Origin: Candidatus Cloacimonadales bacterium | Lineage (GTDB): Bacteria; Cloacimonadota; Cloacimonadia; Cloacimonadales; JAFGVF01 | Assembly: GCA_963667035.1 (NCBI GenBank) | Contig: OY762964.1 | Span: 2,400,001 to 2,464,000, forward strand | Direction of reading: 5' to 3' | Length of the DNA stretch: 64,000 bases | Part shown: piece after piece, positions 1 through 64,000 of the stretch | How the letters are laid out: the number at the start of each line of letters is the position of its first letter | How positions within the stretch are numbered: the first letter of the stretch is position 1 | The notes under the pieces: generated by a model | What the model saw: only the letters and a program-made list of their open reading frames with translations | Databases searched by the model: none | What the model was told of the DNA's origin: nothing | Program-made: the position numbers and the translations under genes

Positions 1-879
1 GGATGTGATAACAGATGTACTTACTGTGCAATACCTGGAATACGAGGAAGTCATAAATCCGTTCCGATGGAAGAGTTGGTTGAAGAGGCTAGAAAACTTG
101 CCAGTCAAGGCGTAAAAGAACTTATCGTGACTGCTCAAGATGTTACCTTTTACGGTAAAGATATTTATGGAGAGATTAGATTATCCGAACTTCTTAAGCA
201 ATTGGAAGATATTGAAGGACTTCAATGGATTAGACTCTTATATATGCATCCCGCTCATGTTACTGAAAAGCTTGTTGATACTATTGCCAAATCAGCAAAG
301 ATATTGCCTTATTTTGACATTCCACTTCAACATGCATCTGATCGAATGCTGAAATTGATGAATCGTAAAATTGATTCTCAAACTCAGTTGGATGTACTTA
401 AAATGATTAGAAAAAAGATTCCGGAAGCTGTAATAAGAACAACTTTCATGTCAGGCTTCCCGGGTGAAAAAAGGAAAGACCATCTTGAGCTACTGGAATT
501 GATTAAAGAAGTTAAGTTTGAGAGAGTAGGTGTATTCGTTTATTCGCCTGAAGAAGATACTCCCGCTATATTGCTACCGGGTAAAGTAACTCTTGCTACA
601 GCAGGAAAAAGACAAGATGAGATAATGGCATTACAGCAAGTAATCTCGGAAGAAATCATGAGTAAGTACATTGGTAAAGAGATTAATGCCATAATTGATA
701 GAGAATGCGAAGAAAAAGGTATCCTTTATGAAGCAAGAACCAAATATGATGCACCGGATATTGATGGAAATCTGTTTATTGTAAGCGGAAGTGCAAATGT
801 CGGTGACATTGTGAAAGTAAGAATAATAGATAGTTGGGAATACGACTTAATAGGTGAGATAATCTACGAAAGAAATTAA
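1..879 (+). CDS. rimO: Ribosomal protein S12 methylthiotransferase RimO (5' part outside window)
   Basis: Frame is open from base 1, reading GCDNRCTYCAIP (CxxxCxxC radical SAM). Contains WIRLLYMHP, YFDIPLQHAS, IRTTFMSGFPGE and a C-terminal TRAM domain with DAPDIDG, typical of RimO. Confidence 0.9.
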   Translation, partial: GCDNRCTYCAIPGIRGSHKSVPMEELVEEARKLASQGVKELIVTAQDVTFYGKDIYGEIRLSELLKQLEDIEGLQWIRLLYMHPAHVTEKLVDTIAKSAKILPYFDIPLQHASDRMLKLMNRKIDSQTQLDVLKMIRKKIPEAVIRTTFMSGFPGEKRKDHLELLELIKEVKFERVGVFVYSPEEDTPAILLPGKVTLATAGKRQDEIMALQQVISEEIMSKYIGKEINAIIDRECEEKGILYEARTKYDAPDIDGNLFIVSGSANVGDIVKVRIIDSWEYDLIGEIIYERN

Positions 880-1000
880 GTATTTTACTTTGTAACTATT
901 TATTTAGGCTTTCATTTATATTATAACCTTGACTAATAATATTAGTGAAGGAAATTCCGTAAGAAATTAAGCAAGAATTAAATAAACAAGGAGAAATGTT

Positions 1001-3031
1001 ATGCAGAGAAAGCTTTTGCTTGTAACTCTTCTAACAGTAATTATTTCTGCAAGCCTGCTTTGGAGCGTTGCAGATTCTAAACCAAACCCTGATCCCACAA
1101 CCGTATTAGTAGAATTTGATAAGGGCATGATTACTAAAGGTGAACTGGACGAGAAAATAAGTAAAATACCACCAAACTATCAAAACCGTTACAAAACTAT
1201 AAAAGGCCAGGAAGAGATTCTTCAAGGTATGATTCTTGAAGATGTATTCTACCGCAAAGCTATTGATTTGGGTATTGATAAGAATCCGGATATCATTGAA
1301 AAAATTGACATGGCTACCAGAGAACTTTACATCTCAAGCTATTACAGACAAGAGATAAAAGATAAAGTTGCTGACATTACTCCTAATGATAAGCAGAAAT
1401 ATTACATGGCTCATCTTGATGAGTTCTATGAACAACCGAATACAACTATCCTTTATATCCAAACCGAGAATGAAGAAGATGCTAATAAAGCAGTTGAAGA
1501 ACTGAAAGCAGGTAAGAGTTGGGCAGAAGTTTCCGATACTTACAATACAAACGGTTATTCAAAGAATAATAAAGGTGAGATTAAAGGAATCAGAAACAAC
1601 GGACATATTCCCGGTGTCAATAAGAATGAAGCTCTCAACAATATGATTAATGATGCTGAAGTATCTCAAGATGCTATTCATGGTCCTGAGAAAATAGACG
1701 GGGCTTATCATATCTTCAAGGTTACTAATCGTGTTGAAGGTTACCAGAAGTCATTTGAAGAAGTCGAATCAACTCTCGAAAGAAGAGTCATGTTTGACAA
1801 AGAAAAAACTTTAACAAAGGCATTATTCGATAGGCTATCCAAGAAATACAATCTCTCCGTAAATGATAAAATTGCTATGGGACTTGACCTAACAACTCCT
1901 GTTACTGATGCTGATTTGTTGAAACAAAACGTTGTTTCTTGCGATTATAGTAAGCTTAATCTCAAAGTAGAAGATGTTTATGAGATAATCAACAAAATGA
2001 GTCCTCAAGAAAAAGCAATGTATATGAAATCAACCGGAGATGATAGTTTCTTTGTTCGCTACCCAACACAGATGCTTTACATGGCTGAAGTTGAAGAAAA
2101 AGGTAAAGAAAACTTTGTTGATGAACCGGACAGATTAAGACAGATAACAAGATATTTCGTGTTAAGAGAAGTATACAAACAACTTGTAACAGACAAAATA
2201 GACGTATCCGAAGATGATTTACAGAAGTACTACCAGAATACAATAGACCGTTACAAAGTTCCCGGATACCGCTCAATCAGACTATATAAGTTTGAAAATG
2301 AAAAGAATGCCAAAAAAGCTTATAAAGCTATTCGTAAGGCAATGAAGAAAGATGCGACTAAACAGGAAGAAGCAATCAAATCTATTTATGAGAAGTATGC
2401 CGTTAATGAATTCGATAAAGGATTGATTGATAAAGTATATAGCAACGATATGGTTCTGGGGTATGGAAAAGATATTGATTTTAATAAACTAATATTCTCT
2501 ACAAATGTTGGAGAGACCACAAAACCTTTCAACTCAGCTAATGGAGACTTGTTAGTATTCTCAGTATTGAGTTCAGTAGATGATACTTATAAAGCTATAG
2601 ACGAAGTAAAGCAGGCTATAGAGAAAAATGCCAGACAAGAGAAAGAAAAAGACTTCAGAGACAAAGTAAAAGCTGAACTTATGGCTGAATACGGATATAA
2701 AGTTTATGAAGATAGACTAACAGTTAAGCTCACAGTACAAGAATTGTTCGAGATGGCTGATAATGCCATTAAGCAAAGAAAATACAATGATGCTATCGTT
2801 TATTACGATCAAATCATTAACTCTTTTGCTGACGGTGTAAATGATTACAAAGCAACATTTATGAAGGCTTTCACATATTCTGAGAACCTGAAAGATACTG
2901 AAAAAGCTGTGAAATGTTATCAGGACTTCTTAGCGAAATATCCGGAAGGAGATCTTAATGAATCCGCTAACTTCATGCTTGAACAGCTCCAAAACGGTGA
3001 AGTTAACATAGATGAACTGATTGAGAAATAA
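1001..3031 (+). CDS. Exported PpiC/SurA-like peptidyl-prolyl isomerase/chaperone with two parvulin-like units and a C-terminal TPR
   Basis: Signal peptide; AGGAG RBS; parvulin-like segments (ELKAGKSWAEVS...NKGEI); TPR-like C-terminus (YNDAIVYYDQII...YQDFLAKYP). Confidence 0.75.
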   Translation: MQRKLLLVTLLTVIISASLLWSVADSKPNPDPTTVLVEFDKGMITKGELDEKISKIPPNYQNRYKTIKGQEEILQGMILEDVFYRKAIDLGIDKNPDIIEKIDMATRELYISSYYRQEIKDKVADITPNDKQKYYMAHLDEFYEQPNTTILYIQTENEEDANKAVEELKAGKSWAEVSDTYNTNGYSKNNKGEIKGIRNNGHIPGVNKNEALNNMINDAEVSQDAIHGPEKIDGAYHIFKVTNRVEGYQKSFEEVESTLERRVMFDKEKTLTKALFDRLSKKYNLSVNDKIAMGLDLTTPVTDADLLKQNVVSCDYSKLNLKVEDVYEIINKMSPQEKAMYMKSTGDDSFFVRYPTQMLYMAEVEEKGKENFVDEPDRLRQITRYFVLREVYKQLVTDKIDVSEDDLQKYYQNTIDRYKVPGYRSIRLYKFENEKNAKKAYKAIRKAMKKDATKQEEAIKSIYEKYAVNEFDKGLIDKVYSNDMVLGYGKDIDFNKLIFSTNVGETTKPFNSANGDLLVFSVLSSVDDTYKAIDEVKQAIEKNARQEKEKDFRDKVKAELMAEYGYKVYEDRLTVKLTVQELFEMADNAIKQRKYNDAIVYYDQIINSFADGVNDYKATFMKAFTYSENLKDTEKAVKCYQDFLAKYPEGDLNESANFMLEQLQNGEVNIDELIEK

Positions 3032-3050
3032 ATATCTATTTGATATAGAT

Positions 3051-3081
3051 AAAGCCCGGCTGAATAACAGCCGGGCTTTTT
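3051..3081 (+). terminator. Intrinsic terminator
   Basis: AAAGCCCGGCTG-AATAA-CAGCCGGGCTTTTT directly after the stop codon. Confidence 0.9.
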
Positions 3082-3230
3082 GTATTTAAAATAATCTAAA
3101 GGATTTTGGACTCAAGCTTGTCATAATTATAAAGTGTCCGGAAGAGATTATGCTTTACAAAATGATGAATGTTTTATTTATGCACATAACAAATTGATAT
3201 AATTTAAATTGAGATATATTGGAGATAAGA

Positions 3231-5309
3231 ATGAAGAAACTAACTTTGCTTACTATGCTTGTTTTAGTATTTTTAACTTTAACAGCTATACCGGCTCCCC
3301 CGTTTTCGATTACTTATTCACAACCTGATGGAACAACTCTTGAGATGTTTAACAGAGGTGATGAGTATGTTCATTGGGGCGAAACTCTTGATGGATACAC
3401 AGTCCTTTCAAATGAACAAGGATACAAAGTTTATGCCCAGGTAGATAAAAACGGCGATATCTACCCAAGTGAAGTAATTGCACATAATTCAAGTTCAAGA
3501 AATACTGAAGAACTAACTTTCCTATCTAATCAAGAAAGATATTTAAACTTTAGTGATACTCAAATTGAGAGATTACTTAGTAACACAGTTGCTAACAGTC
3601 GTAATAGAATGGGTGGATTCCCAACAACAGGTGTAAACAATTTACTTGTAATACTAGCTAATTTCACTGACACTAATACAACTTATAGTGCTTCCAGTTT
3701 TAATAACCTTATGAATCAGGATAATTACTCCGGACATGGTTCTTTCAAACAATTCTACCTTGAAAACTCATGGGGTCAGTTAACAATCAATTCAACCGTT
3801 GTCGGTTGGGTTACTTTGCCACATGACCATGATTATTATGGACCTGAATCACGTTGGGGTGAATTTGCAAGAGATGCTGTACTAGCTGCTGATGCAGCCG
3901 GAGTTGACTTCTCAATATATGATAATGACGGAAACGGAACAGTTGACGGAGTAGCTATTGTTCATCAAGGTATCGGACAAGAGATTTCCGGAAGTACTGA
4001 CGATATCTGGTCTCATAATTCCCATATGACATATTACAATGTTCATCTTGATGGTGTTGAGTTAGATGCTTATACAGCACAACCGGAAAAGAACAACTGG
4101 TCAAGCATGACTACAATGGGCGTGTTTGCTCATGAAGTAGGACACAATTTAGGAGCTCCCGATTTCTACGATACAGACTATCAGACAGGTGGGAACTATG
4201 TTGGAACAGGAGAATGGGACATTATGGCTGATGGAAGTTATAATGGCTACCCCAATGGCTCTGAGCCGGCTCACCATAATCCATGGACTAAAATATTCTA
4301 TGGCTGGACAGCTGCTACTGTTTTAGATGAAGCAGGAGACTATGCTTTAGCTTCAAGTAACTCAGACCCAACTATCTATAGAATCAATACAAGAACAGAT
4401 AATGAATATTTCTTACTTGAAAATAGACAGCAAACCGGGTTTAACGGTGATGTACCTTACCATGGTATGCTGATTTTCCATGCAGATGGAAATCATATTG
4501 CCCAACACATGTCAGCTAATGATATTAATGTAGATTCACATCAAGGTTTCAGAATTCGCTCTGCTTATGGGGGAGTCAATAGTTCAGGAGCTCCTTTCCC
4601 AGGAACTCATGGTGAAAGAGAGTTTGATGACACTACAAACCCGAATGCTCTTAGTTGGGCAGGAGAAGAGACAAACAGACCTATAAGTCAGATTACGGAA
4701 TCAGGTGGAGTAATTACATTCCATATGGGCTTTGAGTTCCCTTCCGAAACTCCACAATGGCTTGAAGCTAATGTTAATGATTCCGAAGTTTCTTTAGCTT
4801 GGCAATACCCACAAGTATTAACAAACTTAATGGGCTATGCTATCTATAGAAATGATCAATTTCATGATATTATTGCTGACCTCACTCAGATTAATTACAC
4901 AGATTCTAATGTTCCGGATGGAACCTATGAATACTATATTGTTTCTTTAACCAATGAAGGTGAGTCAGATCCTTCAAACTTAGTAACTGTTCAGGTTGGA
5001 ACTAGTTCTGTGAATGATAATGTCAATCTTACTCAAACTACTTTGTTAGGAAACTATCCTAATCCTTTTAATCCTACAACAACTATCTCCTTCTACGTTA
5101 ACAATAGAACTGATGTAGAACTTGATATCTACAATGTTAAAGGTGAAAAAGTAAGAACTTTCAATGCTACCGGAATAGGTGCAGGAAATCATAGTTTTGT
5201 ATGGGAAGGTTTAAGTGACAGCGGGAGAGTACAACCTTCCGGTGTATATTTCTATAAACTCAAAGCCGGAACCTATACAAAAACAAGAAAGATGATACTG
5301 ATTAAGTAA
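3231..5309 (+). CDS. M6-family (immune inhibitor A-like) metalloprotease with Fn3-like domain and T9SS-type C-terminal sorting domain
   Basis: Signal peptide MKKLTLL after GGAG; pro-domain QPDG..RGDE; zinc motif HEVGHNLGAPDFYD; WDIMADGSYNG; C-terminal NYPNPFNPTT...SGVYFYKL...KMILIK. Confidence 0.9.
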   Translation: MKKLTLLTMLVLVFLTLTAIPAPPFSITYSQPDGTTLEMFNRGDEYVHWGETLDGYTVLSNEQGYKVYAQVDKNGDIYPSEVIAHNSSSRNTEELTFLSNQERYLNFSDTQIERLLSNTVANSRNRMGGFPTTGVNNLLVILANFTDTNTTYSASSFNNLMNQDNYSGHGSFKQFYLENSWGQLTINSTVVGWVTLPHDHDYYGPESRWGEFARDAVLAADAAGVDFSIYDNDGNGTVDGVAIVHQGIGQEISGSTDDIWSHNSHMTYYNVHLDGVELDAYTAQPEKNNWSSMTTMGVFAHEVGHNLGAPDFYDTDYQTGGNYVGTGEWDIMADGSYNGYPNGSEPAHHNPWTKIFYGWTAATVLDEAGDYALASSNSDPTIYRINTRTDNEYFLLENRQQTGFNGDVPYHGMLIFHADGNHIAQHMSANDINVDSHQGFRIRSAYGGVNSSGAPFPGTHGEREFDDTTNPNALSWAGEETNRPISQITESGGVITFHMGFEFPSETPQWLEANVNDSEVSLAWQYPQVLTNLMGYAIYRNDQFHDIIADLTQINYTDSNVPDGTYEYYIVSLTNEGESDPSNLVTVQVGTSSVNDNVNLTQTTLLGNYPNPFNPTTTISFYVNNRTDVELDIYNVKGEKVRTFNATGIGAGNHSFVWEGLSDSGRVQPSGVYFYKLKAGTYTKTRKMILIK

Positions 5310-5333
5310 TAGTCATCAATTAATATAAAACAT

Positions 5334-5360
5334 GCCCTCGAATTATCGAGGGCTTTTTTT
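5334..5360 (+). terminator. Intrinsic terminator
   Basis: GCCCTCGA-ATTA-TCGAGGGC followed by T7. Confidence 0.9.
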
Positions 5361-5442
5361 GTCAGAATAAATCTGTTGACTGATAAAATGGTAGCTATGA
5401 TATAGATAATTCGATGTATTCGAAAAGACGTTGAGGTAATTA

Positions 5443-6006
5443 ATGAAATTATTAATGCATATTTGTTGTGCTCCATGCTTTATTGCTCCATGGAAGCATT
5501 TAAAAGATAAAATTGATGTTACAGGATTTTGGTATAATCCTAATATACAACCTTATACTGAATTCAGAAAGAGGTTGGAAACACTCAGAAAGTTTTGCTC
5601 AAATGAAAATATAACACTTCTTGAAGACAATACCTATAAACTTGAAGAGTTCTTTGAAGAAGCTCTCAAAGGGCAAGAGAATAGATGCCAATACTGCTAC
5701 TTGGACAGACTGGAATCTACAGCCAAAACAGCAAATCAAAAAGGCTTTACTCACTTCTCATCTACCCTGCTCTATAGTAAGTTCCAGAATCATGAGTTAA
5801 TTGTTGAATTTGCTAAGGAACTAGCATCAAAGTATGGTATTGATTTCTATTATGAAGACTTTAGAGAATATTGGAAAGAAGGAATTGAATTGTCTAAAGA
5901 AATAGGCATGTACAGACAACAGTATTGCGGTTGTATATTTAGTGAAAGAAGCAGATATGAAGATTATTATCACCGTAAAGATGCCAAAGAGTCAGGGGGA
6001 CAATAA
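5443..6006 (+). CDS. queH: Epoxyqueuosine reductase QueH (DUF208)
   Basis: LLMHICCAPC, YNPNIQP, RCQYCY and YRQQYCGCIFS motifs. Confidence 0.92.
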   Translation: MKLLMHICCAPCFIAPWKHLKDKIDVTGFWYNPNIQPYTEFRKRLETLRKFCSNENITLLEDNTYKLEEFFEEALKGQENRCQYCYLDRLESTAKTANQKGFTHFSSTLLYSKFQNHELIVEFAKELASKYGIDFYYEDFREYWKEGIELSKEIGMYRQQYCGCIFSERSRYEDYYHRKDAKESGGQ

Positions 6007-6470
6007 TGAAGAAAGCTATTCTTTTTGTATTCATAGCTCTTTCTATTCTAATATGTAATGCCCAGGTAATCGAGAAAGCACCCGTACCATGGAAAGCCGC
6101 CACACTATCTTTTGTTCTACCGGGTGGAGGACAGATTTACAATAAAAGCTACTTGAAATCAGGTGTATTCTTTTTAGCGGAAGCAACATTCTTAGGAATG
6201 TCTATTTATCATCATAATGAAATGAAAGACTTTGGAGGAAAACGAAATTCAGTCGACGAAGAAGACTTCGAGCAATATGATATTTATAATGAAGACTATG
6301 AGTTTCACTATAAGAGAAGAAATTCATATTACTGGTGGCTTGGTATAAGCATTGTAGCAAGTATTACTGATGCTTATGTAGACGCCAGTTTATGGGATTA
6401 TGATGCTAAAAAATCTAAAATTCACTTGAATATGGGCGATAAAAACATAGGATTATCCTTGAGGTTCTAA
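6006..6470 (+). CDS. DUF5683-like exported/membrane protein
   Basis: Signal peptide, PWKAATLSFVLPGGGQIYN and DAYVDASL motifs, terminal Phe. Confidence 0.7.
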   Translation: MKKAILFVFIALSILICNAQVIEKAPVPWKAATLSFVLPGGGQIYNKSYLKSGVFFLAEATFLGMSIYHHNEMKDFGGKRNSVDEEDFEQYDIYNEDYEFHYKRRNSYYWWLGISIVASITDAYVDASLWDYDAKKSKIHLNMGDKNIGLSLRF

Positions 6471-6940
6471 TGGAATACTTAACTTGGTTAGAGACTGATT
6501 TCGGGACATTTGCAATAGTTGGTAACGATGAAGCTGTTACCGAGATAGGATTTAACTATGTCCCGGCTCCACCTGCAATACCTTATCATGAGATTGAGAA
6601 TGAGAATTTACAGTTAACTGTAAAAGAACTAAAATTATACTTCTCGGGTAAACTAAAGAAATTCACATGCAATATTGCTCCTGAAGGGACAGCCTTTCAG
6701 AAGTCCGTTTGGAAAGCTACCTGTGAGATACCTTATGGCAAGTTTATGTACTATTCAGATATTGCTATTGCTATCGGTAAACCAAACTCTGCTCGAGCTG
6801 TCGGAACAGCATTGAACAAAACTCCAACTCCAATCATTATCCCCTGTCATAGGGTAATTGGAAAGGGAGGAATCACAGGTTATGCCGGTAGTCCTTCAAC
6901 AAGATTAAAGCTATTACAACTTGAAGGTGCAAATGTTTAA
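6470..6940 (+). CDS. ogt: Methylated-DNA--protein-cysteine methyltransferase
   Basis: GTAFQKSVW, IPYG, ARAVG and active-site IPCHRVI. Confidence 0.92.
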   Translation: MEYLTWLETDFGTFAIVGNDEAVTEIGFNYVPAPPAIPYHEIENENLQLTVKELKLYFSGKLKKFTCNIAPEGTAFQKSVWKATCEIPYGKFMYYSDIAIAIGKPNSARAVGTALNKTPTPIIIPCHRVIGKGGITGYAGSPSTRLKLLQLEGANV

Positions 6941-7910
6941 GAGATTCTTTTTAATCTCTATAATAATCATCTTGTTCATTCCTCTATTTTCTCAATACAA
7001 CTTCATAACAATCAAAGGGAATGTATCAATAATTAAATGCGATCCCACTAAGAAACAACTTGGTACATATCTCAGTATAGAGATGGATAAGCATATAACC
7101 CATTTTCAGAAACAGATGGGAGTATATCCCGATAATTCCGTTGAGTTCATCATTGCTCCATCGGAAAAATGGTATAGAAGCCACACCTCTGATAAGCAAG
7201 AAATAATCAAACAGGCAAATGCATTCTACAGTCACAGAACTAGAGCAATAATCATTAGACCACAAGCTAATCTTAAAGGGATAAAAGGCTTAAAACAGGT
7301 CTTCCTACATGAATATATTCATTATTTCATTGATAGCTACATAGATAATGCTCCCTTATGGTTTCATGAGGGTATGGCTGTTTATTTCTCGGGACAACAT
7401 AGCTTCAATATGGAAGTGGTATTCGCACATAGCTATCTGTTTGGAACAAGAGCTAGGTTGACAGATATGAGAGACTCATATCCTCAGTCTAAGAATGACT
7501 GGGAAGCTTTTTATGCGGTATCTTCTCTAGCTGTTAAAACACTTTACAAAGAGTTTAAACCCGGTTTCTTTAAATTCTGGTATATAGCCGAAGAACTTAA
7601 ATCAGAGAAAAGACCTGTCCCCTTCTCAAGATTATTCAATAGTACTTTCTTCATGACAACGACAGGATTTGATAAGTATTTTGCTAGCATACAAAAGAAT
7701 ACTTTCTTGGGACATCTGTTTGGAGTATCGGCTAGTTTAGTAGGTCCATTGCTAACAGTATTTTTAATAATTGCTTATATAAAGAAACGTAAAAAATACA
7801 AACTATTGGTTAAACAATTGGAAGAGGAGGAACAGCATGAGGAATCCCTTGTCGGAAGAGATTCAATACCTGAAAGGTGTAGGACCGAAGAAAGCTCTCC
7901 AACTGAATAA
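6933..7910 (+). CDS. Membrane-anchored peptidase MA-like (gluzincin) protein
   Basis: N-terminal signal; HEYIH...PLWFHEGMA; C-terminal TM helix followed by KKRKK; overlaps the recG start by 74 bp. Confidence 0.7.
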   Translation: MFKRFFLISIIIILFIPLFSQYNFITIKGNVSIIKCDPTKKQLGTYLSIEMDKHITHFQKQMGVYPDNSVEFIIAPSEKWYRSHTSDKQEIIKQANAFYSHRTRAIIIRPQANLKGIKGLKQVFLHEYIHYFIDSYIDNAPLWFHEGMAVYFSGQHSFNMEVVFAHSYLFGTRARLTDMRDSYPQSKNDWEAFYAVSSLAVKTLYKEFKPGFFKFWYIAEELKSEKRPVPFSRLFNSTFFMTTTGFDKYFASIQKNTFLGHLFGVSASLVGPLLTVFLIIAYIKKRKKYKLLVKQLEEEEQHEESLVGRDSIPERCRTEESSPTE

Positions 7911-9915
7911 ACTCAATATCTTTACTGTTGAAGATTTACTGGAGTTCTTTCCGAGAGATTATATTGAGAGATCTGTTCAGAGACCAATAGGAACACTAAA
8001 TGAGGGTGAAAATGTAACCGTTATCGGTCATATAATCTCTATTGAAAAGAGAGTAACAAACCGAGGTAAAACACAGCTCAATGTTATCGTTTCCGATGGT
8101 AGCAGTAATCTCCTTTGTGTCTGGTTTCGTTTCGGACAATGGATCACCAAAGATATGGTGATTGGAAAAACTATCTGGGTAAGCGGTAGAGTAGACTATT
8201 TTAGAGAGATGCCACAAATCGTTCATCCTGAATATGAGATTATTGATGAAGAGCACGATGATGATGACTTCTGGAAATCCAGACAGGTTTTACCTATCTA
8301 CTCATTAACTGCCGACTTTAAAATGAAGCAGATGAGAAAACTCATATACACTGCTTTTGAAAAGTATCATAATAACATTGATGAAACATTACCTCAATAT
8401 ATACTGGATAAATATGGATTCCCCAATAGGAAGATTGCTCTTCAGAAAGTGCACTTTCTCACTGACGTTTCCCAAAAATGGAAGAGTAAAGCACGTTTTA
8501 TTCTTGAGGAATTCCTATATACTCAGTTACTTTGGATTCGCACAAAACAGGATTACTATCGTTCAGGGATAAATTTTAAACCAACAGGTGTTTATACTAA
8601 GAAATTGTATGCAGACCTACCATTCAATCTTACTGAAGCTCAAAAGCGAGTTATAAAGGAAATCTTCTCAGATATGTCTTCTAAAAGACAAATGAATAGA
8701 TTACTCCAAGGTGATGTTGGAGCCGGTAAAACCATTGTTACTCTATTTGCTATGCTTCTGGCAATCGAAAACGGTTATCAAGCAGTACTTCTTGCCCCAA
8801 CAGAAATACTTGCCGAACAACACTATAAGACAATCTCTAAACTTCTATCCATATTCCCCGAAGTTAAAACAGCTCTTTTAAAAGGTGGAACTTACAAAGG
8901 TAAAAAGGACACTCTTAAGTTGATCGCTTCAGGGGAAGCTATGATTATTGTAGGTACTCATGCCCTCATTCAAAAGAGTGTTGATTATTATAAAGTAGGT
9001 CTAACTGTAGTAGATGAGCAACAGCGTTTCGGAGTCCAACAGCGTGCAGAGCTTGCGAGGAAGAACGGAAGCCCTGATATGCTATATCTCTCAGCTACAC
9101 CTATCCCCCGCTCTTTAGCATTAACAGTATACGGAGACTTAGAAATCAGCGTTCTGGACGAACTGCCTCCGGGTAGAAAACCTGTTAGAACTATCTGGAA
9201 GAACGAATCAAAAAAGCATCTTGTCTACTCTGAAATAGAAAGAGAGCTTGTTAAAGGTCGACAAATTTACATTGTCTGTCCTCTGATAGAAGAAACGGAG
9301 AAATCCGATTTGCTAGCAGCAGAGACATTATACGAGTACTTATGTAATGATGTATACCCTAGATACAAAATATCGCTTCTACACGGTAGAATGAAGAATA
9401 CCGAGAAAGATGAGATAATGAATTCCTTTAAAGATAGAGCTATCGATATTCTGGTTTCAACAACTGTCATTGAAGTAGGAATCGATGTTCCCAATGCTTC
9501 CGTTATGATGATTGAACATTCCGAGAGATTCGGGCTTAGTCAACTTCATCAATTACGCGGTAGAGTGGGAAGAGGCTCGGATGAAGCTTTCTGCTATCTT
9601 ATATCATACCCCCCGATTAGCAAGATTGGTGCAGAGAGACTAAGAACAATGACAGAAACTAATGATGGTTTTGCTATTGCAGAAAAGGATTTAGAACTAA
9701 GAGGACCGGGAGAGTTTTTTGGCACTAAACAATCAGGAGTCCCTGCCTTCAAGTTTGCCAATATCATTAAAGACAAAGATCTTCTGAATGAAGCTAAGGT
9801 TTTGGCTAAAGAAATCCTGACTAACGATCCTGAATTATCATCTACCGAGAACAGACTCCTCAAGGAGTATTATGACCGCCATTATAAGCATAGGGAAAAA
9901 CTTTTCAAATATTAA
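7837..9915 (+). CDS. recG: ATP-dependent DNA helicase RecG
   Basis: LKGVGPK, wedge/OB domain, QGDVGAGKT, DEQQRFG, SATPIPR, QLRGRVGRG, DLELRGPGE. Confidence 0.97.
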   Translation: MRNPLSEEIQYLKGVGPKKALQLNKLNIFTVEDLLEFFPRDYIERSVQRPIGTLNEGENVTVIGHIISIEKRVTNRGKTQLNVIVSDGSSNLLCVWFRFGQWITKDMVIGKTIWVSGRVDYFREMPQIVHPEYEIIDEEHDDDDFWKSRQVLPIYSLTADFKMKQMRKLIYTAFEKYHNNIDETLPQYILDKYGFPNRKIALQKVHFLTDVSQKWKSKARFILEEFLYTQLLWIRTKQDYYRSGINFKPTGVYTKKLYADLPFNLTEAQKRVIKEIFSDMSSKRQMNRLLQGDVGAGKTIVTLFAMLLAIENGYQAVLLAPTEILAEQHYKTISKLLSIFPEVKTALLKGGTYKGKKDTLKLIASGEAMIIVGTHALIQKSVDYYKVGLTVVDEQQRFGVQQRAELARKNGSPDMLYLSATPIPRSLALTVYGDLEISVLDELPPGRKPVRTIWKNESKKHLVYSEIERELVKGRQIYIVCPLIEETEKSDLLAAETLYEYLCNDVYPRYKISLLHGRMKNTEKDEIMNSFKDRAIDILVSTTVIEVGIDVPNASVMMIEHSERFGLSQLHQLRGRVGRGSDEAFCYLISYPPISKIGAERLRTMTETNDGFAIAEKDLELRGPGEFFGTKQSGVPAFKFANIIKDKDLLNEAKVLAKEILTNDPELSSTENRLLKEYYDRHYKHREKLFKY

Positions 9916-10047
9916 TTCATAGCAGCTATTGAATTAATAATATCAACCATATTATCAATATTATTAATGTTAGCATTAATATTCTTAACTATTTTCTTGA
10001 CATATTTTGTATTGCAATATACTTTAGCCTCATTAATGGAGGCAATA

Positions 10048-10407
10048 ATGAAAAAAGATACACTTTTAGCCTGCCCTGTATGTGAACATGACTTGGAAAT
10101 AGTAAGATACAGATGCCCTAGCTGTAATACTACAATAGACGGAAAGTTTAAGCCTTCCGGGCTTAGTGGATTAACAAGCAGCCAGCAGGAATTCGTAACT
10201 ATCTTCATGCTTGCAGAGGGTAATATTAAGGAAGTAGAAAAGCAATTAAACATATCATATCCAACTGTAAAAGCAAGATTAAAAGAAATCAAAGCCGTGT
10301 TACAATCACCGAGAAAAGAAGATGATTTACTTCTGATTCTCGAAGGGATTGAGGACGGAGAGCTCAGTGTAGATGATGCAATAGCAAAAATAGAGAAAAG
10401 GAGATAA
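10048..10407 (+). CDS. DUF2089 family zinc-ribbon/HTH protein
   Basis: GGAGG RBS; CPVC..CPSC; GNIKEVEKQLNISYPTVKARL; SHOCT-like tail. Confidence 0.85.
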   Translation: MKKDTLLACPVCEHDLEIVRYRCPSCNTTIDGKFKPSGLSGLTSSQQEFVTIFMLAEGNIKEVEKQLNISYPTVKARLKEIKAVLQSPRKEDDLLLILEGIEDGELSVDDAIAKIEKRR

Positions 10408-10409
10408 CA

Positions 10410-11816
10410 ATGAAAAAAGAACTTAATCAATTACATGTCATCCCCCTTAAGTCAAACCCGACAATCGTGATTGAGTCCAACTATGTCAATGTTTTTGTTG
10501 AAGCTTCTCCTGATGAAAATGTCACTTTTGATGTACATTTAATCAGTAATGGCAAAGACTTGGAAGAATGTGATAACATTTATGAATTCAAGTCGGATAC
10601 GGAAGAAAACAAAGCATGGTTTGAATTCAATGAGGATGATGCATGCAATCTAAACATCGGAGAAAGTAGAGTTCTGGCTAAAGTCCCTACCGGTTCCAAG
10701 TTATCAGTTACCAATGAGAACGGTAGAATTAACTGTAAGGAAGTAACAGCTGAATTCACAATTGAAACGGAGAACGGGGCAATAGCAACATTCAATTGTA
10801 AAGGCAATATGGATGTTCAGAGTGAAAATGGTGCTATCAAAATTCATGGTATGGAGGGTGATTTAAATGCAGAAACAGAAAACGGACTTATCATGCTCAT
10901 CTCAGGGAAAGGTAATAACTTATCCTGTGAGACGGAAAACGGTAAAATTAAAATCGAAAAGGCCGACTATAGAACGATTAATCTTGAAACAGAGAACGGG
11001 AGAGTTATCTGTGAGGTTCCCGTTAGAAGTGAAGGGAACACAAGTATTGAAACTGAAAACGGTAGTGTAGACCTGATTATACCGGAAGAACTTGAGTTTA
11101 CTGCAGAATGTACTCTAGGCTATGGAAGTTTCAGTAATTCGGTTGATGTTGAAATTGAGACTATCAATAAAGAGGTTGATGAGAAGCATTATTGCATTGC
11201 TCGAGGTGACGGAACATACAAAATTAGCATTGAAACTGAAAACGGTAGTATAAGGCTAAAGGATAGTAACACTATCGGTATGGACGGAGTAAAGGTTGAA
11301 GTCAATCGCTTTAAAAACATGTGGAAAGAGCTTAGTGATGAAGAAGTTGATGTACGTGAGAAAGTGCAAAGGACTATAAAAGATATCGACTTCGATAAAA
11401 TCTCTAGGATATTAGAAAAGAAAGCAACTACTATCTCAAAGCGTTCAGTCCAGAAATCTATTGATGCTGCATTGAAAACAGTCAATAATCTTCAGGATAA
11501 ACTATGTAATTTGGAGATAAAGATATCCGATAACGTTGATGGAGAACCTAAAGTATATACTAAGAAGGTATTCGTAAGAAAAGATAAACATGAGAAGCAG
11601 GCAAATCCTTCTATGTCTAATCTGGATGAGATTGAAGATACTGTTAGTGTTGTAATAAACGACATCTCTGATGCTGTTGAAAAGGCTAATACTGCAACAA
11701 AGACAGTACCTAAACCAAGCGATAAAGGTCAAAGCAGACTCAAAATTCTTGATTTGCTGGAAAGAGGAGTTATAACCTCTGACCAAGCGGAAAGATTACT
11801 TGAAGCTATTAAATAA
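10410..11816 (+). CDS. DUF4097 beta-strand-repeat protein with C-terminal SHOCT-like helix (YvlB/LiaX-like)
   Basis: Many xETENGxI repeats, mostly at about 19-aa spacing; C-terminal RLKILDLLERGVITSDQAERLL; coupled to the DUF2089 gene. Confidence 0.75.
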   Translation: MKKELNQLHVIPLKSNPTIVIESNYVNVFVEASPDENVTFDVHLISNGKDLEECDNIYEFKSDTEENKAWFEFNEDDACNLNIGESRVLAKVPTGSKLSVTNENGRINCKEVTAEFTIETENGAIATFNCKGNMDVQSENGAIKIHGMEGDLNAETENGLIMLISGKGNNLSCETENGKIKIEKADYRTINLETENGRVICEVPVRSEGNTSIETENGSVDLIIPEELEFTAECTLGYGSFSNSVDVEIETINKEVDEKHYCIARGDGTYKISIETENGSIRLKDSNTIGMDGVKVEVNRFKNMWKELSDEEVDVREKVQRTIKDIDFDKISRILEKKATTISKRSVQKSIDAALKTVNNLQDKLCNLEIKISDNVDGEPKVYTKKVFVRKDKHEKQANPSMSNLDEIEDTVSVVINDISDAVEKANTATKTVPKPSDKGQSRLKILDLLERGVITSDQAERLLEAIK

Positions 11817-11855
11817 AATAATCTAAAGACCAAGGGTCTTCTTCAAATAACTCCC

Positions 11856-11883
11856 GGCTGATGACATAGTCATCAGCCTTTTT
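11856..11883 (+). terminator. Intrinsic terminator
   Basis: GGCTGATGAC-ATA-GTCATCAGCC-TTTTT. Confidence 0.9.
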
Positions 11884-11951
11884 ATAACAATAGATCTATG
11901 TATACAATGGTAAAAATATTGATAATGATTAATGTACTATTGGAGGTAAAT

Positions 11952-12976
11952 ATGACGTTATCCGGTACATGGATAGGCATGATAACAATGGGAGATGCAA
12001 CTCCAGAACTAGTATTTGAGATTTCACAAGACAATTCAGGACATTTGATAGGGAAACTGGGAATCCCCTCTAAGGGATTACAGAACCTCCCTTTGGATGA
12101 AGTGTTTATCACTTCTGACTACGTTGTACTTGGAATTACTGCTGCTCAAGCAAGATTTGAAGGTACTTTTAATCAGAATGAAATGGTCATCACAGGTGCT
12201 TGGAAAGAAGGCCCTAAAGAATATCCCCTTATTTTAACACCATTGAAAGAAGAAATTGACTTCGATAACTATCAGAATGTAAATTCCTCCTCCCTAGATT
12301 TCAGGTTTTCCGGTGCTAACTTTAAATACTATTCAGAAGAACAGGACATACAGATGCTGAATGAGTTATCCAAGACTCTTGAATCAAACTATCTGCGTAT
12401 AACCGAGAATTTGAGTACTAGCATGAGTTCATCTATAGATGTATCTATCCGAATTTAGACAAATTTCACCAGGCTATCGATTTCCCCAATGCCCCTGATT
12501 GGGTAGTTGGTGCTGCAAGTAAGGGTAAATTAAAAATGGTTAGTCCCAATAATCCCGGATCTGTGCATTCTTATGAATCACTTATGAAAGCAATCGTACA
12601 TGAACTTGCCCACACTATAGTTTTAAATATAAGGAATAAAGGACTCATAGGATTACTTAATTGGCTAAACGAAGGATATGCATATTATGAAGCTGGGCAG
12701 CTTACTGAAGAAGAAATCATATCCGTTCAAAACAATCTAGTTAACAATACAATTCCTTCTTGGCAAGAGCTACAAGTTGCAGATACGACTCAATTCGGAG
12801 ATTTGGGCGGATATGGAATATCAGCAACAATAGTGATGTTTATTGTTGAAAAGTATGGGTATCAGAAACTTAAACGGTTCATTATTGAACCTGAAAATAT
12901 TGAGTCGATTTTCAATATCTCAGAAGATGAATTTGATTCACTATGGAGAAGCTACCTATTGCTGTACAGCAGATGA
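11952..12976 (+). pseudogene. Frameshifted peptidase MA-like gene (ORFs 11898-12458 and 12536-12976 are one gene)
   Basis: The second frame is open from about 12443 (IYPNLDKFHQAIDFPNAPDWVVG...) into HELAH...WLNEGYA. The junction GTATCTATCCG contains (TATC)2; a third unit would restore the frame. Confidence 0.75.
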
Positions 12977-13016
12977 TTAATCCTGCTTATTATCAGTTTT
13001 TATATTCCACCTCTTC

Positions 13017-15332
13017 TCAAAGAGGCGAGGTGAACAATTCCCTAATAGTCGAGGAATGCATTATTTTTCTATAGTGCTTCCATTCCTGAGGGAACAATCG
13101 TGTATAGTTACCGAATCTTCTGTCCAGAAGAAGTATTACTCCTTTGTCTTCAGCAGTTCTGATTACTCTACCCCCAGCTTGCATGACTCTGTTTAGTCCG
13201 GGGAATTTATAAGCAAAGTCAAATCCGTTTTTTCCTTCCGAGTCAAAGTATTCACGAATAAGGTTTCTTTCTAAGCATATTTGGGGAAGTCCAACTCCTA
13301 CAATTACGCATCCGGTAAGTTTGTCCCCTCTTAGGTCAATACCTTCTCCGAAGATTCCACCCATCACGGCAAATCCAATCAGATTACGTCTAGGACTAAA
13401 AGCACCTATAAACTCAAGTCTTTCTTCTTCGTTCATATCTCTTTTTTGCACAAGAACATATCTCTCATCATGTTTCTGTTGATAAGCTTCAAGTACGTCT
13501 TCCATATACTTGTACGAAGGGAAGAATACCAGCATGTTTCCTTCCCCAGAAGAAGCTAAGGCATAAATATTCTCAACCACTTCCGGTATCGAATCGTTTC
13601 TTTTCTGATAAGTTGTCTCAACTGTTGTATTAATAAGTAGTTTAAGGTTCTCTTTAGGGAAAGGAGACATAAGTTTCAAGAAAAGCTCTTCTCCGGTACC
13701 TCCGCAGAAATAGGTAAAATACTGTTCAGGAAGTAGGGTCGCAGAAAAGAAAACCGAACCTATAGCTCTTTTAAGGCATTCGGCATTCATTTGAGATGGA
13801 TCCATGCAATAAATCTTTATAAAGAACTTACCTGCATTGGAGAGATAGAAAGTAAACTTCTCATTCATAAACTCACTACTTCTAACGAACCGCCTGAAAA
13901 CAAAATATATATCCAACAACGCTTGACGCCAATCTGTCTGCAGGTTACGTGCGATCCAAGTCTCTGCATTATTAATGAACTTTCTAATCTTCTGCATTAG
14001 ATTCTTATCCAGTTCTCTCACTTCTTCTTGAATAAGCTCTTTTTTCATCTCTTTACGCCACTTCATAAGGTATCTTTCGATACTTTTAAGTGGTTTTACT
14101 ATATCCTCTTCTGCATTGTCTTTTAAGGCTTTAACAGCTTTCTTGATTTCAGCTAGCTTTATCTCTGCCGAGTACATGGCTCTGGTTCTTTCCGGAAAGT
14201 TGTGAGCTTCATCAATCAGGAAAAAGTATTCCCCATTCACGGGATCAAAGAATCTTCTCAGATAAACAGCAGGGTCAAAGGCATAATTATAGTCGGCGAT
14301 TATCACATCCGAGAAAAGAGAGATAAATAATGAAAATTCAAAGGGACAGATATAATACTTGTCAGCAATCTTATCTATCACATCTCTTTCAAAGATATCA
14401 TAGTTAAAGATTTCAATACTCGCCTCTTTTTGTCTGTCAAAGTAACCTTTTGCAAGAGGACAATCATCTCCGTCACATCTATGACTCGGATATCTGCAAA
14501 CCTTATCCTTGGCAGTTATAACAACTGATTTCAGTTTATGTTTTTCAGTAATGTCCTTCAAAGTATTCAAAGCTACAGTTCTACCTACAGTCTTTGCAGT
14601 AAGATAGAAAAGTTTATCGACTTTCCTCTCCCCCATCGCTTTGAGAGCCGGGAAAAGTGTCCCGATAGTTTTACCGATACCTGTTGGGGCTTGAACAAAA
14701 ATGTTCTCTTTATTTTTAACAGCATTATAAGTTGCAACTGACATATCTCTTTGGTTCATACGGAAATCACCATAGGGAAATTTTAACTCTTGAAGCCATC
14801 TGTCTCGGGAAGTGTGTTGGTCGGCTATCTTCACCGCCCAATCATAATATAGATTAACGGTTTCCAAGAAGAAACTCTCAAGTTCGTCAAAGTTAAAAGG
14901 TTTGACTATCTCACGAATCGTTTCCTCATCGAGCTGATAATATGTAAGTCTAATATCAATCTCGGACAACTCATTCGCTTTTGAGAAAATGTAAGCATAT
15001 ATTTTAGCTTGAGCCCAGTGCATGAAAGAGTTTTCATAGGTAATCTCGGACAATTGTCTGAAAGTAGACTTAATTTCTTCAATAAGGTAAGGTTCTCCCG
15101 GCATCACACCGTCAATTCTACCCTGTATTTCGATGTTAACTCTTTCAGTCTCATGAATATGTTTAAATGCAACTTCGGCTAGATAGTTTTCCGGTCTTGA
15201 TTTCTGTATTTTCTGATGAGCTCTTGTTCCTGCCAAAGCTCTTTTTTGACTTACAAAAACAGACTTCATATCTCCCGATTGATATGAGAATCCGATAAGG
15301 TCTCTAACTGATATCTTCAATGTCTCTTTCAT
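13017..15332 (-). CDS. DinG/Rad3-family Fe-S helicase with N-terminal PD-(D/E)XK (Cas4/RecB-like) nuclease domain
   Basis: GTRAH, GRIDG, EEIKST and QAKIY nuclease motifs; APTGIGKT; Cys cluster; DEAHN; SATL; EGIDL; QAGGRVIR. Confidence 0.88.
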   Translation of the reverse strand: MKETLKISVRDLIGFSYQSGDMKSVFVSQKRALAGTRAHQKIQKSRPENYLAEVAFKHIHETERVNIEIQGRIDGVMPGEPYLIEEIKSTFRQLSEITYENSFMHWAQAKIYAYIFSKANELSEIDIRLTYYQLDEETIREIVKPFNFDELESFFLETVNLYYDWAVKIADQHTSRDRWLQELKFPYGDFRMNQRDMSVATYNAVKNKENIFVQAPTGIGKTIGTLFPALKAMGERKVDKLFYLTAKTVGRTVALNTLKDITEKHKLKSVVITAKDKVCRYPSHRCDGDDCPLAKGYFDRQKEASIEIFNYDIFERDVIDKIADKYYICPFEFSLFISLFSDVIIADYNYAFDPAVYLRRFFDPVNGEYFFLIDEAHNFPERTRAMYSAEIKLAEIKKAVKALKDNAEEDIVKPLKSIERYLMKWRKEMKKELIQEEVRELDKNLMQKIRKFINNAETWIARNLQTDWRQALLDIYFVFRRFVRSSEFMNEKFTFYLSNAGKFFIKIYCMDPSQMNAECLKRAIGSVFFSATLLPEQYFTYFCGGTGEELFLKLMSPFPKENLKLLINTTVETTYQKRNDSIPEVVENIYALASSGEGNMLVFFPSYKYMEDVLEAYQQKHDERYVLVQKRDMNEEERLEFIGAFSPRRNLIGFAVMGGIFGEGIDLRGDKLTGCVIVGVGLPQICLERNLIREYFDSEGKNGFDFAYKFPGLNRVMQAGGRVIRTAEDKGVILLLDRRFGNYTRLFPQEWKHYRKIMHSSTIRELFTSPL

Positions 15333-15383
15333 AACTGAAGGATTTGATGCTTAGCTTTCTTTGTCAATTCATATCTACGAAAA

Positions 15384-15518
15384 CTTAAGTATCTCTTAAG
15401 TCCTTCTTTGCTCTATCTTAATTCTAATTAATCTCTTTCTCATTACCAATTTGTTCCTCGTTAGCTTCCCGTTAGATCCTCGTTACAACGGATGAGAAAG
15501 AAATTGGAAAGAAACGGG
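15384..15518. repeat. 11-bp-periodic intergenic array 1
   Basis: CTTAAG-like units at 15384, 15395, 15406, 15417; CGTTA(G/C) at 15459, 15470, 15481; then AACGG at 15487 and 15513, and GAAAGAAA at 15496 and 15507. Confidence 0.65.
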
Positions 15519-15642
15519 ATAGAAATACTCTTTTATCATCTGTTATAGTAAAGCAATGAAATTGATGTAAACCTTATAGATAAATATAAAGAAAGAACTT
15601 GACGTGTAGTCTATAATTGGGACATTCCCAAAACAAATTAAG

Positions 15643-17373
15643 ATGAAAGGTTATATTTATTTTATGGTTTCGAAGAGATTTATTTTTTTACTACTGTTTA
15701 TGTTTTCATTGCTATATGCTCAAAGGAATTACTATCCTTTACCGGAAAGATACCATACATATCCGGAGATGATTAAGGAAGTAAAAAAGGTATGTCGAGA
15801 GCATCCGGAATTAGCAGAATGGGAGATAATCGGCCATAGCGGTTATTCGTTAAAACCGATTTATGCAGTACGAGTCTCTAATCATGTTAATAGAAACCTA
15901 AATAACAGACCGACTCTAATGATTCACGGTTCTTCGCAAGGTGAAGAAGTAATCGGAATAGAGATATGCCTGGCTTTATTAAATGAAGTTACCGATTACT
16001 ATGGAGTTAATCCGGTACTAACTGAATTGTTAGACAAATTTGAGCTCTGGTTTGTACCGTCCATGAATCCGGAAGGCTATGACATGGTCTCTTCAGGTGA
16101 GTTCTATTTATGTAGAAAAAACCTGACAGACAGTAACTTCGATGGCTATCTGGATGTTTTAAGAGACGGCGTTGACCTTAACAAGAATTTTGATTTCAAC
16201 TGGATTGACTTTGCTAGACCTCATCCTGAAAGTATTTATTTTAAAGGTCATGCTCCCGCTACCGAGACTGAAGTATTGGCAATGCAGGATTTCTTCGCTA
16301 GAGAACATTTTACGTATGCCTTGAACTACCACAGCTCTGCAGCGGGAAGCTTCTCGGAATCCATATTCTTTCCTTGGAATGACGGCGAAGAGAAAAGTCC
16401 TGATTATGACCATTTTCTTGAGCTTGGTTCAGTATATGTAAGCCATCTTCCAAAGGACTATTTGCCCGGTAACTATGAACTGCATCTGGGTAAAAATACT
16501 ATGATTGGCTACCTCAGACATTATATGTATGCAAAACAAGGTACCCTTGCTTTTGATATTGAGACCGGTGGTAATACTGAGGAAGGATATGCAGTTGTCA
16601 GACCCGGTGAAGACCAATTAATTAAAATTATTAATAAGCATTTGTTAGCATTTAACTCTATTGCTGAAGATATGCTTAAGAAAACCGTTTCCATTAGAGT
16701 TATCGATAAACTGAATAAACCGCTTATCGATAAAGAATTCCAATGGTTTGACTATCCATCGTCCTACTACACGGAACTTAAAACAAATTCTGCCGGTTAT
16801 ATATTCAAATATCTGCCTATAGGGAAAACCAGATTATTAATTGATGACGAATATGTGTTTAGCATTGAAAGTAATCCTGCTATGTTACAAACATGTAAGA
16901 TACCATTTGAGCACATAAAAAAGCCGATGCCTGAGAAGAAAGTAAAAACGATACTACCTAAATACACATACTGTCTGTACCAATCAGCTATCAATAACTT
17001 CTATCTTTACTCTGATTCCGCTATCAGAATGGAATTCTATGCCAAAGATTTCAATGATAAAGTAATCCGTTTTGACAGTCTGAAAATAGCTACCGATTCC
17101 AAGAGTTGTAATCTGAGAATAACACTTAAGAACAGGAATGGAGATGTAATCAGAACGAGAGAAGTCCAAAAAGATAATTTGGACGAACAACTAGTAATTC
17201 CTTTTGCCGGGAACATTCTGGAGAAAGCTGAACTTGAGCTAGAAAACCTCTCAGATAAAACTTTCACAATCAAAGAAGAAAGAACATATCTATCACATGA
17301 CTCAGAAATACAGGTTAAATATAAGACATGGCAGAATCAGGAAACTTCTGACCTGGATGTGGAGTTAAAATGA
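15643..17373 (+). CDS. Exported M14 zinc carboxypeptidase-family protein
   Basis: Signal peptide; YHTYPEM; WFVPSMNPEG; RKN; GVDLNKNF; NYHS; DIET. The first zinc motif reads QGEE. Confidence 0.8.
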   Translation: MKGYIYFMVSKRFIFLLLFMFSLLYAQRNYYPLPERYHTYPEMIKEVKKVCREHPELAEWEIIGHSGYSLKPIYAVRVSNHVNRNLNNRPTLMIHGSSQGEEVIGIEICLALLNEVTDYYGVNPVLTELLDKFELWFVPSMNPEGYDMVSSGEFYLCRKNLTDSNFDGYLDVLRDGVDLNKNFDFNWIDFARPHPESIYFKGHAPATETEVLAMQDFFAREHFTYALNYHSSAAGSFSESIFFPWNDGEEKSPDYDHFLELGSVYVSHLPKDYLPGNYELHLGKNTMIGYLRHYMYAKQGTLAFDIETGGNTEEGYAVVRPGEDQLIKIINKHLLAFNSIAEDMLKKTVSIRVIDKLNKPLIDKEFQWFDYPSSYYTELKTNSAGYIFKYLPIGKTRLLIDDEYVFSIESNPAMLQTCKIPFEHIKKPMPEKKVKTILPKYTYCLYQSAINNFYLYSDSAIRMEFYAKDFNDKVIRFDSLKIATDSKSCNLRITLKNRNGDVIRTREVQKDNLDEQLVIPFAGNILEKAELELENLSDKTFTIKEERTYLSHDSEIQVKYKTWQNQETSDLDVELK

Positions 17374-18224
17374 AAGCTCTAGGAAAGACTTCGAGCTACC
17401 CTCGAAACTATGATCCGGAACAATTGGAGAGAGTACCTCGCTCTTTGAATAGAGTACCTCTGGGAATTGATGATAAGAAACTTCCATTTACCGGTTATGA
17501 TATATGGCATGTATATGAAGTAAGCTATCTTCTTAAGAACGGAGCTCCACAAACAGCTATATGTAAGATTACCATACCGACTACATCTGAGTACATTGTA
17601 GAAAGCAAGTCGCTGAAGTTGTATTTCAATTCTTTTAACATGGAGATTATGGGAGAATGCCCTGAATCTGCATTAAAAAATATGAAGCATACTGTTCAGC
17701 ATGACTTGGAAAAACTGCTTGAGTGCCAAATAGCCCTAGATTTTCATACTCAACAATCGGATATAAATTACGGGTTTAATGCCATAAACATTGATAATCT
17801 AGTAAGAGATATTGATTCTATTGAAGTATATAGTGAATCACCTCAGTTAATAAGTTATACTGAGAATATTGGGACTATAGAAACTCTTTATTCCACTCTT
17901 TTAAAGAGTAATTGCAGAGTAACTAATCAGCCTGATTGGGGAAATGTTCTGATAAGTTATAGTGCTGACAAGAAGCTGAACCATGTAGATTTGCTTAAAT
18001 ATATAATCTCTTTTAGAGACGAAAATCACTTTCACGAAGAGATAGTGGAAACAATATATAAAAGATTATATGACCTTCTAAAACCTAAAGAGTTGTTGGT
18101 AATAGCCTTTTATACAAGAAGAGGCGGAATTGATATCAATCCGGTAAGAGTTTTAAACAAAGCATCACTTCCAAAGGAATATATTAACACTCATATATTA
18201 CAAAAAGGTCAATTTAGACAATAA
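17370..18224 (+). CDS. queF: NADPH-dependent 7-cyano-7-deazaguanine reductase QueF, long (bimodular) form
   Basis: LGKTSSYP, DIWHVYEVS, VESKSLKLYFNS, LKSNCRVTNQPDWG, FHEE, YTRRGGIDINP. Confidence 0.95.
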   Translation: MKALGKTSSYPRNYDPEQLERVPRSLNRVPLGIDDKKLPFTGYDIWHVYEVSYLLKNGAPQTAICKITIPTTSEYIVESKSLKLYFNSFNMEIMGECPESALKNMKHTVQHDLEKLLECQIALDFHTQQSDINYGFNAINIDNLVRDIDSIEVYSESPQLISYTENIGTIETLYSTLLKSNCRVTNQPDWGNVLISYSADKKLNHVDLLKYIISFRDENHFHEEIVETIYKRLYDLLKPKELLVIAFYTRRGGIDINPVRVLNKASLPKEYINTHILQKGQFRQ

Positions 18225-18227
18225 AGA

Positions 18228-18869
18228 CTACACCGTAAGCTTTCTCACCAAGTGATGCACCTTAGTCTCTCCCTTCCCGGGAAGTTGACTTTGGGAATCA
18301 AGCTCCATAAGCTCTGCCATTTGAAGAGCATGTTCGAGCCGTGGTAAAAGTTTGGAAAAATTGAATCGGCTTTTGCTATAACCTCCCATAAATTGCTTCA
18401 TCAAGTGTTGCACATCTTTATACAACTCCAACTTCCTAAGCTCAGGTAATCTATGTTCAGGGATAAAGTGCATTAATATCCAAAGCTCAAAGCAAGGATT
18501 ACTGATTGCCAGATTATAACCTTTTCGTCTACACTCCCTGGCAATACGAGGTAGGTCTGCCCAACTATCCTGATCGATAACAACCCAGTACTCATCGTTG
18601 TAACGTTCAAAAGCCTTACGAGAGCCAAACTCGGCTACTTCCCTTTCAATATATTCATCTATAAGTCCGACAATATACTTAGGGGCGGAATGACCTTCCA
18701 CATTACGTTCAAGGAAGATAAAAGAGATGTTCTCTTTCACTAAGGAAGCAAGAGCTTTGAAATAACGAGGTTCCGTCTTACTGCCTTCCGTAGATATTAT
18801 TATCTTCTTTGTAGTACGACTCTTAGGGTGAGTGAAGGGTTTTATTTCCCTTAGTTGTGTGAAAGGCAT
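18228..18869 (-). CDS. RloB-family (TOPRIM-like) protein, AbiLii-like
   Basis: ISTEGSKTEPRYF, WVVIDQD and SNPCFELWILMHF motifs. Confidence 0.85.
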   Translation of the reverse strand: MPFTQLREIKPFTHPKSRTTKKIIISTEGSKTEPRYFKALASLVKENISFIFLERNVEGHSAPKYIVGLIDEYIEREVAEFGSRKAFERYNDEYWVVIDQDSWADLPRIARECRRKGYNLAISNPCFELWILMHFIPEHRLPELRKLELYKDVQHLMKQFMGGYSKSRFNFSKLLPRLEHALQMAELMELDSQSQLPGKGETKVHHLVRKLTV

Positions 18870-18871
18870 AC

Positions 18872-20197
18872 TTATTCCTCGTTAAACAATTCGATTACAG
18901 GAATTGCACCATATCGGCCACTAAGATAATCTCTTGCGATTCTTTTATCGAAACGCTCTTTGAACTCTTCCATTGAATAAAGCTCGGAAGTGTGAAAATA
19001 GTTCTTCTTAATGAACCAAAACTCATCTCTTCGGAATAGAGTTAAATCCAGAAGATTTGTATCGTGGGTTGTTACAATAAGCTGACTTCTGTTAGTTCCG
19101 TGGAAATTAAAGTACTCTCTAAACAAACCTCTGATTAACACGGTATGTAGACTTCGCTCAACTTCATCAATGATATAAACAGAATCATTGTTCTTAAGAT
19201 CATAAAGTGTAGGAAGTAAATCCAATAAACGACTTGTACCGTCAGACTCTTCCCCGATATCAAAGTCTATAGTCTCTTCTCCCGGAATCTGATGAGAGAA
19301 TACAAGGATATCGGCTTTAAGAATGCCATCCCTCATAGAAACAGCATACAACTCCCTTTGTGAGGTTACACCTCGCACTAGGATTACTCCTTTCTCTCGT
19401 ATATTCCTACGAATATCCTCTTTCATCTTTGGAGGTATACTAACTCTGCTGTCATCAAAATCCAGAGTACGCTTTGTCATGTTTGAAATGCCTGTATCCA
19501 GCTTGGAAAGCATCTGCTTAACAAAATTATAGAACTCCTCATCAGTAAGGATGTTAAACATATTCAGATATTTAGTATTAGGATAGATGATTTTAAGTTT
19601 ATAAGCAAACCAACCGGTAATATGAGAATAGTTAGGTGCAAAACTGTGCATGATAGTTGTCATACATAGTTTTGAAGGAGGTGTTGCCGTTTCAAGAAAC
19701 GCCTGATTAAAAGCAATCTGCTTCTCCTCATTCATATTCATAGTTAGAGATACTTTTGTTCTACCATTCTCTGTTATTCTTTGGAATACAGGTTTAGGTT
19801 TTCTAGCTATTAATTGATAACACCATTCCTGCTTAATCTCATTAGTGCCTGCAATAAACCCATATACGTAAACGCTACCTCCTGCAAAAAAAGTAAACTC
19901 AATAGAACTATCCTCCAAGTTAGCATCTTTCTTCATTTTAAAACGTGGAAGCGATACCATAGAAGGATTCTTGGGACCGTTGATTATGAACCTCTTCCCT
20001 ATATCTATTGCTTTAACTAGATTGGATTTACCGGAGGCATTAGCACCGTATATTAAACATGCTTTTAAAACATTGGGATTCTTTCCTGGGGTCTTTATCA
20101 CATGATCCTTATTCTTTCTGGGAGCTCCGGGGAATAACCGAAAATCGATTTCATCGTAAAATGAAAGAATGTTTTTACAAGAGAATCTTATTAACAT
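18872..20197 (-). CDS. RloA-like AAA_21 ATPase, AbiLi-like
   Basis: MLIRFSCKNILSF, IYGANASGKSNL, EESDGT, IDEVERSLH, QLIVTTHD, RRDEFWF, YLSGRYGAIP. Confidence 0.88.
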   Translation of the reverse strand: MLIRFSCKNILSFYDEIDFRLFPGAPRKNKDHVIKTPGKNPNVLKACLIYGANASGKSNLVKAIDIGKRFIINGPKNPSMVSLPRFKMKKDANLEDSSIEFTFFAGGSVYVYGFIAGTNEIKQEWCYQLIARKPKPVFQRITENGRTKVSLTMNMNEEKQIAFNQAFLETATPPSKLCMTTIMHSFAPNYSHITGWFAYKLKIIYPNTKYLNMFNILTDEEFYNFVKQMLSKLDTGISNMTKRTLDFDDSRVSIPPKMKEDIRRNIREKGVILVRGVTSQRELYAVSMRDGILKADILVFSHQIPGEETIDFDIGEESDGTSRLLDLLPTLYDLKNNDSVYIIDEVERSLHTVLIRGLFREYFNFHGTNRSQLIVTTHDTNLLDLTLFRRDEFWFIKKNYFHTSELYSMEEFKERFDKRIARDYLSGRYGAIPVIELFNEE

Positions 20198-20307
20198 TAC
20201 AACCTCACTTATGAGATATTTTCACCTATAGTGATGTTGAAACTAAAAGAGTCAAGCTTTTAATACGATTTATGCTAAATAATACTTTCTTTATAAGATT
20301 AGCAACT

Positions 20308-20811
20308 TTAGTTTATTTGCTTAACCAGTATCAATAGGCTATCCTCACTGTTTGCCAAGCCGATGTTATCTTCTGAGTTCCGCCAAGAAACCAATTGTGA
20401 GGGATTAATTTCAGTGACCACTACCTCAGCATTTGCAGGATTACTAAATTCAGTAGCATAACCATGTGAAGCAGATGTAGGGCGAGTCCCTATGAAAACA
20501 CCTGAAAAGAGAAGCAACATCGCAACCGCAACCTGATAAACAGGTATCGGATGTAATGCAAGCTCTCTAACACTATTTATCAGTGTAGGTTTATCCATCT
20601 CTCTCATAGTTGCTAGAGAAACAGCCAACATACTATCATTTCTGTCATTAGTGGTCTCTTTGATACTATTCTTTGTAATTTCTATCATGCGTGCTACAGA
20701 TTTGCATTTATCACATTTTTCCAGATGTTTCAAAATACTTTTATTGTTTTTACTTACACCTGTATAAAGCCTTTCTCTTACTTCTTTACATTTCACTCTT
20801 TCCTCCTGCAT
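20308..20811 (-). CDS. Putative membrane anti-sigma factor (zinc-binding ZAS type)
   Basis: C...HLEKCDKC (HxxxCxxC), a single TM helix, and overlap with the ECF sigma gene. Confidence 0.75.
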   Translation of the reverse strand: MQEERVKCKEVRERLYTGVSKNNKSILKHLEKCDKCKSVARMIEITKNSIKETTNDRNDSMLAVSLATMREMDKPTLINSVRELALHPIPVYQVAVAMLLLFSGVFIGTRPTSASHGYATEFSNPANAEVVVTEINPSQLVSWRNSEDNIGLANSEDSLLILVKQIN

Positions 20812-21349
20812 TTACTATCTTCCGGGAAAGTTTATTCATTAATCTACTCAATCTTGACTTTACCGTTCCAATAGGTTGATTCTGTATCAATGCAATCTCT
20901 TTGAGTTTTAACTCCTCTCCGAAACGTAAGTAAAACAGCTCTCTATCTTCCTGACAAAGAAGGCTGATCTGCTGCTTAATAATCCTGCTTTCATCACTAG
21001 TATTATAAGGCCTAACTATCAATTCCGGAGCAGTTCTTTGATATTTATCTTTTAACTTTGAGTAGTTCCCTACTCTTCTGATTTCATTCTTTACCAGATT
21101 TCTGGCAATGGTAAATGACCATACCCTGAAACTTCGGGTATGGTCAAAACTTGATGCTCTAGTCACAATCTTCAAACAAAGTTCCTGTAATAGATCATTT
21201 GCAATCTCACTATTGCCAAACATACTACTCTTTAGGAATTTATACCATCTGTCTGAATAACGATTATAGAGAATAACAAATGCTTCTTCATTTAAACGGG
21301 CAACTTTCTTCATTAACCGTTCGTCAGTCTGAGATTTCAAGTTAAACAC
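20786..21349 (-). CDS. ECF RNA polymerase sigma factor (sigma-70 group 4)
   Basis: TDERLM, AFVILYNRY, DLLQE, FRVWSFTIARN, LKEIA...GTVKSRLSR; GTG start. Confidence 0.92.
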   Translation of the reverse strand: MFNLKSQTDERLMKKVARLNEEAFVILYNRYSDRWYKFLKSSMFGNSEIANDLLQELCLKIVTRASSFDHTRSFRVWSFTIARNLVKNEIRRVGNYSKLKDKYQRTAPELIVRPYNTSDESRIIKQQISLLCQEDRELFYLRFGEELKLKEIALIQNQPIGTVKSRLSRLMNKLSRKIVNAGGKSEM

Positions 21350-21351
21350 TG

Positions 21352-22467
21352 CTATTTCTTACTTCTTTTGTGTATATAATCCACTATTTGCTTGTTACCT
21401 GAACGCTCTGCTAGTGCTATTGCAAGTTGCATCCATTCATCGGCTTTATAATTATCCTTCATCAATCTATAGTGCTCACTTAATATTATAATTGCAGGAA
21501 TATAGTTTACATTTATACCCTTGCTGACAGTAGATGCAGAGACATGGTCTTCATTATACCAGTCGTTATATAAATAGTCCATACGATATTGATGTTCCAG
21601 ATTGTGCTTCAAAATGGCAATATTATCTATTCTATCTTCGTTATACAAACTTACTATGCCAACATTATACAAATGAGAGCTAATATCCTTTAGACCATTC
21701 TCATCAACTGATGAAGCAATGTATATATCCCTTTCACTTAGTTCATTGTTCAGATAACTAATCAGATCACTAACCTTCCTGTACTCTTTAAGTTCCGGTA
21801 TTCCAAGTCTTCTCATCCAATTGTTCCTGTAATTATCATCGTAACAAAGTGAAACATTAATAACAGAGACATCTGTCCTTATTCCTTTTGCTTCTTGAAG
21901 TACCCAAGCAGGGAAAGTATCATTATCTCCGTTTGTTAAGAGAATGCCATTTTCACTAATTGAAACTAACATATTGTAGTTATAGTTCAAAAGTGACCTG
22001 AATATGTCTTTTGAATGATACAGATTCATACATGAATTATGAAACTTCTTATTATCTCCCATCTTTGCATACATAGCGATTACGTCATATAAGAGTTCTG
22101 GATTGTCAGGTTTAAGCGTGTGAGCTTTCCATAAATATTCGGCATCTTCAACACTATTCTTATGCTCGTATCTTGCGTAATAATACTCAAATGTGTTAGG
22201 GATATGCTTCTCCATATCATTAATGATATCTTGGAGAGAATCAACTTTAGTAGAAGGAGAGTACTTCAAGGCATAACGAACCGCTTTAAAGTAGTTTATC
22301 CATGCTTCTTTATTGTTTGGGTTTCTTTTAGTCTCATTCTTCCATTCTTTGGCTTGTTGTTCATACCATTTAGTATCGTATTGTACTTTTGTTAGAGGTG
22401 GAATTGGTTCAGCTGCGGATAATATACTCACAATTATCAAAGTAATCATTACAAAAATATTTCTCAT
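21352..22467 (-). CDS. Exported helical-repeat protein carrying the NGDNDTFP motif of the DUF2723/TMEM260 extracytoplasmic region
   Basis: Signal peptide; TPR-like helices; GILLTNGDNDTFPAWVLQEAKGIRTDVSVINVSL. Confidence 0.6.
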   Translation of the reverse strand: MRNIFVMITLIIVSILSAAEPIPPLTKVQYDTKWYEQQAKEWKNETKRNPNNKEAWINYFKAVRYALKYSPSTKVDSLQDIINDMEKHIPNTFEYYYARYEHKNSVEDAEYLWKAHTLKPDNPELLYDVIAMYAKMGDNKKFHNSCMNLYHSKDIFRSLLNYNYNMLVSISENGILLTNGDNDTFPAWVLQEAKGIRTDVSVINVSLCYDDNYRNNWMRRLGIPELKEYRKVSDLISYLNNELSERDIYIASSVDENGLKDISSHLYNVGIVSLYNEDRIDNIAILKHNLEHQYRMDYLYNDWYNEDHVSASTVSKGINVNYIPAIIILSEHYRLMKDNYKADEWMQLAIALAERSGNKQIVDYIHKRSKK

Positions 22468-22510
22468 TGTTTCTCCATATTTTGTTAATATGAAAGTACC
22501 TTCATAATTA

Positions 22511-22540
22511 CATACACTCGAAAGACATTAAGGGTTGCAT
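22511..22540 (-). promoter_or_regulatory. Candidate ECF-sigma promoter (autoregulatory)
   Basis: Minus strand reads TGCAAC-N16-GTGTAT about 45 bp upstream of the operon that contains the ECF sigma gene. Confidence 0.5.
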
Positions 22541-22552
22541 CTTTTTAATAAT

Positions 22553-22582
22553 AAAAAAGGCTGTTGATATTGTCAACAGCCT
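22553..22582 (-). terminator. Intrinsic terminator
   Basis: Minus strand: AGGCTGTTGA-CAATA-TCAACAGCCT-TTTTT. Confidence 0.88.
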
Positions 22583-22623
22583 AACTCCTGCAAATGCAGG
22601 AAATTACTTTATTGCTAAATGAA

Positions 22624-25600
22624 TTACTTCATTAACATCATTTTCTTAGTTTGAGTATAATCACCTGATGTCATTTTGTAGAAATAGACACCACTTGCTA
22701 CATTCTTACCTGCATCATCCTGACCTTTCCAGACAACAGTATGTCTACCAGCATTGAAGTTTTTCTCTATAAGTCGAGTAACTTTCTGTCCTTTGATATT
22801 ATAGATGTCAATTGCTACATCTGAATTACTCTTAACATCAAAGCTTATGTTAGTTTCGGGATTGAAAGGATTTGGATAGTTTCCACGGAGAGCAGTTACT
22901 TCCGGAATAACAACTTGGTCATTCGCATCTACGGTAGCACCGTTGTTAACAACCATAATATCGTCGAACATTGCAAAGAATGTTTGTTCTGAAACAGTAT
23001 GAATAGCAACTCTGATTATATCACCGACATAATCATCCAACTGATATGAATATAGAGTCCATTCGCTTGGTAACTGAATAGGTTCGTCTCCGGAAATAAC
23101 TGTAAAGTCATCCGGATCAGTACTACCGTTAGAAACTGCAACTTCAACTAACTCAGAACCGAACTGAGTAGTATATGAACGTGCCATAAATTGTAAGTTG
23201 GCATCTTCTTCACTCAATTGGATTTGAGGAGTTATTAACCAGTCATCATTAGCATTGGAATCAGCTGCAAAGCAAGCTGCATATTTATCACCTGTAAAGG
23301 CGTTTGCTCCTTGAATAGGAGGTGTTGAACTTGCAGGATTGAATACTATGTATGCCATAGGATCATTCTCACCCGGGAAGTCAATTCCATTATTAAAACC
23401 AAATGTATCTTCACCATCATTATCAAGGTTTACCCAAAGACCCATATCAGTTGTAAAATCTTCATATTCTTCAAAGCCTTCAGCAATGATAGGAGCATCA
23501 ACTTGAATGTGTGTTACAACTATAGAATCGCAAGGTACTGATTCACCTGTAGGAGCATTGTAGAGAGCTGTGACTTTATATTCATAAGTAGTTCCTACTA
23601 CAACGTCGGTATCAAGATAGAATGTTCCACTTACTGTTTCAGCATTAACAACAACATCATCTCTATAGATATTGTAACCAACAAGAGCTCTGGAATCAAG
23701 TACAGGAGCTAACCAAATAAGCTCGATACCTTGATAAGTAATACTATGGGAAAGCTCTGTAGGAGGTAAGAGAACTCCTGGACCAACATGGTTATCTGTT
23801 GAAAGCCATAATGCATAATCTCCTCTTCCATCTCGTACATTTGCTGTTCTTTCTGTTGCAGGAGAATTATCGGCTCTTGCTACTCTCAGATAATAGAAAC
23901 CTGAAGCCTCTGATGGAATGTCATAAGTAAACTGAGGATTTACTCCATCAGTGTAATCATTATCACTAAAGATTATTGAAGAAGTCTCGTCTATATTAGC
24001 TCCTAAATCATCATATGGTCCGTAAAGGAACGCTGCTAAATCAACATCCGAGTTAAAGATGTTCTGAGTGTGCATTTCGATTTGAGCAGGAGCTGTCTGC
24101 CAGAATACATACCAGTCCACATCTGTATCCGGATGGATAATTGCTTCCAGACCTTCGACATCATCACTAAATAAAGAAAACTCTGTTGCATGATTTGATG
24201 TGTCATTATTGTCTGCAACAAATCCATAACCATGAATTGGGATCTCATAAATATTTCTTTCTTCCTCAGTAGCATTATCCTCAATTGTCAAAACTACATT
24301 CTTATGTCCTACTGACGTTGGATTAAACTGAATACTAATAGCTGCAACACCTGTTGAAGGGATTGTAAGAGGATATGTGTTCTCATCTGTTAATGTATAT
24401 TGATCAACATCATCACCTGAAAGAGTTGGAGCATTAGCAACAATGAGATCTTCAGTAGTAAAGTTTCTCATATTCAACTCAAACAAATCAGAGTTTTCAT
24501 CAACAGACACAACATCAAACTCTATATTGCCAGGGAGATACAAGCCACTTCCTCCGTCAGAAAGATCTGATACTGACCGAGCAAACACAACTGCCATGTT
24601 CTCTTCAAATTCACCACCAACACCGTCTTTTCTGTATTGAATACCAACTGTACCGTCAGCATTCTCAATACCTATAACTGCGTCACCGAGAATTGAATCT
24701 GAACCCGTATCACCATTAGGATTAACATAGTTTCTGTACTGAATCTTAATCTTTCCTGTAGGATACAGTATAAGCTGAGCATCAATATATTCGGATTCAT
24801 CATTATAATCATTCCACATTTCCACAGTATAGACAAAGTTGCCCATCTCATCATTCCCATAGTAACAATTAGAAGGAACTGCAGTTGTATGTAAGTCCAT
24901 TGCCATCATTGCTATAACATTATTAGGGTTTCCTGAATCAGGAATACTCATTGATCCACCGGTTGTTGATGTTGTAGCACCAAAGTTTACATAACCATTT
25001 GTAACAAGATTCACTTGATCGTAATCAACTCCGAAATAGTTGAATGTAAACCCTAAGTCTACAGTAGTGTTACCGTCATCTGCAGATGAATAGGTGACAG
25101 TCTGGCTGTTCTCAGAGATGTCTACCCATTGAAACACAGGTTGAGCACCTAATCCTGCACCAAGATCTGTACTGTTTGCATAGTAATATCCATCAAATAA
25201 AGTTCCATTACCACCAAAGTTTGGATTTGAAACAACAGTAAATGACCAAACAGGACAATCTGTTGCATCACCAACAAAGTTATATGGTACAACCTGCCAA
25301 TAATAAGTTGTTTCATATATTAAAGCAGTTGTAACATCATAAGTTGTAATATTACCTAAATCTTCTGCGTTAAGAATATCAGTTGGAGGGTTATCTGTTC
25401 CAAGACTAAGTTTATAACCTTCAGGATAGTTGCCTCCATCAGTCCAAGATAGGGTAGGAGTAACACTTACTCCTGTAATACCGTCAGTCGGTTCATCTAT
25501 TAATGCAGGATTAGGTACTTCTCCAAATGTAGTAAATGACCAAACAGGGCAATCTGTTGCATCACCAATAACATTGTAAGGTATAACCTGCCAGTAATAA

Positions 25601-27921
25601 GTCACATTACTATCTAAACCAGAGTAATCTATAGAAAGTGAACTACCTACATCTTGATTGCTATAAATGTTTGTTGGAGGATTATCTGTTCCGAATGAAA
25701 CATAATAACCTGTAGCTCCCTGAGACAAAGCCCAAGTTAATGAACCGCTAAAAAGAACACCTGTCGCTTCATCTAATGGAGCAAGACAAGTTGTAGCAGC
25801 CGGAGGAACAGAGTTATCATAGATTGCCAGATCATCAATACAGATGTCGCCATAGAAACTTGTTGATTCCATTGCTCTGAAGTCAAATGAAACTGTTTGA
25901 TTAAGATAACCCATAAGAGGAAGTTCAAGATATGTCCAATCGGAAGCTCCGTCAGAATCAGTGATTACAGCAAAACTATGAATTTGATCATCTGATGTGA
26001 TAACATCAATGCAAAGCTCTGATTCATTATCAGTATCTCCTATCCAGTATTTAAAAGCAAATATTGGATTAACTAAACCGTTCAGATTAACCGGCGGAGT
26101 ATAGAGATGAGCTGGTACCGTTTCAGGAGTGGAGTCATCAACTCCCATATAATAACCACCATTCCCGGTAGCATCAAAGTCTGCACCATGGTCATTCAAT
26201 TCAGTTTGATAATGCTCCCAACTGTCTCCTGAAACAACCGGATCAATAGTCCAAGTTATAGGAAGAGTGTCTTCATCAAATGATTGTGTATAAGGGAATG
26301 AAGCAATTACATTATCATATCCATTCCCGGTAAGCTCTATCTGATAAGTATTACTTTGACTGTCTGTAATTATTATTGTGCTGTTAAGGTCTCCTTCTTC
26401 ATGAGGATTAAAAACAACATCAAGTGTTGTTCTTTCAGCTAAACCAAGTACTAATGGATAGCTATTTTCATCAAAAAGGCTAAAATTAGTATTGTCATCA
26501 TCTACTACTGATTGAATAGTAATTGGAGAACCACCAATACTTTGCAATGTTACAGTTAATGTATCTGACCTTTCTCCTAGATAAACAATACCAAAATCAT
26601 AGTTATGAGGTGTATAAGTGATTTCCGGTCCACCTGTTATATCACCGAATCCAAGTTTAGTATTTGGGATATATGATCTCAATGTACCGCTGGCTGGTGT
26701 AGCAGGATCGGGATTGTTTGAATCACTTCTTACATATATACTTCTGTCCTCAGAAACAGCTGTAACATAGAATTCATCGTTACTTGTTGCAAACTCAGGT
26801 TCATTCTCTTCAACTGCGATAACCAAGTTATCTACATTATTGTAGATAAAGGGAGTGTTTAAGGTAAATTCAATCCAACCATCATCTTGTATAGTAGGCA
26901 GAGGTCCGCTATAAACTTCTGTAAACTGCGTTATAGGCAACCATGATGTATTTGCTTCATATGAAGTCTCACTTGTGTGAGCCATATAAATAACCCACTC
27001 ATTGTTGTTAGGCAAATCGGAGTTCTGATTATAATGATATGAAACAGTTTCAATTCTCCGACCTTCAACGTTGATTTCAGATTGTAAATAGATAGACTGA
27101 GAATAAGAATAACCAAAATAAGGATCAATTGGAAGAGCTTGGTTAACCTCAGAGCCATTTCCTATTAATACGATATCTTCTCCTAAATTAGTTACGAAAT
27201 TCATATCATTGATGCTAACTTCGGTACTGATGGAGTTACGACATACGACACGCCAAAAATAGGTTGTGTTAACAAGTAAATCTTCGCTAGGAGTATAAGA
27301 AGCACTAACTCCAGCTATTTCATTAAAAACCACTTGGTTAACAGGAGGATTAACAACATCCAGATAGACGTCATAAGTTTCTGTGTTTGTACCAAAATCC
27401 CATGATAAAGTAGGCATCAATGCAACTTGAATTTCACCTATTGTAGGATTTACATTTGTAACTTGAGATGGGGCATTTTCATCTATGATGTTACCTGTTT
27501 GATCTGCTGAGACATTAAGAGTATAAGTTGTACCATTAGTTGTATCTCTATACTCATCAATACAAATATACACTGTGTCACCGGCACTCATATTAATTAT
27601 AACTCGAGATTCACTTGTACCTGCAGGTCCATCATCGTTACTTGCAACTAAAGTTGAATCCGGAGAATAAACATATAAGTAACCATCCCATCCGTTATAG
27701 ACAGAATTAATTGTTAAATTTGTCAACTCCTGAGTGGTTGATATCATCCACCATTCATCGTTACCTCTCAAATTGTTATAATTAGTGTCATTAGATACAT
27801 CTCCTGTATCCGTGAATGGTAACACTTCAATTTGAGGAGCATCAAAGGGGGTATCAGTTCCATCTGCGAAGAGACTCATAGCGATAAATAAAGCTATAAG
27901 AATCAATATCATTTTTCTCAT
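22624..27921 (-). CDS. Giant secreted adhesin-like protein (PPC-like, Fn3-like repeats, choice-of-anchor D/J or cleaved-adhesin domains, T9SS-type CTD)
   Basis: AAGGAG RBS then MRKMILIL signal; repeats YYWQVxPYNxxGDATDCPVWSFT; NDDWLITPQI; GNYPNPFNPET...SGVYFYKM...KMMLMK; very acidic. Confidence 0.85.
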   Translation of the reverse strand: MRKMILILIALFIAMSLFADGTDTPFDAPQIEVLPFTDTGDVSNDTNYNNLRGNDEWWMISTTQELTNLTINSVYNGWDGYLYVYSPDSTLVASNDDGPAGTSESRVIINMSAGDTVYICIDEYRDTTNGTTYTLNVSADQTGNIIDENAPSQVTNVNPTIGEIQVALMPTLSWDFGTNTETYDVYLDVVNPPVNQVVFNEIAGVSASYTPSEDLLVNTTYFWRVVCRNSISTEVSINDMNFVTNLGEDIVLIGNGSEVNQALPIDPYFGYSYSQSIYLQSEINVEGRRIETVSYHYNQNSDLPNNNEWVIYMAHTSETSYEANTSWLPITQFTEVYSGPLPTIQDDGWIEFTLNTPFIYNNVDNLVIAVEENEPEFATSNDEFYVTAVSEDRSIYVRSDSNNPDPATPASGTLRSYIPNTKLGFGDITGGPEITYTPHNYDFGIVYLGERSDTLTVTLQSIGGSPITIQSVVDDDNTNFSLFDENSYPLVLGLAERTTLDVVFNPHEEGDLNSTIIITDSQSNTYQIELTGNGYDNVIASFPYTQSFDEDTLPITWTIDPVVSGDSWEHYQTELNDHGADFDATGNGGYYMGVDDSTPETVPAHLYTPPVNLNGLVNPIFAFKYWIGDTDNESELCIDVITSDDQIHSFAVITDSDGASDWTYLELPLMGYLNQTVSFDFRAMESTSFYGDICIDDLAIYDNSVPPAATTCLAPLDEATGVLFSGSLTWALSQGATGYYVSFGTDNPPTNIYSNQDVGSSLSIDYSGLDSNVTYYWQVIPYNVIGDATDCPVWSFTTFGEVPNPALIDEPTDGITGVSVTPTLSWTDGGNYPEGYKLSLGTDNPPTDILNAEDLGNITTYDVTTALIYETTYYWQVVPYNFVGDATDCPVWSFTVVSNPNFGGNGTLFDGYYYANSTDLGAGLGAQPVFQWVDISENSQTVTYSSADDGNTTVDLGFTFNYFGVDYDQVNLVTNGYVNFGATTSTTGGSMSIPDSGNPNNVIAMMAMDLHTTAVPSNCYYGNDEMGNFVYTVEMWNDYNDESEYIDAQLILYPTGKIKIQYRNYVNPNGDTGSDSILGDAVIGIENADGTVGIQYRKDGVGGEFEENMAVVFARSVSDLSDGGSGLYLPGNIEFDVVSVDENSDLFELNMRNFTTEDLIVANAPTLSGDDVDQYTLTDENTYPLTIPSTGVAAISIQFNPTSVGHKNVVLTIEDNATEEERNIYEIPIHGYGFVADNNDTSNHATEFSLFSDDVEGLEAIIHPDTDVDWYVFWQTAPAQIEMHTQNIFNSDVDLAAFLYGPYDDLGANIDETSSIIFSDNDYTDGVNPQFTYDIPSEASGFYYLRVARADNSPATERTANVRDGRGDYALWLSTDNHVGPGVLLPPTELSHSITYQGIELIWLAPVLDSRALVGYNIYRDDVVVNAETVSGTFYLDTDVVVGTTYEYKVTALYNAPTGESVPCDSIVVTHIQVDAPIIAEGFEEYEDFTTDMGLWVNLDNDGEDTFGFNNGIDFPGENDPMAYIVFNPASSTPPIQGANAFTGDKYAACFAADSNANDDWLITPQIQLSEEDANLQFMARSYTTQFGSELVEVAVSNGSTDPDDFTVISGDEPIQLPSEWTLYSYQLDDYVGDIIRVAIHTVSEQTFFAMFDDIMVVNNGATVDANDQVVIPEVTALRGNYPNPFNPETNISFDVKSNSDVAIDIYNIKGQKVTRLIEKNFNAGRHTVVWKGQDDAGKNVASGVYFYKMTSGDYTQTKKMMLMK

Positions 27922-28506
27922 AATGATCTCCTTGTATGTATGTATGTAAAATTTTGAAAGCTTGATCATAGAAATTAAGACTGTAAATCGCATTCACTAT
28001 ATATTTTTTAAGAGGATAATACTAATGCATTATCCTCTTATTATGTACTACAATCTCTCTGTGGGGAAGCTTAACAAATTGGGTGCATAAATTGTTTACT
28101 ATGAGTAAACATAGTTTACAAACAAGACCTCAATCTCAAGCGGATCTCCCTAACTATCATCAATTCGATCTACCAAAATCAAACTGCACCTATTTTAATA
28201 TACAATAATCATTCCAAATCGCAGACTCAATTACTGTTTCTGAATAATTGTAATTAGCCACTTACGTTAACTACTATGATTTATAAAATGTTAGCTATTA
28301 CTATAATTTACTCTTGATTGTCTATTAAATACGGTTAAATCATAAATCGTGTAGTTCATTTCATATTGTTCTATAGCTATGTACATAGAAGTCGAATAGT
28401 TTTAAAAGCTCTTTCAAGGCTACATATAAGTGCTAATTACATAATATCTTGACAAATAATCAGATAACCTTAAGGTTAGTATAACAAAACTTACGGAGGC
28501 CTTTCT

Positions 28507-30024
28507 ATGTTTAAGAACTATTTTATCATTGTTTTGTTAACACTTGCCCTTGCAGTTAATGCTATTGAAGAATTGCAATTAATAGGGACTATTAACTACC
28601 CAGTTACCGAATCACAAGAAGCATCATTTGCCGAATGGCGATTAATTAAGGGAGTTTATCCTGCTTCCGATATCAATAATGACGGATATTCGGATTTTGT
28701 ATATCCGTTAATTGATGGATATTCTTATGAGTTGGGTATCTGGTACGGAGGACAGACAATTAATCCCAATCCCGACTTAACTCTTCAAGTACAACAAAAC
28801 ATACCAATCAACACCGATATTGGCTATTCCAGTGATCTGAATAATGACGGATATGTCGATTTAATTAGGAACACAGCCTTACCGTTACATTCTTCGGTTT
28901 CATTGTACCATGGACCGTTCTTTGATGATTTGACTATCGACCATACTCATTCTTTCTCAGCGTCGGAAAGATACGATTTATATCAACCCGGAGATATTAA
29001 TGGGGATGGGGTTGACGACCTGATAGCTTATTATGATTATACTTATGATAGCTTGGGACATGTTTGGATTATGTTTGGAAATAGCTCTGAGAATTATACA
29101 ACAGACATGGATATTTATGGCTTTATTGATTATGAAGACTACCACAATTGTTACCATGTCGGCAAAAATGTTTTTTCCGGAGATGTTAATGGAGATGGTG
29201 TAAACGACTTGTTTTACTCCAAACTCACTAATAACATTACTGAGTATAAACTTCTTCCGGGAGGAAACACCCTTGGTTCCGTAACCCTAGATTTTGATTC
29301 ATCTATTTGGCAGTGTTCTGCGAATGGTGATTTCAACGGAGATGGCTGTAACGATGTTATAGCAATCGATATGGTTGGAGATTTAAGAATATATTACGGA
29401 GCTTCAGACTTTAGCTTCACAAGCGATTCAATCAGATTGAATAGTAACGAAACAAGGTCGCAAAACATCAGAGCTTTTTATTCCGACATTAATACTGATG
29501 GTCTAGATGACATATTGATTCTTGATACTCATAATCGTAATATAGAAATCTATCTAGGTGGAGCTCAACTGAACTCTACTCCTGATTATATTATACCAAC
29601 AGTCGAGAACTCAGAGTACTTTACATCAATAGGTATAAATGCCGGAGACATGAATGGAGACGGTTTTAACGATGTATTAGTTAACCGTGGTGGAGATAAT
29701 ACGACTCTTTATCTTTATTCGCTTATTCCAGTATCTAATGATGATCAAGTAGCCGTTAATAAACAAAGCATATCAAGTTATCCCAATCCGTTTAGACAAT
29801 CAACAACTATAGAAGCTAAAGGGATGCGTGGAAACCTGACTGATGTTATAATCTATAACATTAGAGGGGAAGTCGTAAGAAGTATTAAATCCAATGGCTC
29901 TGAAAAGATAGACTGGGATGGTAAGAACAATCATGAGGTTGAATTACCTTCAGGAATATACTTCTACAAAGCTATCTCAAAAGGAGATAAGTCATCCTTT
30001 AAGAAAATGTTGAAGCTTAAATAG
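28507..30024 (+). CDS. FG-GAP/VCBS repeat protein with T9SS-type CTD
   Basis: Seven (G)DxNxDGxxD repeats; signal peptide; SYPNPFRQST...SGIYFYK...KMLKLK. Confidence 0.88.
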   Translation: MFKNYFIIVLLTLALAVNAIEELQLIGTINYPVTESQEASFAEWRLIKGVYPASDINNDGYSDFVYPLIDGYSYELGIWYGGQTINPNPDLTLQVQQNIPINTDIGYSSDLNNDGYVDLIRNTALPLHSSVSLYHGPFFDDLTIDHTHSFSASERYDLYQPGDINGDGVDDLIAYYDYTYDSLGHVWIMFGNSSENYTTDMDIYGFIDYEDYHNCYHVGKNVFSGDVNGDGVNDLFYSKLTNNITEYKLLPGGNTLGSVTLDFDSSIWQCSANGDFNGDGCNDVIAIDMVGDLRIYYGASDFSFTSDSIRLNSNETRSQNIRAFYSDINTDGLDDILILDTHNRNIEIYLGGAQLNSTPDYIIPTVENSEYFTSIGINAGDMNGDGFNDVLVNRGGDNTTLYLYSLIPVSNDDQVAVNKQSISSYPNPFRQSTTIEAKGMRGNLTDVIIYNIRGEVVRSIKSNGSEKIDWDGKNNHEVELPSGIYFYKAISKGDKSSFKKMLKLK

Positions 30025-30050
30025 TATTGTATTTAAAAAAAACTATATTC

Positions 30051-30075
30051 AACCCCACTTCATTAGTGGGGTTTT
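30051..30075 (+). terminator. Intrinsic terminator
   Basis: AACCCCACT-TCATT-AGTGGGGTT-TT. Confidence 0.8.
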
Positions 30076-30433
30076 CTATTCCAAATAAATAAACCAAGTA
30101 ACAAAGCCAACACCTAATATTAATCTATCACATACCAAATCAAGCCCCATATCCGCAATACCTCATCAGGGATTAATTAGGCAACCTAAACACTTGTAGC
30201 CAAGTATGTTATAGATATAGCTTAACTCATCAAACGGAGGATATCGTGAAAAAGACTGTATGTATTTGGGTTATTCTATTCGATATCAACATTCTGGATG
30301 GACTTGACTAACAAAGTTCCTCTGTTACAATACATAATTCAGAGATCCCGGCATGTGGAAACAAAGGAATAAATTATTCATCAGGTACATTAAAAGAAGT
30401 GCTTTGATTCATAGGAATAGACATACCAATCGT

Positions 30434-31318
30434 CTACTCTTTCCCAAGCCACTTCTTCAGGATATTGGTTTTCTTCTCACCGAAGATTTCAGGACGTTTG
30501 AAGATGTCCATTGAGCCTTTAACAATGCTTTTGGTTGTTTCGATTATTGTCTTGGTTCCGGGAAAGAGATCACGGTCTTTTTCTATGTAAATCAATTTAC
30601 AATAGTTTTCGGTAATCAGGGCAACTCGAGTCAACAAAACCGCATTAACAAAGCCATCGGTAAGAGAAGTTGAAACAACATTTACGAACGGTATACTTTT
30701 AATTGTATCCGATCCGAGTTTTGTCATTAACTCATTTACGGCATATTCTACTCCTTCCGAACCTCCAATTGCTACAGAAAGGTAAACCTTTCTCAGAATC
30801 ACAAAAAGATAGCGATTGCTCACTCTACCGTTAAAGGTAGAGAATATATCCTTTATCATGTTCACAGAGGCGGAAAGTATCAAAATAGCATCGAGAAAGC
30901 CATTCTGCGAAACACCTGTGCTAATAAACAACTGTGAGACATATCGCTTTCTGATATCATTCAATTGAGGTTGGAGTTTGCCGAGTAGGTATTTATACTC
31001 TATTTCCGAGTTCTCTTGCTCCTCTAATTCAATCCCGCGAGCAGTTAACAATAGCCTTAAATGCTTATTCCGTTTCAGCATGCTCTTTTCGATACCGGTT
31101 ATGCTAGCAACCGGAGAAAACACCGCTCTATAGGCAAACATCCGTATCATAGGTAGTATAACGAACCAAACAATTACAAATGCAAGAATACCGAGCATGG
31201 CGTAGGCAAAATACTCATTTATGTTCAAGAGCGATGCATAAAGCATTATCGCTTCTTTAACTATCAGATAAACAAAGAATAGAGAGACAATCCAAAGGAT
31301 ACGTTTTAATGTCTTCAT
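30434..31318 (-). CDS. YcjF/DUF697-family membrane protein
   Basis: GAGGTGA RBS; two N-terminal TM helices; STGVSQNGFLD and DGFVNAVLLTRVA motifs. Confidence 0.75.
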   Translation of the reverse strand: MKTLKRILWIVSLFFVYLIVKEAIMLYASLLNINEYFAYAMLGILAFVIVWFVILPMIRMFAYRAVFSPVASITGIEKSMLKRNKHLRLLLTARGIELEEQENSEIEYKYLLGKLQPQLNDIRKRYVSQLFISTGVSQNGFLDAILILSASVNMIKDIFSTFNGRVSNRYLFVILRKVYLSVAIGGSEGVEYAVNELMTKLGSDTIKSIPFVNVVSTSLTDGFVNAVLLTRVALITENYCKLIYIEKDRDLFPGTKTIIETTKSIVKGSMDIFKRPEIFGEKKTNILKKWLGKE

Positions 31319-31458
31319 AGTCACCTCAATGCGAAGATAGTCTATGCTAAAGTTTAAGGCAAGTAAAAATGATTTTAAGATAAACATCCTGATTTCCACA
31401 TCTGTTTTTAAAAGTTAACCGCTCAAAAACTACTCACTCTATCAAAACAGAATTTTCC

Positions 31459-31549
31459 CACTGTTTTCCCACTGTGCAAGCACTGTGAACCCGGTGTTTC
31501 AGTGCGTGGATAGTGCATTCACAGTGCCTGTACAGTGCAAAATCAGTGC
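31459..31549. repeat. 11-bp-periodic inverted intergenic array 2
   Basis: CACTGT at 31459, 31470, 31481; (C/T)AGTGC at 31500, 31511, 31522, 31533, 31544. Confidence 0.92.
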
Positions 31550-31582
31550 GTTGGTTGTAATTACAAATCAGGTAAAGTATAA

Positions 31583-31598
31583 AGGCATGTTTATTGCA
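31583..31598 (+). promoter_or_regulatory. Candidate sigma-54 (-24/-12) promoter
   Basis: AGGCATGTTTATTGCA has GG-N10-GC spacing and is close to the consensus TGGCACG-N4-TTGCW. Confidence 0.6.
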
Positions 31599-31757
31599 TA
31601 ACTCATTGCAAATCGCACTGATTACATTAATAAATAGCGATAAACTCTATTTCATTTGTTAAGAGTTAACTTCATGAAAAAGCTGATTAGTTGACATAAT
31701 ATTGTGACTGAATAATGATGATTGGTTCTCTTAACGAGGCTAAAGGAAATAAGGAAA

Positions 31758-32951
31758 ATGAATAAGAAAATACTGTTTTTACTCCTTGTCGTTTCATTCT
31801 TATGCGGACTATCGGGAATTAGTTTGAGTGATTTAAGCTATGGAACTGACTCTACACTCGATATTATGACATGGAATATTGAATGGTTCCCCAAGAACGG
31901 AACAGCAACTATGGATTCGGTAGCAACAATAATCGAAGCACTTAATATGGATATTTATGCAATCCAGGAAGTAAGTGATACGACGGCAGTTAAGCAAATG
32001 GTCAATGGACTTGATGATTACGAATACTACTTCTACTCAAGCTACTTTGCAGGCTTGGCTTATATCTATAAAACTGATGAGATTATCGTTAACAATATTT
32101 TTGAAATATATACTTCCGAACCTTATTGGAGACCATTCCCACGCTCACCTATGGTTATGTCGATTACTTATAACGGAGATTACTATTATATCATCAATAA
32201 CCATTTGAAAGCATTCGGAGACGGTGTCATCAATTACAATGACCCTTGGGATGAAGAGACAAGGCGATATGATGCTTGTAACTATTTAAAACAGTATATT
32301 GAGTCTGCTCTTCCAAATGAGAAAGTCATAGTTCTGGGAGATATGAACGATGTTCTTACGGACAGTTCTCCTAATAATATATTCCAGAACATTATTGATG
32401 ATTCGAATAATCTGCAATTCATTGATATGGATATTGCAACAGGGAACTCCTACTACTGGTCGTATCCGGGATATCCTTCTCATATTGACCATATCTTCAT
32501 AACAAACGAACTCTTCAATGAGTTTAATTCTGATAACTCATCAATTCAAACAATAAGAATTGGTAATTACATGGCTTATGGATTCTCAACTTATGATAAT
32601 TACGTTTCGGATCACTATCCCTTAGCGTTAAAATTATATAATCCTACTGCTATAGAAGAAGATGTTAATTCTGCAAATAATTTTAGTTTAATGAACTACC
32701 CAAATCCCTTTAATCCGACCACAACTATCTCATTTGCTCTTAGAGCACAAACCCAAGTAAAGCTAACAGTTTATGATGTAAAGGGCAGGCAAGTAAATAC
32801 TCTGATTAATAATAAGATGAACTCGGGAAATCATGACATTGTGTGGAACGGCAGTAACAATAAGAATATGAAAGTAAGTTCCGGTATATATTTCTTAAGA
32901 CTTGAGACTGATAAGAATGTGAAAACAATTAAAGCTGTTATGATGAAGTAA
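31758..32951 (+). CDS. Secreted endonuclease/exonuclease/phosphatase (DNase I-like) with T9SS-type CTD
   Basis: MTWNIEWF, AIQEV, NHLKA, LGDMND, IDHIFI, SDHYP; NYPNPFNPTT...SGIYFLRL. Confidence 0.9.
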   Translation: MNKKILFLLLVVSFLCGLSGISLSDLSYGTDSTLDIMTWNIEWFPKNGTATMDSVATIIEALNMDIYAIQEVSDTTAVKQMVNGLDDYEYYFYSSYFAGLAYIYKTDEIIVNNIFEIYTSEPYWRPFPRSPMVMSITYNGDYYYIINNHLKAFGDGVINYNDPWDEETRRYDACNYLKQYIESALPNEKVIVLGDMNDVLTDSSPNNIFQNIIDDSNNLQFIDMDIATGNSYYWSYPGYPSHIDHIFITNELFNEFNSDNSSIQTIRIGNYMAYGFSTYDNYVSDHYPLALKLYNPTAIEEDVNSANNFSLMNYPNPFNPTTTISFALRAQTQVKLTVYDVKGRQVNTLINNKMNSGNHDIVWNGSNNKNMKVSSGIYFLRLETDKNVKTIKAVMMK

Positions 32952-32979
32952 AATAATTACCGGTCTTGTACAAAACATA

Positions 32980-33006
32980 AAAGGCAGTGAGTAATCAGCT
33001 GCCTTT
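32980..33006. terminator. Probable bidirectional terminator between convergent genes
   Basis: AAAGGCAG...CTGCCTTT stem. Confidence 0.7.
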
Positions 33007-33023
33007 ATAATTGCGTTTAAGTT

Positions 33024-36000
33024 TTAGAACTTAACTTGTATCCATAAAGCTGTGGAGAAGATTCTAATTGATTCTTCCGACTTATGATTCTTCTCATTTG
33101 AGTACTGCAAGTCAAATCCACCCTTAATATTCTTACTGAAATTATATGATACGGTTGGAGTAAGAGTAAACTTAGTCTTATCCATTACCACAACAGTATT
33201 CTCATTACCTTTATTCTCTTCTTTATCAATATTATAGCTGAAATTCATTGAAGAGGTAAGCTCGTTCTTAAGTCTCATACGTTTGTTCATGAAAGGTAGC
33301 TTCAACCCACGAGCAGCAGTGAATGAATAAGATATTGAGCCATTGATTACATTACTGTTTCTCTCACTCAATGATTTATAAGCACCACGATCTGTTGTAG
33401 TCTTACTATTGGTAAAACCATAGCTGGCGGTAGTGTTAACATTCTTAAGCCAGTTACCATTCCAGTTAATCAAAGGGCTAAGAGATAGTTCTTTAGTTAC
33501 GGTATTAGGTTCATCCCAATCAAAATCTCCCGACTTTTTGACTGAATAGGAATAACTACTTGAGAGTCTTGAGCTTGTTAGGACTCTTTCTATGCCTATC
33601 CATTTCTGGAATTCACTCACATTAACAGAGATATCCGGGAAAGTAACACTTTCTCTTTGTGAGCTACTATTAGCTTCAGTTGTCTCAAATGAGTAAGAGT
33701 ATCCGGTTGAGATATCGATGTTTCTGGTAAGCTCGATTCCTGTGTTAACAGAAATAGTATTCTTATTCTTAATTGAATTTAACGAATCTCTGGCTACTAC
33801 ATCCGGTACACCTAATTGATACATAAACTCAGGACGATTATTTAAGTCACTGTAATCGGTAGAATAATTATTATCAAAAGAAACAACAATGTTCTTTAGC
33901 TTTGATATGTATGTGAAAATATTAGTAGGTTCCGAGCTCTTACTGCTACGTCCTGCTTTGTCTTCTCCACCATTCTTGATGTCATCTTTAGGAGATGGTT
34001 TGGGACTATAGTCATTATCATTGTAGTTCTTTTCAAAACTAGCTAGTTCCTTATCCATTTTTTCCTTAGTGATAGCACCCTTATCAAGCATTGTTTGGAG
34101 TTCTTTTACTCTCTCTTTATACTTTGTATCGTATTTTACGTCCTCAGCATCATTTCCAATCTCTTTAACTTTTGAAGATGCCGATTCCTCATATTTCGTG
34201 TTAATCTCTTTCTCTTTTTTATCTATAACTTTTTCGTCTTTTGAGTCCTCACTCTTCTTAGTGGCTTTTTTGGATGAATTTTCAGAGAACTTCCTTGAAA
34301 GAGATTTTAACATATCGGAATTCTTTAAGGTGAAATTGATACTCGTGTCTCTTTTTACACCACCGGATCTTTCAAAACGATATTCTTCTACGTTATCTGT
34401 AGTATTAGTGTTGAGAAGCCTTCTTGTCTCATTAAAAGAAGCTTGGGGTGATATTGAGAACGAGTATATATTAGGAAAATGATTAGGATTATATGTTACA
34501 TCCAATGTCTGTTTGTATTCTGTTTCTTCACCGACATTGATATCACTAACATACTTTTTATAAACTAAATCACGTTTAGTTGATAGTCTATAAGTTGAAG
34601 TTAAATCAGATAAGATGTCATAATTAACAGTATTAGTCGTATTGATATACTTTGATTTTTTTGAGTTTAATGTTGGTAGAAACTCTTTTTTTGTTGTGTC
34701 AAATGTCCAGCTTTTCGGATCACTAGCTGTAAGAGTAATAGTATTATCTAAAGTTCTTGGTATAACATACCAGTAGTAATTCTTGAAAATCTTGATTCCA
34801 ATCTTTTCTCGAGGAATACTTAAATTATATGTGTAAGTACCATTGTATGCCAAAGTGGTATCAATATTAGTAGGAGTATTTGCTTCTGTGTAAGTAACTC
34901 TCGCTGACAAAGAAGTCGAATCAAGAGTATATTTTGTCCACCACTTAGGCTTACTCGCATTCTTCTGTAATGTTACCTCGGCAGTATATGATTTAGATTT
35001 ATTCTCTTCTTTATCAAGATATATGTCCTCAAGGTCCTTTCTAAGAATATCGGAATTAGCTTTAAACCTGGGTATACCCCATGATTGAGTTCTATTCACT
35101 TGTACAGGTATGTTATAACCCCAATCATAAGGAAGAAACTTATGCAAATAAACCTTACCCGACATATTAAAATTGGTTTGATCTATGTAAGATGTTTGAG
35201 AATTTCTGAGAATTTCTTTTCTAAAGTTATCTGACTTTTGCTCATAGCTGACAGTAAAATCTAGAAAATCGGCAAACTTCGTCCTTAAATCTATGCTGTA
35301 AGCAATACCGACATTAGTATTAGGATCAGCAACTCTTATATCGTTGAAATAGATTTTACCTGTGAAACCGGGATTACCGTTGGGAATCATTACACCCATA
35401 GATAACTCCTGGATAGAAGATAAAGTTGGATTCTTATATCTTATAAATGTATAATCACCCTCTGTTACAAATAAAGTATCAGCATCGTCAGGGCTAGCAT
35501 TCTTCAAACGGGTTAACTTGCTGAAATCCAGACTTATCTCTTTCCATAGACTTCTTTCCATTCTCGGATAATACGCATTAGGTTTAGTTTTATATCTAAT
35601 CTCGTAATAGTTTAGAGAATCAGCACCTGCTCTAAATACCACATAGATAGAGTCATTATAACTTATCTCTTCATCCATCTCCGGATAAATCCAATATCTC
35701 AAGGCATTGTATGATAGCCAGTTAGTAGATTTATTCTCTTTATGTCGAACTAATCCTATATGATTCGGCTGTAGGTTAGTAGCATCTAGTCTCAAAGACT
35801 GTTCAAGGGTTTGAGTACCTTGTTCTACTTTATAAGTTCCCTTAGGAGAAATATAGTGATTGTCCTTCTGATTGTCCGCTACTCCTATTGCAATACTTTC
35901 GTCATTATCGTTAATAGTTACGGTATCCACAACATTATAAACTTCTACATCGTCAGCATTTAAGGTAACATTGTAGATTGGTCTCTCTAAATATTTATTT

Positions 36001-39000
36001 CCTACAACTTCGAACTCGACTAAATTAACTTTAGTTGTTTCATCAACTTCAAACCAGATTCTCACATACTTAATCTTTGAGATATCCGGAGCTGTGATTT
36101 GACCTACAATGTTATTCTCATTTAATGGAATTCGGAAAAGCTTCCATCCGTTATTGTCATTTTCTAAATATTCAGATTGTGTTCTGTCTGTAATATCCTC
36201 AACAACATATTCAAAATAACGGTTTAGTTGGTCCAAAAGACCATTCTCATCCATATCTTCCGTATCAAGAACACCATTTGATTCAGTACCATTCACAGCA
36301 CTATATTCATCTTGATGACCTTGATGACCTTGATCATCTTTAAAATGAGCATTGATGTCATAATCATCGTCTTCATCATCACCCTCAGCATTGTCAGGGA
36401 TTCCGTCTAGTCCTACATCCTCTCTAGCCTCAAGATCTCCATCAAGAGTACCTCCGTTAGCTCCATCTTCTCTATGCAGGATAGGTGTACCATTCTCTCC
36501 GTAAGTATAGAAGTTCTCACTAATATCACCCATATCAATATGCATTCGTACTTGAGATAATGGACTTTGGGCATAATTCTCAGCTTTAAGTAAGACTTGA
36601 ATATATTTCATGTCCGAGAAATCAATCTCGTTACCGATATACCTCATGAGACCACCCCATTGCCTATCAGAAGTAGCGGTAGAATCAGGTACCATCTTGA
36701 TTGCCATGACATTTATCTCATCATTTTCTTCTTCATCAGTAAGTGTTTCAGGGTCATAAACTTGTCCTGCATAAACATTTTCTTGTTTAAACCAGTATGT
36801 TCTTGCCTTATCAATACCCACATCTTGCGGTTCACTAGCAGGGTTCCAAACCTGTCGTGTAACACCTAGAGGAAAAGGTTGCAATACTGATTCCATGTCA
36901 TCAATGTATGCTTCCTTTGCTTTTGTATCATTATTCCCATATATATCAAAGAATGAGAATGCTACTTCTCCACTTAAGCTTATTTCAGATTCGGCAGTTG
37001 TTTTTATTAATGGCAATGCATCAACCATCTTAGTCATAAATTCAGGATTAAATTTTATATCTGCATCAATATCACCTAAGAACATATTGTAGTTTTCATT
37101 ACCTATTTCTGGATGTTCATCGGTGACTTTCTCACTCTTATAAACAAATGTCGTTCCAATATTACCAACATCACCTATAGCTAAATCAGCTCTTAATCCT
37201 GCCATAGTCTTTCTCTCTATTGAGAATCCGGAACGGAATTCATATTCTATCTCTATCTCTGCATTAGGATCTTTAGCTCTTGAGTTCAAGAAAGAGATTT
37301 CACCCATGTCATAATCAACAATATAGTCTACCCCTTCAGAGAGAGTACTTCCGTTCAGCTTAACAGAAACCGAACCTTCAAGAATGTTTATCTGATTAAG
37401 GTTAATCCTTTCTCTACTAATACTACCTTTTACTGACATTTTATAACTAAAATCATCAGAATGTACTGATTCCTGATCCAGCTTGTAGATTAAAGTATCA
37501 CCTAAAGAATAGAATGGTTTTATAAATGGGTAATAAATATACCCGGCAGTTAAATCAATTACTCTATCACTAGAGTCAACTATATCATCATTATTTGTAT
37601 CCAAATCTAAATATTTGATAAGTGTGTCTCTGCTTCCATGGTCAATATCATCAGAGACTCTATAATTCTCAGTCCCATCTTCATTTACTGTATAAACCTT
37701 TAGCTCGAAACCTTCACTTTTGATACCTCTCATTCCCAAATCATAAATATTCTTGGCCATATATGTCCATTTGGAGTATTGGTCATCCGGATCGTCTGTA
37801 TATTTCTGATTTCTAATTCTAATTAACTTGAGATGTAAAGTATCTCCCTCTGCATCATAATTTGAAGGAACTAACTGACCTGAATTATCAATATAAGCAA
37901 TACCTATGGTACAAATCTTATTGATTGACTTGTTAAAAACAATCATTCCTGATTCGTAGTCTACATAATAATCATTATTTTCTTCTGTCTGCTCAGTAAA
38001 AGAGGGATAATACTCTATACCATCTTCATTAACAATAGGATCTCCGGGACGAGTTATTGTTTGATCATTTGTTGCAATACCATCATCTAGATAAACAACT
38101 AAAGTACCGGGTTGCGGTAACAATGAGCCATTAACCTTCCATTTACCATCTTCTGTTTTTATAGCATTATCTGCCCAACCTGACGGAAGACCACTAGCCT
38201 CAACCTCTTCTTGAGTATATAACTCAAACAAACGTTGCATAGGCTCAACAAAATAATGTGTTCTATTAGCATAATTCTTACTGCCAATTATTGAGGATTC
38301 TTGCTGGCTATTACCGGTGTATTTTTGTTTATTTTTTTGCCCTTCTTCTTCACTAAAGATAGCCTGAACAGAAAGATCTCCTACTTTAATCTCTCCTTTT
38401 ACACCAAAAAGGCCTTGAGAAGAAATACTGGTTGAAGCATACTTTGAACCTGATAGTGATAATGAAATGTTACCTGCTTCAACTTTCTGCACTATTTCAT
38501 CATCATCCCCATCATACTCAATATGGATATTGTTAGGATCAAACAAGTTTTCATCAGTATTGGAATTATGCTTAAGGTCTACTGAAATCTTGCTACCAAT
38601 TGTTCCTCTCAGTCTCAAATCTAAATCTTGTTTCATCTCCATATCAAAGTTAGTATTATCTTTTCCTTCATAAACAAGGTTTGTCTCACGTTTAGTACTT
38701 GTACCTGTAATACTTAACTTTTGGCTACCATCAAGATTTAGTCTACCTTGTTCATCACCTAAAATCGATCGCATTCCCTTAGGAATTGCTTCTTTAGGGA
38801 TTTTTATTGTTATCTCAGGTATTATTCCTGTATCTACCTGACGATCCTCTGACAAAATATAATCTATAGAATTAGTTGTAATGTTATCAGTTAGAGTATT
38901 CTGCCATAACTTGTTAAAATAGCTATCAAAACCAACATATAAATCCGGCATTACTTTAATATTACGGTAAGTTGTCTTATATACTACCTTCATTTTATCA

Positions 39001-39215
39001 AAATCGATGTCAATTTGTGTATCAGCTTTTAATAGGTTATTGACGTATGGTTTTTCATAAGAAAAGATAGGTGACTTGGGAATATTGAAATAAGTAACTT
39101 TGTTTCCTGAAACTTTATGGTATCCTGCAAGTCTAATCTCGGGAGGGAAAACATTCGCAACGAGAGTTGCAGATAAAAGGATTAAGACTCCAATTAGAAT
39201 AATCTTTCTATACAT
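33024..39215 (-). CDS. sprA: SprA/Sov-like outer-membrane translocon of the type IX secretion system
   Basis: 2063 aa with signal peptide; IEYDGDDDEIVQKVEAGNISLSL, QGLFGVK, LSEGVDYIVDYDMG, AYIDDME, IDMGDISE, DTEDMDENG; amphipathic beta-strand C-terminus ending in F. Confidence 0.85.
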   Translation of the reverse strand: MYRKIILIGVLILLSATLVANVFPPEIRLAGYHKVSGNKVTYFNIPKSPIFSYEKPYVNNLLKADTQIDIDFDKMKVVYKTTYRNIKVMPDLYVGFDSYFNKLWQNTLTDNITTNSIDYILSEDRQVDTGIIPEITIKIPKEAIPKGMRSILGDEQGRLNLDGSQKLSITGTSTKRETNLVYEGKDNTNFDMEMKQDLDLRLRGTIGSKISVDLKHNSNTDENLFDPNNIHIEYDGDDDEIVQKVEAGNISLSLSGSKYASTSISSQGLFGVKGEIKVGDLSVQAIFSEEEGQKNKQKYTGNSQQESSIIGSKNYANRTHYFVEPMQRLFELYTQEEVEASGLPSGWADNAIKTEDGKWKVNGSLLPQPGTLVVYLDDGIATNDQTITRPGDPIVNEDGIEYYPSFTEQTEENNDYYVDYESGMIVFNKSINKICTIGIAYIDNSGQLVPSNYDAEGDTLHLKLIRIRNQKYTDDPDDQYSKWTYMAKNIYDLGMRGIKSEGFELKVYTVNEDGTENYRVSDDIDHGSRDTLIKYLDLDTNNDDIVDSSDRVIDLTAGYIYYPFIKPFYSLGDTLIYKLDQESVHSDDFSYKMSVKGSISRERINLNQINILEGSVSVKLNGSTLSEGVDYIVDYDMGEISFLNSRAKDPNAEIEIEYEFRSGFSIERKTMAGLRADLAIGDVGNIGTTFVYKSEKVTDEHPEIGNENYNMFLGDIDADIKFNPEFMTKMVDALPLIKTTAESEISLSGEVAFSFFDIYGNNDTKAKEAYIDDMESVLQPFPLGVTRQVWNPASEPQDVGIDKARTYWFKQENVYAGQVYDPETLTDEEENDEINVMAIKMVPDSTATSDRQWGGLMRYIGNEIDFSDMKYIQVLLKAENYAQSPLSQVRMHIDMGDISENFYTYGENGTPILHREDGANGGTLDGDLEAREDVGLDGIPDNAEGDDEDDDYDINAHFKDDQGHQGHQDEYSAVNGTESNGVLDTEDMDENGLLDQLNRYFEYVVEDITDRTQSEYLENDNNGWKLFRIPLNENNIVGQITAPDISKIKYVRIWFEVDETTKVNLVEFEVVGNKYLERPIYNVTLNADDVEVYNVVDTVTINDNDESIAIGVADNQKDNHYISPKGTYKVEQGTQTLEQSLRLDATNLQPNHIGLVRHKENKSTNWLSYNALRYWIYPEMDEEISYNDSIYVVFRAGADSLNYYEIRYKTKPNAYYPRMERSLWKEISLDFSKLTRLKNASPDDADTLFVTEGDYTFIRYKNPTLSSIQELSMGVMIPNGNPGFTGKIYFNDIRVADPNTNVGIAYSIDLRTKFADFLDFTVSYEQKSDNFRKEILRNSQTSYIDQTNFNMSGKVYLHKFLPYDWGYNIPVQVNRTQSWGIPRFKANSDILRKDLEDIYLDKEENKSKSYTAEVTLQKNASKPKWWTKYTLDSTSLSARVTYTEANTPTNIDTTLAYNGTYTYNLSIPREKIGIKIFKNYYWYVIPRTLDNTITLTASDPKSWTFDTTKKEFLPTLNSKKSKYINTTNTVNYDILSDLTSTYRLSTKRDLVYKKYVSDINVGEETEYKQTLDVTYNPNHFPNIYSFSISPQASFNETRRLLNTNTTDNVEEYRFERSGGVKRDTSINFTLKNSDMLKSLSRKFSENSSKKATKKSEDSKDEKVIDKKEKEINTKYEESASSKVKEIGNDAEDVKYDTKYKERVKELQTMLDKGAITKEKMDKELASFEKNYNDNDYSPKPSPKDDIKNGGEDKAGRSSKSSEPTNIFTYISKLKNIVVSFDNNYSTDYSDLNNRPEFMYQLGVPDVVARDSLNSIKNKNTISVNTGIELTRNIDISTGYSYSFETTEANSSSQRESVTFPDISVNVSEFQKWIGIERVLTSSRLSSSYSYSVKKSGDFDWDEPNTVTKELSLSPLINWNGNWLKNVNTTASYGFTNSKTTTDRGAYKSLSERNSNVINGSISYSFTAARGLKLPFMNKRMRLKNELTSSMNFSYNIDKEENKGNENTVVVMDKTKFTLTPTVSYNFSKNIKGGFDLQYSNEKNHKSEESIRIFSTALWIQVKF

Positions 39216-39249
39216 TTATTGCCTTACTTGTTTATTAATTCAAAAGTGA

Positions 39250-40029
39250 TTAGATTACCTGGCTAATCATATACAAGCCATCAAGTGTCAATTGCTTATC
39301 AACAACATCCAACTCTTCTGACTCTCCAACCAACAGACTGGAGATACCGCCTGTTGCTATGCATTTGATTTCACCCAGATGCTTATATTGCTGTCTGATA
39401 GCTTTAGTGAACCCATCAATCATGAAGATGTGACCCCTAATTATACCTGACAATAAAGCTTCTTTAGTATTTGTGCCCAATAAACGTTCCGGTTGGTCAA
39501 GCTGAATATTAGTAAGAAGTGCTGCTTTTGTAAAAAGCCCATTAGCAGAGCTTCTAATACCCGGAGAAATTGCAGTCCCATGAAAGTGACCGTCTTTATC
39601 TACAAACTGGATTGTTGTTGCTGTTCCTAAATCACAGACAATACAATTCGTTTTGTACTTCTTCCAAGCAGAGTAAGCATTTACTATCAAATCAGCTCCT
39701 ATAAAGGATGGATCAGCTATGCTATAGCTTAATCCTAAAGGCAATATCCCGGTTACGTTAATTAGCGGACAATCAAAATACCGCTGCACTAAATGGGTAA
39801 AAATTCTGGTCAATTCTGGAACGACCGATGACATAGCAACTTTATCGATATATACTTCCTCTTTGATTGTAGTTGAAAAAAAGGTTTGTATTTGGCAGTA
39901 ATATTCATCAGAGGTTTTTTCTCGATCAGAATGAACACGCCAGTTTGCACTTAAAACTCCGTCTAAATAAAATCCCAAGACAACATGCGAGTTGCCAATA
40001 TCTACTACCAGTACTGCACTTTTTTTCAT
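39250..40029 (-). CDS. coaX: Type III pantothenate kinase
   Basis: VDIGNSH, GAD, DLGTATT, ISPG, GTNT, ATGG, LTLDGL. Confidence 0.93.
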   Translation of the reverse strand: MKKSAVLVVDIGNSHVVLGFYLDGVLSANWRVHSDREKTSDEYYCQIQTFFSTTIKEEVYIDKVAMSSVVPELTRIFTHLVQRYFDCPLINVTGILPLGLSYSIADPSFIGADLIVNAYSAWKKYKTNCIVCDLGTATTIQFVDKDGHFHGTAISPGIRSSANGLFTKAALLTNIQLDQPERLLGTNTKEALLSGIIRGHIFMIDGFTKAIRQQYKHLGEIKCIATGGISSLLVGESEELDVVDKQLTLDGLYMISQVI

Positions 40030-40169
40030 TAATCGACTTTCTAAACCTATTATTAATAGTCAAGTAAAGAATTTCATAAGGAAGATGAAATGAGAATTAT
40101 CAAACATATTGATTGTAATTCTAAAGTTATTATGTTACGATTAACTTGGCATAAAGAAAAGTGGTAATT

Positions 40170-41510
40170 CTATTTCTTCAATCCCAGTTCTTTTATCTTT
40201 CTGGATAAATTACTTTGTTGTAATCCTAAGGCATGGGCTGTCTTAGTTATATTCCACTCAAATTTCTTGAGTTGCTCCGAAAGATATCTTTTCTCACAGT
40301 TCATTTTTTTAACTTGATATGATACTGATTCTGTCCAAAACTCATGTTCGGAAGAAAACTCATCAGGATTTATTATTAAATCATTTATGTTTATAACAGG
40401 ACCATCTGTGAATATATATAATCTCTCAATCAGATTTCTTAACTGTCTGACATTACCCGGGAATGTAACTTTTACAAGATTATCAAGTACATCTTGAGAG
40501 ATTTGTTTAATTGGCATATTCATTTCATCAGCAAAGAGTTTAGAGAAGTATTGAGCTAGCACCGGAATATCCTCTACTCTCTCTCGTAATGGAGGAATAA
40601 CTATTGGAACTACGTTTAATCGGTAGTAAAGATCTTCCCTAAAACGTCCTTCTTTAACCATTTCTTCCAGATTCTTATGAGTAGCAGCAACGACTCTTGT
40701 TTCTATTCGTATAGATTTATTGGAGCCTACTCGTTCAAACTCTCCTTCTTGGATAACTCTCAGTATTTTAGCTTGAGCAGATAGATTCATATCTCCTATC
40801 TCATCCAGAAAAAGTGTTCCTTCGTCAGCTTCTTCGATTTTACCTTTTTTACTTCCAACTGCACCAGTGAAAGCTCCTTTCTCATAACCGAAAAGCTCAC
40901 TTTCTACTAGTTCAGCAGGTATAGCGGCACTATTGAATCTAATGAAGTTACCCTTTCTTTTACTTTGTTTATGTATTGCCCAAGCTACCAACTCTTTACC
41001 TGTTCCGCTCTCTCCCCTTATCAAAACTTTAGAATTAGTTGGAGCAACTTTTTCAATCTTGTTTTTAAGCTCTTTTATGGAGTTACTAACTCCAACCATT
41101 CTATATTTGCTCTCAGCATCTTTTTTGAGTTTCCTGATACCTTGAGTTAATCTTAGGATTTTTAGATTACGTTGAAGAGTAAGTCTAACCATAGGAAGTG
41201 ACAAAGGTTTTTCTAAAAAATCAGCAGCTCCTGATTTCAGAGCTTTAACAGCTAAAGGAATATTCCCATGACCAGATATCATTACGACAGGAAATACATA
41301 CCCGCTGTTTCTAATTGTTTCCAGAACGTCTAAACCACTTTTATCGGGTAATTTAACATCAAGAAAGAGCATATCTGGATTGTAAGTTGCTATTTTAGTT
41401 AAACCATCTTTAGCATTTAAAGCTACATCAGCAGAGTAACCCTCTTCTTCAGATATTTCTTTCAAAAGTCTACAGATGTTTCGTTCGTCATCAATTATCA
41501 ATACTTTCAT
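40170..41510 (-). CDS. Sigma54-dependent response regulator (NtrC/NtrX family)
   Basis: Receiver domain; GESGTGKE; ESELFGYEKGAFTGA; LFLDEIGD; FREDLYYRLNV; Fis-type HTH. Confidence 0.93.
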   Translation of the reverse strand: MKVLIIDDERNICRLLKEISEEEGYSADVALNAKDGLTKIATYNPDMLFLDVKLPDKSGLDVLETIRNSGYVFPVVMISGHGNIPLAVKALKSGAADFLEKPLSLPMVRLTLQRNLKILRLTQGIRKLKKDAESKYRMVGVSNSIKELKNKIEKVAPTNSKVLIRGESGTGKELVAWAIHKQSKRKGNFIRFNSAAIPAELVESELFGYEKGAFTGAVGSKKGKIEEADEGTLFLDEIGDMNLSAQAKILRVIQEGEFERVGSNKSIRIETRVVAATHKNLEEMVKEGRFREDLYYRLNVVPIVIPPLRERVEDIPVLAQYFSKLFADEMNMPIKQISQDVLDNLVKVTFPGNVRQLRNLIERLYIFTDGPVININDLIINPDEFSSEHEFWTESVSYQVKKMNCEKRYLSEQLKKFEWNITKTAHALGLQQSNLSRKIKELGLKK

Positions 41511-42654
41511 CAGACCTCTCCAGAGTAATTATAAACTTTGTTCCTTCTCCGACTGTACTATCAACCCATATATCTCCGGCATTAGCTGTCACAAGTTTTT
41601 TCACAACAGATAAACCCAATCCCGTGCCATTTTGCTTCTTTGTAAAGTATGGGTCAAATATTCTCGGTAAATCTTCTTCGGCAATTCCGGAGCCTTTATC
41701 TTCTATTACCAGTACCACTCTGCCTATCTTACTACTTAATTTTATCTGTACACAACCTTCTTCAGTACACGCATCTAAAGCATTTTGTAGCAAATTAGTA
41801 AATATCTGATAAAAATGATTACGATCAAAGCATATATGGGCATTTACATCCATTTCAGTTGATATCTCGAATCTTCCCTCATAGCCTGCAATAATCTCAT
41901 TTATTTGAACTGCAGGAGCGAATATTACTTTATCAGGTTCCACCGGACGAGCAAAGTCAGAGAAACTCCTGGAAATAGCTAAGAGGTTCTCAATTTCATG
42001 ATTAATTACTTCCAAAGCTGAAGGGAAATAGCTTGTGAAAGCTTCTCTATCGGTAATATACTTCTCCTCTAGTCTTTCCAATGATAGTTTTATAGGTGTT
42101 AGAGGATTCTTTATCTCGTGAGCAAGAATCCTAGACAAATCTTTCCACAATAGTTCTTTCTCTGAGGCTAGGAGTTTCTGTTGAGTTAACTCCAATTCCT
42201 CAGACATTATATTGAAAGATTTCTTTAGGTCTCTTAATTCCGGAATTCCTTTCTCAGAAAGATGGACATTAAAGTTTCCTGCCGATATAAGGTCAGTTGC
42301 TTTTCTTAGTTCATATAAAGGTTTGCTTATAGTATTAACAATAAAAATAAAAGAGCTTATCCCAATTATGAACAGAATTAAAACCCAAACCCAAGAATAA
42401 ATTCTCATGTTTATTAGTGATGTTCTTGATGCTGCTCTGGCTTGAAGGTATTTGTTAAGAATCCTCTCAGCTTTTAAAGAATCATTCACTGTTGAATAAG
42501 AAGCATCGGACAAGAATTCTTCAAGACCTAAGTTTTCATAAGCAATACCAATATCATTTTGACCATTCTGTACAACTTTATTCAGAAGCCAGATACTTCC
42601 TGAGAACAAAATTATGAATATAATTATTAGGTAATATTTTAGTCCTATCTTCAT
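41491..42654 (-). CDS. Membrane sensor histidine kinase (HAMP-HisKA-HATPase), NtrY-like
   Basis: Two TM helices; HAMP domain; WKDLSRILAHEIKNPLTPI; NLLQNA; GTGLGL. Confidence 0.92.
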   Translation of the reverse strand: MKIGLKYYLIIIFIILFSGSIWLLNKVVQNGQNDIGIAYENLGLEEFLSDASYSTVNDSLKAERILNKYLQARAASRTSLINMRIYSWVWVLILFIIGISSFIFIVNTISKPLYELRKATDLISAGNFNVHLSEKGIPELRDLKKSFNIMSEELELTQQKLLASEKELLWKDLSRILAHEIKNPLTPIKLSLERLEEKYITDREAFTSYFPSALEVINHEIENLLAISRSFSDFARPVEPDKVIFAPAVQINEIIAGYEGRFEISTEMDVNAHICFDRNHFYQIFTNLLQNALDACTEEGCVQIKLSSKIGRVVLVIEDKGSGIAEEDLPRIFDPYFTKKQNGTGLGLSVVKKLVTANAGDIWVDSTVGEGTKFIITLERSDESIDN

Positions 42655-43196
42655 TTATAATCAACCGGATTAATATTTATTTTGAGTTCGGGAGACTTAT
42701 TCTTCCATAGCAGATTAAGGTCGAACTCTTTTTGTTGTGAAGCAAAGAATAACTTATTTAGCTTTGCAATTATTCTAATAGTACACTTATCACAATCAGG
42801 AAGTAACAATAACCTATCAAACTGAGAAAATGCCTTGATCATCTCGTTCAACTCAGTAAAATAACTATCCGGGAAACCTGCATTATTTTTCATAACATAA
42901 GTTTTCTCCATAGGTTTATATTCTACAGTATGATTATGTACCATTGTTTTATATATCTCTCCATCGGCATAAATATCAATATCGAAATCCAAACTTATTT
43001 CTTCACCTGATTTAAACACATCATCAAAATCATTTTCAAAAGCTCCGACTAACTCTGTTCTACAGCTGATTCCACTATCAAGCACTTCTAACTCAGGAGT
43101 GTTAAAAGATGCATTATTACCTTCATAAGATGAAAATAACAAGAAGGAAAGAGCTATTGCTCCTTTCATAAGATTATCAGCTATTTTTTCAAACAT
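42651..43196 (-). CDS. DUF4390-like exported protein
   Basis: Signal-like N-terminus; size and position directly upstream of the NtrY/NtrX-like pair match DUF4390-ntrY-ntrX operons. Confidence 0.55.
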   Translation of the reverse strand: MFEKIADNLMKGAIALSFLLFSSYEGNNASFNTPELEVLDSGISCRTELVGAFENDFDDVFKSGEEISLDFDIDIYADGEIYKTMVHNHTVEYKPMEKTYVMKNNAGFPDSYFTELNEMIKAFSQFDRLLLLPDCDKCTIRIIAKLNKLFFASQQKEFDLNLLWKNKSPELKININPVDYK

Positions 43197-43250
43197 GGAT
43201 TACCTCTACAATATTTTTACCCTTCGGCTCTTTTTGGCAATATCTTTTTT

Positions 43251-43294
43251 AAAAAGAGGAGAGGCCCCGCCTACATGGCAAGGCCCGACCCTGA
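43251..43294 (-). terminator. Probable terminator/attenuator after the PDZ gene
   Basis: Minus strand GGGCCTTGCC-ATGTA-GGCGGGGCCT (with G-U pairs) followed by CTCCTCTTTTT. Confidence 0.6.
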
Positions 43295-43310
43295 CCGCTT
43301 AGAGAAATAG

Positions 43311-44618
43311 TTAAAATCCGAAACTTATCCAAGGACCAACAGTAAATGCATAACCATTCATAGTTGTCTCTGGTGAGTTATCTATAATAAAGTTTCCGCT
43401 TGTTTCTTTCCAACCCGGTTCCGAGCTATACCCGATCAAGTATGATCCTTCGGCTCTTATTCCTAACCAACTTAGAATGCCTATGTATAAATCGGCTTTA
43501 GGACGTGCGATATAATAGCTTCTCTTCATCTTCATAGCATTGTTACTATCTGAGTCAAATTGATTGTCTAAATCATTCCAATTGTAAACACCATTTGTCT
43601 GAGTAAAGTTAAGAGTCTGATTACCGCTTCCTAAGGCAATACCTAATGTTGGTTGAATCCACTTGGCTAACATAAATTTCTTATCAATTGTTATGCCCCA
43701 CCAGTTACTTTTAAACTCCATTCTTCGAGTAACGCTGAAGTCTTTTGTCGAATCCTTATATTCATCAGGTTGTATAGGATTAGAGGAATCACTTGTAGAA
43801 ATCAAATGTCCAACTTTTCTATTTATCTTGTAACTTGTTCCCATAGCACCAAGATAAAAACCTTTACCAACATGAATTCTACCGGTAAAACCATTATAGA
43901 ACACTCCATCTTCATCTAACTTATCAAACCCCATTTTTCCGATAACATCGTTAACATCTTCAATATCATCCATCATATACCAATATGGTGTATACATGAA
44001 TTCTAGAGATGGATAATCTAATCTCTTTTCAGATGTTATTACTGACTTTGTTGTAGTTGTGGTTACCTTCTTCTCAGGACGTCTACCAAATGTAAAGTTC
44101 ATTACTTTCTCTTCACCGTATGAGAAATACTTAATTGGTACGGTTTGATCAGGCATATAAGACTGTATAATCTTTACAAATTTATCTTTATCTATACACT
44201 TTTTACCATCAATTTCAATTAAAACATCATCAGCGGCAAGACCATGTTGATGAGCAGGAGAAGATGCACCTGTACCTGTGATGAGAACTCCATAGTTATA
44301 TGGATAATCAAGTTCTCTAACTTTATTCAGGGTCAAATTCTCATAATAAACACCCATATAAGCTCTTTCACCGGCTGATTCGGTTGTAGAGTTAACTGTG
44401 ATTATTCTAGTCTCATCATCTCCATCAATTGCAAATTCAATATTCTCACCAAGCATCTCGGCTTTTTCACCAACTCTCTCACCAAATGCTTCCACCTTTT
44501 CACCAAATGCTTCCATCTTTTCTTCTATTTCATCTGGGCTATCAGCTGTAATTGTAGCTGAAAGCAACCACACCAGTGGAAACAGAGAAATCATTAAAAC
44601 TATTAATAACTTTTTCAT
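43311..44618 (-). CDS. Exported PDZ-domain protein with predicted C-terminal outer-membrane beta-barrel
   Basis: Signal peptide; heptad repeat EAFGEKV; PDZ (AYMGV...SPAHQHGLAADDVLIEIDG); alternating beta strands ending GPWISFGF. Confidence 0.75.
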   Translation of the reverse strand: MKKLLIVLMISLFPLVWLLSATITADSPDEIEEKMEAFGEKVEAFGERVGEKAEMLGENIEFAIDGDDETRIITVNSTTESAGERAYMGVYYENLTLNKVRELDYPYNYGVLITGTGASSPAHQHGLAADDVLIEIDGKKCIDKDKFVKIIQSYMPDQTVPIKYFSYGEEKVMNFTFGRRPEKKVTTTTTKSVITSEKRLDYPSLEFMYTPYWYMMDDIEDVNDVIGKMGFDKLDEDGVFYNGFTGRIHVGKGFYLGAMGTSYKINRKVGHLISTSDSSNPIQPDEYKDSTKDFSVTRRMEFKSNWWGITIDKKFMLAKWIQPTLGIALGSGNQTLNFTQTNGVYNWNDLDNQFDSDSNNAMKMKRSYYIARPKADLYIGILSWLGIRAEGSYLIGYSSEPGWKETSGNFIIDNSPETTMNGYAFTVGPWISFGF

Positions 44619-44658
44619 TTTATCCTCCCGTCGTTTATTAATGTCGATCTTTTATTAC

Positions 44659-44675
44659 TGCACGATACGTTCCAA
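44659..44675 (-). promoter_or_regulatory. Candidate sigma-54 (-24/-12) promoter of the PDZ gene
   Basis: Minus strand TTGGAACGTATCGTGCA has GG-N10-GC spacing, 40 bp upstream of the start codon. An IHF-consensus match TATCAATATTTTA lies at 44704-44716. Confidence 0.65.
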
Positions 44676-44874
44676 TTTCATTCCAATCCAACAAGCTATT
44701 TTATATCAATATTTTACGAGCTCTCATCATCACTTTAAACAATTCAAGAGCACAACTATATATATCATTATGATATATCCGGCAGGTAGGTTTGATATAG
44801 TTATAAGGGATTTATAAGACATATTTCTTGCCATAATGAAATTAGCAACTATCATAACACTACAAAGGAGATTT

Positions 44875-46824
44875 ATGAGATTAAGAGATTATCTGTTTGA
44901 TGTTGCTCCGAAGATTGTTTCGTACGAAAGGGCTCGAAAAGGTGGAAAGAGAACCTCCAATCCTCTTACAATAACTTTTTCTGTTACTGGTGCGTGCAGA
45001 AGCTTATGTAAAACCTGCAATATAGGTAGAGTTTATATGGAAAATCCTGATATTGCCAAGAAAGATTTATCACTTAATGAGATAGAGTCTGTTTTTAAAT
45101 CTTTAGGGCATATCTACTTCTTCAATGTGTCCGGAGGTGAACCATTCATGAGAATGGATCTTCCGGAAATACTGAAATTAGCTTTTATTCATTTAAAGCC
45201 AAAATTAATTAGTATCCCGACAAACTCATTAGCTCCTAAATCAATTGAAAAAGCAACACTAAAAATCTTAGCATATATGGATGAATATCTTCCCCCTCAT
45301 GTACCTTTATCAATAAAACCATCTATAGATGGGGTTGGAGAAATGCATGACTATGTTAGGGGAATTAAAGGTAACTTTGTTAAACTGGAAGAAACTATCG
45401 ATAGACTTCTAGCTATTAGAGAAAAGAATCCTCGATTACATGTTGATTTAGGTACTGTAATCTCTAATTACAACCTTAATCACTTAGATGATCTTGAAGC
45501 ATGGGTACACAAAAGAGGCATAGAATCGTATAGACATGAGATAGCAGAACAGAGAGTAGAATTTCATAATGTAGGAGATCCGATAACTCCTTCTCCTAGA
45601 GCTTATAAACAACTTACTCGTGATTTTTCCAACAAAATTATTGAGAATATTAAAGGCAAAGCTCTTCACACAAAAGTAACCGAGTCGGTACGTCTTGCCT
45701 ATTATGATGTTGCAAACAACATTTTAAAGCAAAAGCAGCAAGTTACACCCTGTTATGGTGGATTATCTAATATCCATATGGATTATAATGGCGAAATATG
45801 GCCTTGTTGTATCCTTGGCGGAGAGCAATCCATGGGTAATGTAAGAGATTGGGACTATAACATTCAAGCTCTTATGGATTCACCTAGAGCTAAAACAGTT
45901 ATCGAGTATATAAGTAATGGAAATTGTGCATGTCCACTGGCTAGTCAGTGGCTTAACAATGTTTTACTCACGCCTAAGCACATGCTTAACGTACTCTATA
46001 TTCTTTTGGTAAAATTCCCGTTTAGATTGTTATCTCCTAGTTTAGGGAAGCCAAAAGTTGATAAAGAGGAAGCAATCATTCTGAAGAAGGCTGGTACTAT
46101 ACCCACTCCTTCATGTTTTAATCAAGATGAGCTTGAGAAGAATGATAAAGAGTTTACTGAAGTTAAGCCAATAACAAATGTTAAAACTTTTAGGGTCAAA
46201 GAGATCAATAATCTATCGAATAAAAACTACATCCTTACAATAGATAGGCACGGTATAGATTTCATACCGGGGCAATTCTTTATTCTTGGTCCTGCAAATG
46301 AGAAGATAGGTAGAGAATACACCATTTACTCAAGTCGATATAACTCTAACCTTAAGTTTATGATATCTGAAATCGAAAACGGACAAGTATCAGGAGCATT
46401 AAGAAAACTAGAACCGGGAGATGAAGTAAGAATCGAAGGACCATTAGGATATTTTCATGTCGAAACTGACCCCACTTTTAAAGGGAAGCATATATTCATT
46501 GCTACAGGTGCGGGAATTGCTCCTTTCCACTCTTTCATTACCAGTAATCCTGATTTGAATTATCAGGTTATTCACGGAGTACGCAAACTTGAAGAGAGTT
46601 TTGATACTTCTGATTATGAAAGGGAAAAGATGATCATCTGTACTTCTCGAGAAGATACCGGTGATTATCATGGTAGAGTGACAGACTATCTGAGAGATAA
46701 TCCGGTAAATGCAGAAGATATTTTCTATATTTGCGGAAACACTGATATGCTTTACGAAACTTATGATATTCTAATTTCTCAGGGAGTTACCAGGAAATCA
46801 ATCAAAGTGGAAGTCTTTTATTAA
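44875..46824 (+). CDS. Radical SAM (SPASM/Twitch) protein fused to a C-terminal ferredoxin-NADP reductase-like FAD/NAD domain
   Basis: AAGGAG RBS; CRSLCKTC; SGGEPF; CYGG...GEIWPCC...CACP; then REYTIYS, GQVS, IATGAGIAPF, YICG and terminal EVFY. Confidence 0.85.
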   Translation: MRLRDYLFDVAPKIVSYERARKGGKRTSNPLTITFSVTGACRSLCKTCNIGRVYMENPDIAKKDLSLNEIESVFKSLGHIYFFNVSGGEPFMRMDLPEILKLAFIHLKPKLISIPTNSLAPKSIEKATLKILAYMDEYLPPHVPLSIKPSIDGVGEMHDYVRGIKGNFVKLEETIDRLLAIREKNPRLHVDLGTVISNYNLNHLDDLEAWVHKRGIESYRHEIAEQRVEFHNVGDPITPSPRAYKQLTRDFSNKIIENIKGKALHTKVTESVRLAYYDVANNILKQKQQVTPCYGGLSNIHMDYNGEIWPCCILGGEQSMGNVRDWDYNIQALMDSPRAKTVIEYISNGNCACPLASQWLNNVLLTPKHMLNVLYILLVKFPFRLLSPSLGKPKVDKEEAIILKKAGTIPTPSCFNQDELEKNDKEFTEVKPITNVKTFRVKEINNLSNKNYILTIDRHGIDFIPGQFFILGPANEKIGREYTIYSSRYNSNLKFMISEIENGQVSGALRKLEPGDEVRIEGPLGYFHVETDPTFKGKHIFIATGAGIAPFHSFITSNPDLNYQVIHGVRKLEESFDTSDYEREKMIICTSREDTGDYHGRVTDYLRDNPVNAEDIFYICGNTDMLYETYDILISQGVTRKSIKVEVFY

Positions 46825-46853
46825 TCAGTAACTAATAAAGTTACAACGTAATT

Positions 46854-47498
46854 TTATATACAGTACTCTTTAACTTTAGCTATAAAGTATTCCCTAATCT
46901 CTGAAAGCCTTGTATCTTCAATACTTTCCGGGACTAGTATCTGACAGTAAGCTCCGGTAGTTTCATCGGTTACCGATGTTCTCACAGAGTCAGTCATAGG
47001 TGAGCCAAACGCTCCCTTTGAGTCTGAGTATACAATTCTACCCGAGAAGTTTATAACTTGATGATTAAGTGCCAAATACTCATCTGTAGTCTTCCCAAGC
47101 CTGATTTCGATATCACCTTCTATCTTTTCACTATCATAAATGCAAACAGGTACCTGATACTTTAAAGATACAAGATTCCCCAAATCTACAAGATTACTCA
47201 CCGTATAAAATTCTTTATTCTTTAGTGCTCTTCTGAGTAAAGCTTCCGAAGCCGGTCTTCGTTTTGTCGGGTCCATTCCCAACGCATGAAACAACCTTCT
47301 TACATCATTTACTCCCGGGATATCCGTAACTGAAACATTCCCATATCTATTCCTATAATCTTCAGCACATCTTAATAACTCAGAATGCACTTCCGCATTT
47401 TTGTATATTCTCAAGCCTTCAACATGAAAAACACTCACCTTCAAAGGTAAGTTATCTTTTACGTGATATTCATTATTTTCAACATATCTTATATTCAT
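46854..47498 (-). CDS. Stand-alone B3/4 (PheRS beta editing-like) domain protein
   Basis: GMDPTKRRPASEALLRR, NLVDLGNLVSL, YDSEKIEGDI, GSPMTDS. Confidence 0.85.
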   Translation of the reverse strand: MNIRYVENNEYHVKDNLPLKVSVFHVEGLRIYKNAEVHSELLRCAEDYRNRYGNVSVTDIPGVNDVRRLFHALGMDPTKRRPASEALLRRALKNKEFYTVSNLVDLGNLVSLKYQVPVCIYDSEKIEGDIEIRLGKTTDEYLALNHQVINFSGRIVYSDSKGAFGSPMTDSVRTSVTDETTGAYCQILVPESIEDTRLSEIREYFIAKVKEYCI

Positions 47499-47669
47499 TA
47501 TTTACAACCTCATCACTATTAACAATTACTAATAGAAGAACTTTGTCAAGTTTACGTTACTGCTATCTATGAAGAGAAAACGACATAAACGGAAAGAATA
47601 GAACAAACATGAGTTTAGTGCTTTGCGTATTCAAGTTTTCTTAATATCAATTATGCCCTATTTCAACAC

Positions 47670-47785
47670 TCGTGAATCTTTCGGGATTTGGTCATGATTC
47701 TCGTGGGAATTTCTCGGGCAAAGCCCCGAGTGATTCCCGAGAGAGTCCAGTGAGATTCCCGAGTGTGTCCCGAGTGTGTCCCGAG
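47670..47785. repeat. 11-bp-periodic inverted intergenic array 3
   Basis: TCGGGA-like units at 47670, 47681, 47692, (47703), 47714; CCCGAG at 47725, 47736, (47747), 47758, 47769, 47780. Confidence 0.92.
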
Positions 47786-47828
47786 AATTAAGATATAGCA
47801 GAAAAGGAAATAAGTTTGCGAATTCAAT

Positions 47829-47857
47829 AAAAAAAGCCTCTATAAAACAAGAGGCTT
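47829..47857 (-). terminator. Intrinsic terminator after frr
   Basis: AAGCCTCT/AGAGGCTT stem with a T-run on the minus strand. Confidence 0.85.
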
Positions 47858-47877
47858 AAAATAATCAAAGAAGGAAA

Positions 47878-48432
47878 TTATACTTCCATAATCTCTTTTT
47901 CTTTATTAGCAATGCTTTCGTCTACTTTAGTAATCCATTTATCTGTTTTATCCTGAACAGTCTTAAGATGTTTTTTCTCATCGTCTTCAGTAATATCAGA
48001 ATTCTTTTTAGCTTTCTTAATGTATTCGTTAGCATCACGACGAATGTTTCTAACAGCAATCTTTGCTTCTTCGCCCATCTGCTTAATTTGCTTAACAATC
48101 TCTTTACGCTTATCTTCTGTAAGAGCTTGGAAAGGAAGACGGATGATATTACCGTCATTTTCAGGTGTAACACCTAAATTAGCAGCATAAATAGCTTTTT
48201 CTATTTCAGCTAAGGTAGTTTTATCCCAAGGTTGAAGAACGATCATTCTTGCTTCGGGAATACTAATATTGCATAGCTGTTTTACAGGAGTAGGTGCACC
48301 GTAATAGTTAATTTTAATATTATCTAAAACGCTTGCATTAGCTCTTCCTGTTCTAACTTTAGCAAAGTTTCCAAGTAGAGATTCGAAGGATTTCTCCATC
48401 TTTTTATCTATATCATTAATATAGTCGTTCAT
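47878..48432 (-). CDS. frr: Ribosome recycling factor
   Basis: VRTGRANA, YYGAPTP, QPWDK, AVRNIRRDAN. Confidence 0.97.
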   Translation of the reverse strand: MNDYINDIDKKMEKSFESLLGNFAKVRTGRANASVLDNIKINYYGAPTPVKQLCNISIPEARMIVLQPWDKTTLAEIEKAIYAANLGVTPENDGNIIRLPFQALTEDKRKEIVKQIKQMGEEAKIAVRNIRRDANEYIKKAKKNSDITEDDEKKHLKTVQDKTDKWITKVDESIANKEKEIMEV

Positions 48433-48443
48433 TTTTCCCCCAA

Positions 48444-49169
48444 TTACTTATGAATAATTGTGCCGGTATTTTGTTCCAGAAGAGCATTCCGGACATTTCC
48501 TTTCTTCGTTACATCAAAAACTTTTATGGTTAGATTATGTTCTCTTGCAAGAGAAAAAGCGGTCATATCCATAATTCTTAATTCTTTGATAAGTGCTTCA
48601 TCGTATGATAAACTATCATATTTTACTGCATCTTGAACTTTGACAGGGTCAGCAGAATAAACTCCGTCAACTTTAGTTCCTTTAAGAACTAATCCTGCAT
48701 TAAGTTCAATAGCTCTAAGAACAGCAGCCGTGTCAGTAGTGAAGAACGGATTACCGGTGCCTCCGCAAAGGAAGCAAATTCTTCCTTCTTTTAAGGCATT
48801 ATCCACCCGATCAGGTGTGTAAAATTTAGCAATCTTATCTGCTTGAACAGCAGTAAAGACTTCTGCTCTATGGTTTTTGCGATTAATAACTTCAGCAAGA
48901 TAAAGAGCATTCTGGATAGTAGCAAGCATACCAACATTGTCTAAGACAGTTCTATCCAAAGACAATTTAGTCATACTTCCACCTCGGAAGATATTACCTC
49001 CACCGAGTACGATCCCGACAGATACTCCCAGTTTTCTCAATTCGATAATATCATCAGTTATAGAATCAACAACTTCATCATCAAATCCAAAACCTTTATC
49101 TCCGGCAAGAATCTCACCACTCAGTTTAAAGATTACACGCTGAATATTTTCCGGAATATATCTATCCAT
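48444..49169 (-). CDS. pyrH: UMP kinase
   Basis: KLSGE, GGGNIFRG, GTGNPFFTTD, VDGVYSADP. Confidence 0.97.
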   Translation of the reverse strand: MDRYIPENIQRVIFKLSGEILAGDKGFGFDDEVVDSITDDIIELRKLGVSVGIVLGGGNIFRGGSMTKLSLDRTVLDNVGMLATIQNALYLAEVINRKNHRAEVFTAVQADKIAKFYTPDRVDNALKEGRICFLCGGTGNPFFTTDTAAVLRAIELNAGLVLKGTKVDGVYSADPVKVQDAVKYDSLSYDEALIKELRIMDMTAFSLAREHNLTIKVFDVTKKGNVRNALLEQNTGTIIHK

Positions 49170-49192
49170 TAAGACTCCTACTTATACTTTAA

Positions 49193-49789
49193 TTATTCGC
49201 CAAGTGAAAGTCTGGCAAATCGAGCAATCTTAATATTCTCACCAAGAGACATGATTGCTTCATTGATAATGTCAGAAACTTTTCTGTCAGAATCTTTAAT
49301 GAAAGCTTGCTCCATAAGAGCATTTTCTTCTCTGAATTTACCGATAATACCTTCAACGATACGATCGATAATCTTTTCAGGTTTGCCATCGTTAATAGCT
49401 TTATTTCTGGCAATTTCAGCTTCAGCTTGAATAGTTGTATCATCAATATCATCTGCATTAACTGCAAGAGGATTAGTAGCAACAATTTGCATACAGATAT
49501 CTTTGCAAAGGTCTTTGAAGGCATCTGTTCTGGCAACGAAATCAGTTTCACAACTCATTTCAACCATAGCACCAACTTTACCGTTTGTGTGAACATAAGA
49601 ATATACGAGACCTTCGTGTGTTTCACGATCCGCTTTTTTAGCAGCTTTACTAAGACCTTTTTCACGAAGATATTTTACCGCTTCTTCAAGATTGCCATCT
49701 TTTTCTGTTAAAGCTCTTTTACAATCCATCATTCCAACACCTGTAAGCTCACGAAGCTTTTTAACATCAGCTGCAGAAATATTTGCCAT
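49193..49789 (-). CDS. tsf: Elongation factor Ts (short, 198-aa form)
   Basis: VKKLRELTGVGMMDCK, CETDFVA, GENIKIARFAR. Confidence 0.97.
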   Translation of the reverse strand: MANISAADVKKLRELTGVGMMDCKRALTEKDGNLEEAVKYLREKGLSKAAKKADRETHEGLVYSYVHTNGKVGAMVEMSCETDFVARTDAFKDLCKDICMQIVATNPLAVNADDIDDTTIQAEAEIARNKAINDGKPEKIIDRIVEGIIGKFREENALMEQAFIKDSDRKVSDIINEAIMSLGENIKIARFARLSLGE

Positions 49790-49834
49790 AGGAGACTCCT
49801 TATATTTTTTATTATTAGTTCAAGATTAAAAACT

Positions 49835-49864
49835 AAAAAGAGAGGGAAAGCTGAGCTTTCCCTC
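49835..49864 (-). terminator. Terminator/attenuator hairpin between rpsB and tsf
   Basis: Minus strand: GAGGGAAAGC-TCA-GCTTTCCCTC-TCTTTTT. Confidence 0.8.
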
Positions 49865-49871
49865 ATGAAGT

Positions 49872-50684
49872 TTATTCAGCGGATTCTTCTGAAGTTTCAG
49901 TTTCTTCCGATTTATTCTCTACTTCTTCAGCAACTTCAGGTGTAATCTCTTCATTAACTTCACCTTCAACTGCATTCTCTTCAAGTTGCATACCTTCACC
50001 CAGCATTTGTTTTCCTTCGATTACAGCATTAGCCATAATGTCAGAAATAAGGTGAATAGCACGGATAGCATCATCATTAGATGGGATAACGTAATCAACT
50101 AAATCAGGATCGCTATTTGTATCAACCATGGCAATGATTGGAACACCAAGTTTTCTTGCTTCATGAATAGCAATACCCTCATGTTGAATATCAACACAGA
50201 ATACAGCACCCGGGGTTCTTGTTAAACCACGGATACCGCCAAGGTTCTTCTCAATCTTGTCATGTACTCTTCTCATTTTAACAGCTTCAAGTTTAGTGAA
50301 ACTTGAGATAGTGCCGTCTTCAACTATATCCTCATAGTATTCCATCTTTTCAATGGATTGACGGATAGTTTTCATATTAGTAAGCATACCACCAAGCCAG
50401 CGATTGTTTACATAGAATACTTCAGCTTTTTCTGCAGCCATTTTTACTGCATCTTGAGCTTGTTTCTTTGTTCCAACAAAGAGAATCTGCTCACCTTTGC
50501 TGGCAACGTCTTTCAAAAATTGATATGCGTCGTTGATAGCGTCAACGGTTTGTTTTAAATCAAGAATATGGATTCCATTTCTTTTAATGAAGATATATTT
50601 CTTCATTTTAGGATTCCATTTCTGAGTCTGATGACCGAAATGTACACCAGCCTCTAGCAGTTGTTTCATAGAAACGACAGACAT
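49872..50684 (-). CDS. rpsB: 30S ribosomal protein S2
   Basis: LLEAGVHFGHQT, RWLGGMLTN, NDDAIRAI. Confidence 0.98.
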   Translation of the reverse strand: MSVVSMKQLLEAGVHFGHQTQKWNPKMKKYIFIKRNGIHILDLKQTVDAINDAYQFLKDVASKGEQILFVGTKKQAQDAVKMAAEKAEVFYVNNRWLGGMLTNMKTIRQSIEKMEYYEDIVEDGTISSFTKLEAVKMRRVHDKIEKNLGGIRGLTRTPGAVFCVDIQHEGIAIHEARKLGVPIIAMVDTNSDPDLVDYVIPSNDDAIRAIHLISDIMANAVIEGKQMLGEGMQLEENAVEGEVNEEITPEVAEEVENKSEETETSEESAE

Positions 50685-50689
50685 TCTAA

Positions 50690-50800
50690 TTTCTCCTTAG
50701 TATACGGTTATAGTTCCGCATCGGGATATACGTAATTCAGTTTCCAATCTGAAGGGAAACACCGCCTTACAACTCCCACTACGGTTTTTTGGTAGATTAT
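50690..50800 (-). ncRNA. Probable S2 (rpsB) leader cis-regulatory RNA
   Basis: About 120-nt spacer, more GC-rich than other spacers, directly upstream of rpsB. Contains GGCGGUG and ends GAUGCGGAACUAUAACC before the RBS, resembling known rpsB leaders. Confidence 0.55.
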
Positions 50801-50807
50801 GAGCTGA

Positions 50808-51194
50808 TTAACGTTTAGAGAATTGGAATCTCTTACGTGCTTTTGGACGACCCGGTTTCTTTCTCTCGACCATACGAGGGTCACGAGTAAGGAAACCACG
50901 TTGCTTAAGAGCCTTTCTCAATGTCTCATCATATAAAACGAGAGCTCTTGATACTCCGTGTCTGATAGCGCCGGCCTGACCGGTTAAACCACCACCGCAA
51001 ACATTCACTCTGAGGTCAAACTTGTCACTAAGTTCAACAACATTGAATGGTTGCTCAACCATCATTGAAAGAACTTCACGTTGAAGATAATCTTTCATAA
51101 GACGGTTATTGATGATTCTTTTGCCGGTTCCGGGTGTAAGACGTACTCTTGCGACAGCATCTTTTCTTCTACCGGTAGCGTCAAAATATTGCAT
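50808..51194 (-). CDS. rpsI: 30S ribosomal protein S9
   Basis: [39 protein letters not shown]. Confidence 0.98.
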
Positions 51195-51205
51195 TCAGTA
51201 TCCTC

Positions 51206-51631
51206 CTAAGATAATGCAACCGGTTTCTGGGCTTCGTGTGGATGCTCAGAACCTGTGTAAATTTTTAATTTTGTCATCATTTGACGGCCAAGAACATTCT
51301 TTGGCATCATTCCTTTAATTGCTCTGCGGATTATTTCTTCTGGTTTATTCTCACGCATGTGAGCATAGCTGGTTTCTCTTAAACCGCTAGGAAAACCACT
51401 ATAATCCTGATAAACTTTCTGAAGTTCTTTACTTCCGGTTACAACAACCTTTTCAGCATTGATAATAACAACATAGTCGCCACAATCAATATTCGGTACG
51501 AAATAAGGTTTGTTTTTTCCACGAAGTATAGAAGCTACTTTGGTAGAAAGTCTTCCCAGAGTCTGATCCGTTGCGTCAATCAAGATCCAATTATGTTGGA
51601 TCTGGTCAGGTCTCGGAGTCAGTGTTTTCAT
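51206..51631 (-). CDS. rplM: 50S ribosomal protein L13
   Basis: LGRLST, LRGKNKP, DCGDYVVIINA, GMMPKN, HPHEAQKP. Confidence 0.98.
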   Translation of the reverse strand: MKTLTPRPDQIQHNWILIDATDQTLGRLSTKVASILRGKNKPYFVPNIDCGDYVVIINAEKVVVTGSKELQKVYQDYSGFPSGLRETSYAHMRENKPEEIIRRAIKGMMPKNVLGRQMMTKLKIYTGSEHPHEAQKPVALS

Positions 51632-51802
51632 TGTTTCTCCTTTTCCATATTCACTTATATCTATACTTTATAGCGGTTCAAAATATTTTGCACCCTCATT
51701 ATATGTCAAGGTAAATGGATAATTAATTGAATTTTATATAGATACCATCTCATTTGTACAACATGATATAATCTGAGTAATCCAAGATGTTTTTAATCAG
51801 AA

Positions 51803-52459
51803 TTAACTCATATTAATAATCTCAATTATTTCATCCGCTTTATCTATTATCCAATCCGCTCCGGCTTCCTCTAACTCACTTACGGTTCTAAAACCCCAGC
51901 TTACACCTATACTCTTCATACCAATATTATGTCCTGTATAAATATCTATATCAGAATCTCCGACAAACAGATAATCAGCAGGATTATATTTTAAAGCTTT
52001 CATTAAATATGCTGCAGATTCTTTCTCAGGTTTTGCCGGTAACTCAGGGACATTGCCTTGAGCATAAAAGAATTTAATCTCGGGGAAAAAATGTTTGAGC
52101 ATCGGTTCAATAAAGTATTCAGGTTTGTTCGATAAAACTCCTAACTCAATCTTCATTTCTTGTAACAGAGCAAGAGTTTTCTTAATCCCTTCATAAGGAA
52201 TTGTCTCGTCATGCCAGTGGTTACTGTAATCTTCTCTGAATAGTTCTATATATCTTCTAACATTACTGTCATATCTTCCTTCAGAAGGTAATGCTGCTTC
52301 ACATAGATGATAGATACCGGATCCAACAAATTTGTGATATTCCTCAAGTGAATGAATAGGATATCCGTCTTTCTCAAGTATCCGGTTTATTGACCCTCTA
52401 ATATCTCTAAGAGTATCTAAAAGAGTTCCATCAAGATCAAAAACTATTCCTTTATACAT
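51803..52459 (-). CDS. HAD-family hydrolase (phosphoglycolate phosphatase-like)
   Basis: FDLDGTLLDT, SNK, KP, VGDSDID, VSWGFR. Confidence 0.88.
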   Translation of the reverse strand: MYKGIVFDLDGTLLDTLRDIRGSINRILEKDGYPIHSLEEYHKFVGSGIYHLCEAALPSEGRYDSNVRRYIELFREDYSNHWHDETIPYEGIKKTLALLQEMKIELGVLSNKPEYFIEPMLKHFFPEIKFFYAQGNVPELPAKPEKESAAYLMKALKYNPADYLFVGDSDIDIYTGHNIGMKSIGVSWGFRTVSELEEAGADWIIDKADEIIEIINMS

Positions 52460-52522
52460 ATTTTCACCTCTTAATCAAAGAAATGATGTTACTAAGTTCA
52501 AGTCAAATAAATAGATTGTTAA

Positions 52523-52590
52523 TTAACATCAAACTAACAGAACTCTCTCTACTAACAAAGAGTTAACTCAAAGCTTATCAAGAAATAACT
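52523..52590 (+). promoter_or_regulatory. (T/C)TAACA direct repeats at 11-bp spacing; candidate OmpR/PhoB-family boxes
   Basis: TTAACA 52523, CTAACA 52534; CTAACA 52552, TTAACT 52563, CTTATC 52574, ATAACT 52585. Confidence 0.5.
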
Positions 52591-52636
52591 AATAACTCGT
52601 AATTATATAGTAAAAAAGCTATATCAAGGAGTAAAA

Positions 52637-55003
52637 ATGCAAAGAGCAGACCTTCATTGTCATTCTTTGTATTCCGAACATCCATCGGAATGGTTCCTTC
52701 AAAGATTAGGAGCTAAAGAGTCTTATACCGATCCATTATTCGTCTATAAAAGATGCAAGGAAATGGGAATGGATTATGTCACCTTAACAGATCATAATAA
52801 AATAGATGGAGCTCTTCTGCTAAAAGAAAAGTATCCGGAAGATGTTTTCATAAGCGTTGAAGCAACTGCTTACTTCCCAGAAGACGGTTGCAAGGTGCAC
52901 ATACTGCTGTTTGATATTACGGAAGAGCAGTTTGAGCATATCAATATATTGAGAGAAGACATTTATCAGTTAAGAGAATTTATTGTTTCTCAGAATATTG
53001 CATATTCGGTTGCTCATGCATCATATTCAGTTAATGGAAAGCTTACTGTTGAACACCTGGAAAAGCTTATTCTCCTATTTGACGTATTTGAAGAAGTGAA
53101 TGGCGGTAGAAACGAGGCTAACAATCTTGGATGGACAAGTATAATAAAAGCTCTTACTCCAACTCATATTGAACAGTTAATGAATAAGCATGATATAAAA
53201 CCGTTAAGTAACAATTCTTGGATTAAAGGATTTACAGGAGGCTCAGATGACCATGCCGGGATATTTAACGGAAGATCATACACCGAGTCCGATTCCAACA
53301 GTCTGGAAAGCTTTATAGATAATATCAGAAACAGGAGAAGTGTTGGATTAGGTAGACATAATAATTATCACTCCCTTGCCTTCACAGTATATAAGATAGC
53401 CTATGATTATACTGTTCATGGCAATAAAATGCATACTAATTCTTTATTTAGTACATTTACTGAGACGATTTTCCAATCAAAAAAGCAAAGTTGGCAAGAC
53501 AAAGTTAAGACAAAAACCTTTAAGACATTTAGTGAAAAGCGTGGTGACAGGATTAAATTCCTCTTTGGTGAATTAGTTGAAACTCTTCAGGAAAATCCGG
53601 AAATGGATATAGATTTTAAGCTCGATTTAGTATATGATAAAGTTGACGAGATTTGTGATGAGTACTTCAAAATTTTCCTTCGCTCTCTTGAGGAAGATAT
53701 AGCACACTTCAATATTGTAGATTTGATTCGTAATCTCTCCAGTGCAATACCGGGAATCTTCCTTATGGCTCCATTCTTCAGTTCCTTTTTACATATGCAT
53801 AAAACGTTGAATCTCTTAAATGAGCTAAAGCGTAGAATGCTAATAAGAGAAGGTTCCCGTTTAAAGAAAGTCCTTTGGTTCAGTGATACAGTTAATGATC
53901 TGAATGGTGTATCTATGACGATTAAGAAGATGGGACGTGAAATGTCTGAAAGAGGTTTCAATGTTAAGATTTTCTCTTCTTTGCATGATGAAGAATTATC
54001 TAACGAGCTTCCGGTAAACTATGTAAACCTTCCCTCAACATATGACTTTAAGTTACCTTTCTATGAGTGTCAAAAAGTCAAAATTCCATCGTTACTCAGA
54101 GCATTAAAGATAATCAATAAAGAACGCCCTGACGAGATAATCATCTCAAGTCCGGGACCTTTAGGATTGTTAGGTTTATATGTAGGTAAGATGATGCAGA
54201 TTAGAACAAAAGCTATATATCACACCGATTTTGCCCAAGAAGCATACCATATCATAGGTGATGATAATGCTTCAAAAATCATTAATGCTTATGAGCAATG
54301 GTTCTTTAATCAAGCGGATGTTGTAAGTGTCCCAACTCAAGAGTATATTAACATTCTGGAGACCAGAGGTGTTGACCCCGGAAAGATGGTTATATTTAGA
54401 AGAGGTATAGAAGGCAGTATTTTCCGTCCTTATAAAGATAGAGAAATTGATAAAGAGCTAATCTTTAAGAAGAAAGGTCAGTTTACTCTATTTTATGCAG
54501 GAAGAGTATCTAAAGATAAGAGTCTGAATATACTCTCGGAAGCGGTTAAGTTTCTAGTTTCTGAAGGTTTAGAAATTAAGCTTGTTGTTGCAGGTAACGG
54601 TCCATATACAGATGAAATGAAGCGAGAATTAGAAAATGTTCCTAATGTTATTTTTACAGGTGCTATTCCAAGACAAGAACTGGCTAAGTATTACAACTTA
54701 GCAGATTTCTTTGTTTTCCCTAGTGTTACAGATACATTTGGTATGGTTATATTGGAAAGTCTGGCATGTGGATGTCCCGCAATTGTTTCAAACATCGGTG
54801 GACCTAAGGAGATGATAGAACCAAGTATCAATGGATTCATTGTTCCAAATCAAAACATCACTACTTGGATTAATTCCATAAGAGATGCTTATCAAATGTA
54901 CCATAATGATAAAGAAAAGTATAATAATCTTAGAAAAGAAGCTGTTAAATCAGTTGAAGGTAATCTTGATTGGGATTTCGTAATAGATAGTTTAATAGGT
55001 TAG
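52637..55003 (+). CDS. PHP-domain phosphoesterase fused to a GT4 glycosyltransferase
   Basis: DLHCHS, TDHN and GGSDDH (PHP); NGVS, YAGRVSKDK and FPSVTDTFGMVILESLACG (GT4). Confidence 0.88.
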   Translation: MQRADLHCHSLYSEHPSEWFLQRLGAKESYTDPLFVYKRCKEMGMDYVTLTDHNKIDGALLLKEKYPEDVFISVEATAYFPEDGCKVHILLFDITEEQFEHINILREDIYQLREFIVSQNIAYSVAHASYSVNGKLTVEHLEKLILLFDVFEEVNGGRNEANNLGWTSIIKALTPTHIEQLMNKHDIKPLSNNSWIKGFTGGSDDHAGIFNGRSYTESDSNSLESFIDNIRNRRSVGLGRHNNYHSLAFTVYKIAYDYTVHGNKMHTNSLFSTFTETIFQSKKQSWQDKVKTKTFKTFSEKRGDRIKFLFGELVETLQENPEMDIDFKLDLVYDKVDEICDEYFKIFLRSLEEDIAHFNIVDLIRNLSSAIPGIFLMAPFFSSFLHMHKTLNLLNELKRRMLIREGSRLKKVLWFSDTVNDLNGVSMTIKKMGREMSERGFNVKIFSSLHDEELSNELPVNYVNLPSTYDFKLPFYECQKVKIPSLLRALKIINKERPDEIIISSPGPLGLLGLYVGKMMQIRTKAIYHTDFAQEAYHIIGDDNASKIINAYEQWFFNQADVVSVPTQEYINILETRGVDPGKMVIFRRGIEGSIFRPYKDREIDKELIFKKKGQFTLFYAGRVSKDKSLNILSEAVKFLVSEGLEIKLVVAGNGPYTDEMKRELENVPNVIFTGAIPRQELAKYYNLADFFVFPSVTDTFGMVILESLACGCPAIVSNIGGPKEMIEPSINGFIVPNQNITTWINSIRDAYQMYHNDKEKYNNLRKEAVKSVEGNLDWDFVIDSLIG

Positions 55004-55025
55004 TAAGCTCTAATAGATAAAGTTA

Positions 55026-55064
55026 AACCTCCGTCATAGTTTTCTCCCTTCTATGACGGAGGTT
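55026..55064. terminator. Perfect 14-bp stem-loop downstream of the GT gene (terminator-like)
   Basis: AACCTCCGTCATAG-N11-CTATGACGGAGGTT, with no strong U-tract. Confidence 0.55.
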
Positions 55065-55138
55065 GATGTCAACTCTTCCACCACTGAGTAATCTAACTAT
55101 AGGTATAGAATACCTCACCCGTGAATAACCAATAGCTT

Positions 55139-55188
55139 GCGTTGATTGTCCGTTGGTGGTCCATTGGAGGGGCATTGCATAGCCGTTG
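55139..55188. repeat. 11-bp-periodic intergenic array 4
   Basis: GCGTTG 55139, CCGTTG 55150, CCATTG 55161, GCATTG 55172, CCGTTG 55183. Confidence 0.85.
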
Positions 55189-55278
55189 GTAGTTTTTAGG
55201 CTTCTGATAGACATTTAGATAACCGGTTAATCCTTTGTTTCAATAAACAGTATATTGCCATTAAGAGTACTTTATTAG

Positions 55279-57603
55279 CTAATATCCTATTGCAAAAGGA
55301 ATCTGTTTCTTTATTGTTTCATCACCGTCATTGATCTCAATAAATAGCAAATACGAACCGGGAAACGCCATTTTACCACTTCTAATCCTACCATCCCACA
55401 TCAGCATATCGGTTCCGGAAATTAACTGATTACTCACGATTGTGTAAACATGCCTTCCTTCCAAGTCAAAGACTTTGCAAGATACATTAGCTTCTGATTT
55501 CTCTAATGTAAACACTATATCACATGATTCTCCTCTATAAGGAGAAAAAGGATTAGGTCGTATCACAACATTACTTGATTGAGGTATATATTCTCTGTAA
55601 ATAGAATTTAATTCACAAATTGTGTGCCCTAATTCCGAGATTGAGGCTCCCCAGTTGGTATTAACAGGACAGACGTCAGGATTGGATCTCTCTATAGACA
55701 CACCTTTTTCAGGCGAGATCGTAACATCATATATAAAACTTTCCTGAATACTAGAACACGACGAAACAACCGTAATTTTCTCGCCGGAGTTTAAAAGGGA
55801 AGGTAAGCCTTTATACATAACTGCATTATTAACATAATTGTTACTCAAAAAATCAATATCGACTTCAGTTCCAGTAATTATAGAGTATCCGTCAGAGTTA
55901 AAATTAATCGTTAAAGTATCTTCTGAGATAATCAATTCTGATGAAAAAGTTTCATTCACTTTGGAATATAGCTCAATCCATTCCGGTTCACCAACAACCG
56001 GATTAAACATTATCTCATTAACAACCACAGGAATTTTATCCTGAGCCCAGAAACAAGTCTTAACATCATTATTAAAACTATAGATTAAGTTATAGTATCC
56101 CTTCCTGACATTATCTGAACTAATCGTGATTGTAGAATTCTCAGTAATGGTAATAAATTTCGAGAATAATAGAAACTCTATATCCGTTTCAATATCTTTT
56201 CCAATGCATGTTATATCTCCTTCCATTACTTCTTCAATATTATGGAATGTTATTTTATGCTCCAAGGCATTTGACGATGATATTTCTATTCCCCAAACAA
56301 AGTCACTATTATTATGAAAGTTTTCCTGTCCGGGAGAATTAAAGTGTTCCGTCTCATAACAAATCATTTCATTAGATTGATTGTTTCTAAACATTGAGGT
56401 CCCTTGAATAACATGATTACCGGAATAAAAGACAGAATCTATCCTTGACCCTGACTTCAATATCAGGCAATCTCCATTATTATTCATCATAGGTAGACTA
56501 GATAACTGATAAATGCTCTCTTGTGGACAGTTAGGATAATCAGTTGTGATTTTAATGCTATCAGTACAAAGAACAATGTACTCCTGATTAATAATCGGTT
56601 TATCAATAGCACTAATATTTCCAACTTCATCTTCAATAGATATAAGGTTTGCCGGGACATAAATTCTATCCGGATTATGTAGTTCAATCCATTCTTGTTG
56701 ATTACTAGCTGGATAAGGAAGAATTTCATTAATATAAAGGGCATATGAGGCATTAATTATTTGAGTTACCCACAAGTTATCCACATTATTTATTTCTTCA
56801 CTGTGGAAAAGTTCTAACTTCAATTCATAGTTATAGTCCTCATCATTATCCACGTAAATAACTGTATCTGTTTCAGTTAGGGCTTTTATTGAAGAAATTG
56901 AGGCTTTTGAATGATACACATTATCTTTAAAGATTTTAACGTAGCACTCTGAGTTATCCACATCCCATGTGGATTTGTTGAGAATAACTGTGAATATCTC
57001 AATTTTTCCTGGAATTATTGAGTACTCAACAGACTTAAAACTTAAGTCTATTTCTCTGAAGTTTCTATAGCCCGGAGTAGGGTTTTCGCACGCAAAAAAG
57101 TCATCGGAAATAATATCAGTATCTACTCCATTGGGAATTCTTGCCAGAGAGTAACCTTGGGTTGGGTCGGGAGCAAAAGAATGTCCAATTGTATTAAGGT
57201 CGTCGGGAAGTTCATTATCATTTCTTAATCCATATAAAATCGTATCCGTGTAGCTACTATCAGGAGAAACAAGACATACACCGTCAACTATTGGACTTGC
57301 ATTCTGAAGACTCAATTCCGCTCTTAAATGAGCATGCTCAACTTTAGATTCTGCAATAATTATGAAGCGTCCCGGACGTATTATTATAGATGGGAATTCG
57401 TAATCCTCTTGAAAGGAAGCACCCCCTGTATAGATTTTCCAACCAATCAAGTTAATCTCAGAAGCACCATTATTGAACAGTTCAATCCACTCATATCCAT
57501 CATCTGCACCTATCGGGTCATAGCATACTTCATTAATGACAATCTCTGCACAAACTGTATGTATAGTAACAAAGATAAGAAGTGTAAGTAAAAACTTAAT
57601 CAT
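55279..57603 (-). CDS. Secreted lamin-tail-domain (LTD) repeat protein with variant T9SS/FlgD-like CTD
   Basis: Three (I/V)NExxxxP...EWIEL units; PTPG/NSPG motifs; C-terminal PNPFSP...WDGR...PGSYL. Confidence 0.8.
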   Translation of the reverse strand: MIKFLLTLLIFVTIHTVCAEIVINEVCYDPIGADDGYEWIELFNNGASEINLIGWKIYTGGASFQEDYEFPSIIIRPGRFIIIAESKVEHAHLRAELSLQNASPIVDGVCLVSPDSSYTDTILYGLRNDNELPDDLNTIGHSFAPDPTQGYSLARIPNGVDTDIISDDFFACENPTPGYRNFREIDLSFKSVEYSIIPGKIEIFTVILNKSTWDVDNSECYVKIFKDNVYHSKASISSIKALTETDTVIYVDNDEDYNYELKLELFHSEEINNVDNLWVTQIINASYALYINEILPYPASNQQEWIELHNPDRIYVPANLISIEDEVGNISAIDKPIINQEYIVLCTDSIKITTDYPNCPQESIYQLSSLPMMNNNGDCLILKSGSRIDSVFYSGNHVIQGTSMFRNNQSNEMICYETEHFNSPGQENFHNNSDFVWGIEISSSNALEHKITFHNIEEVMEGDITCIGKDIETDIEFLLFSKFITITENSTITISSDNVRKGYYNLIYSFNNDVKTCFWAQDKIPVVVNEIMFNPVVGEPEWIELYSKVNETFSSELIISEDTLTINFNSDGYSIITGTEVDIDFLSNNYVNNAVMYKGLPSLLNSGEKITVVSSCSSIQESFIYDVTISPEKGVSIERSNPDVCPVNTNWGASISELGHTICELNSIYREYIPQSSNVVIRPNPFSPYRGESCDIVFTLEKSEANVSCKVFDLEGRHVYTIVSNQLISGTDMLMWDGRIRSGKMAFPGSYLLFIEINDGDETIKKQIPFAIGY

Positions 57604-57701
57604 AGATTTCCTTTACACACGCAAGAATCAATTTTACATAGAATAAGGTTATAAAATGTTATAATATATAATAAAATGTCAAAGAAAATTAAGGAGATAC
57701 T

Positions 57702-58355
57702 ATGAAGAATATTGGTGTATTATTGTCAGGATGCGGTAACAAAGACGGTTCAGAGATTTATGAAGCAACTTTTACAGTCTTAGCTCTTTCTCAGAACAAT
57801 GTGAATATTACGTTCATTGCACCGGATAGAAAACAGTATGATGTAGTGAATTATCTTGATAATGAGAAGTTAAATGAGAGCAGAAACATACTTCTTGAAT
57901 CTGCCAGAATAGCCAGAGGAAATATAGTTTCACTAAATGAACTCGATATTGATTCACTTGATGGTCTAATCATTCCCGGTGGATTTGGTGTTGCAAAGAA
58001 CTATTCAGATTATGTTGTTAATGGCATAAAGGGTTCATTAACCTCAGATATATCTACCTTACTTAGCTCAATATATGAAGCAGAGAAGCCTATCGGTGCT
58101 ATATGTATATCACCTGTTTTATTAATGCTAAAGTTTAAAGATACAGGTTTAAAACTAACAACAGGACTAGATAGTAGCTGGATGAAACAAGGAAAAGATA
58201 TGGGGATAGAAGTTCATCTTAAAAATTCAAGGGATATTGTTATAGATGAGAAAATGAAGATAGTAACAACACCTGCTTTTATGAACGATGCCTCATTTGC
58301 CGATGTTAATGAGGGTATTAGCAAGCTTGTTATGCAAGTTCTCGACTGGTGTTAA
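57702..58355 (+). CDS. elbB: DJ-1/PfpI-family glyoxalase ElbB
   Basis: LSGCGNKDGSEI, ESARIARG, PGGFGVAKN, ICISP, VTTPAFM. Confidence 0.92.
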   Translation: MKNIGVLLSGCGNKDGSEIYEATFTVLALSQNNVNITFIAPDRKQYDVVNYLDNEKLNESRNILLESARIARGNIVSLNELDIDSLDGLIIPGGFGVAKNYSDYVVNGIKGSLTSDISTLLSSIYEAEKPIGAICISPVLLMLKFKDTGLKLTTGLDSSWMKQGKDMGIEVHLKNSRDIVIDEKMKIVTTPAFMNDASFADVNEGISKLVMQVLDWC

Positions 58356-58371
58356 AACTTAAGTAATAGTA

Positions 58372-58396
58372 AAAGGCCCTGATTAACAGGGCCTTT
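58372..58396. terminator. Bidirectional terminator
   Basis: AAAGGCCCTG-ATTAA-CAGGGCCTTT between convergent genes. Confidence 0.85.
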
Positions 58397-58417
58397 ATTA
58401 TATTAGATATTAATGAA

Positions 58418-61400
58418 TTACTTCATTAACATCATTTTCTTAGTTTGAGTGTAACTACCGGCATTCATCTTATAGAAGTAAACACCACTTGATACAGTCT
58501 TACCATTATTGTCGTCACCTTCCCATGTTACAACATGGCTACCTGCTTCAACTTTATCATTAACAAGTGATCTAACTTTCTGACCACGGATGTTATAGAT
58601 ATCGATTGTTACAGGACCAGTTTTCTTAACAGAATAGCTGATAGTTGTAGTTGGGTTAAATGGGTTTGGATAGTTTCCATTAAGAACTGTAGCTACAGGT
58701 GTAGTTATATTTTCATCTGTTGGATTAGGACTATCAATATAGAAATCATCAACAAAGAAAGCGAAAGCATCTGCAGATACACAGTTAATAGCAATATGAA
58801 TATCCTGACCGGCATACTCGTTTAATGAGAAACTAAATTCAGTCCAATCTAGTGGAGCTTGAAGATAGCTTGTTCCATTTAACCATGTGAAATCATCAAT
58901 ATCTGTTCCGGTTGTAGATACACCAACATTAAATCTTTCCAGACCCCATTGGTCTGTATGTGATTTAGCTTGGAATACTACACTTCCACCGTCATAAATA
59001 TGAATAGACGGAGTGATAAGATAATCGTCATTTACCGGAGAGCCACCTTCTAGTGCAGCATCAAAACAAGCAGCTACTTTATCTCCTTCGTAAGGAACTA
59101 AGCTAGTAACTGCCGGAGATGTATTTGCAGGATTAAATATTATATATGATCCGGTATAGTAGGCATTTTCAAATGTTACATTTTGAATACCATAAGTTGA
59201 TAAACCATCATTATCAATCTGAGTCCATGGAGCAAAATCAAGAACGAAGTCATTATATGATTCGAAACCATCTTCGAATACAATAGATGACTGAGCCAAC
59301 TGGAAGTTAACTGTTGAGACCTGTGTTCCTGCAACTGCAACGTTATCTTGAGTTTGTGAAACAAATCCCTGAGCTGTACATGTTACAGTATATACACCCT
59401 GAAGTAATGGGAATATATAATAACCGGTATTATCTGTCATCATTGTTGTACCGTTAATAGTAACAGAAGCATTCTCGATTGGTTCGCTTGTAACTGCATT
59501 AGTTACGGTACCTTCAATATAACCTTCCATATCTTTGATAAGTTCATTTGAGAAAGCAGCAGGAGCTTCAACACCACCTGTATAAACAGCTTTAACAGCC
59601 CATTTGTAGAAACCGGCTGTAACTGTTGCCCAATCGTTATCTGCGAAGTTCTGATCCGTTACAACAGCACCAACTAATGTCCATTGTGTTGGGTCAGCTT
59701 CGTTTCCGGTATTTAAACGATATACATTATAACCGATGGCAGGACGATTTTCTCTTGTAGTTATTGTATTGTTTGTTGCAGCTTTAGCAAAGCTATAAGA
59801 TGTTTTCTCATTATTTGATCTTGCTACAACAGGTACTCTACGAGTAGAAATAGGACGTGAAGTTGTCCAACCAACATAAGCTTGGATATTCCAATTAGCA
59901 TCAATCTGGGCGTTTGACTCTGAATACAAGTCAGCCCATTCTCCAGCACCAGCCATCATAATCATGTCACCACCGGTTACGCGTGGTCCGGCATCTATTC
60001 CAGCAGGATTAACACCACCAGCATGTGTTATTTGATATCCTATATAGAGAGCTTGAGAAGCGTCTATAGTTACAACTTGAGACATTTGAACTTCATTCCA
60101 TTCCCCAATTGTCGGATTATCAATTGCTTCTGAGTAAACTTCAGTCAAACCATCATTACCAGTCCAAACCTTAAGAACATAAGAACCTTCAGAATTAGGC
60201 CAATATCTGATTCTACTTAAGAATTGACCATCATAATCTTGAAGTTCTGCTACTTCATATTTAACAGCTACGCTGAATGTTCCGCCAGTTGTCGCATTGA
60301 GTCCAACTGCATTGTCGTTTGTTCCACTATCTTTATGCATCCATTCAGGGTCGCCACCTGTACCGGGAGCTTCCCAAGTTAGGTTAACTGATGTTTGAGT
60401 ATCATTTACTGCTGCAACTACTGTATTTGCAGGAATCATTACTTCATTTAACTGAACAGTTTCATTAATATCACCATCAACAACGATGTCATTCAAACTA
60501 ACTGCCATAAAGCCGTCTAATGAAGCGGTTAAATCATAAGTGGAGAACCAAACCTCATCAAATGATGCAACACCTGTATCATCAGTAGTTACTGTATAAG
60601 TAGGATATTCACCATCAGGGTTCATATTCTGACTTGTAATAGTTACAGTTGCTCCAACCGGCACTGTACCAACGTTTGTAGTTACAGTAACAGTTAAGCT
60701 ACCAATTAATCCATTAATAAGCCAGTTAGAAATTGCAGGAGTAGAAATTACATCGTTTGTGTAGTTAGCTACAATAGCATATTCATATGTACCTGCTGGT
60801 AAAGTACTCCAGTCAGAGTCAGTATAAGTTGTATCAGTAACTGTTCCAAGCTCTGTCCAAAGATCAGTACTAGCTTCGTCACCAAAGTTGAGACGATAAA
60901 CTGTATAATCATTTAATGAACGAGTTATATTATTTGTTACATGCGCATACTGTGGTTCATAAGGATTTCTTGTATTTCTAGAACTAACAATTGAACTTGT
61001 AGCTTGTGATTTGCTAACATGAGTGAAATTGTTCTCATTGAAAGCAACTCTTGCCATTCCGTTACCAACTGAAACATTATCAATAAATGTTGTGAACCAA
61101 AGACCATTATTATTAGGGCCATCATAGAAGTTCCATGCTAATTGGATGCTTTGACCTGCATAAGCACTTAAATCTATAGCTACAGGAGCATCATAATGAT
61201 TATCTGCAGCAGGAAGATTTGTGGCATCCCAAAGAGTAGTCCAGTTTAAACCACCATCGGTAGTAACTTTTACAGTATAATGGTCAGCATTCTCTGAGCC
61301 ATAATGTCCATAGAAATCAAATGTTAAGTTAGATGCAGCCGGGCAATCGAATGCAGGAGTAATTAACCATTCATCCTGTTCACTTTCAGCCCATGTAACA

Positions 61401-63514
61401 CCTACTTGGTACATACCGTCTGTAGGAGTAGCAGTTGAAGTTGAGAAAACAACCTCTTCATATTGTGCAAAGTTGTTTGTAGCATTTGTATTTTGGAGGC
61501 TCCAGCCAGCTGGAGGGAATTCATTTTCAAAGCTCTCTGCAAATCCGGCTCCACCACTTCCACCTTGGAAAGCTGAATTCCAGACTATCTCTGCATCATT
61601 ACCAACAATCTCAGCAACAACGTTAGAAGCAGGATAGGATATTTCATTAACAGTAATTGTACCTAAATCTAAATCTGTTGTTCCAACATTTGCAACGAAG
61701 TTAGTACTGTTATAACCTTCAGCAGTAGCAACTCCGGCATACTCATAACCTGCAAATACAGCAACTGAGAAGTTACCGGTAGCGTCAGTGTCAAACATAT
61801 AGTCATCATAACCGGTTAATTCAACACTAGCTTGAATACCTGCGGCTGTATCGGAAGCAAGAATTTGACCTGTTACATTCACAATAGGAAGCATTGTCAT
61901 AGTAACGTCTAGTGCTGTTGCATTATCTTCTGCAACAACAACATTATCTATCTGAGTATCTGCATATCCATGTAATGATGCAACAAGGGAATACGTTCCG
62001 ACCGGAACATATGGAAAGCTGTAGGAACCATCAGCACCTGAAACTGCTGAGTAGTTTTCACCAACTAAGCTAAGCTCAGCATTAGCTATAGGGTTTGTTC
62101 CATCAGTAACAACACCACTTATTGAGCCGAGACCTGCAGTTAGGAAATATAGCTTAACATTAGGTTTCAAAGTTGAGACTGTAGCAACAGGTGGGTTTAC
62201 AGGATCAGGAGCATTTACATCATTATTATAATATGCCATTTCTCCTGAAGCACATGTAGTGCTATACCATACATCAGATATTAAATAAAAGGCTGAATCC
62301 ATAGGTCTTTCAATTGATACAAGAAGATTTTCACCACCATAAGCATAAGGTGTATCTAATGTGAATAAGTAGTTACCATCACCAGCAACAAAATCTACAG
62401 TACCTTGATAAACCTGAGTAAGATTTGATGAAGATTCAAAATTAGTTATTGTTGTATTAGTTGTTTCTCCTAACCAAATATTAATTGGTAAACCTGCGGG
62501 AATATTTGTAGAAACAATATTAGCATGGAAACGGATTGCTGTAATGAGTCCACCTGCTGTAATATCAGATGCAGGATATATAATCTGAGCAAGAGAGCTC
62601 TGATAATATAAATTGTATGGAGCTCTGTACTGAGTTTCTGTTCCTGTTCCTATTGTTACAACAGTTGTTTCTTCATTTTGTACCTCAATTGCTAATGAAG
62701 ATGTCTCATTATTAGCTAAATCAACATCTTCTGTACTTTCCACGCTAGCATAAATACTCATTATTCCAGCCACGGTTGGAGTAAATGACAATTGATAAGT
62801 ATCTGTTCCAAAAGCTGATAAACCAGTAGCGTTAACAGAAGCAAGCTCTGTATCATTAGCATCGTACAATTTAACAGTAAATGCAGCTGCATCGGCCTCA
62901 CCAATATTCATAACTGAAACAGAGTAATTAGCTACAGTATTAACTGTAGGAGTTGTGTCTCCTGTTAAGCTTTGAGCTGACAAATCAACAATTGGTGTAG
63001 TACCGTAAAGAGTAGGTCCAACTATGTCATCAATTAACACAGGATAACCATAATCATCAATTGCTCTGAAACGGATGTATGTGTCGTCGGTTTGTGTTAT
63101 ACCTTCCAAGTCAAAACTCTGTTGAGTATAATCTTCAGCATTTGTTAAGTGAGCAAGTTCAACCCAGTTAGTACCACCGTCGGTTGAAACTTCTACATAG
63201 AGATCATTCTGGTCTCCACTCCAATCAGCAGCTTTGTACCAGAAAGATAAATTATCTGCAGTCCCTTGCGTTAAGTCAAGTCGTGGAGAAGAAAGGATTC
63301 CTTCATTGCCATCGTGATTTGTACCATTATATGCTGCAGCTCCGTTTCCTGAATAAGAACTAGCACTAAGCTCCCATTCATGACCGGTCACTATTGTGTT
63401 AGTCCAGCCAGTAGGCGGGAAAGTTCCCTCAAATCCTTCGAAAAGAGGTGTTGCAAATATTGATGAAACCATTAAGGCTATTATCATCATAATCATTGCA
63501 GTTCTTTTGGTCAT
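58418..63514 (-). CDS. Giant secreted adhesin-like protein (choice-of-anchor J/cleaved adhesin, CARDB, carboxypeptidase-regulatory-like, Fn3-like, T9SS-type CTD)
   Basis: AAGGAGG RBS; signal peptide; EGFEGTFPPTGW; DEWLITP and NDDYLITP; GNYPNPFNPTT...SGVYFYKM...KMMLMK. Confidence 0.85.
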   Translation of the reverse strand: MTKRTAMIMMIIALMVSSIFATPLFEGFEGTFPPTGWTNTIVTGHEWELSASSYSGNGAAAYNGTNHDGNEGILSSPRLDLTQGTADNLSFWYKAADWSGDQNDLYVEVSTDGGTNWVELAHLTNAEDYTQQSFDLEGITQTDDTYIRFRAIDDYGYPVLIDDIVGPTLYGTTPIVDLSAQSLTGDTTPTVNTVANYSVSVMNIGEADAAAFTVKLYDANDTELASVNATGLSAFGTDTYQLSFTPTVAGIMSIYASVESTEDVDLANNETSSLAIEVQNEETTVVTIGTGTETQYRAPYNLYYQSSLAQIIYPASDITAGGLITAIRFHANIVSTNIPAGLPINIWLGETTNTTITNFESSSNLTQVYQGTVDFVAGDGNYLFTLDTPYAYGGENLLVSIERPMDSAFYLISDVWYSTTCASGEMAYYNNDVNAPDPVNPPVATVSTLKPNVKLYFLTAGLGSISGVVTDGTNPIANAELSLVGENYSAVSGADGSYSFPYVPVGTYSLVASLHGYADTQIDNVVVAEDNATALDVTMTMLPIVNVTGQILASDTAAGIQASVELTGYDDYMFDTDATGNFSVAVFAGYEYAGVATAEGYNSTNFVANVGTTDLDLGTITVNEISYPASNVVAEIVGNDAEIVWNSAFQGGSGGAGFAESFENEFPPAGWSLQNTNATNNFAQYEEVVFSTSTATPTDGMYQVGVTWAESEQDEWLITPAFDCPAASNLTFDFYGHYGSENADHYTVKVTTDGGLNWTTLWDATNLPAADNHYDAPVAIDLSAYAGQSIQLAWNFYDGPNNNGLWFTTFIDNVSVGNGMARVAFNENNFTHVSKSQATSSIVSSRNTRNPYEPQYAHVTNNITRSLNDYTVYRLNFGDEASTDLWTELGTVTDTTYTDSDWSTLPAGTYEYAIVANYTNDVISTPAISNWLINGLIGSLTVTVTTNVGTVPVGATVTITSQNMNPDGEYPTYTVTTDDTGVASFDEVWFSTYDLTASLDGFMAVSLNDIVVDGDINETVQLNEVMIPANTVVAAVNDTQTSVNLTWEAPGTGGDPEWMHKDSGTNDNAVGLNATTGGTFSVAVKYEVAELQDYDGQFLSRIRYWPNSEGSYVLKVWTGNDGLTEVYSEAIDNPTIGEWNEVQMSQVVTIDASQALYIGYQITHAGGVNPAGIDAGPRVTGGDMIMMAGAGEWADLYSESNAQIDANWNIQAYVGWTTSRPISTRRVPVVARSNNEKTSYSFAKAATNNTITTRENRPAIGYNVYRLNTGNEADPTQWTLVGAVVTDQNFADNDWATVTAGFYKWAVKAVYTGGVEAPAAFSNELIKDMEGYIEGTVTNAVTSEPIENASVTINGTTMMTDNTGYYIFPLLQGVYTVTCTAQGFVSQTQDNVAVAGTQVSTVNFQLAQSSIVFEDGFESYNDFVLDFAPWTQIDNDGLSTYGIQNVTFENAYYTGSYIIFNPANTSPAVTSLVPYEGDKVAACFDAALEGGSPVNDDYLITPSIHIYDGGSVVFQAKSHTDQWGLERFNVGVSTTGTDIDDFTWLNGTSYLQAPLDWTEFSFSLNEYAGQDIHIAINCVSADAFAFFVDDFYIDSPNPTDENITTPVATVLNGNYPNPFNPTTTISYSVKKTGPVTIDIYNIRGQKVRSLVNDKVEAGSHVVTWEGDDNNGKTVSSGVYFYKMNAGSYTQTKKMMLMK

Positions 63515-63683
63515 ATTTCCTCCTTATATGATATTTAGACCATTATTAATCCAAATTATTTATGGGACAGTATAATAATAACCAACCTTTATCTGTCAAA
63601 TAGTTTTTGTTAACTATGAAGATAGCCAATCTAGTTATTATACATTCTTATTGTAACACTGTTAGTTACTAGGATTTTTTCTT

Positions 63684-64000
63684 TTACTCCTTATTCTTTT
63701 TTATTGATTCTTGCATCTGAGGTTTTACATATTTCTCATAACAATCTGGACAAATACTATGACTAAATAGTGTGTCCGTATGTTCCGAGATATAAACCTC
63801 TACATCCTGCCAATAATCTTTATCGTTTCTTATTTTTTTACAGTAAGAGCAGATAGGTAAAAGATTTTCCAATGTTTTCACTTTAGCCAGAGCATCTCTT
63901 AAATCCTGCCTTTGTTTCTCGATAGTAAGAGCAGACTTAACCCTTAAAATAAGTTCCATCTGTTTATATGGTTTGGTGATATAATCCATAGCTCCTTTTT
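63684..64000 (-). CDS. Response regulator, 3' part (end of receiver, coiled coil, Cys/His-rich C-terminal domain)
   Basis: GAMDYITKP receiver end; LPICSYCKKIR...FSHSICPDC; start lies beyond the window. Confidence 0.8.
   Translation of the reverse strand, partial: KGAMDYITKPYKQMELILRVKSALTIEKQRQDLRDALAKVKTLENLLPICSYCKKIRNDKDYWQDVEVYISEHTDTLFSHSICPDCYEKYVKPQMQESIKKNKE

Follow-up and report, generated by a model that had tools for sequence, protein, structure and literature searches.

About ten dispersed families of dyad-symmetric elements of ~150 bp occupy 133 sites in this Cloacimonadota genome, and these arrays look like an unrecognised chromosome-organising system at whose sites gene order is reshuffled, a function suggested by sequence patterns. 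The arrays share one geometry, with family-specific cores, and no description of such elements was found in the literature searched. An earlier note on this DNA had proposed an unrecognised element class of this kind, possibly serving as sites at which members of a DNA-binding protein family polymerise. The dispersed families and a candidate protein family bear out the former proposal, and the latter is the most likely one, with binding by these proteins being putative.

Arrays with an 11-bp period

In the window, i.e. the whole 64-kb stretch of DNA that was analysed, four tracts with an exact 11-bp period, and possibly a fifth, had been claimed. The four were confirmed, those at 15.4, 31.5, 47.7 and 55.1 kb having lag-11 scores of 35, 37, 59 and 27, respectively, each matched by 0/2000 shuffles, and scores of 4–16 at lags 9, 10, 12 and 13. 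The fifth (52490..52600, near 52.5 kb) was not confirmed (lag-11 score 6.4, p=0.32) and was also missing from array detection and profile matches; its score at lag 22 is 17. The cores and the reversal to the reverse complement near the tract middle are as had been described, and so are the settings (divergent, divergent, tandem and convergent, in the above order) between functionally unrelated neighbours. The elements are as follows.

15384..15552, no strand assigned: F7 element, core CGTTA at 15459, 15470 and 15481, inverted arm weak; between divergent DinG-like helicase and M14 peptidase genes
31440..31560, + strand: F0 element, a run of four CACTG units followed by one of five CAGTG units, with an inverted motif at the end; flanked by divergent DUF697 and EEP-domain genes
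31599..31620, + strand: F0 tail, a TAAGTTATTG-like word and one extra CACTG core
47656..47788, − strand: F2 element, CTCGGG/CCCGAG units around a central dyad; tandem setting, behind the frr terminator
55096..55227, − strand: F10 element, CCGTTG/CAACGG units; flanked by convergent genes for a glycosyltransferase and a lamin-tail-domain protein

Positions 31487–47735 are identical to short-read contigs (one sample), and the lack of any difference over this region rules out an assembly artefact. Scans of the window for tRNAs and Rfam families found nothing. The periodicity is genome-wide, as the autocorrelation proposed in the earlier note showed: intergenic 5-mer matches number 1888 at lag 11, compared with 482–728 at lags other than multiples of 11 and with 578±24 after shuffling.

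The arrays had been said to share a period but not a sequence, which is wrong, since every core defines a dispersed family of many similar copies; sequence is unconserved between families, as claimed, but similar within them. De novo detection, which overlooks weak arrays, gave 138 arrays in families of 35, 22, 19, 12, 11, 10 and 9 members plus smaller ones; a profile search gave 164 hits over 10 families. Genes were called as longest ORFs. F0 has 36 copies in this genome, many of them trailed by the tail listed above, and numerous copies in three congeners; F2, F7 and F10 have 23, 13 and five profile hits, respectively. The F2 element is absent downstream of frr in two congeners, in which synteny downstream of frr is also broken. 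Among copies, cores are conserved, linkers vary and the number of units differs; total length is similar among elements, with imperfect, fuzzy ends and terminal inverted motifs 50–80 bp off the axis that are not alike between families.

The earlier exclusion of a single regulator's motif and of CRISPR holds, and no Rfam match was obtained either. CRISPR repeats are identical, 23–50 nt long and separated by unique spacers; a CRISPR array was rejected on the period of 11, the cores of 5–6 bp and the internal inversion.

A protein family encoded downstream of arrays

The earlier note had suggested looking for a co-occurring DNA-binding protein family, and linkage yielded a candidate, an unannotated family of ~150-aa proteins encoded just downstream of arrays and putatively binding them. 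In this genome, eight of the 11 full-length paralogs have an element at most 600 bp upstream, compared with 172/2182 ORFs (7.9 %). Across genomes, a lag-11 array lies upstream of 48/67 proteins in three clade groups vs 1/46 in another, the clades having been chosen after the labels were seen and a further 37 rows, most of which lack arrays, excluded; these counts are not independent because the genomes compared are related. Two further homolog sets have arrays at 2/28 and 1/24 loci, and many homologs lack them. Mean net charge is +5.3 in the array-linked groups vs −1.2 in the no-array group. Arrays lie upstream only, downstream lag-11 scores being at most 12 at the 29 loci scored, and among 44 ORFs neighbouring 19 paralog loci there was neither a conserved nuclease or recombinase nor a ParM/ParA motor gene.

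Core similarity tracks protein identity, with values of 0.53 at an identity of at least 70 % (nine pairs) and 0.07 below 50 % (991 pairs), and no protein region stands out as the specificity determinant (r 0.24–0.39 throughout). The pairing of protein family and array is not strictly one-to-one: F2 and F7 have no paralog behind them in this genome, in which the best match of the F2-linked protein of genome G001 is 50 % identical, and F8 has two paralogs. In genome samples, dispersed arrays numbered 22 in 200 kb (G001), eight in 200 kb (G047), five in 140 kb (G013) and seven in 140 kb (G014), resembling, by eye, those upstream of each genome's own paralogs; none were found in samples of G024 and G031, which have no paralog, or of G004 and G005, whose sampled paralogs belong to the no-array clade.

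Searches of Pfam, PHROGs, NCBIfam, PDB sequences and, with Foldseek, PDB and viral structures gave no assignment, and Atlas matches are unnamed Cloacimonadota clusters. No fused longer form was found, which is weak evidence. A link to DUF6266 was dropped after no Pfam hit and no supporting paper were found. The predicted structure (pLDDT 96.5) has an N-terminal beta-hairpin and a helical core. Ribbon-helix-helix DNA binders make up seven of its best eight fragment matches, the best fold match being weak (Z 5.2, rmsd 2.2, 49 residues; a Z under 8 may be generic). Ribbon-helix-helix proteins such as TraM, omega, ParG and CopA recognise short sites arrayed in direct and inverted orientation. The predicted likeness to them is a weak one of a helix pair; the model has a helix where they have a strand, the protein, at ~150 aa, has its own N-terminal beta-hairpin, the Z is too low for assignment, and no ribbon-helix-helix sequence match to the family was obtained. 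A distant relative, L204, whose gene has 11-bp repeats upstream, matches HMG_box above the Pfam cut-off on helices 2–3, has HMG boxes as its top PDB hits (E 0.056–0.8) and aligns weakly to the family (probability 15 %, E 0.0017). Two of 136 family members match HMG_box, both below the cut-off, and the HMG box is not among the matches listed in two wide fold searches, although such a fold may still apply. A motif like HMG helix 1 would follow helix 3, a putative circular permutation.

Spacing, synteny breaks and insertion sequences

Pooled over families, the arrays are evenly spaced (CV 0.46 vs 0.93; 0/3000 simulations as even), as in random placement under an exclusion of 11–12 kb. The three largest families are each randomly spaced (CV 0.95 for F0, 1.09 for F1 and 0.70 for F2), and the ~11-kb exclusion operates between families. 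Distant relatives with different cores are also even (CV 0.39 vs 0.88 in G014 and 0.41 vs 0.85 in G013); in G001, the CV of 0.72 is not significant (p=0.14), with short gaps depleted (seven vs 14, p=0.0004). Five control features have CVs of 0.78–1.36, and the REP-like motifs of this genome are not evenly spaced. The interval between arrays is roughly 10–40 kb in several Cloacimonadota chromosomes.

Arrays also mark synteny breaks, those of G001 lying at 26/45 breaks vs 5/34 syntenic junctions and those of this genome at 14/45 vs 1/34. A smaller first test was significant for this genome (8/20 vs 1/22), with 8/20 vs 4/22 for G001 (p=0.17). A shared preference for transcription-unit boundaries confounds this link, which gap matching (16/29 vs 4/29) reduces but does not remove. 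IS ends lie within 150 bp of arrays in 7/7, 15/20 and 19/41 cases vs 15 % of intergenic DNA, at variable distances, and none of these IS was seen to have ends resembling an array. Even spacing, breakpoints and IS association are beyond a single-window view.

A central crossover is suggested in F1 and F5 only, the arms of F0, F3 and F8 being coupled. No credible excision or inversion joint was found at two arrays covered by short-read contigs, which drop rare variants.

Interpretation of the arrays

We regard it as about an even call that the elements are iteron-like duplex platforms for small basic proteins, which would serve as chromosome landmarks, one family standing in for another, and as hotspots of recombination. 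The platform would be double-stranded DNA bound by a small, basic, ~150-aa family member, with subunits sitting head-to-tail on the 5–6-bp cores, each helical turn carrying one of them; two runs of opposite orientation would start at the central dyad, and ~150 bp may be bent or wrapped. Each protein lineage would recognise its own core, and the array before each protein's own gene probably mediates autoregulation. Arrays appear to have been copied to ~130 sites, spreading perhaps via recombination at arrays (crossover, conversion and IS-driven rearrangement); no enzyme for array spread was identified. In the patterns observed, the putative complexes of every family behave as a single landmark class, excluding a second site within ~11 kb unless directly adjacent and dividing the chromosome into 10–40-kb blocks; arrays are the points at which these blocks break and rejoin and at which IS elements land. 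The spacing might come from selection for domain-sized blocks and/or from loss of short array-to-array segments.

The closest analogue is plasmid parC/ParR, the motor gene being missing here among the 44 neighbouring ORFs. R1 parC, as described in PMC2241845, is 159 bp long, contains 11-bp repeats in two groups of five and doubles as the ParR operator, and C. perfringens ParR families are described as binding cognate parC only (PMC9426499). Likeness extends to size, the ~11-bp period, the site before the gene and, if the proteins bind as predicted, protein–site pairing. The arrays differ in their inverted halves, parC repeats being direct, and in lying on a chromosome at 133 sites, whereas parMRC has one centromere per replicon; the protein here also has no Pfam family.

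The arrays could instead be mobile elements that are selfish and non-autonomous, in the manner of MITEs or REPINs, with the protein as specificity adaptor for a trans-acting transposase or recombinase and the 11-kb exclusion as target immunity, which we consider possible but unlikely. Such elements would be multi-copy, intergenic and non-coding, of similar length and with terminal inverted motifs, as the arrays are; presence/absence differences occur between congeners, and one family is confined to a single genus (60 genomes). There are 13 composite loci of two families, neighbours of the same family number 27 vs 17.4±3.7, and 4/11 Y1-transposase genes, which are separate loci, lie within 1.6 kb of an array. 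However, the protein gene lies beside the repeats, not between them, with arrays upstream only and no conserved nuclease or recombinase among the 44 neighbouring ORFs; three empty-site comparisons revealed no target-site duplication, a weak test at 75–80 % identity; and terminal motifs are family-specific, yet exclusion crosses families. REP/REPIN sequences, as described in PMC3733652, are dispersed intergenic palindromic families, each with a cognate RAYT or TIRYT transposase gene, and are similar to the arrays in being dispersed, intergenic, dyad and gene-linked. RAYTs have HUH and catalytic Tyr motifs and repeats on both sides, whereas Y1_Tnp had no hit among 136 members of the protein family described here; REPs, unlike the arrays, lack an 11-bp period. 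The BrickBuilt MITE of Porphyromonas gingivalis (PMC4596501) is likewise intergenic and multi-copy with a minisatellite inside and inverted ends, and MITEs in general resemble the arrays in being non-coding, with terminal inverted repeats, which are imperfect in the arrays. Unlike the arrays, BrickBuilt is described as a single family of 23-nt tandem units without spacers, and its abstract mentions neither a cognate binding protein nor inversion nor even spacing.

Ordinary regulons, in which the paralogs would be transcription factors whose target genes carry the arrays as operators of the CarH or Pho type, are improbable. CarH operators are tandem 11-bp direct repeats to which protein binds cooperatively on one face of the DNA (PMC9304148), and Pho boxes are comparable. 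Divergent gaps hold 64/147 arrays vs 146/486, and genes face away from arrays over ~8 kb (0.38 vs 0.20±0.07), as regulons would predict, but convergent gaps hold 17/147, as frequent as in the background (53/486), flanking genes are unrelated and positions differ between congeners. Even spacing across families is unexpected of operators, promoter-like sites having a CV of 0.91, and CarH/Pho operators overlap specific target promoters and, unlike the arrays, are not dyad, multi-copy or evenly spaced.

A role of the arrays as auxiliary replication origins of the iteron type, or as sites titrating DnaA, is a shade less probable still. The single V shape of the skew, with boxes clustered near 2.569 Mb, GC3 skew without a clear flip at arrays (0.0054 vs 0.0028±0.0025), the lack of a leading-strand bias and of boxes in most families argue against it, despite the even spacing, a pair of DnaA-box-like words in F5 (11/11 matches), similar words in several G001 arrays and 20/77 intergenic boxes near arrays. 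AT3 skew flips slightly at arrays (0.019 vs 0.0075±0.0037).

We give marginally less credence again to structured RNAs or single-stranded DNA hairpins, in which 11 nt would be one A-form turn. On either strand, predicted folding is much stronger than in shuffles for six of the ten families (z about −4 to −6), but dyad symmetry by itself explains the folding, strand preference is inconsistent, and the arms show no covariation in 9/9 families (p 0.10–0.99), indicating that the elements are not selected hairpins. Finally, independent local 11-nt duplication plus inversion at each locus, as suggested in the earlier note, is very improbable, because the elements recur as entire units, complete with terminal motifs and with linkers specific to their position, at as many as 36 sites as well as in congeners, and it also sits poorly with the gene-family linkage and even spacing, although unit number varies among copies as expected from slippage.

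Duplex platforms for small basic proteins might, more tentatively and with the balance leaning against it, amount to a new chromosome architecture: paralogous proteins with their own motifs would form ~150-bp dyad particles every 10–40 kb, which could replace one another as boundaries of domains or as anchors resembling centromeres, and would also be programmed joints for the shuffling of gene blocks, with motif turnover replacing the pairs while the spacing persists. Known bacterial chromosome landmarks, i.e. parS, matS and KOPS, each consist of one motif that is linked to the origin, the terminus or a strand; in contrast, many unrelated motifs of one geometry here jointly tile whole chromosomes evenly in distant relatives. 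The selfish reading, if true, would also be new, implying target immunity across families. The natural protein–motif pairs would constitute a set of small orthogonal DNA binders, and the arrays open to testing what determines domain-sized units and why gene order is rapidly scrambled in some lineages.

Extent and architecture of the arrays

The window belongs to a genome of 3.10 Mb in a single contig with 35.6% G+C (G000, contig C1), in which genes were called as longest ORFs. Affiliation with the phylum Cloacimonadota is indicated by a homolog labelled 'Candidatus Cloacimonetes' and by the Atlas clusters. An earlier note had claimed four tracts of 5-6-bp cores repeated every 11 bp, and these gave lag-11 scores of 35, 37, 59 and 27, each matched by 0/2000 shuffles. 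The region 31487-47735 was reproduced exactly by short-read contigs from one sample. The possible fifth tract at 52.5 kb was not confirmed (lag-11 score 6.4, p=0.32); positions 52490-52600 score 17 at lag 22 and show no signal at lag 11, and could represent an array in decay. The genome-wide lag comparison proposed in the note upheld the period, i.e. intergenic 5-mer matches numbered 1888 at lag 11, compared with 482-728 for other lags, and the signal echoed at lags 22 and 33; a segment scan found 152 lag-11 segments, 114 of them intergenic, versus at most 16 at any lag not a multiple of 3 or 11. The arrays are real, and a larger phenomenon than first reported.

Clustering of 138 merged arrays gave families of 35, 22, 19, 12, 11, 10 and 9 members, smaller ones and 11 singletons, and profile searches of the genome gave 164 matches across 10 families, F7, F0, F2 and F10 being represented in the window by one copy each. 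Each element forms an imperfect dyad some 150 bp long with conserved cores and variable linkers, and its symmetry is strong in the middle and once more 50-80 bp outward. Arm covariation was absent in 9/9 families tested, and therefore pairing is not the selected property. Three congeners likewise carry scattered copies of F0 and F2, at different positions.

A linked family of small proteins

Clustering the neighbours of all elements yielded one recurrent non-IS family, of about 150 aa, for which none of the libraries searched supplied a name. In G000, 8/11 full-length paralogs start no more than 600 bp downstream of an element, against a background of 172/2182, and eight different array families stand in front of these eight genes. 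The family occurs in 100/158 phylum genomes, often multicopy, and lag-11 segments lie upstream at 36/89 homolog loci, with new cores and many inverting mid-way. Two further homolog sets had such segments at only 2/28 and 1/24 loci because an array-free clade exists: in a quick 151-row tree, this clade of 46 rows has arrays at 1/46 and a net charge of -1.2, compared with 48/67 and +5.3 for three array-bearing groups, the groups having been picked after the labels were seen and 37 other rows, mostly array-free, excluded. Sister proteins of G000 and its relative G001 have F0, F5, F6 and F8 in common, and core similarity follows protein identity (46 rows; three doubtful rows removed). Sampled genomes with array-linked paralogs contain dispersed arrays; four genomes without them had none in the 120-140 kb sampled from each. 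No G000 paralog lies behind F2 or F7, which counts against strict protein-array pairing. Tandem repeats of 7-9 bp are common upstream of homologs (e.g. loci L055, L057, L070 and L217), with lag-7 repeats at 28/89 loci, and such tracts also occur in clades without 11-bp arrays.

The AlphaFold2 model (pLDDT 96.5) has a beta-hairpin (residues 14-34) and five helices; conserved basic residues lie in the N-terminal half (K2, R33). The three-helix core of the model best matches ribbon-helix-helix DNA binders, i.e. TraM (Z 5.2, rmsd 2.2, 49 residues), with PutA at Z 5.0, all Z values being under the tool's reliability level; seven of the top eight matches are of what we take to be this class. A distant relative is weakly linked to HMG-box helices 2-3. 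Both leads suggest DNA binding, neither amounting to a fold assignment. Proteins of 300-350 aa at L204:1447-2340 (-), L218 and L228 carry a C-terminal module related to the family, that of L204 scoring over the HMG_box cut-off as the sole such match in 121 phylum genomes.

Among 44 ORFs neighbouring ~150-aa genes, there is no recurrent motor, nuclease or recombinase. A second unannotated family, of about 200 aa, is convergent after the ~150-aa gene in 3/3 G000 copies:

G000:C1:155593-156192, ~200-aa family copy (locus L001)
G000:C1:787409-787996, ~200-aa family copy (locus L003)
G000:C1:2272788-2273369, ~200-aa family copy (locus L008)

It is near the ~150-aa gene in 5/7 G001 copies, and the query used had no match in the relatives G004, G013 and G014. 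In the window, an AAA_21 ATPase and RloB gene pair (18228-20197) is a probable defence module.

Spacing, rearrangement and IS elements

With elements at most 1.5 kb apart merged, the 133 sites of G000 have a mean spacing of 23.3 kb and a CV of 0.46, versus 0.93 for random intergenic placement (0/3000), with only six gaps below 10 kb; five control features gave CVs of 0.78-1.36 (three with fewer than 20 sites). F0, F1 and F2, each taken alone, are randomly spaced. The pattern equals random placement plus an 11-12-kb exclusion, excepting 13 composite sites with two families each. In 400-kb stretches of relatives, where arrays with other cores were detected de novo, spacing was likewise even in G014 (20 sites, CV 0.39 vs 0.88, p=0.0002) and G013 (16 sites, 0.41 vs 0.85, p=0.0016); in G001 the CV of 0.72 (32 sites) was not significant, and 7 gaps fell below 8 kb vs 14 expected at random (p=0.0004). 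G000 arrays show neither strand nor ori-ter bias, and genes tend to run away from arrays. Five DnaA-box-like words cluster near the skew minimum (G000:C1:2569030-2569189), the likely oriC.

Over 400 kb of G001, comparison with G000 gave 45 synteny breaks and 34 roomy syntenic junctions. Arrays of G001 lie at 26/45 breaks vs 5/34 junctions and those of G000 at 14/45 vs 1/34; for gaps of 150-2500 bp, the counts are 16/29 vs 4/29 and 11/29 vs 1/29, respectively. Relative to G000, G001 has insertions at L128:10619-15230, where an array precedes a pair of genes for secreted FlgD-tail proteins, and at L131:16809-18068, a 1.2-kb repeat mosaic containing an F0 copy.

For three IS ends, the distance to an element is no more than 150 bp in 7/7, 15/20 and 19/41 cases (15% of intergenic DNA is that close). 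These ends show family and side preferences and resemble the cores only loosely; IS30 and IS911 insert beside their own ends, according to excerpts of PMC9333248. Genome-wide in G000, one IS3-like end adjoins F0 (7/7), another adjoins F1 (11/16) and an IS481-like element is found around F5, the IS names being our own reading. Left and right arm histories are uncoupled in F1 and F5 (r -0.08, -0.12) and coupled in F0, F3 and F8, and some array-plus-flank blocks were duplicated as one.

Known systems and interpretation

Closest in way of working is plasmid parC/ParR: parC is described as an autoregulated site of 159 bp in which 11-bp repeats form two sets of five (PMC2241845), and ParR/parC binding as family-specific (PMC9426499). 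Membership fails, however, on the inverted halves, the ~130 chromosomal sites and the lack of an adjacent motor. REP/RAYT (PMC3733652) is organised similarly, but the array-linked gene does not encode an HUH transposase. The period is shared with CarH operators (PMC9304148), and the multi-copy minisatellite habit with BrickBuilt (PMC4596501). A full-text literature search, covering few subscription papers, gave no account of the arrays or the ~150-aa family, and supplementary repeat catalogues could list single families. No known system fits.

Alongside the observed periodicity, families, gene linkage, spacing, breakpoints and IS adjacency, two readings deserve weighing. As the main rival, the arrays might be a selfish element, their spacing reflecting target immunity, which we regard as rather unlikely; explanations by regulons, by extra origins or by RNA hairpins are poorer fits. 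The selfish and the chromosome-dividing readings part on whether the host needs the sites. In the latter, to which we give about an even chance as a whole, the proteins would bind sequence-specifically and head-to-tail on the arrays and regulate their own genes, complexes of different families would be equivalent, and the arrays, having spread through recombination, would help divide the chromosome.
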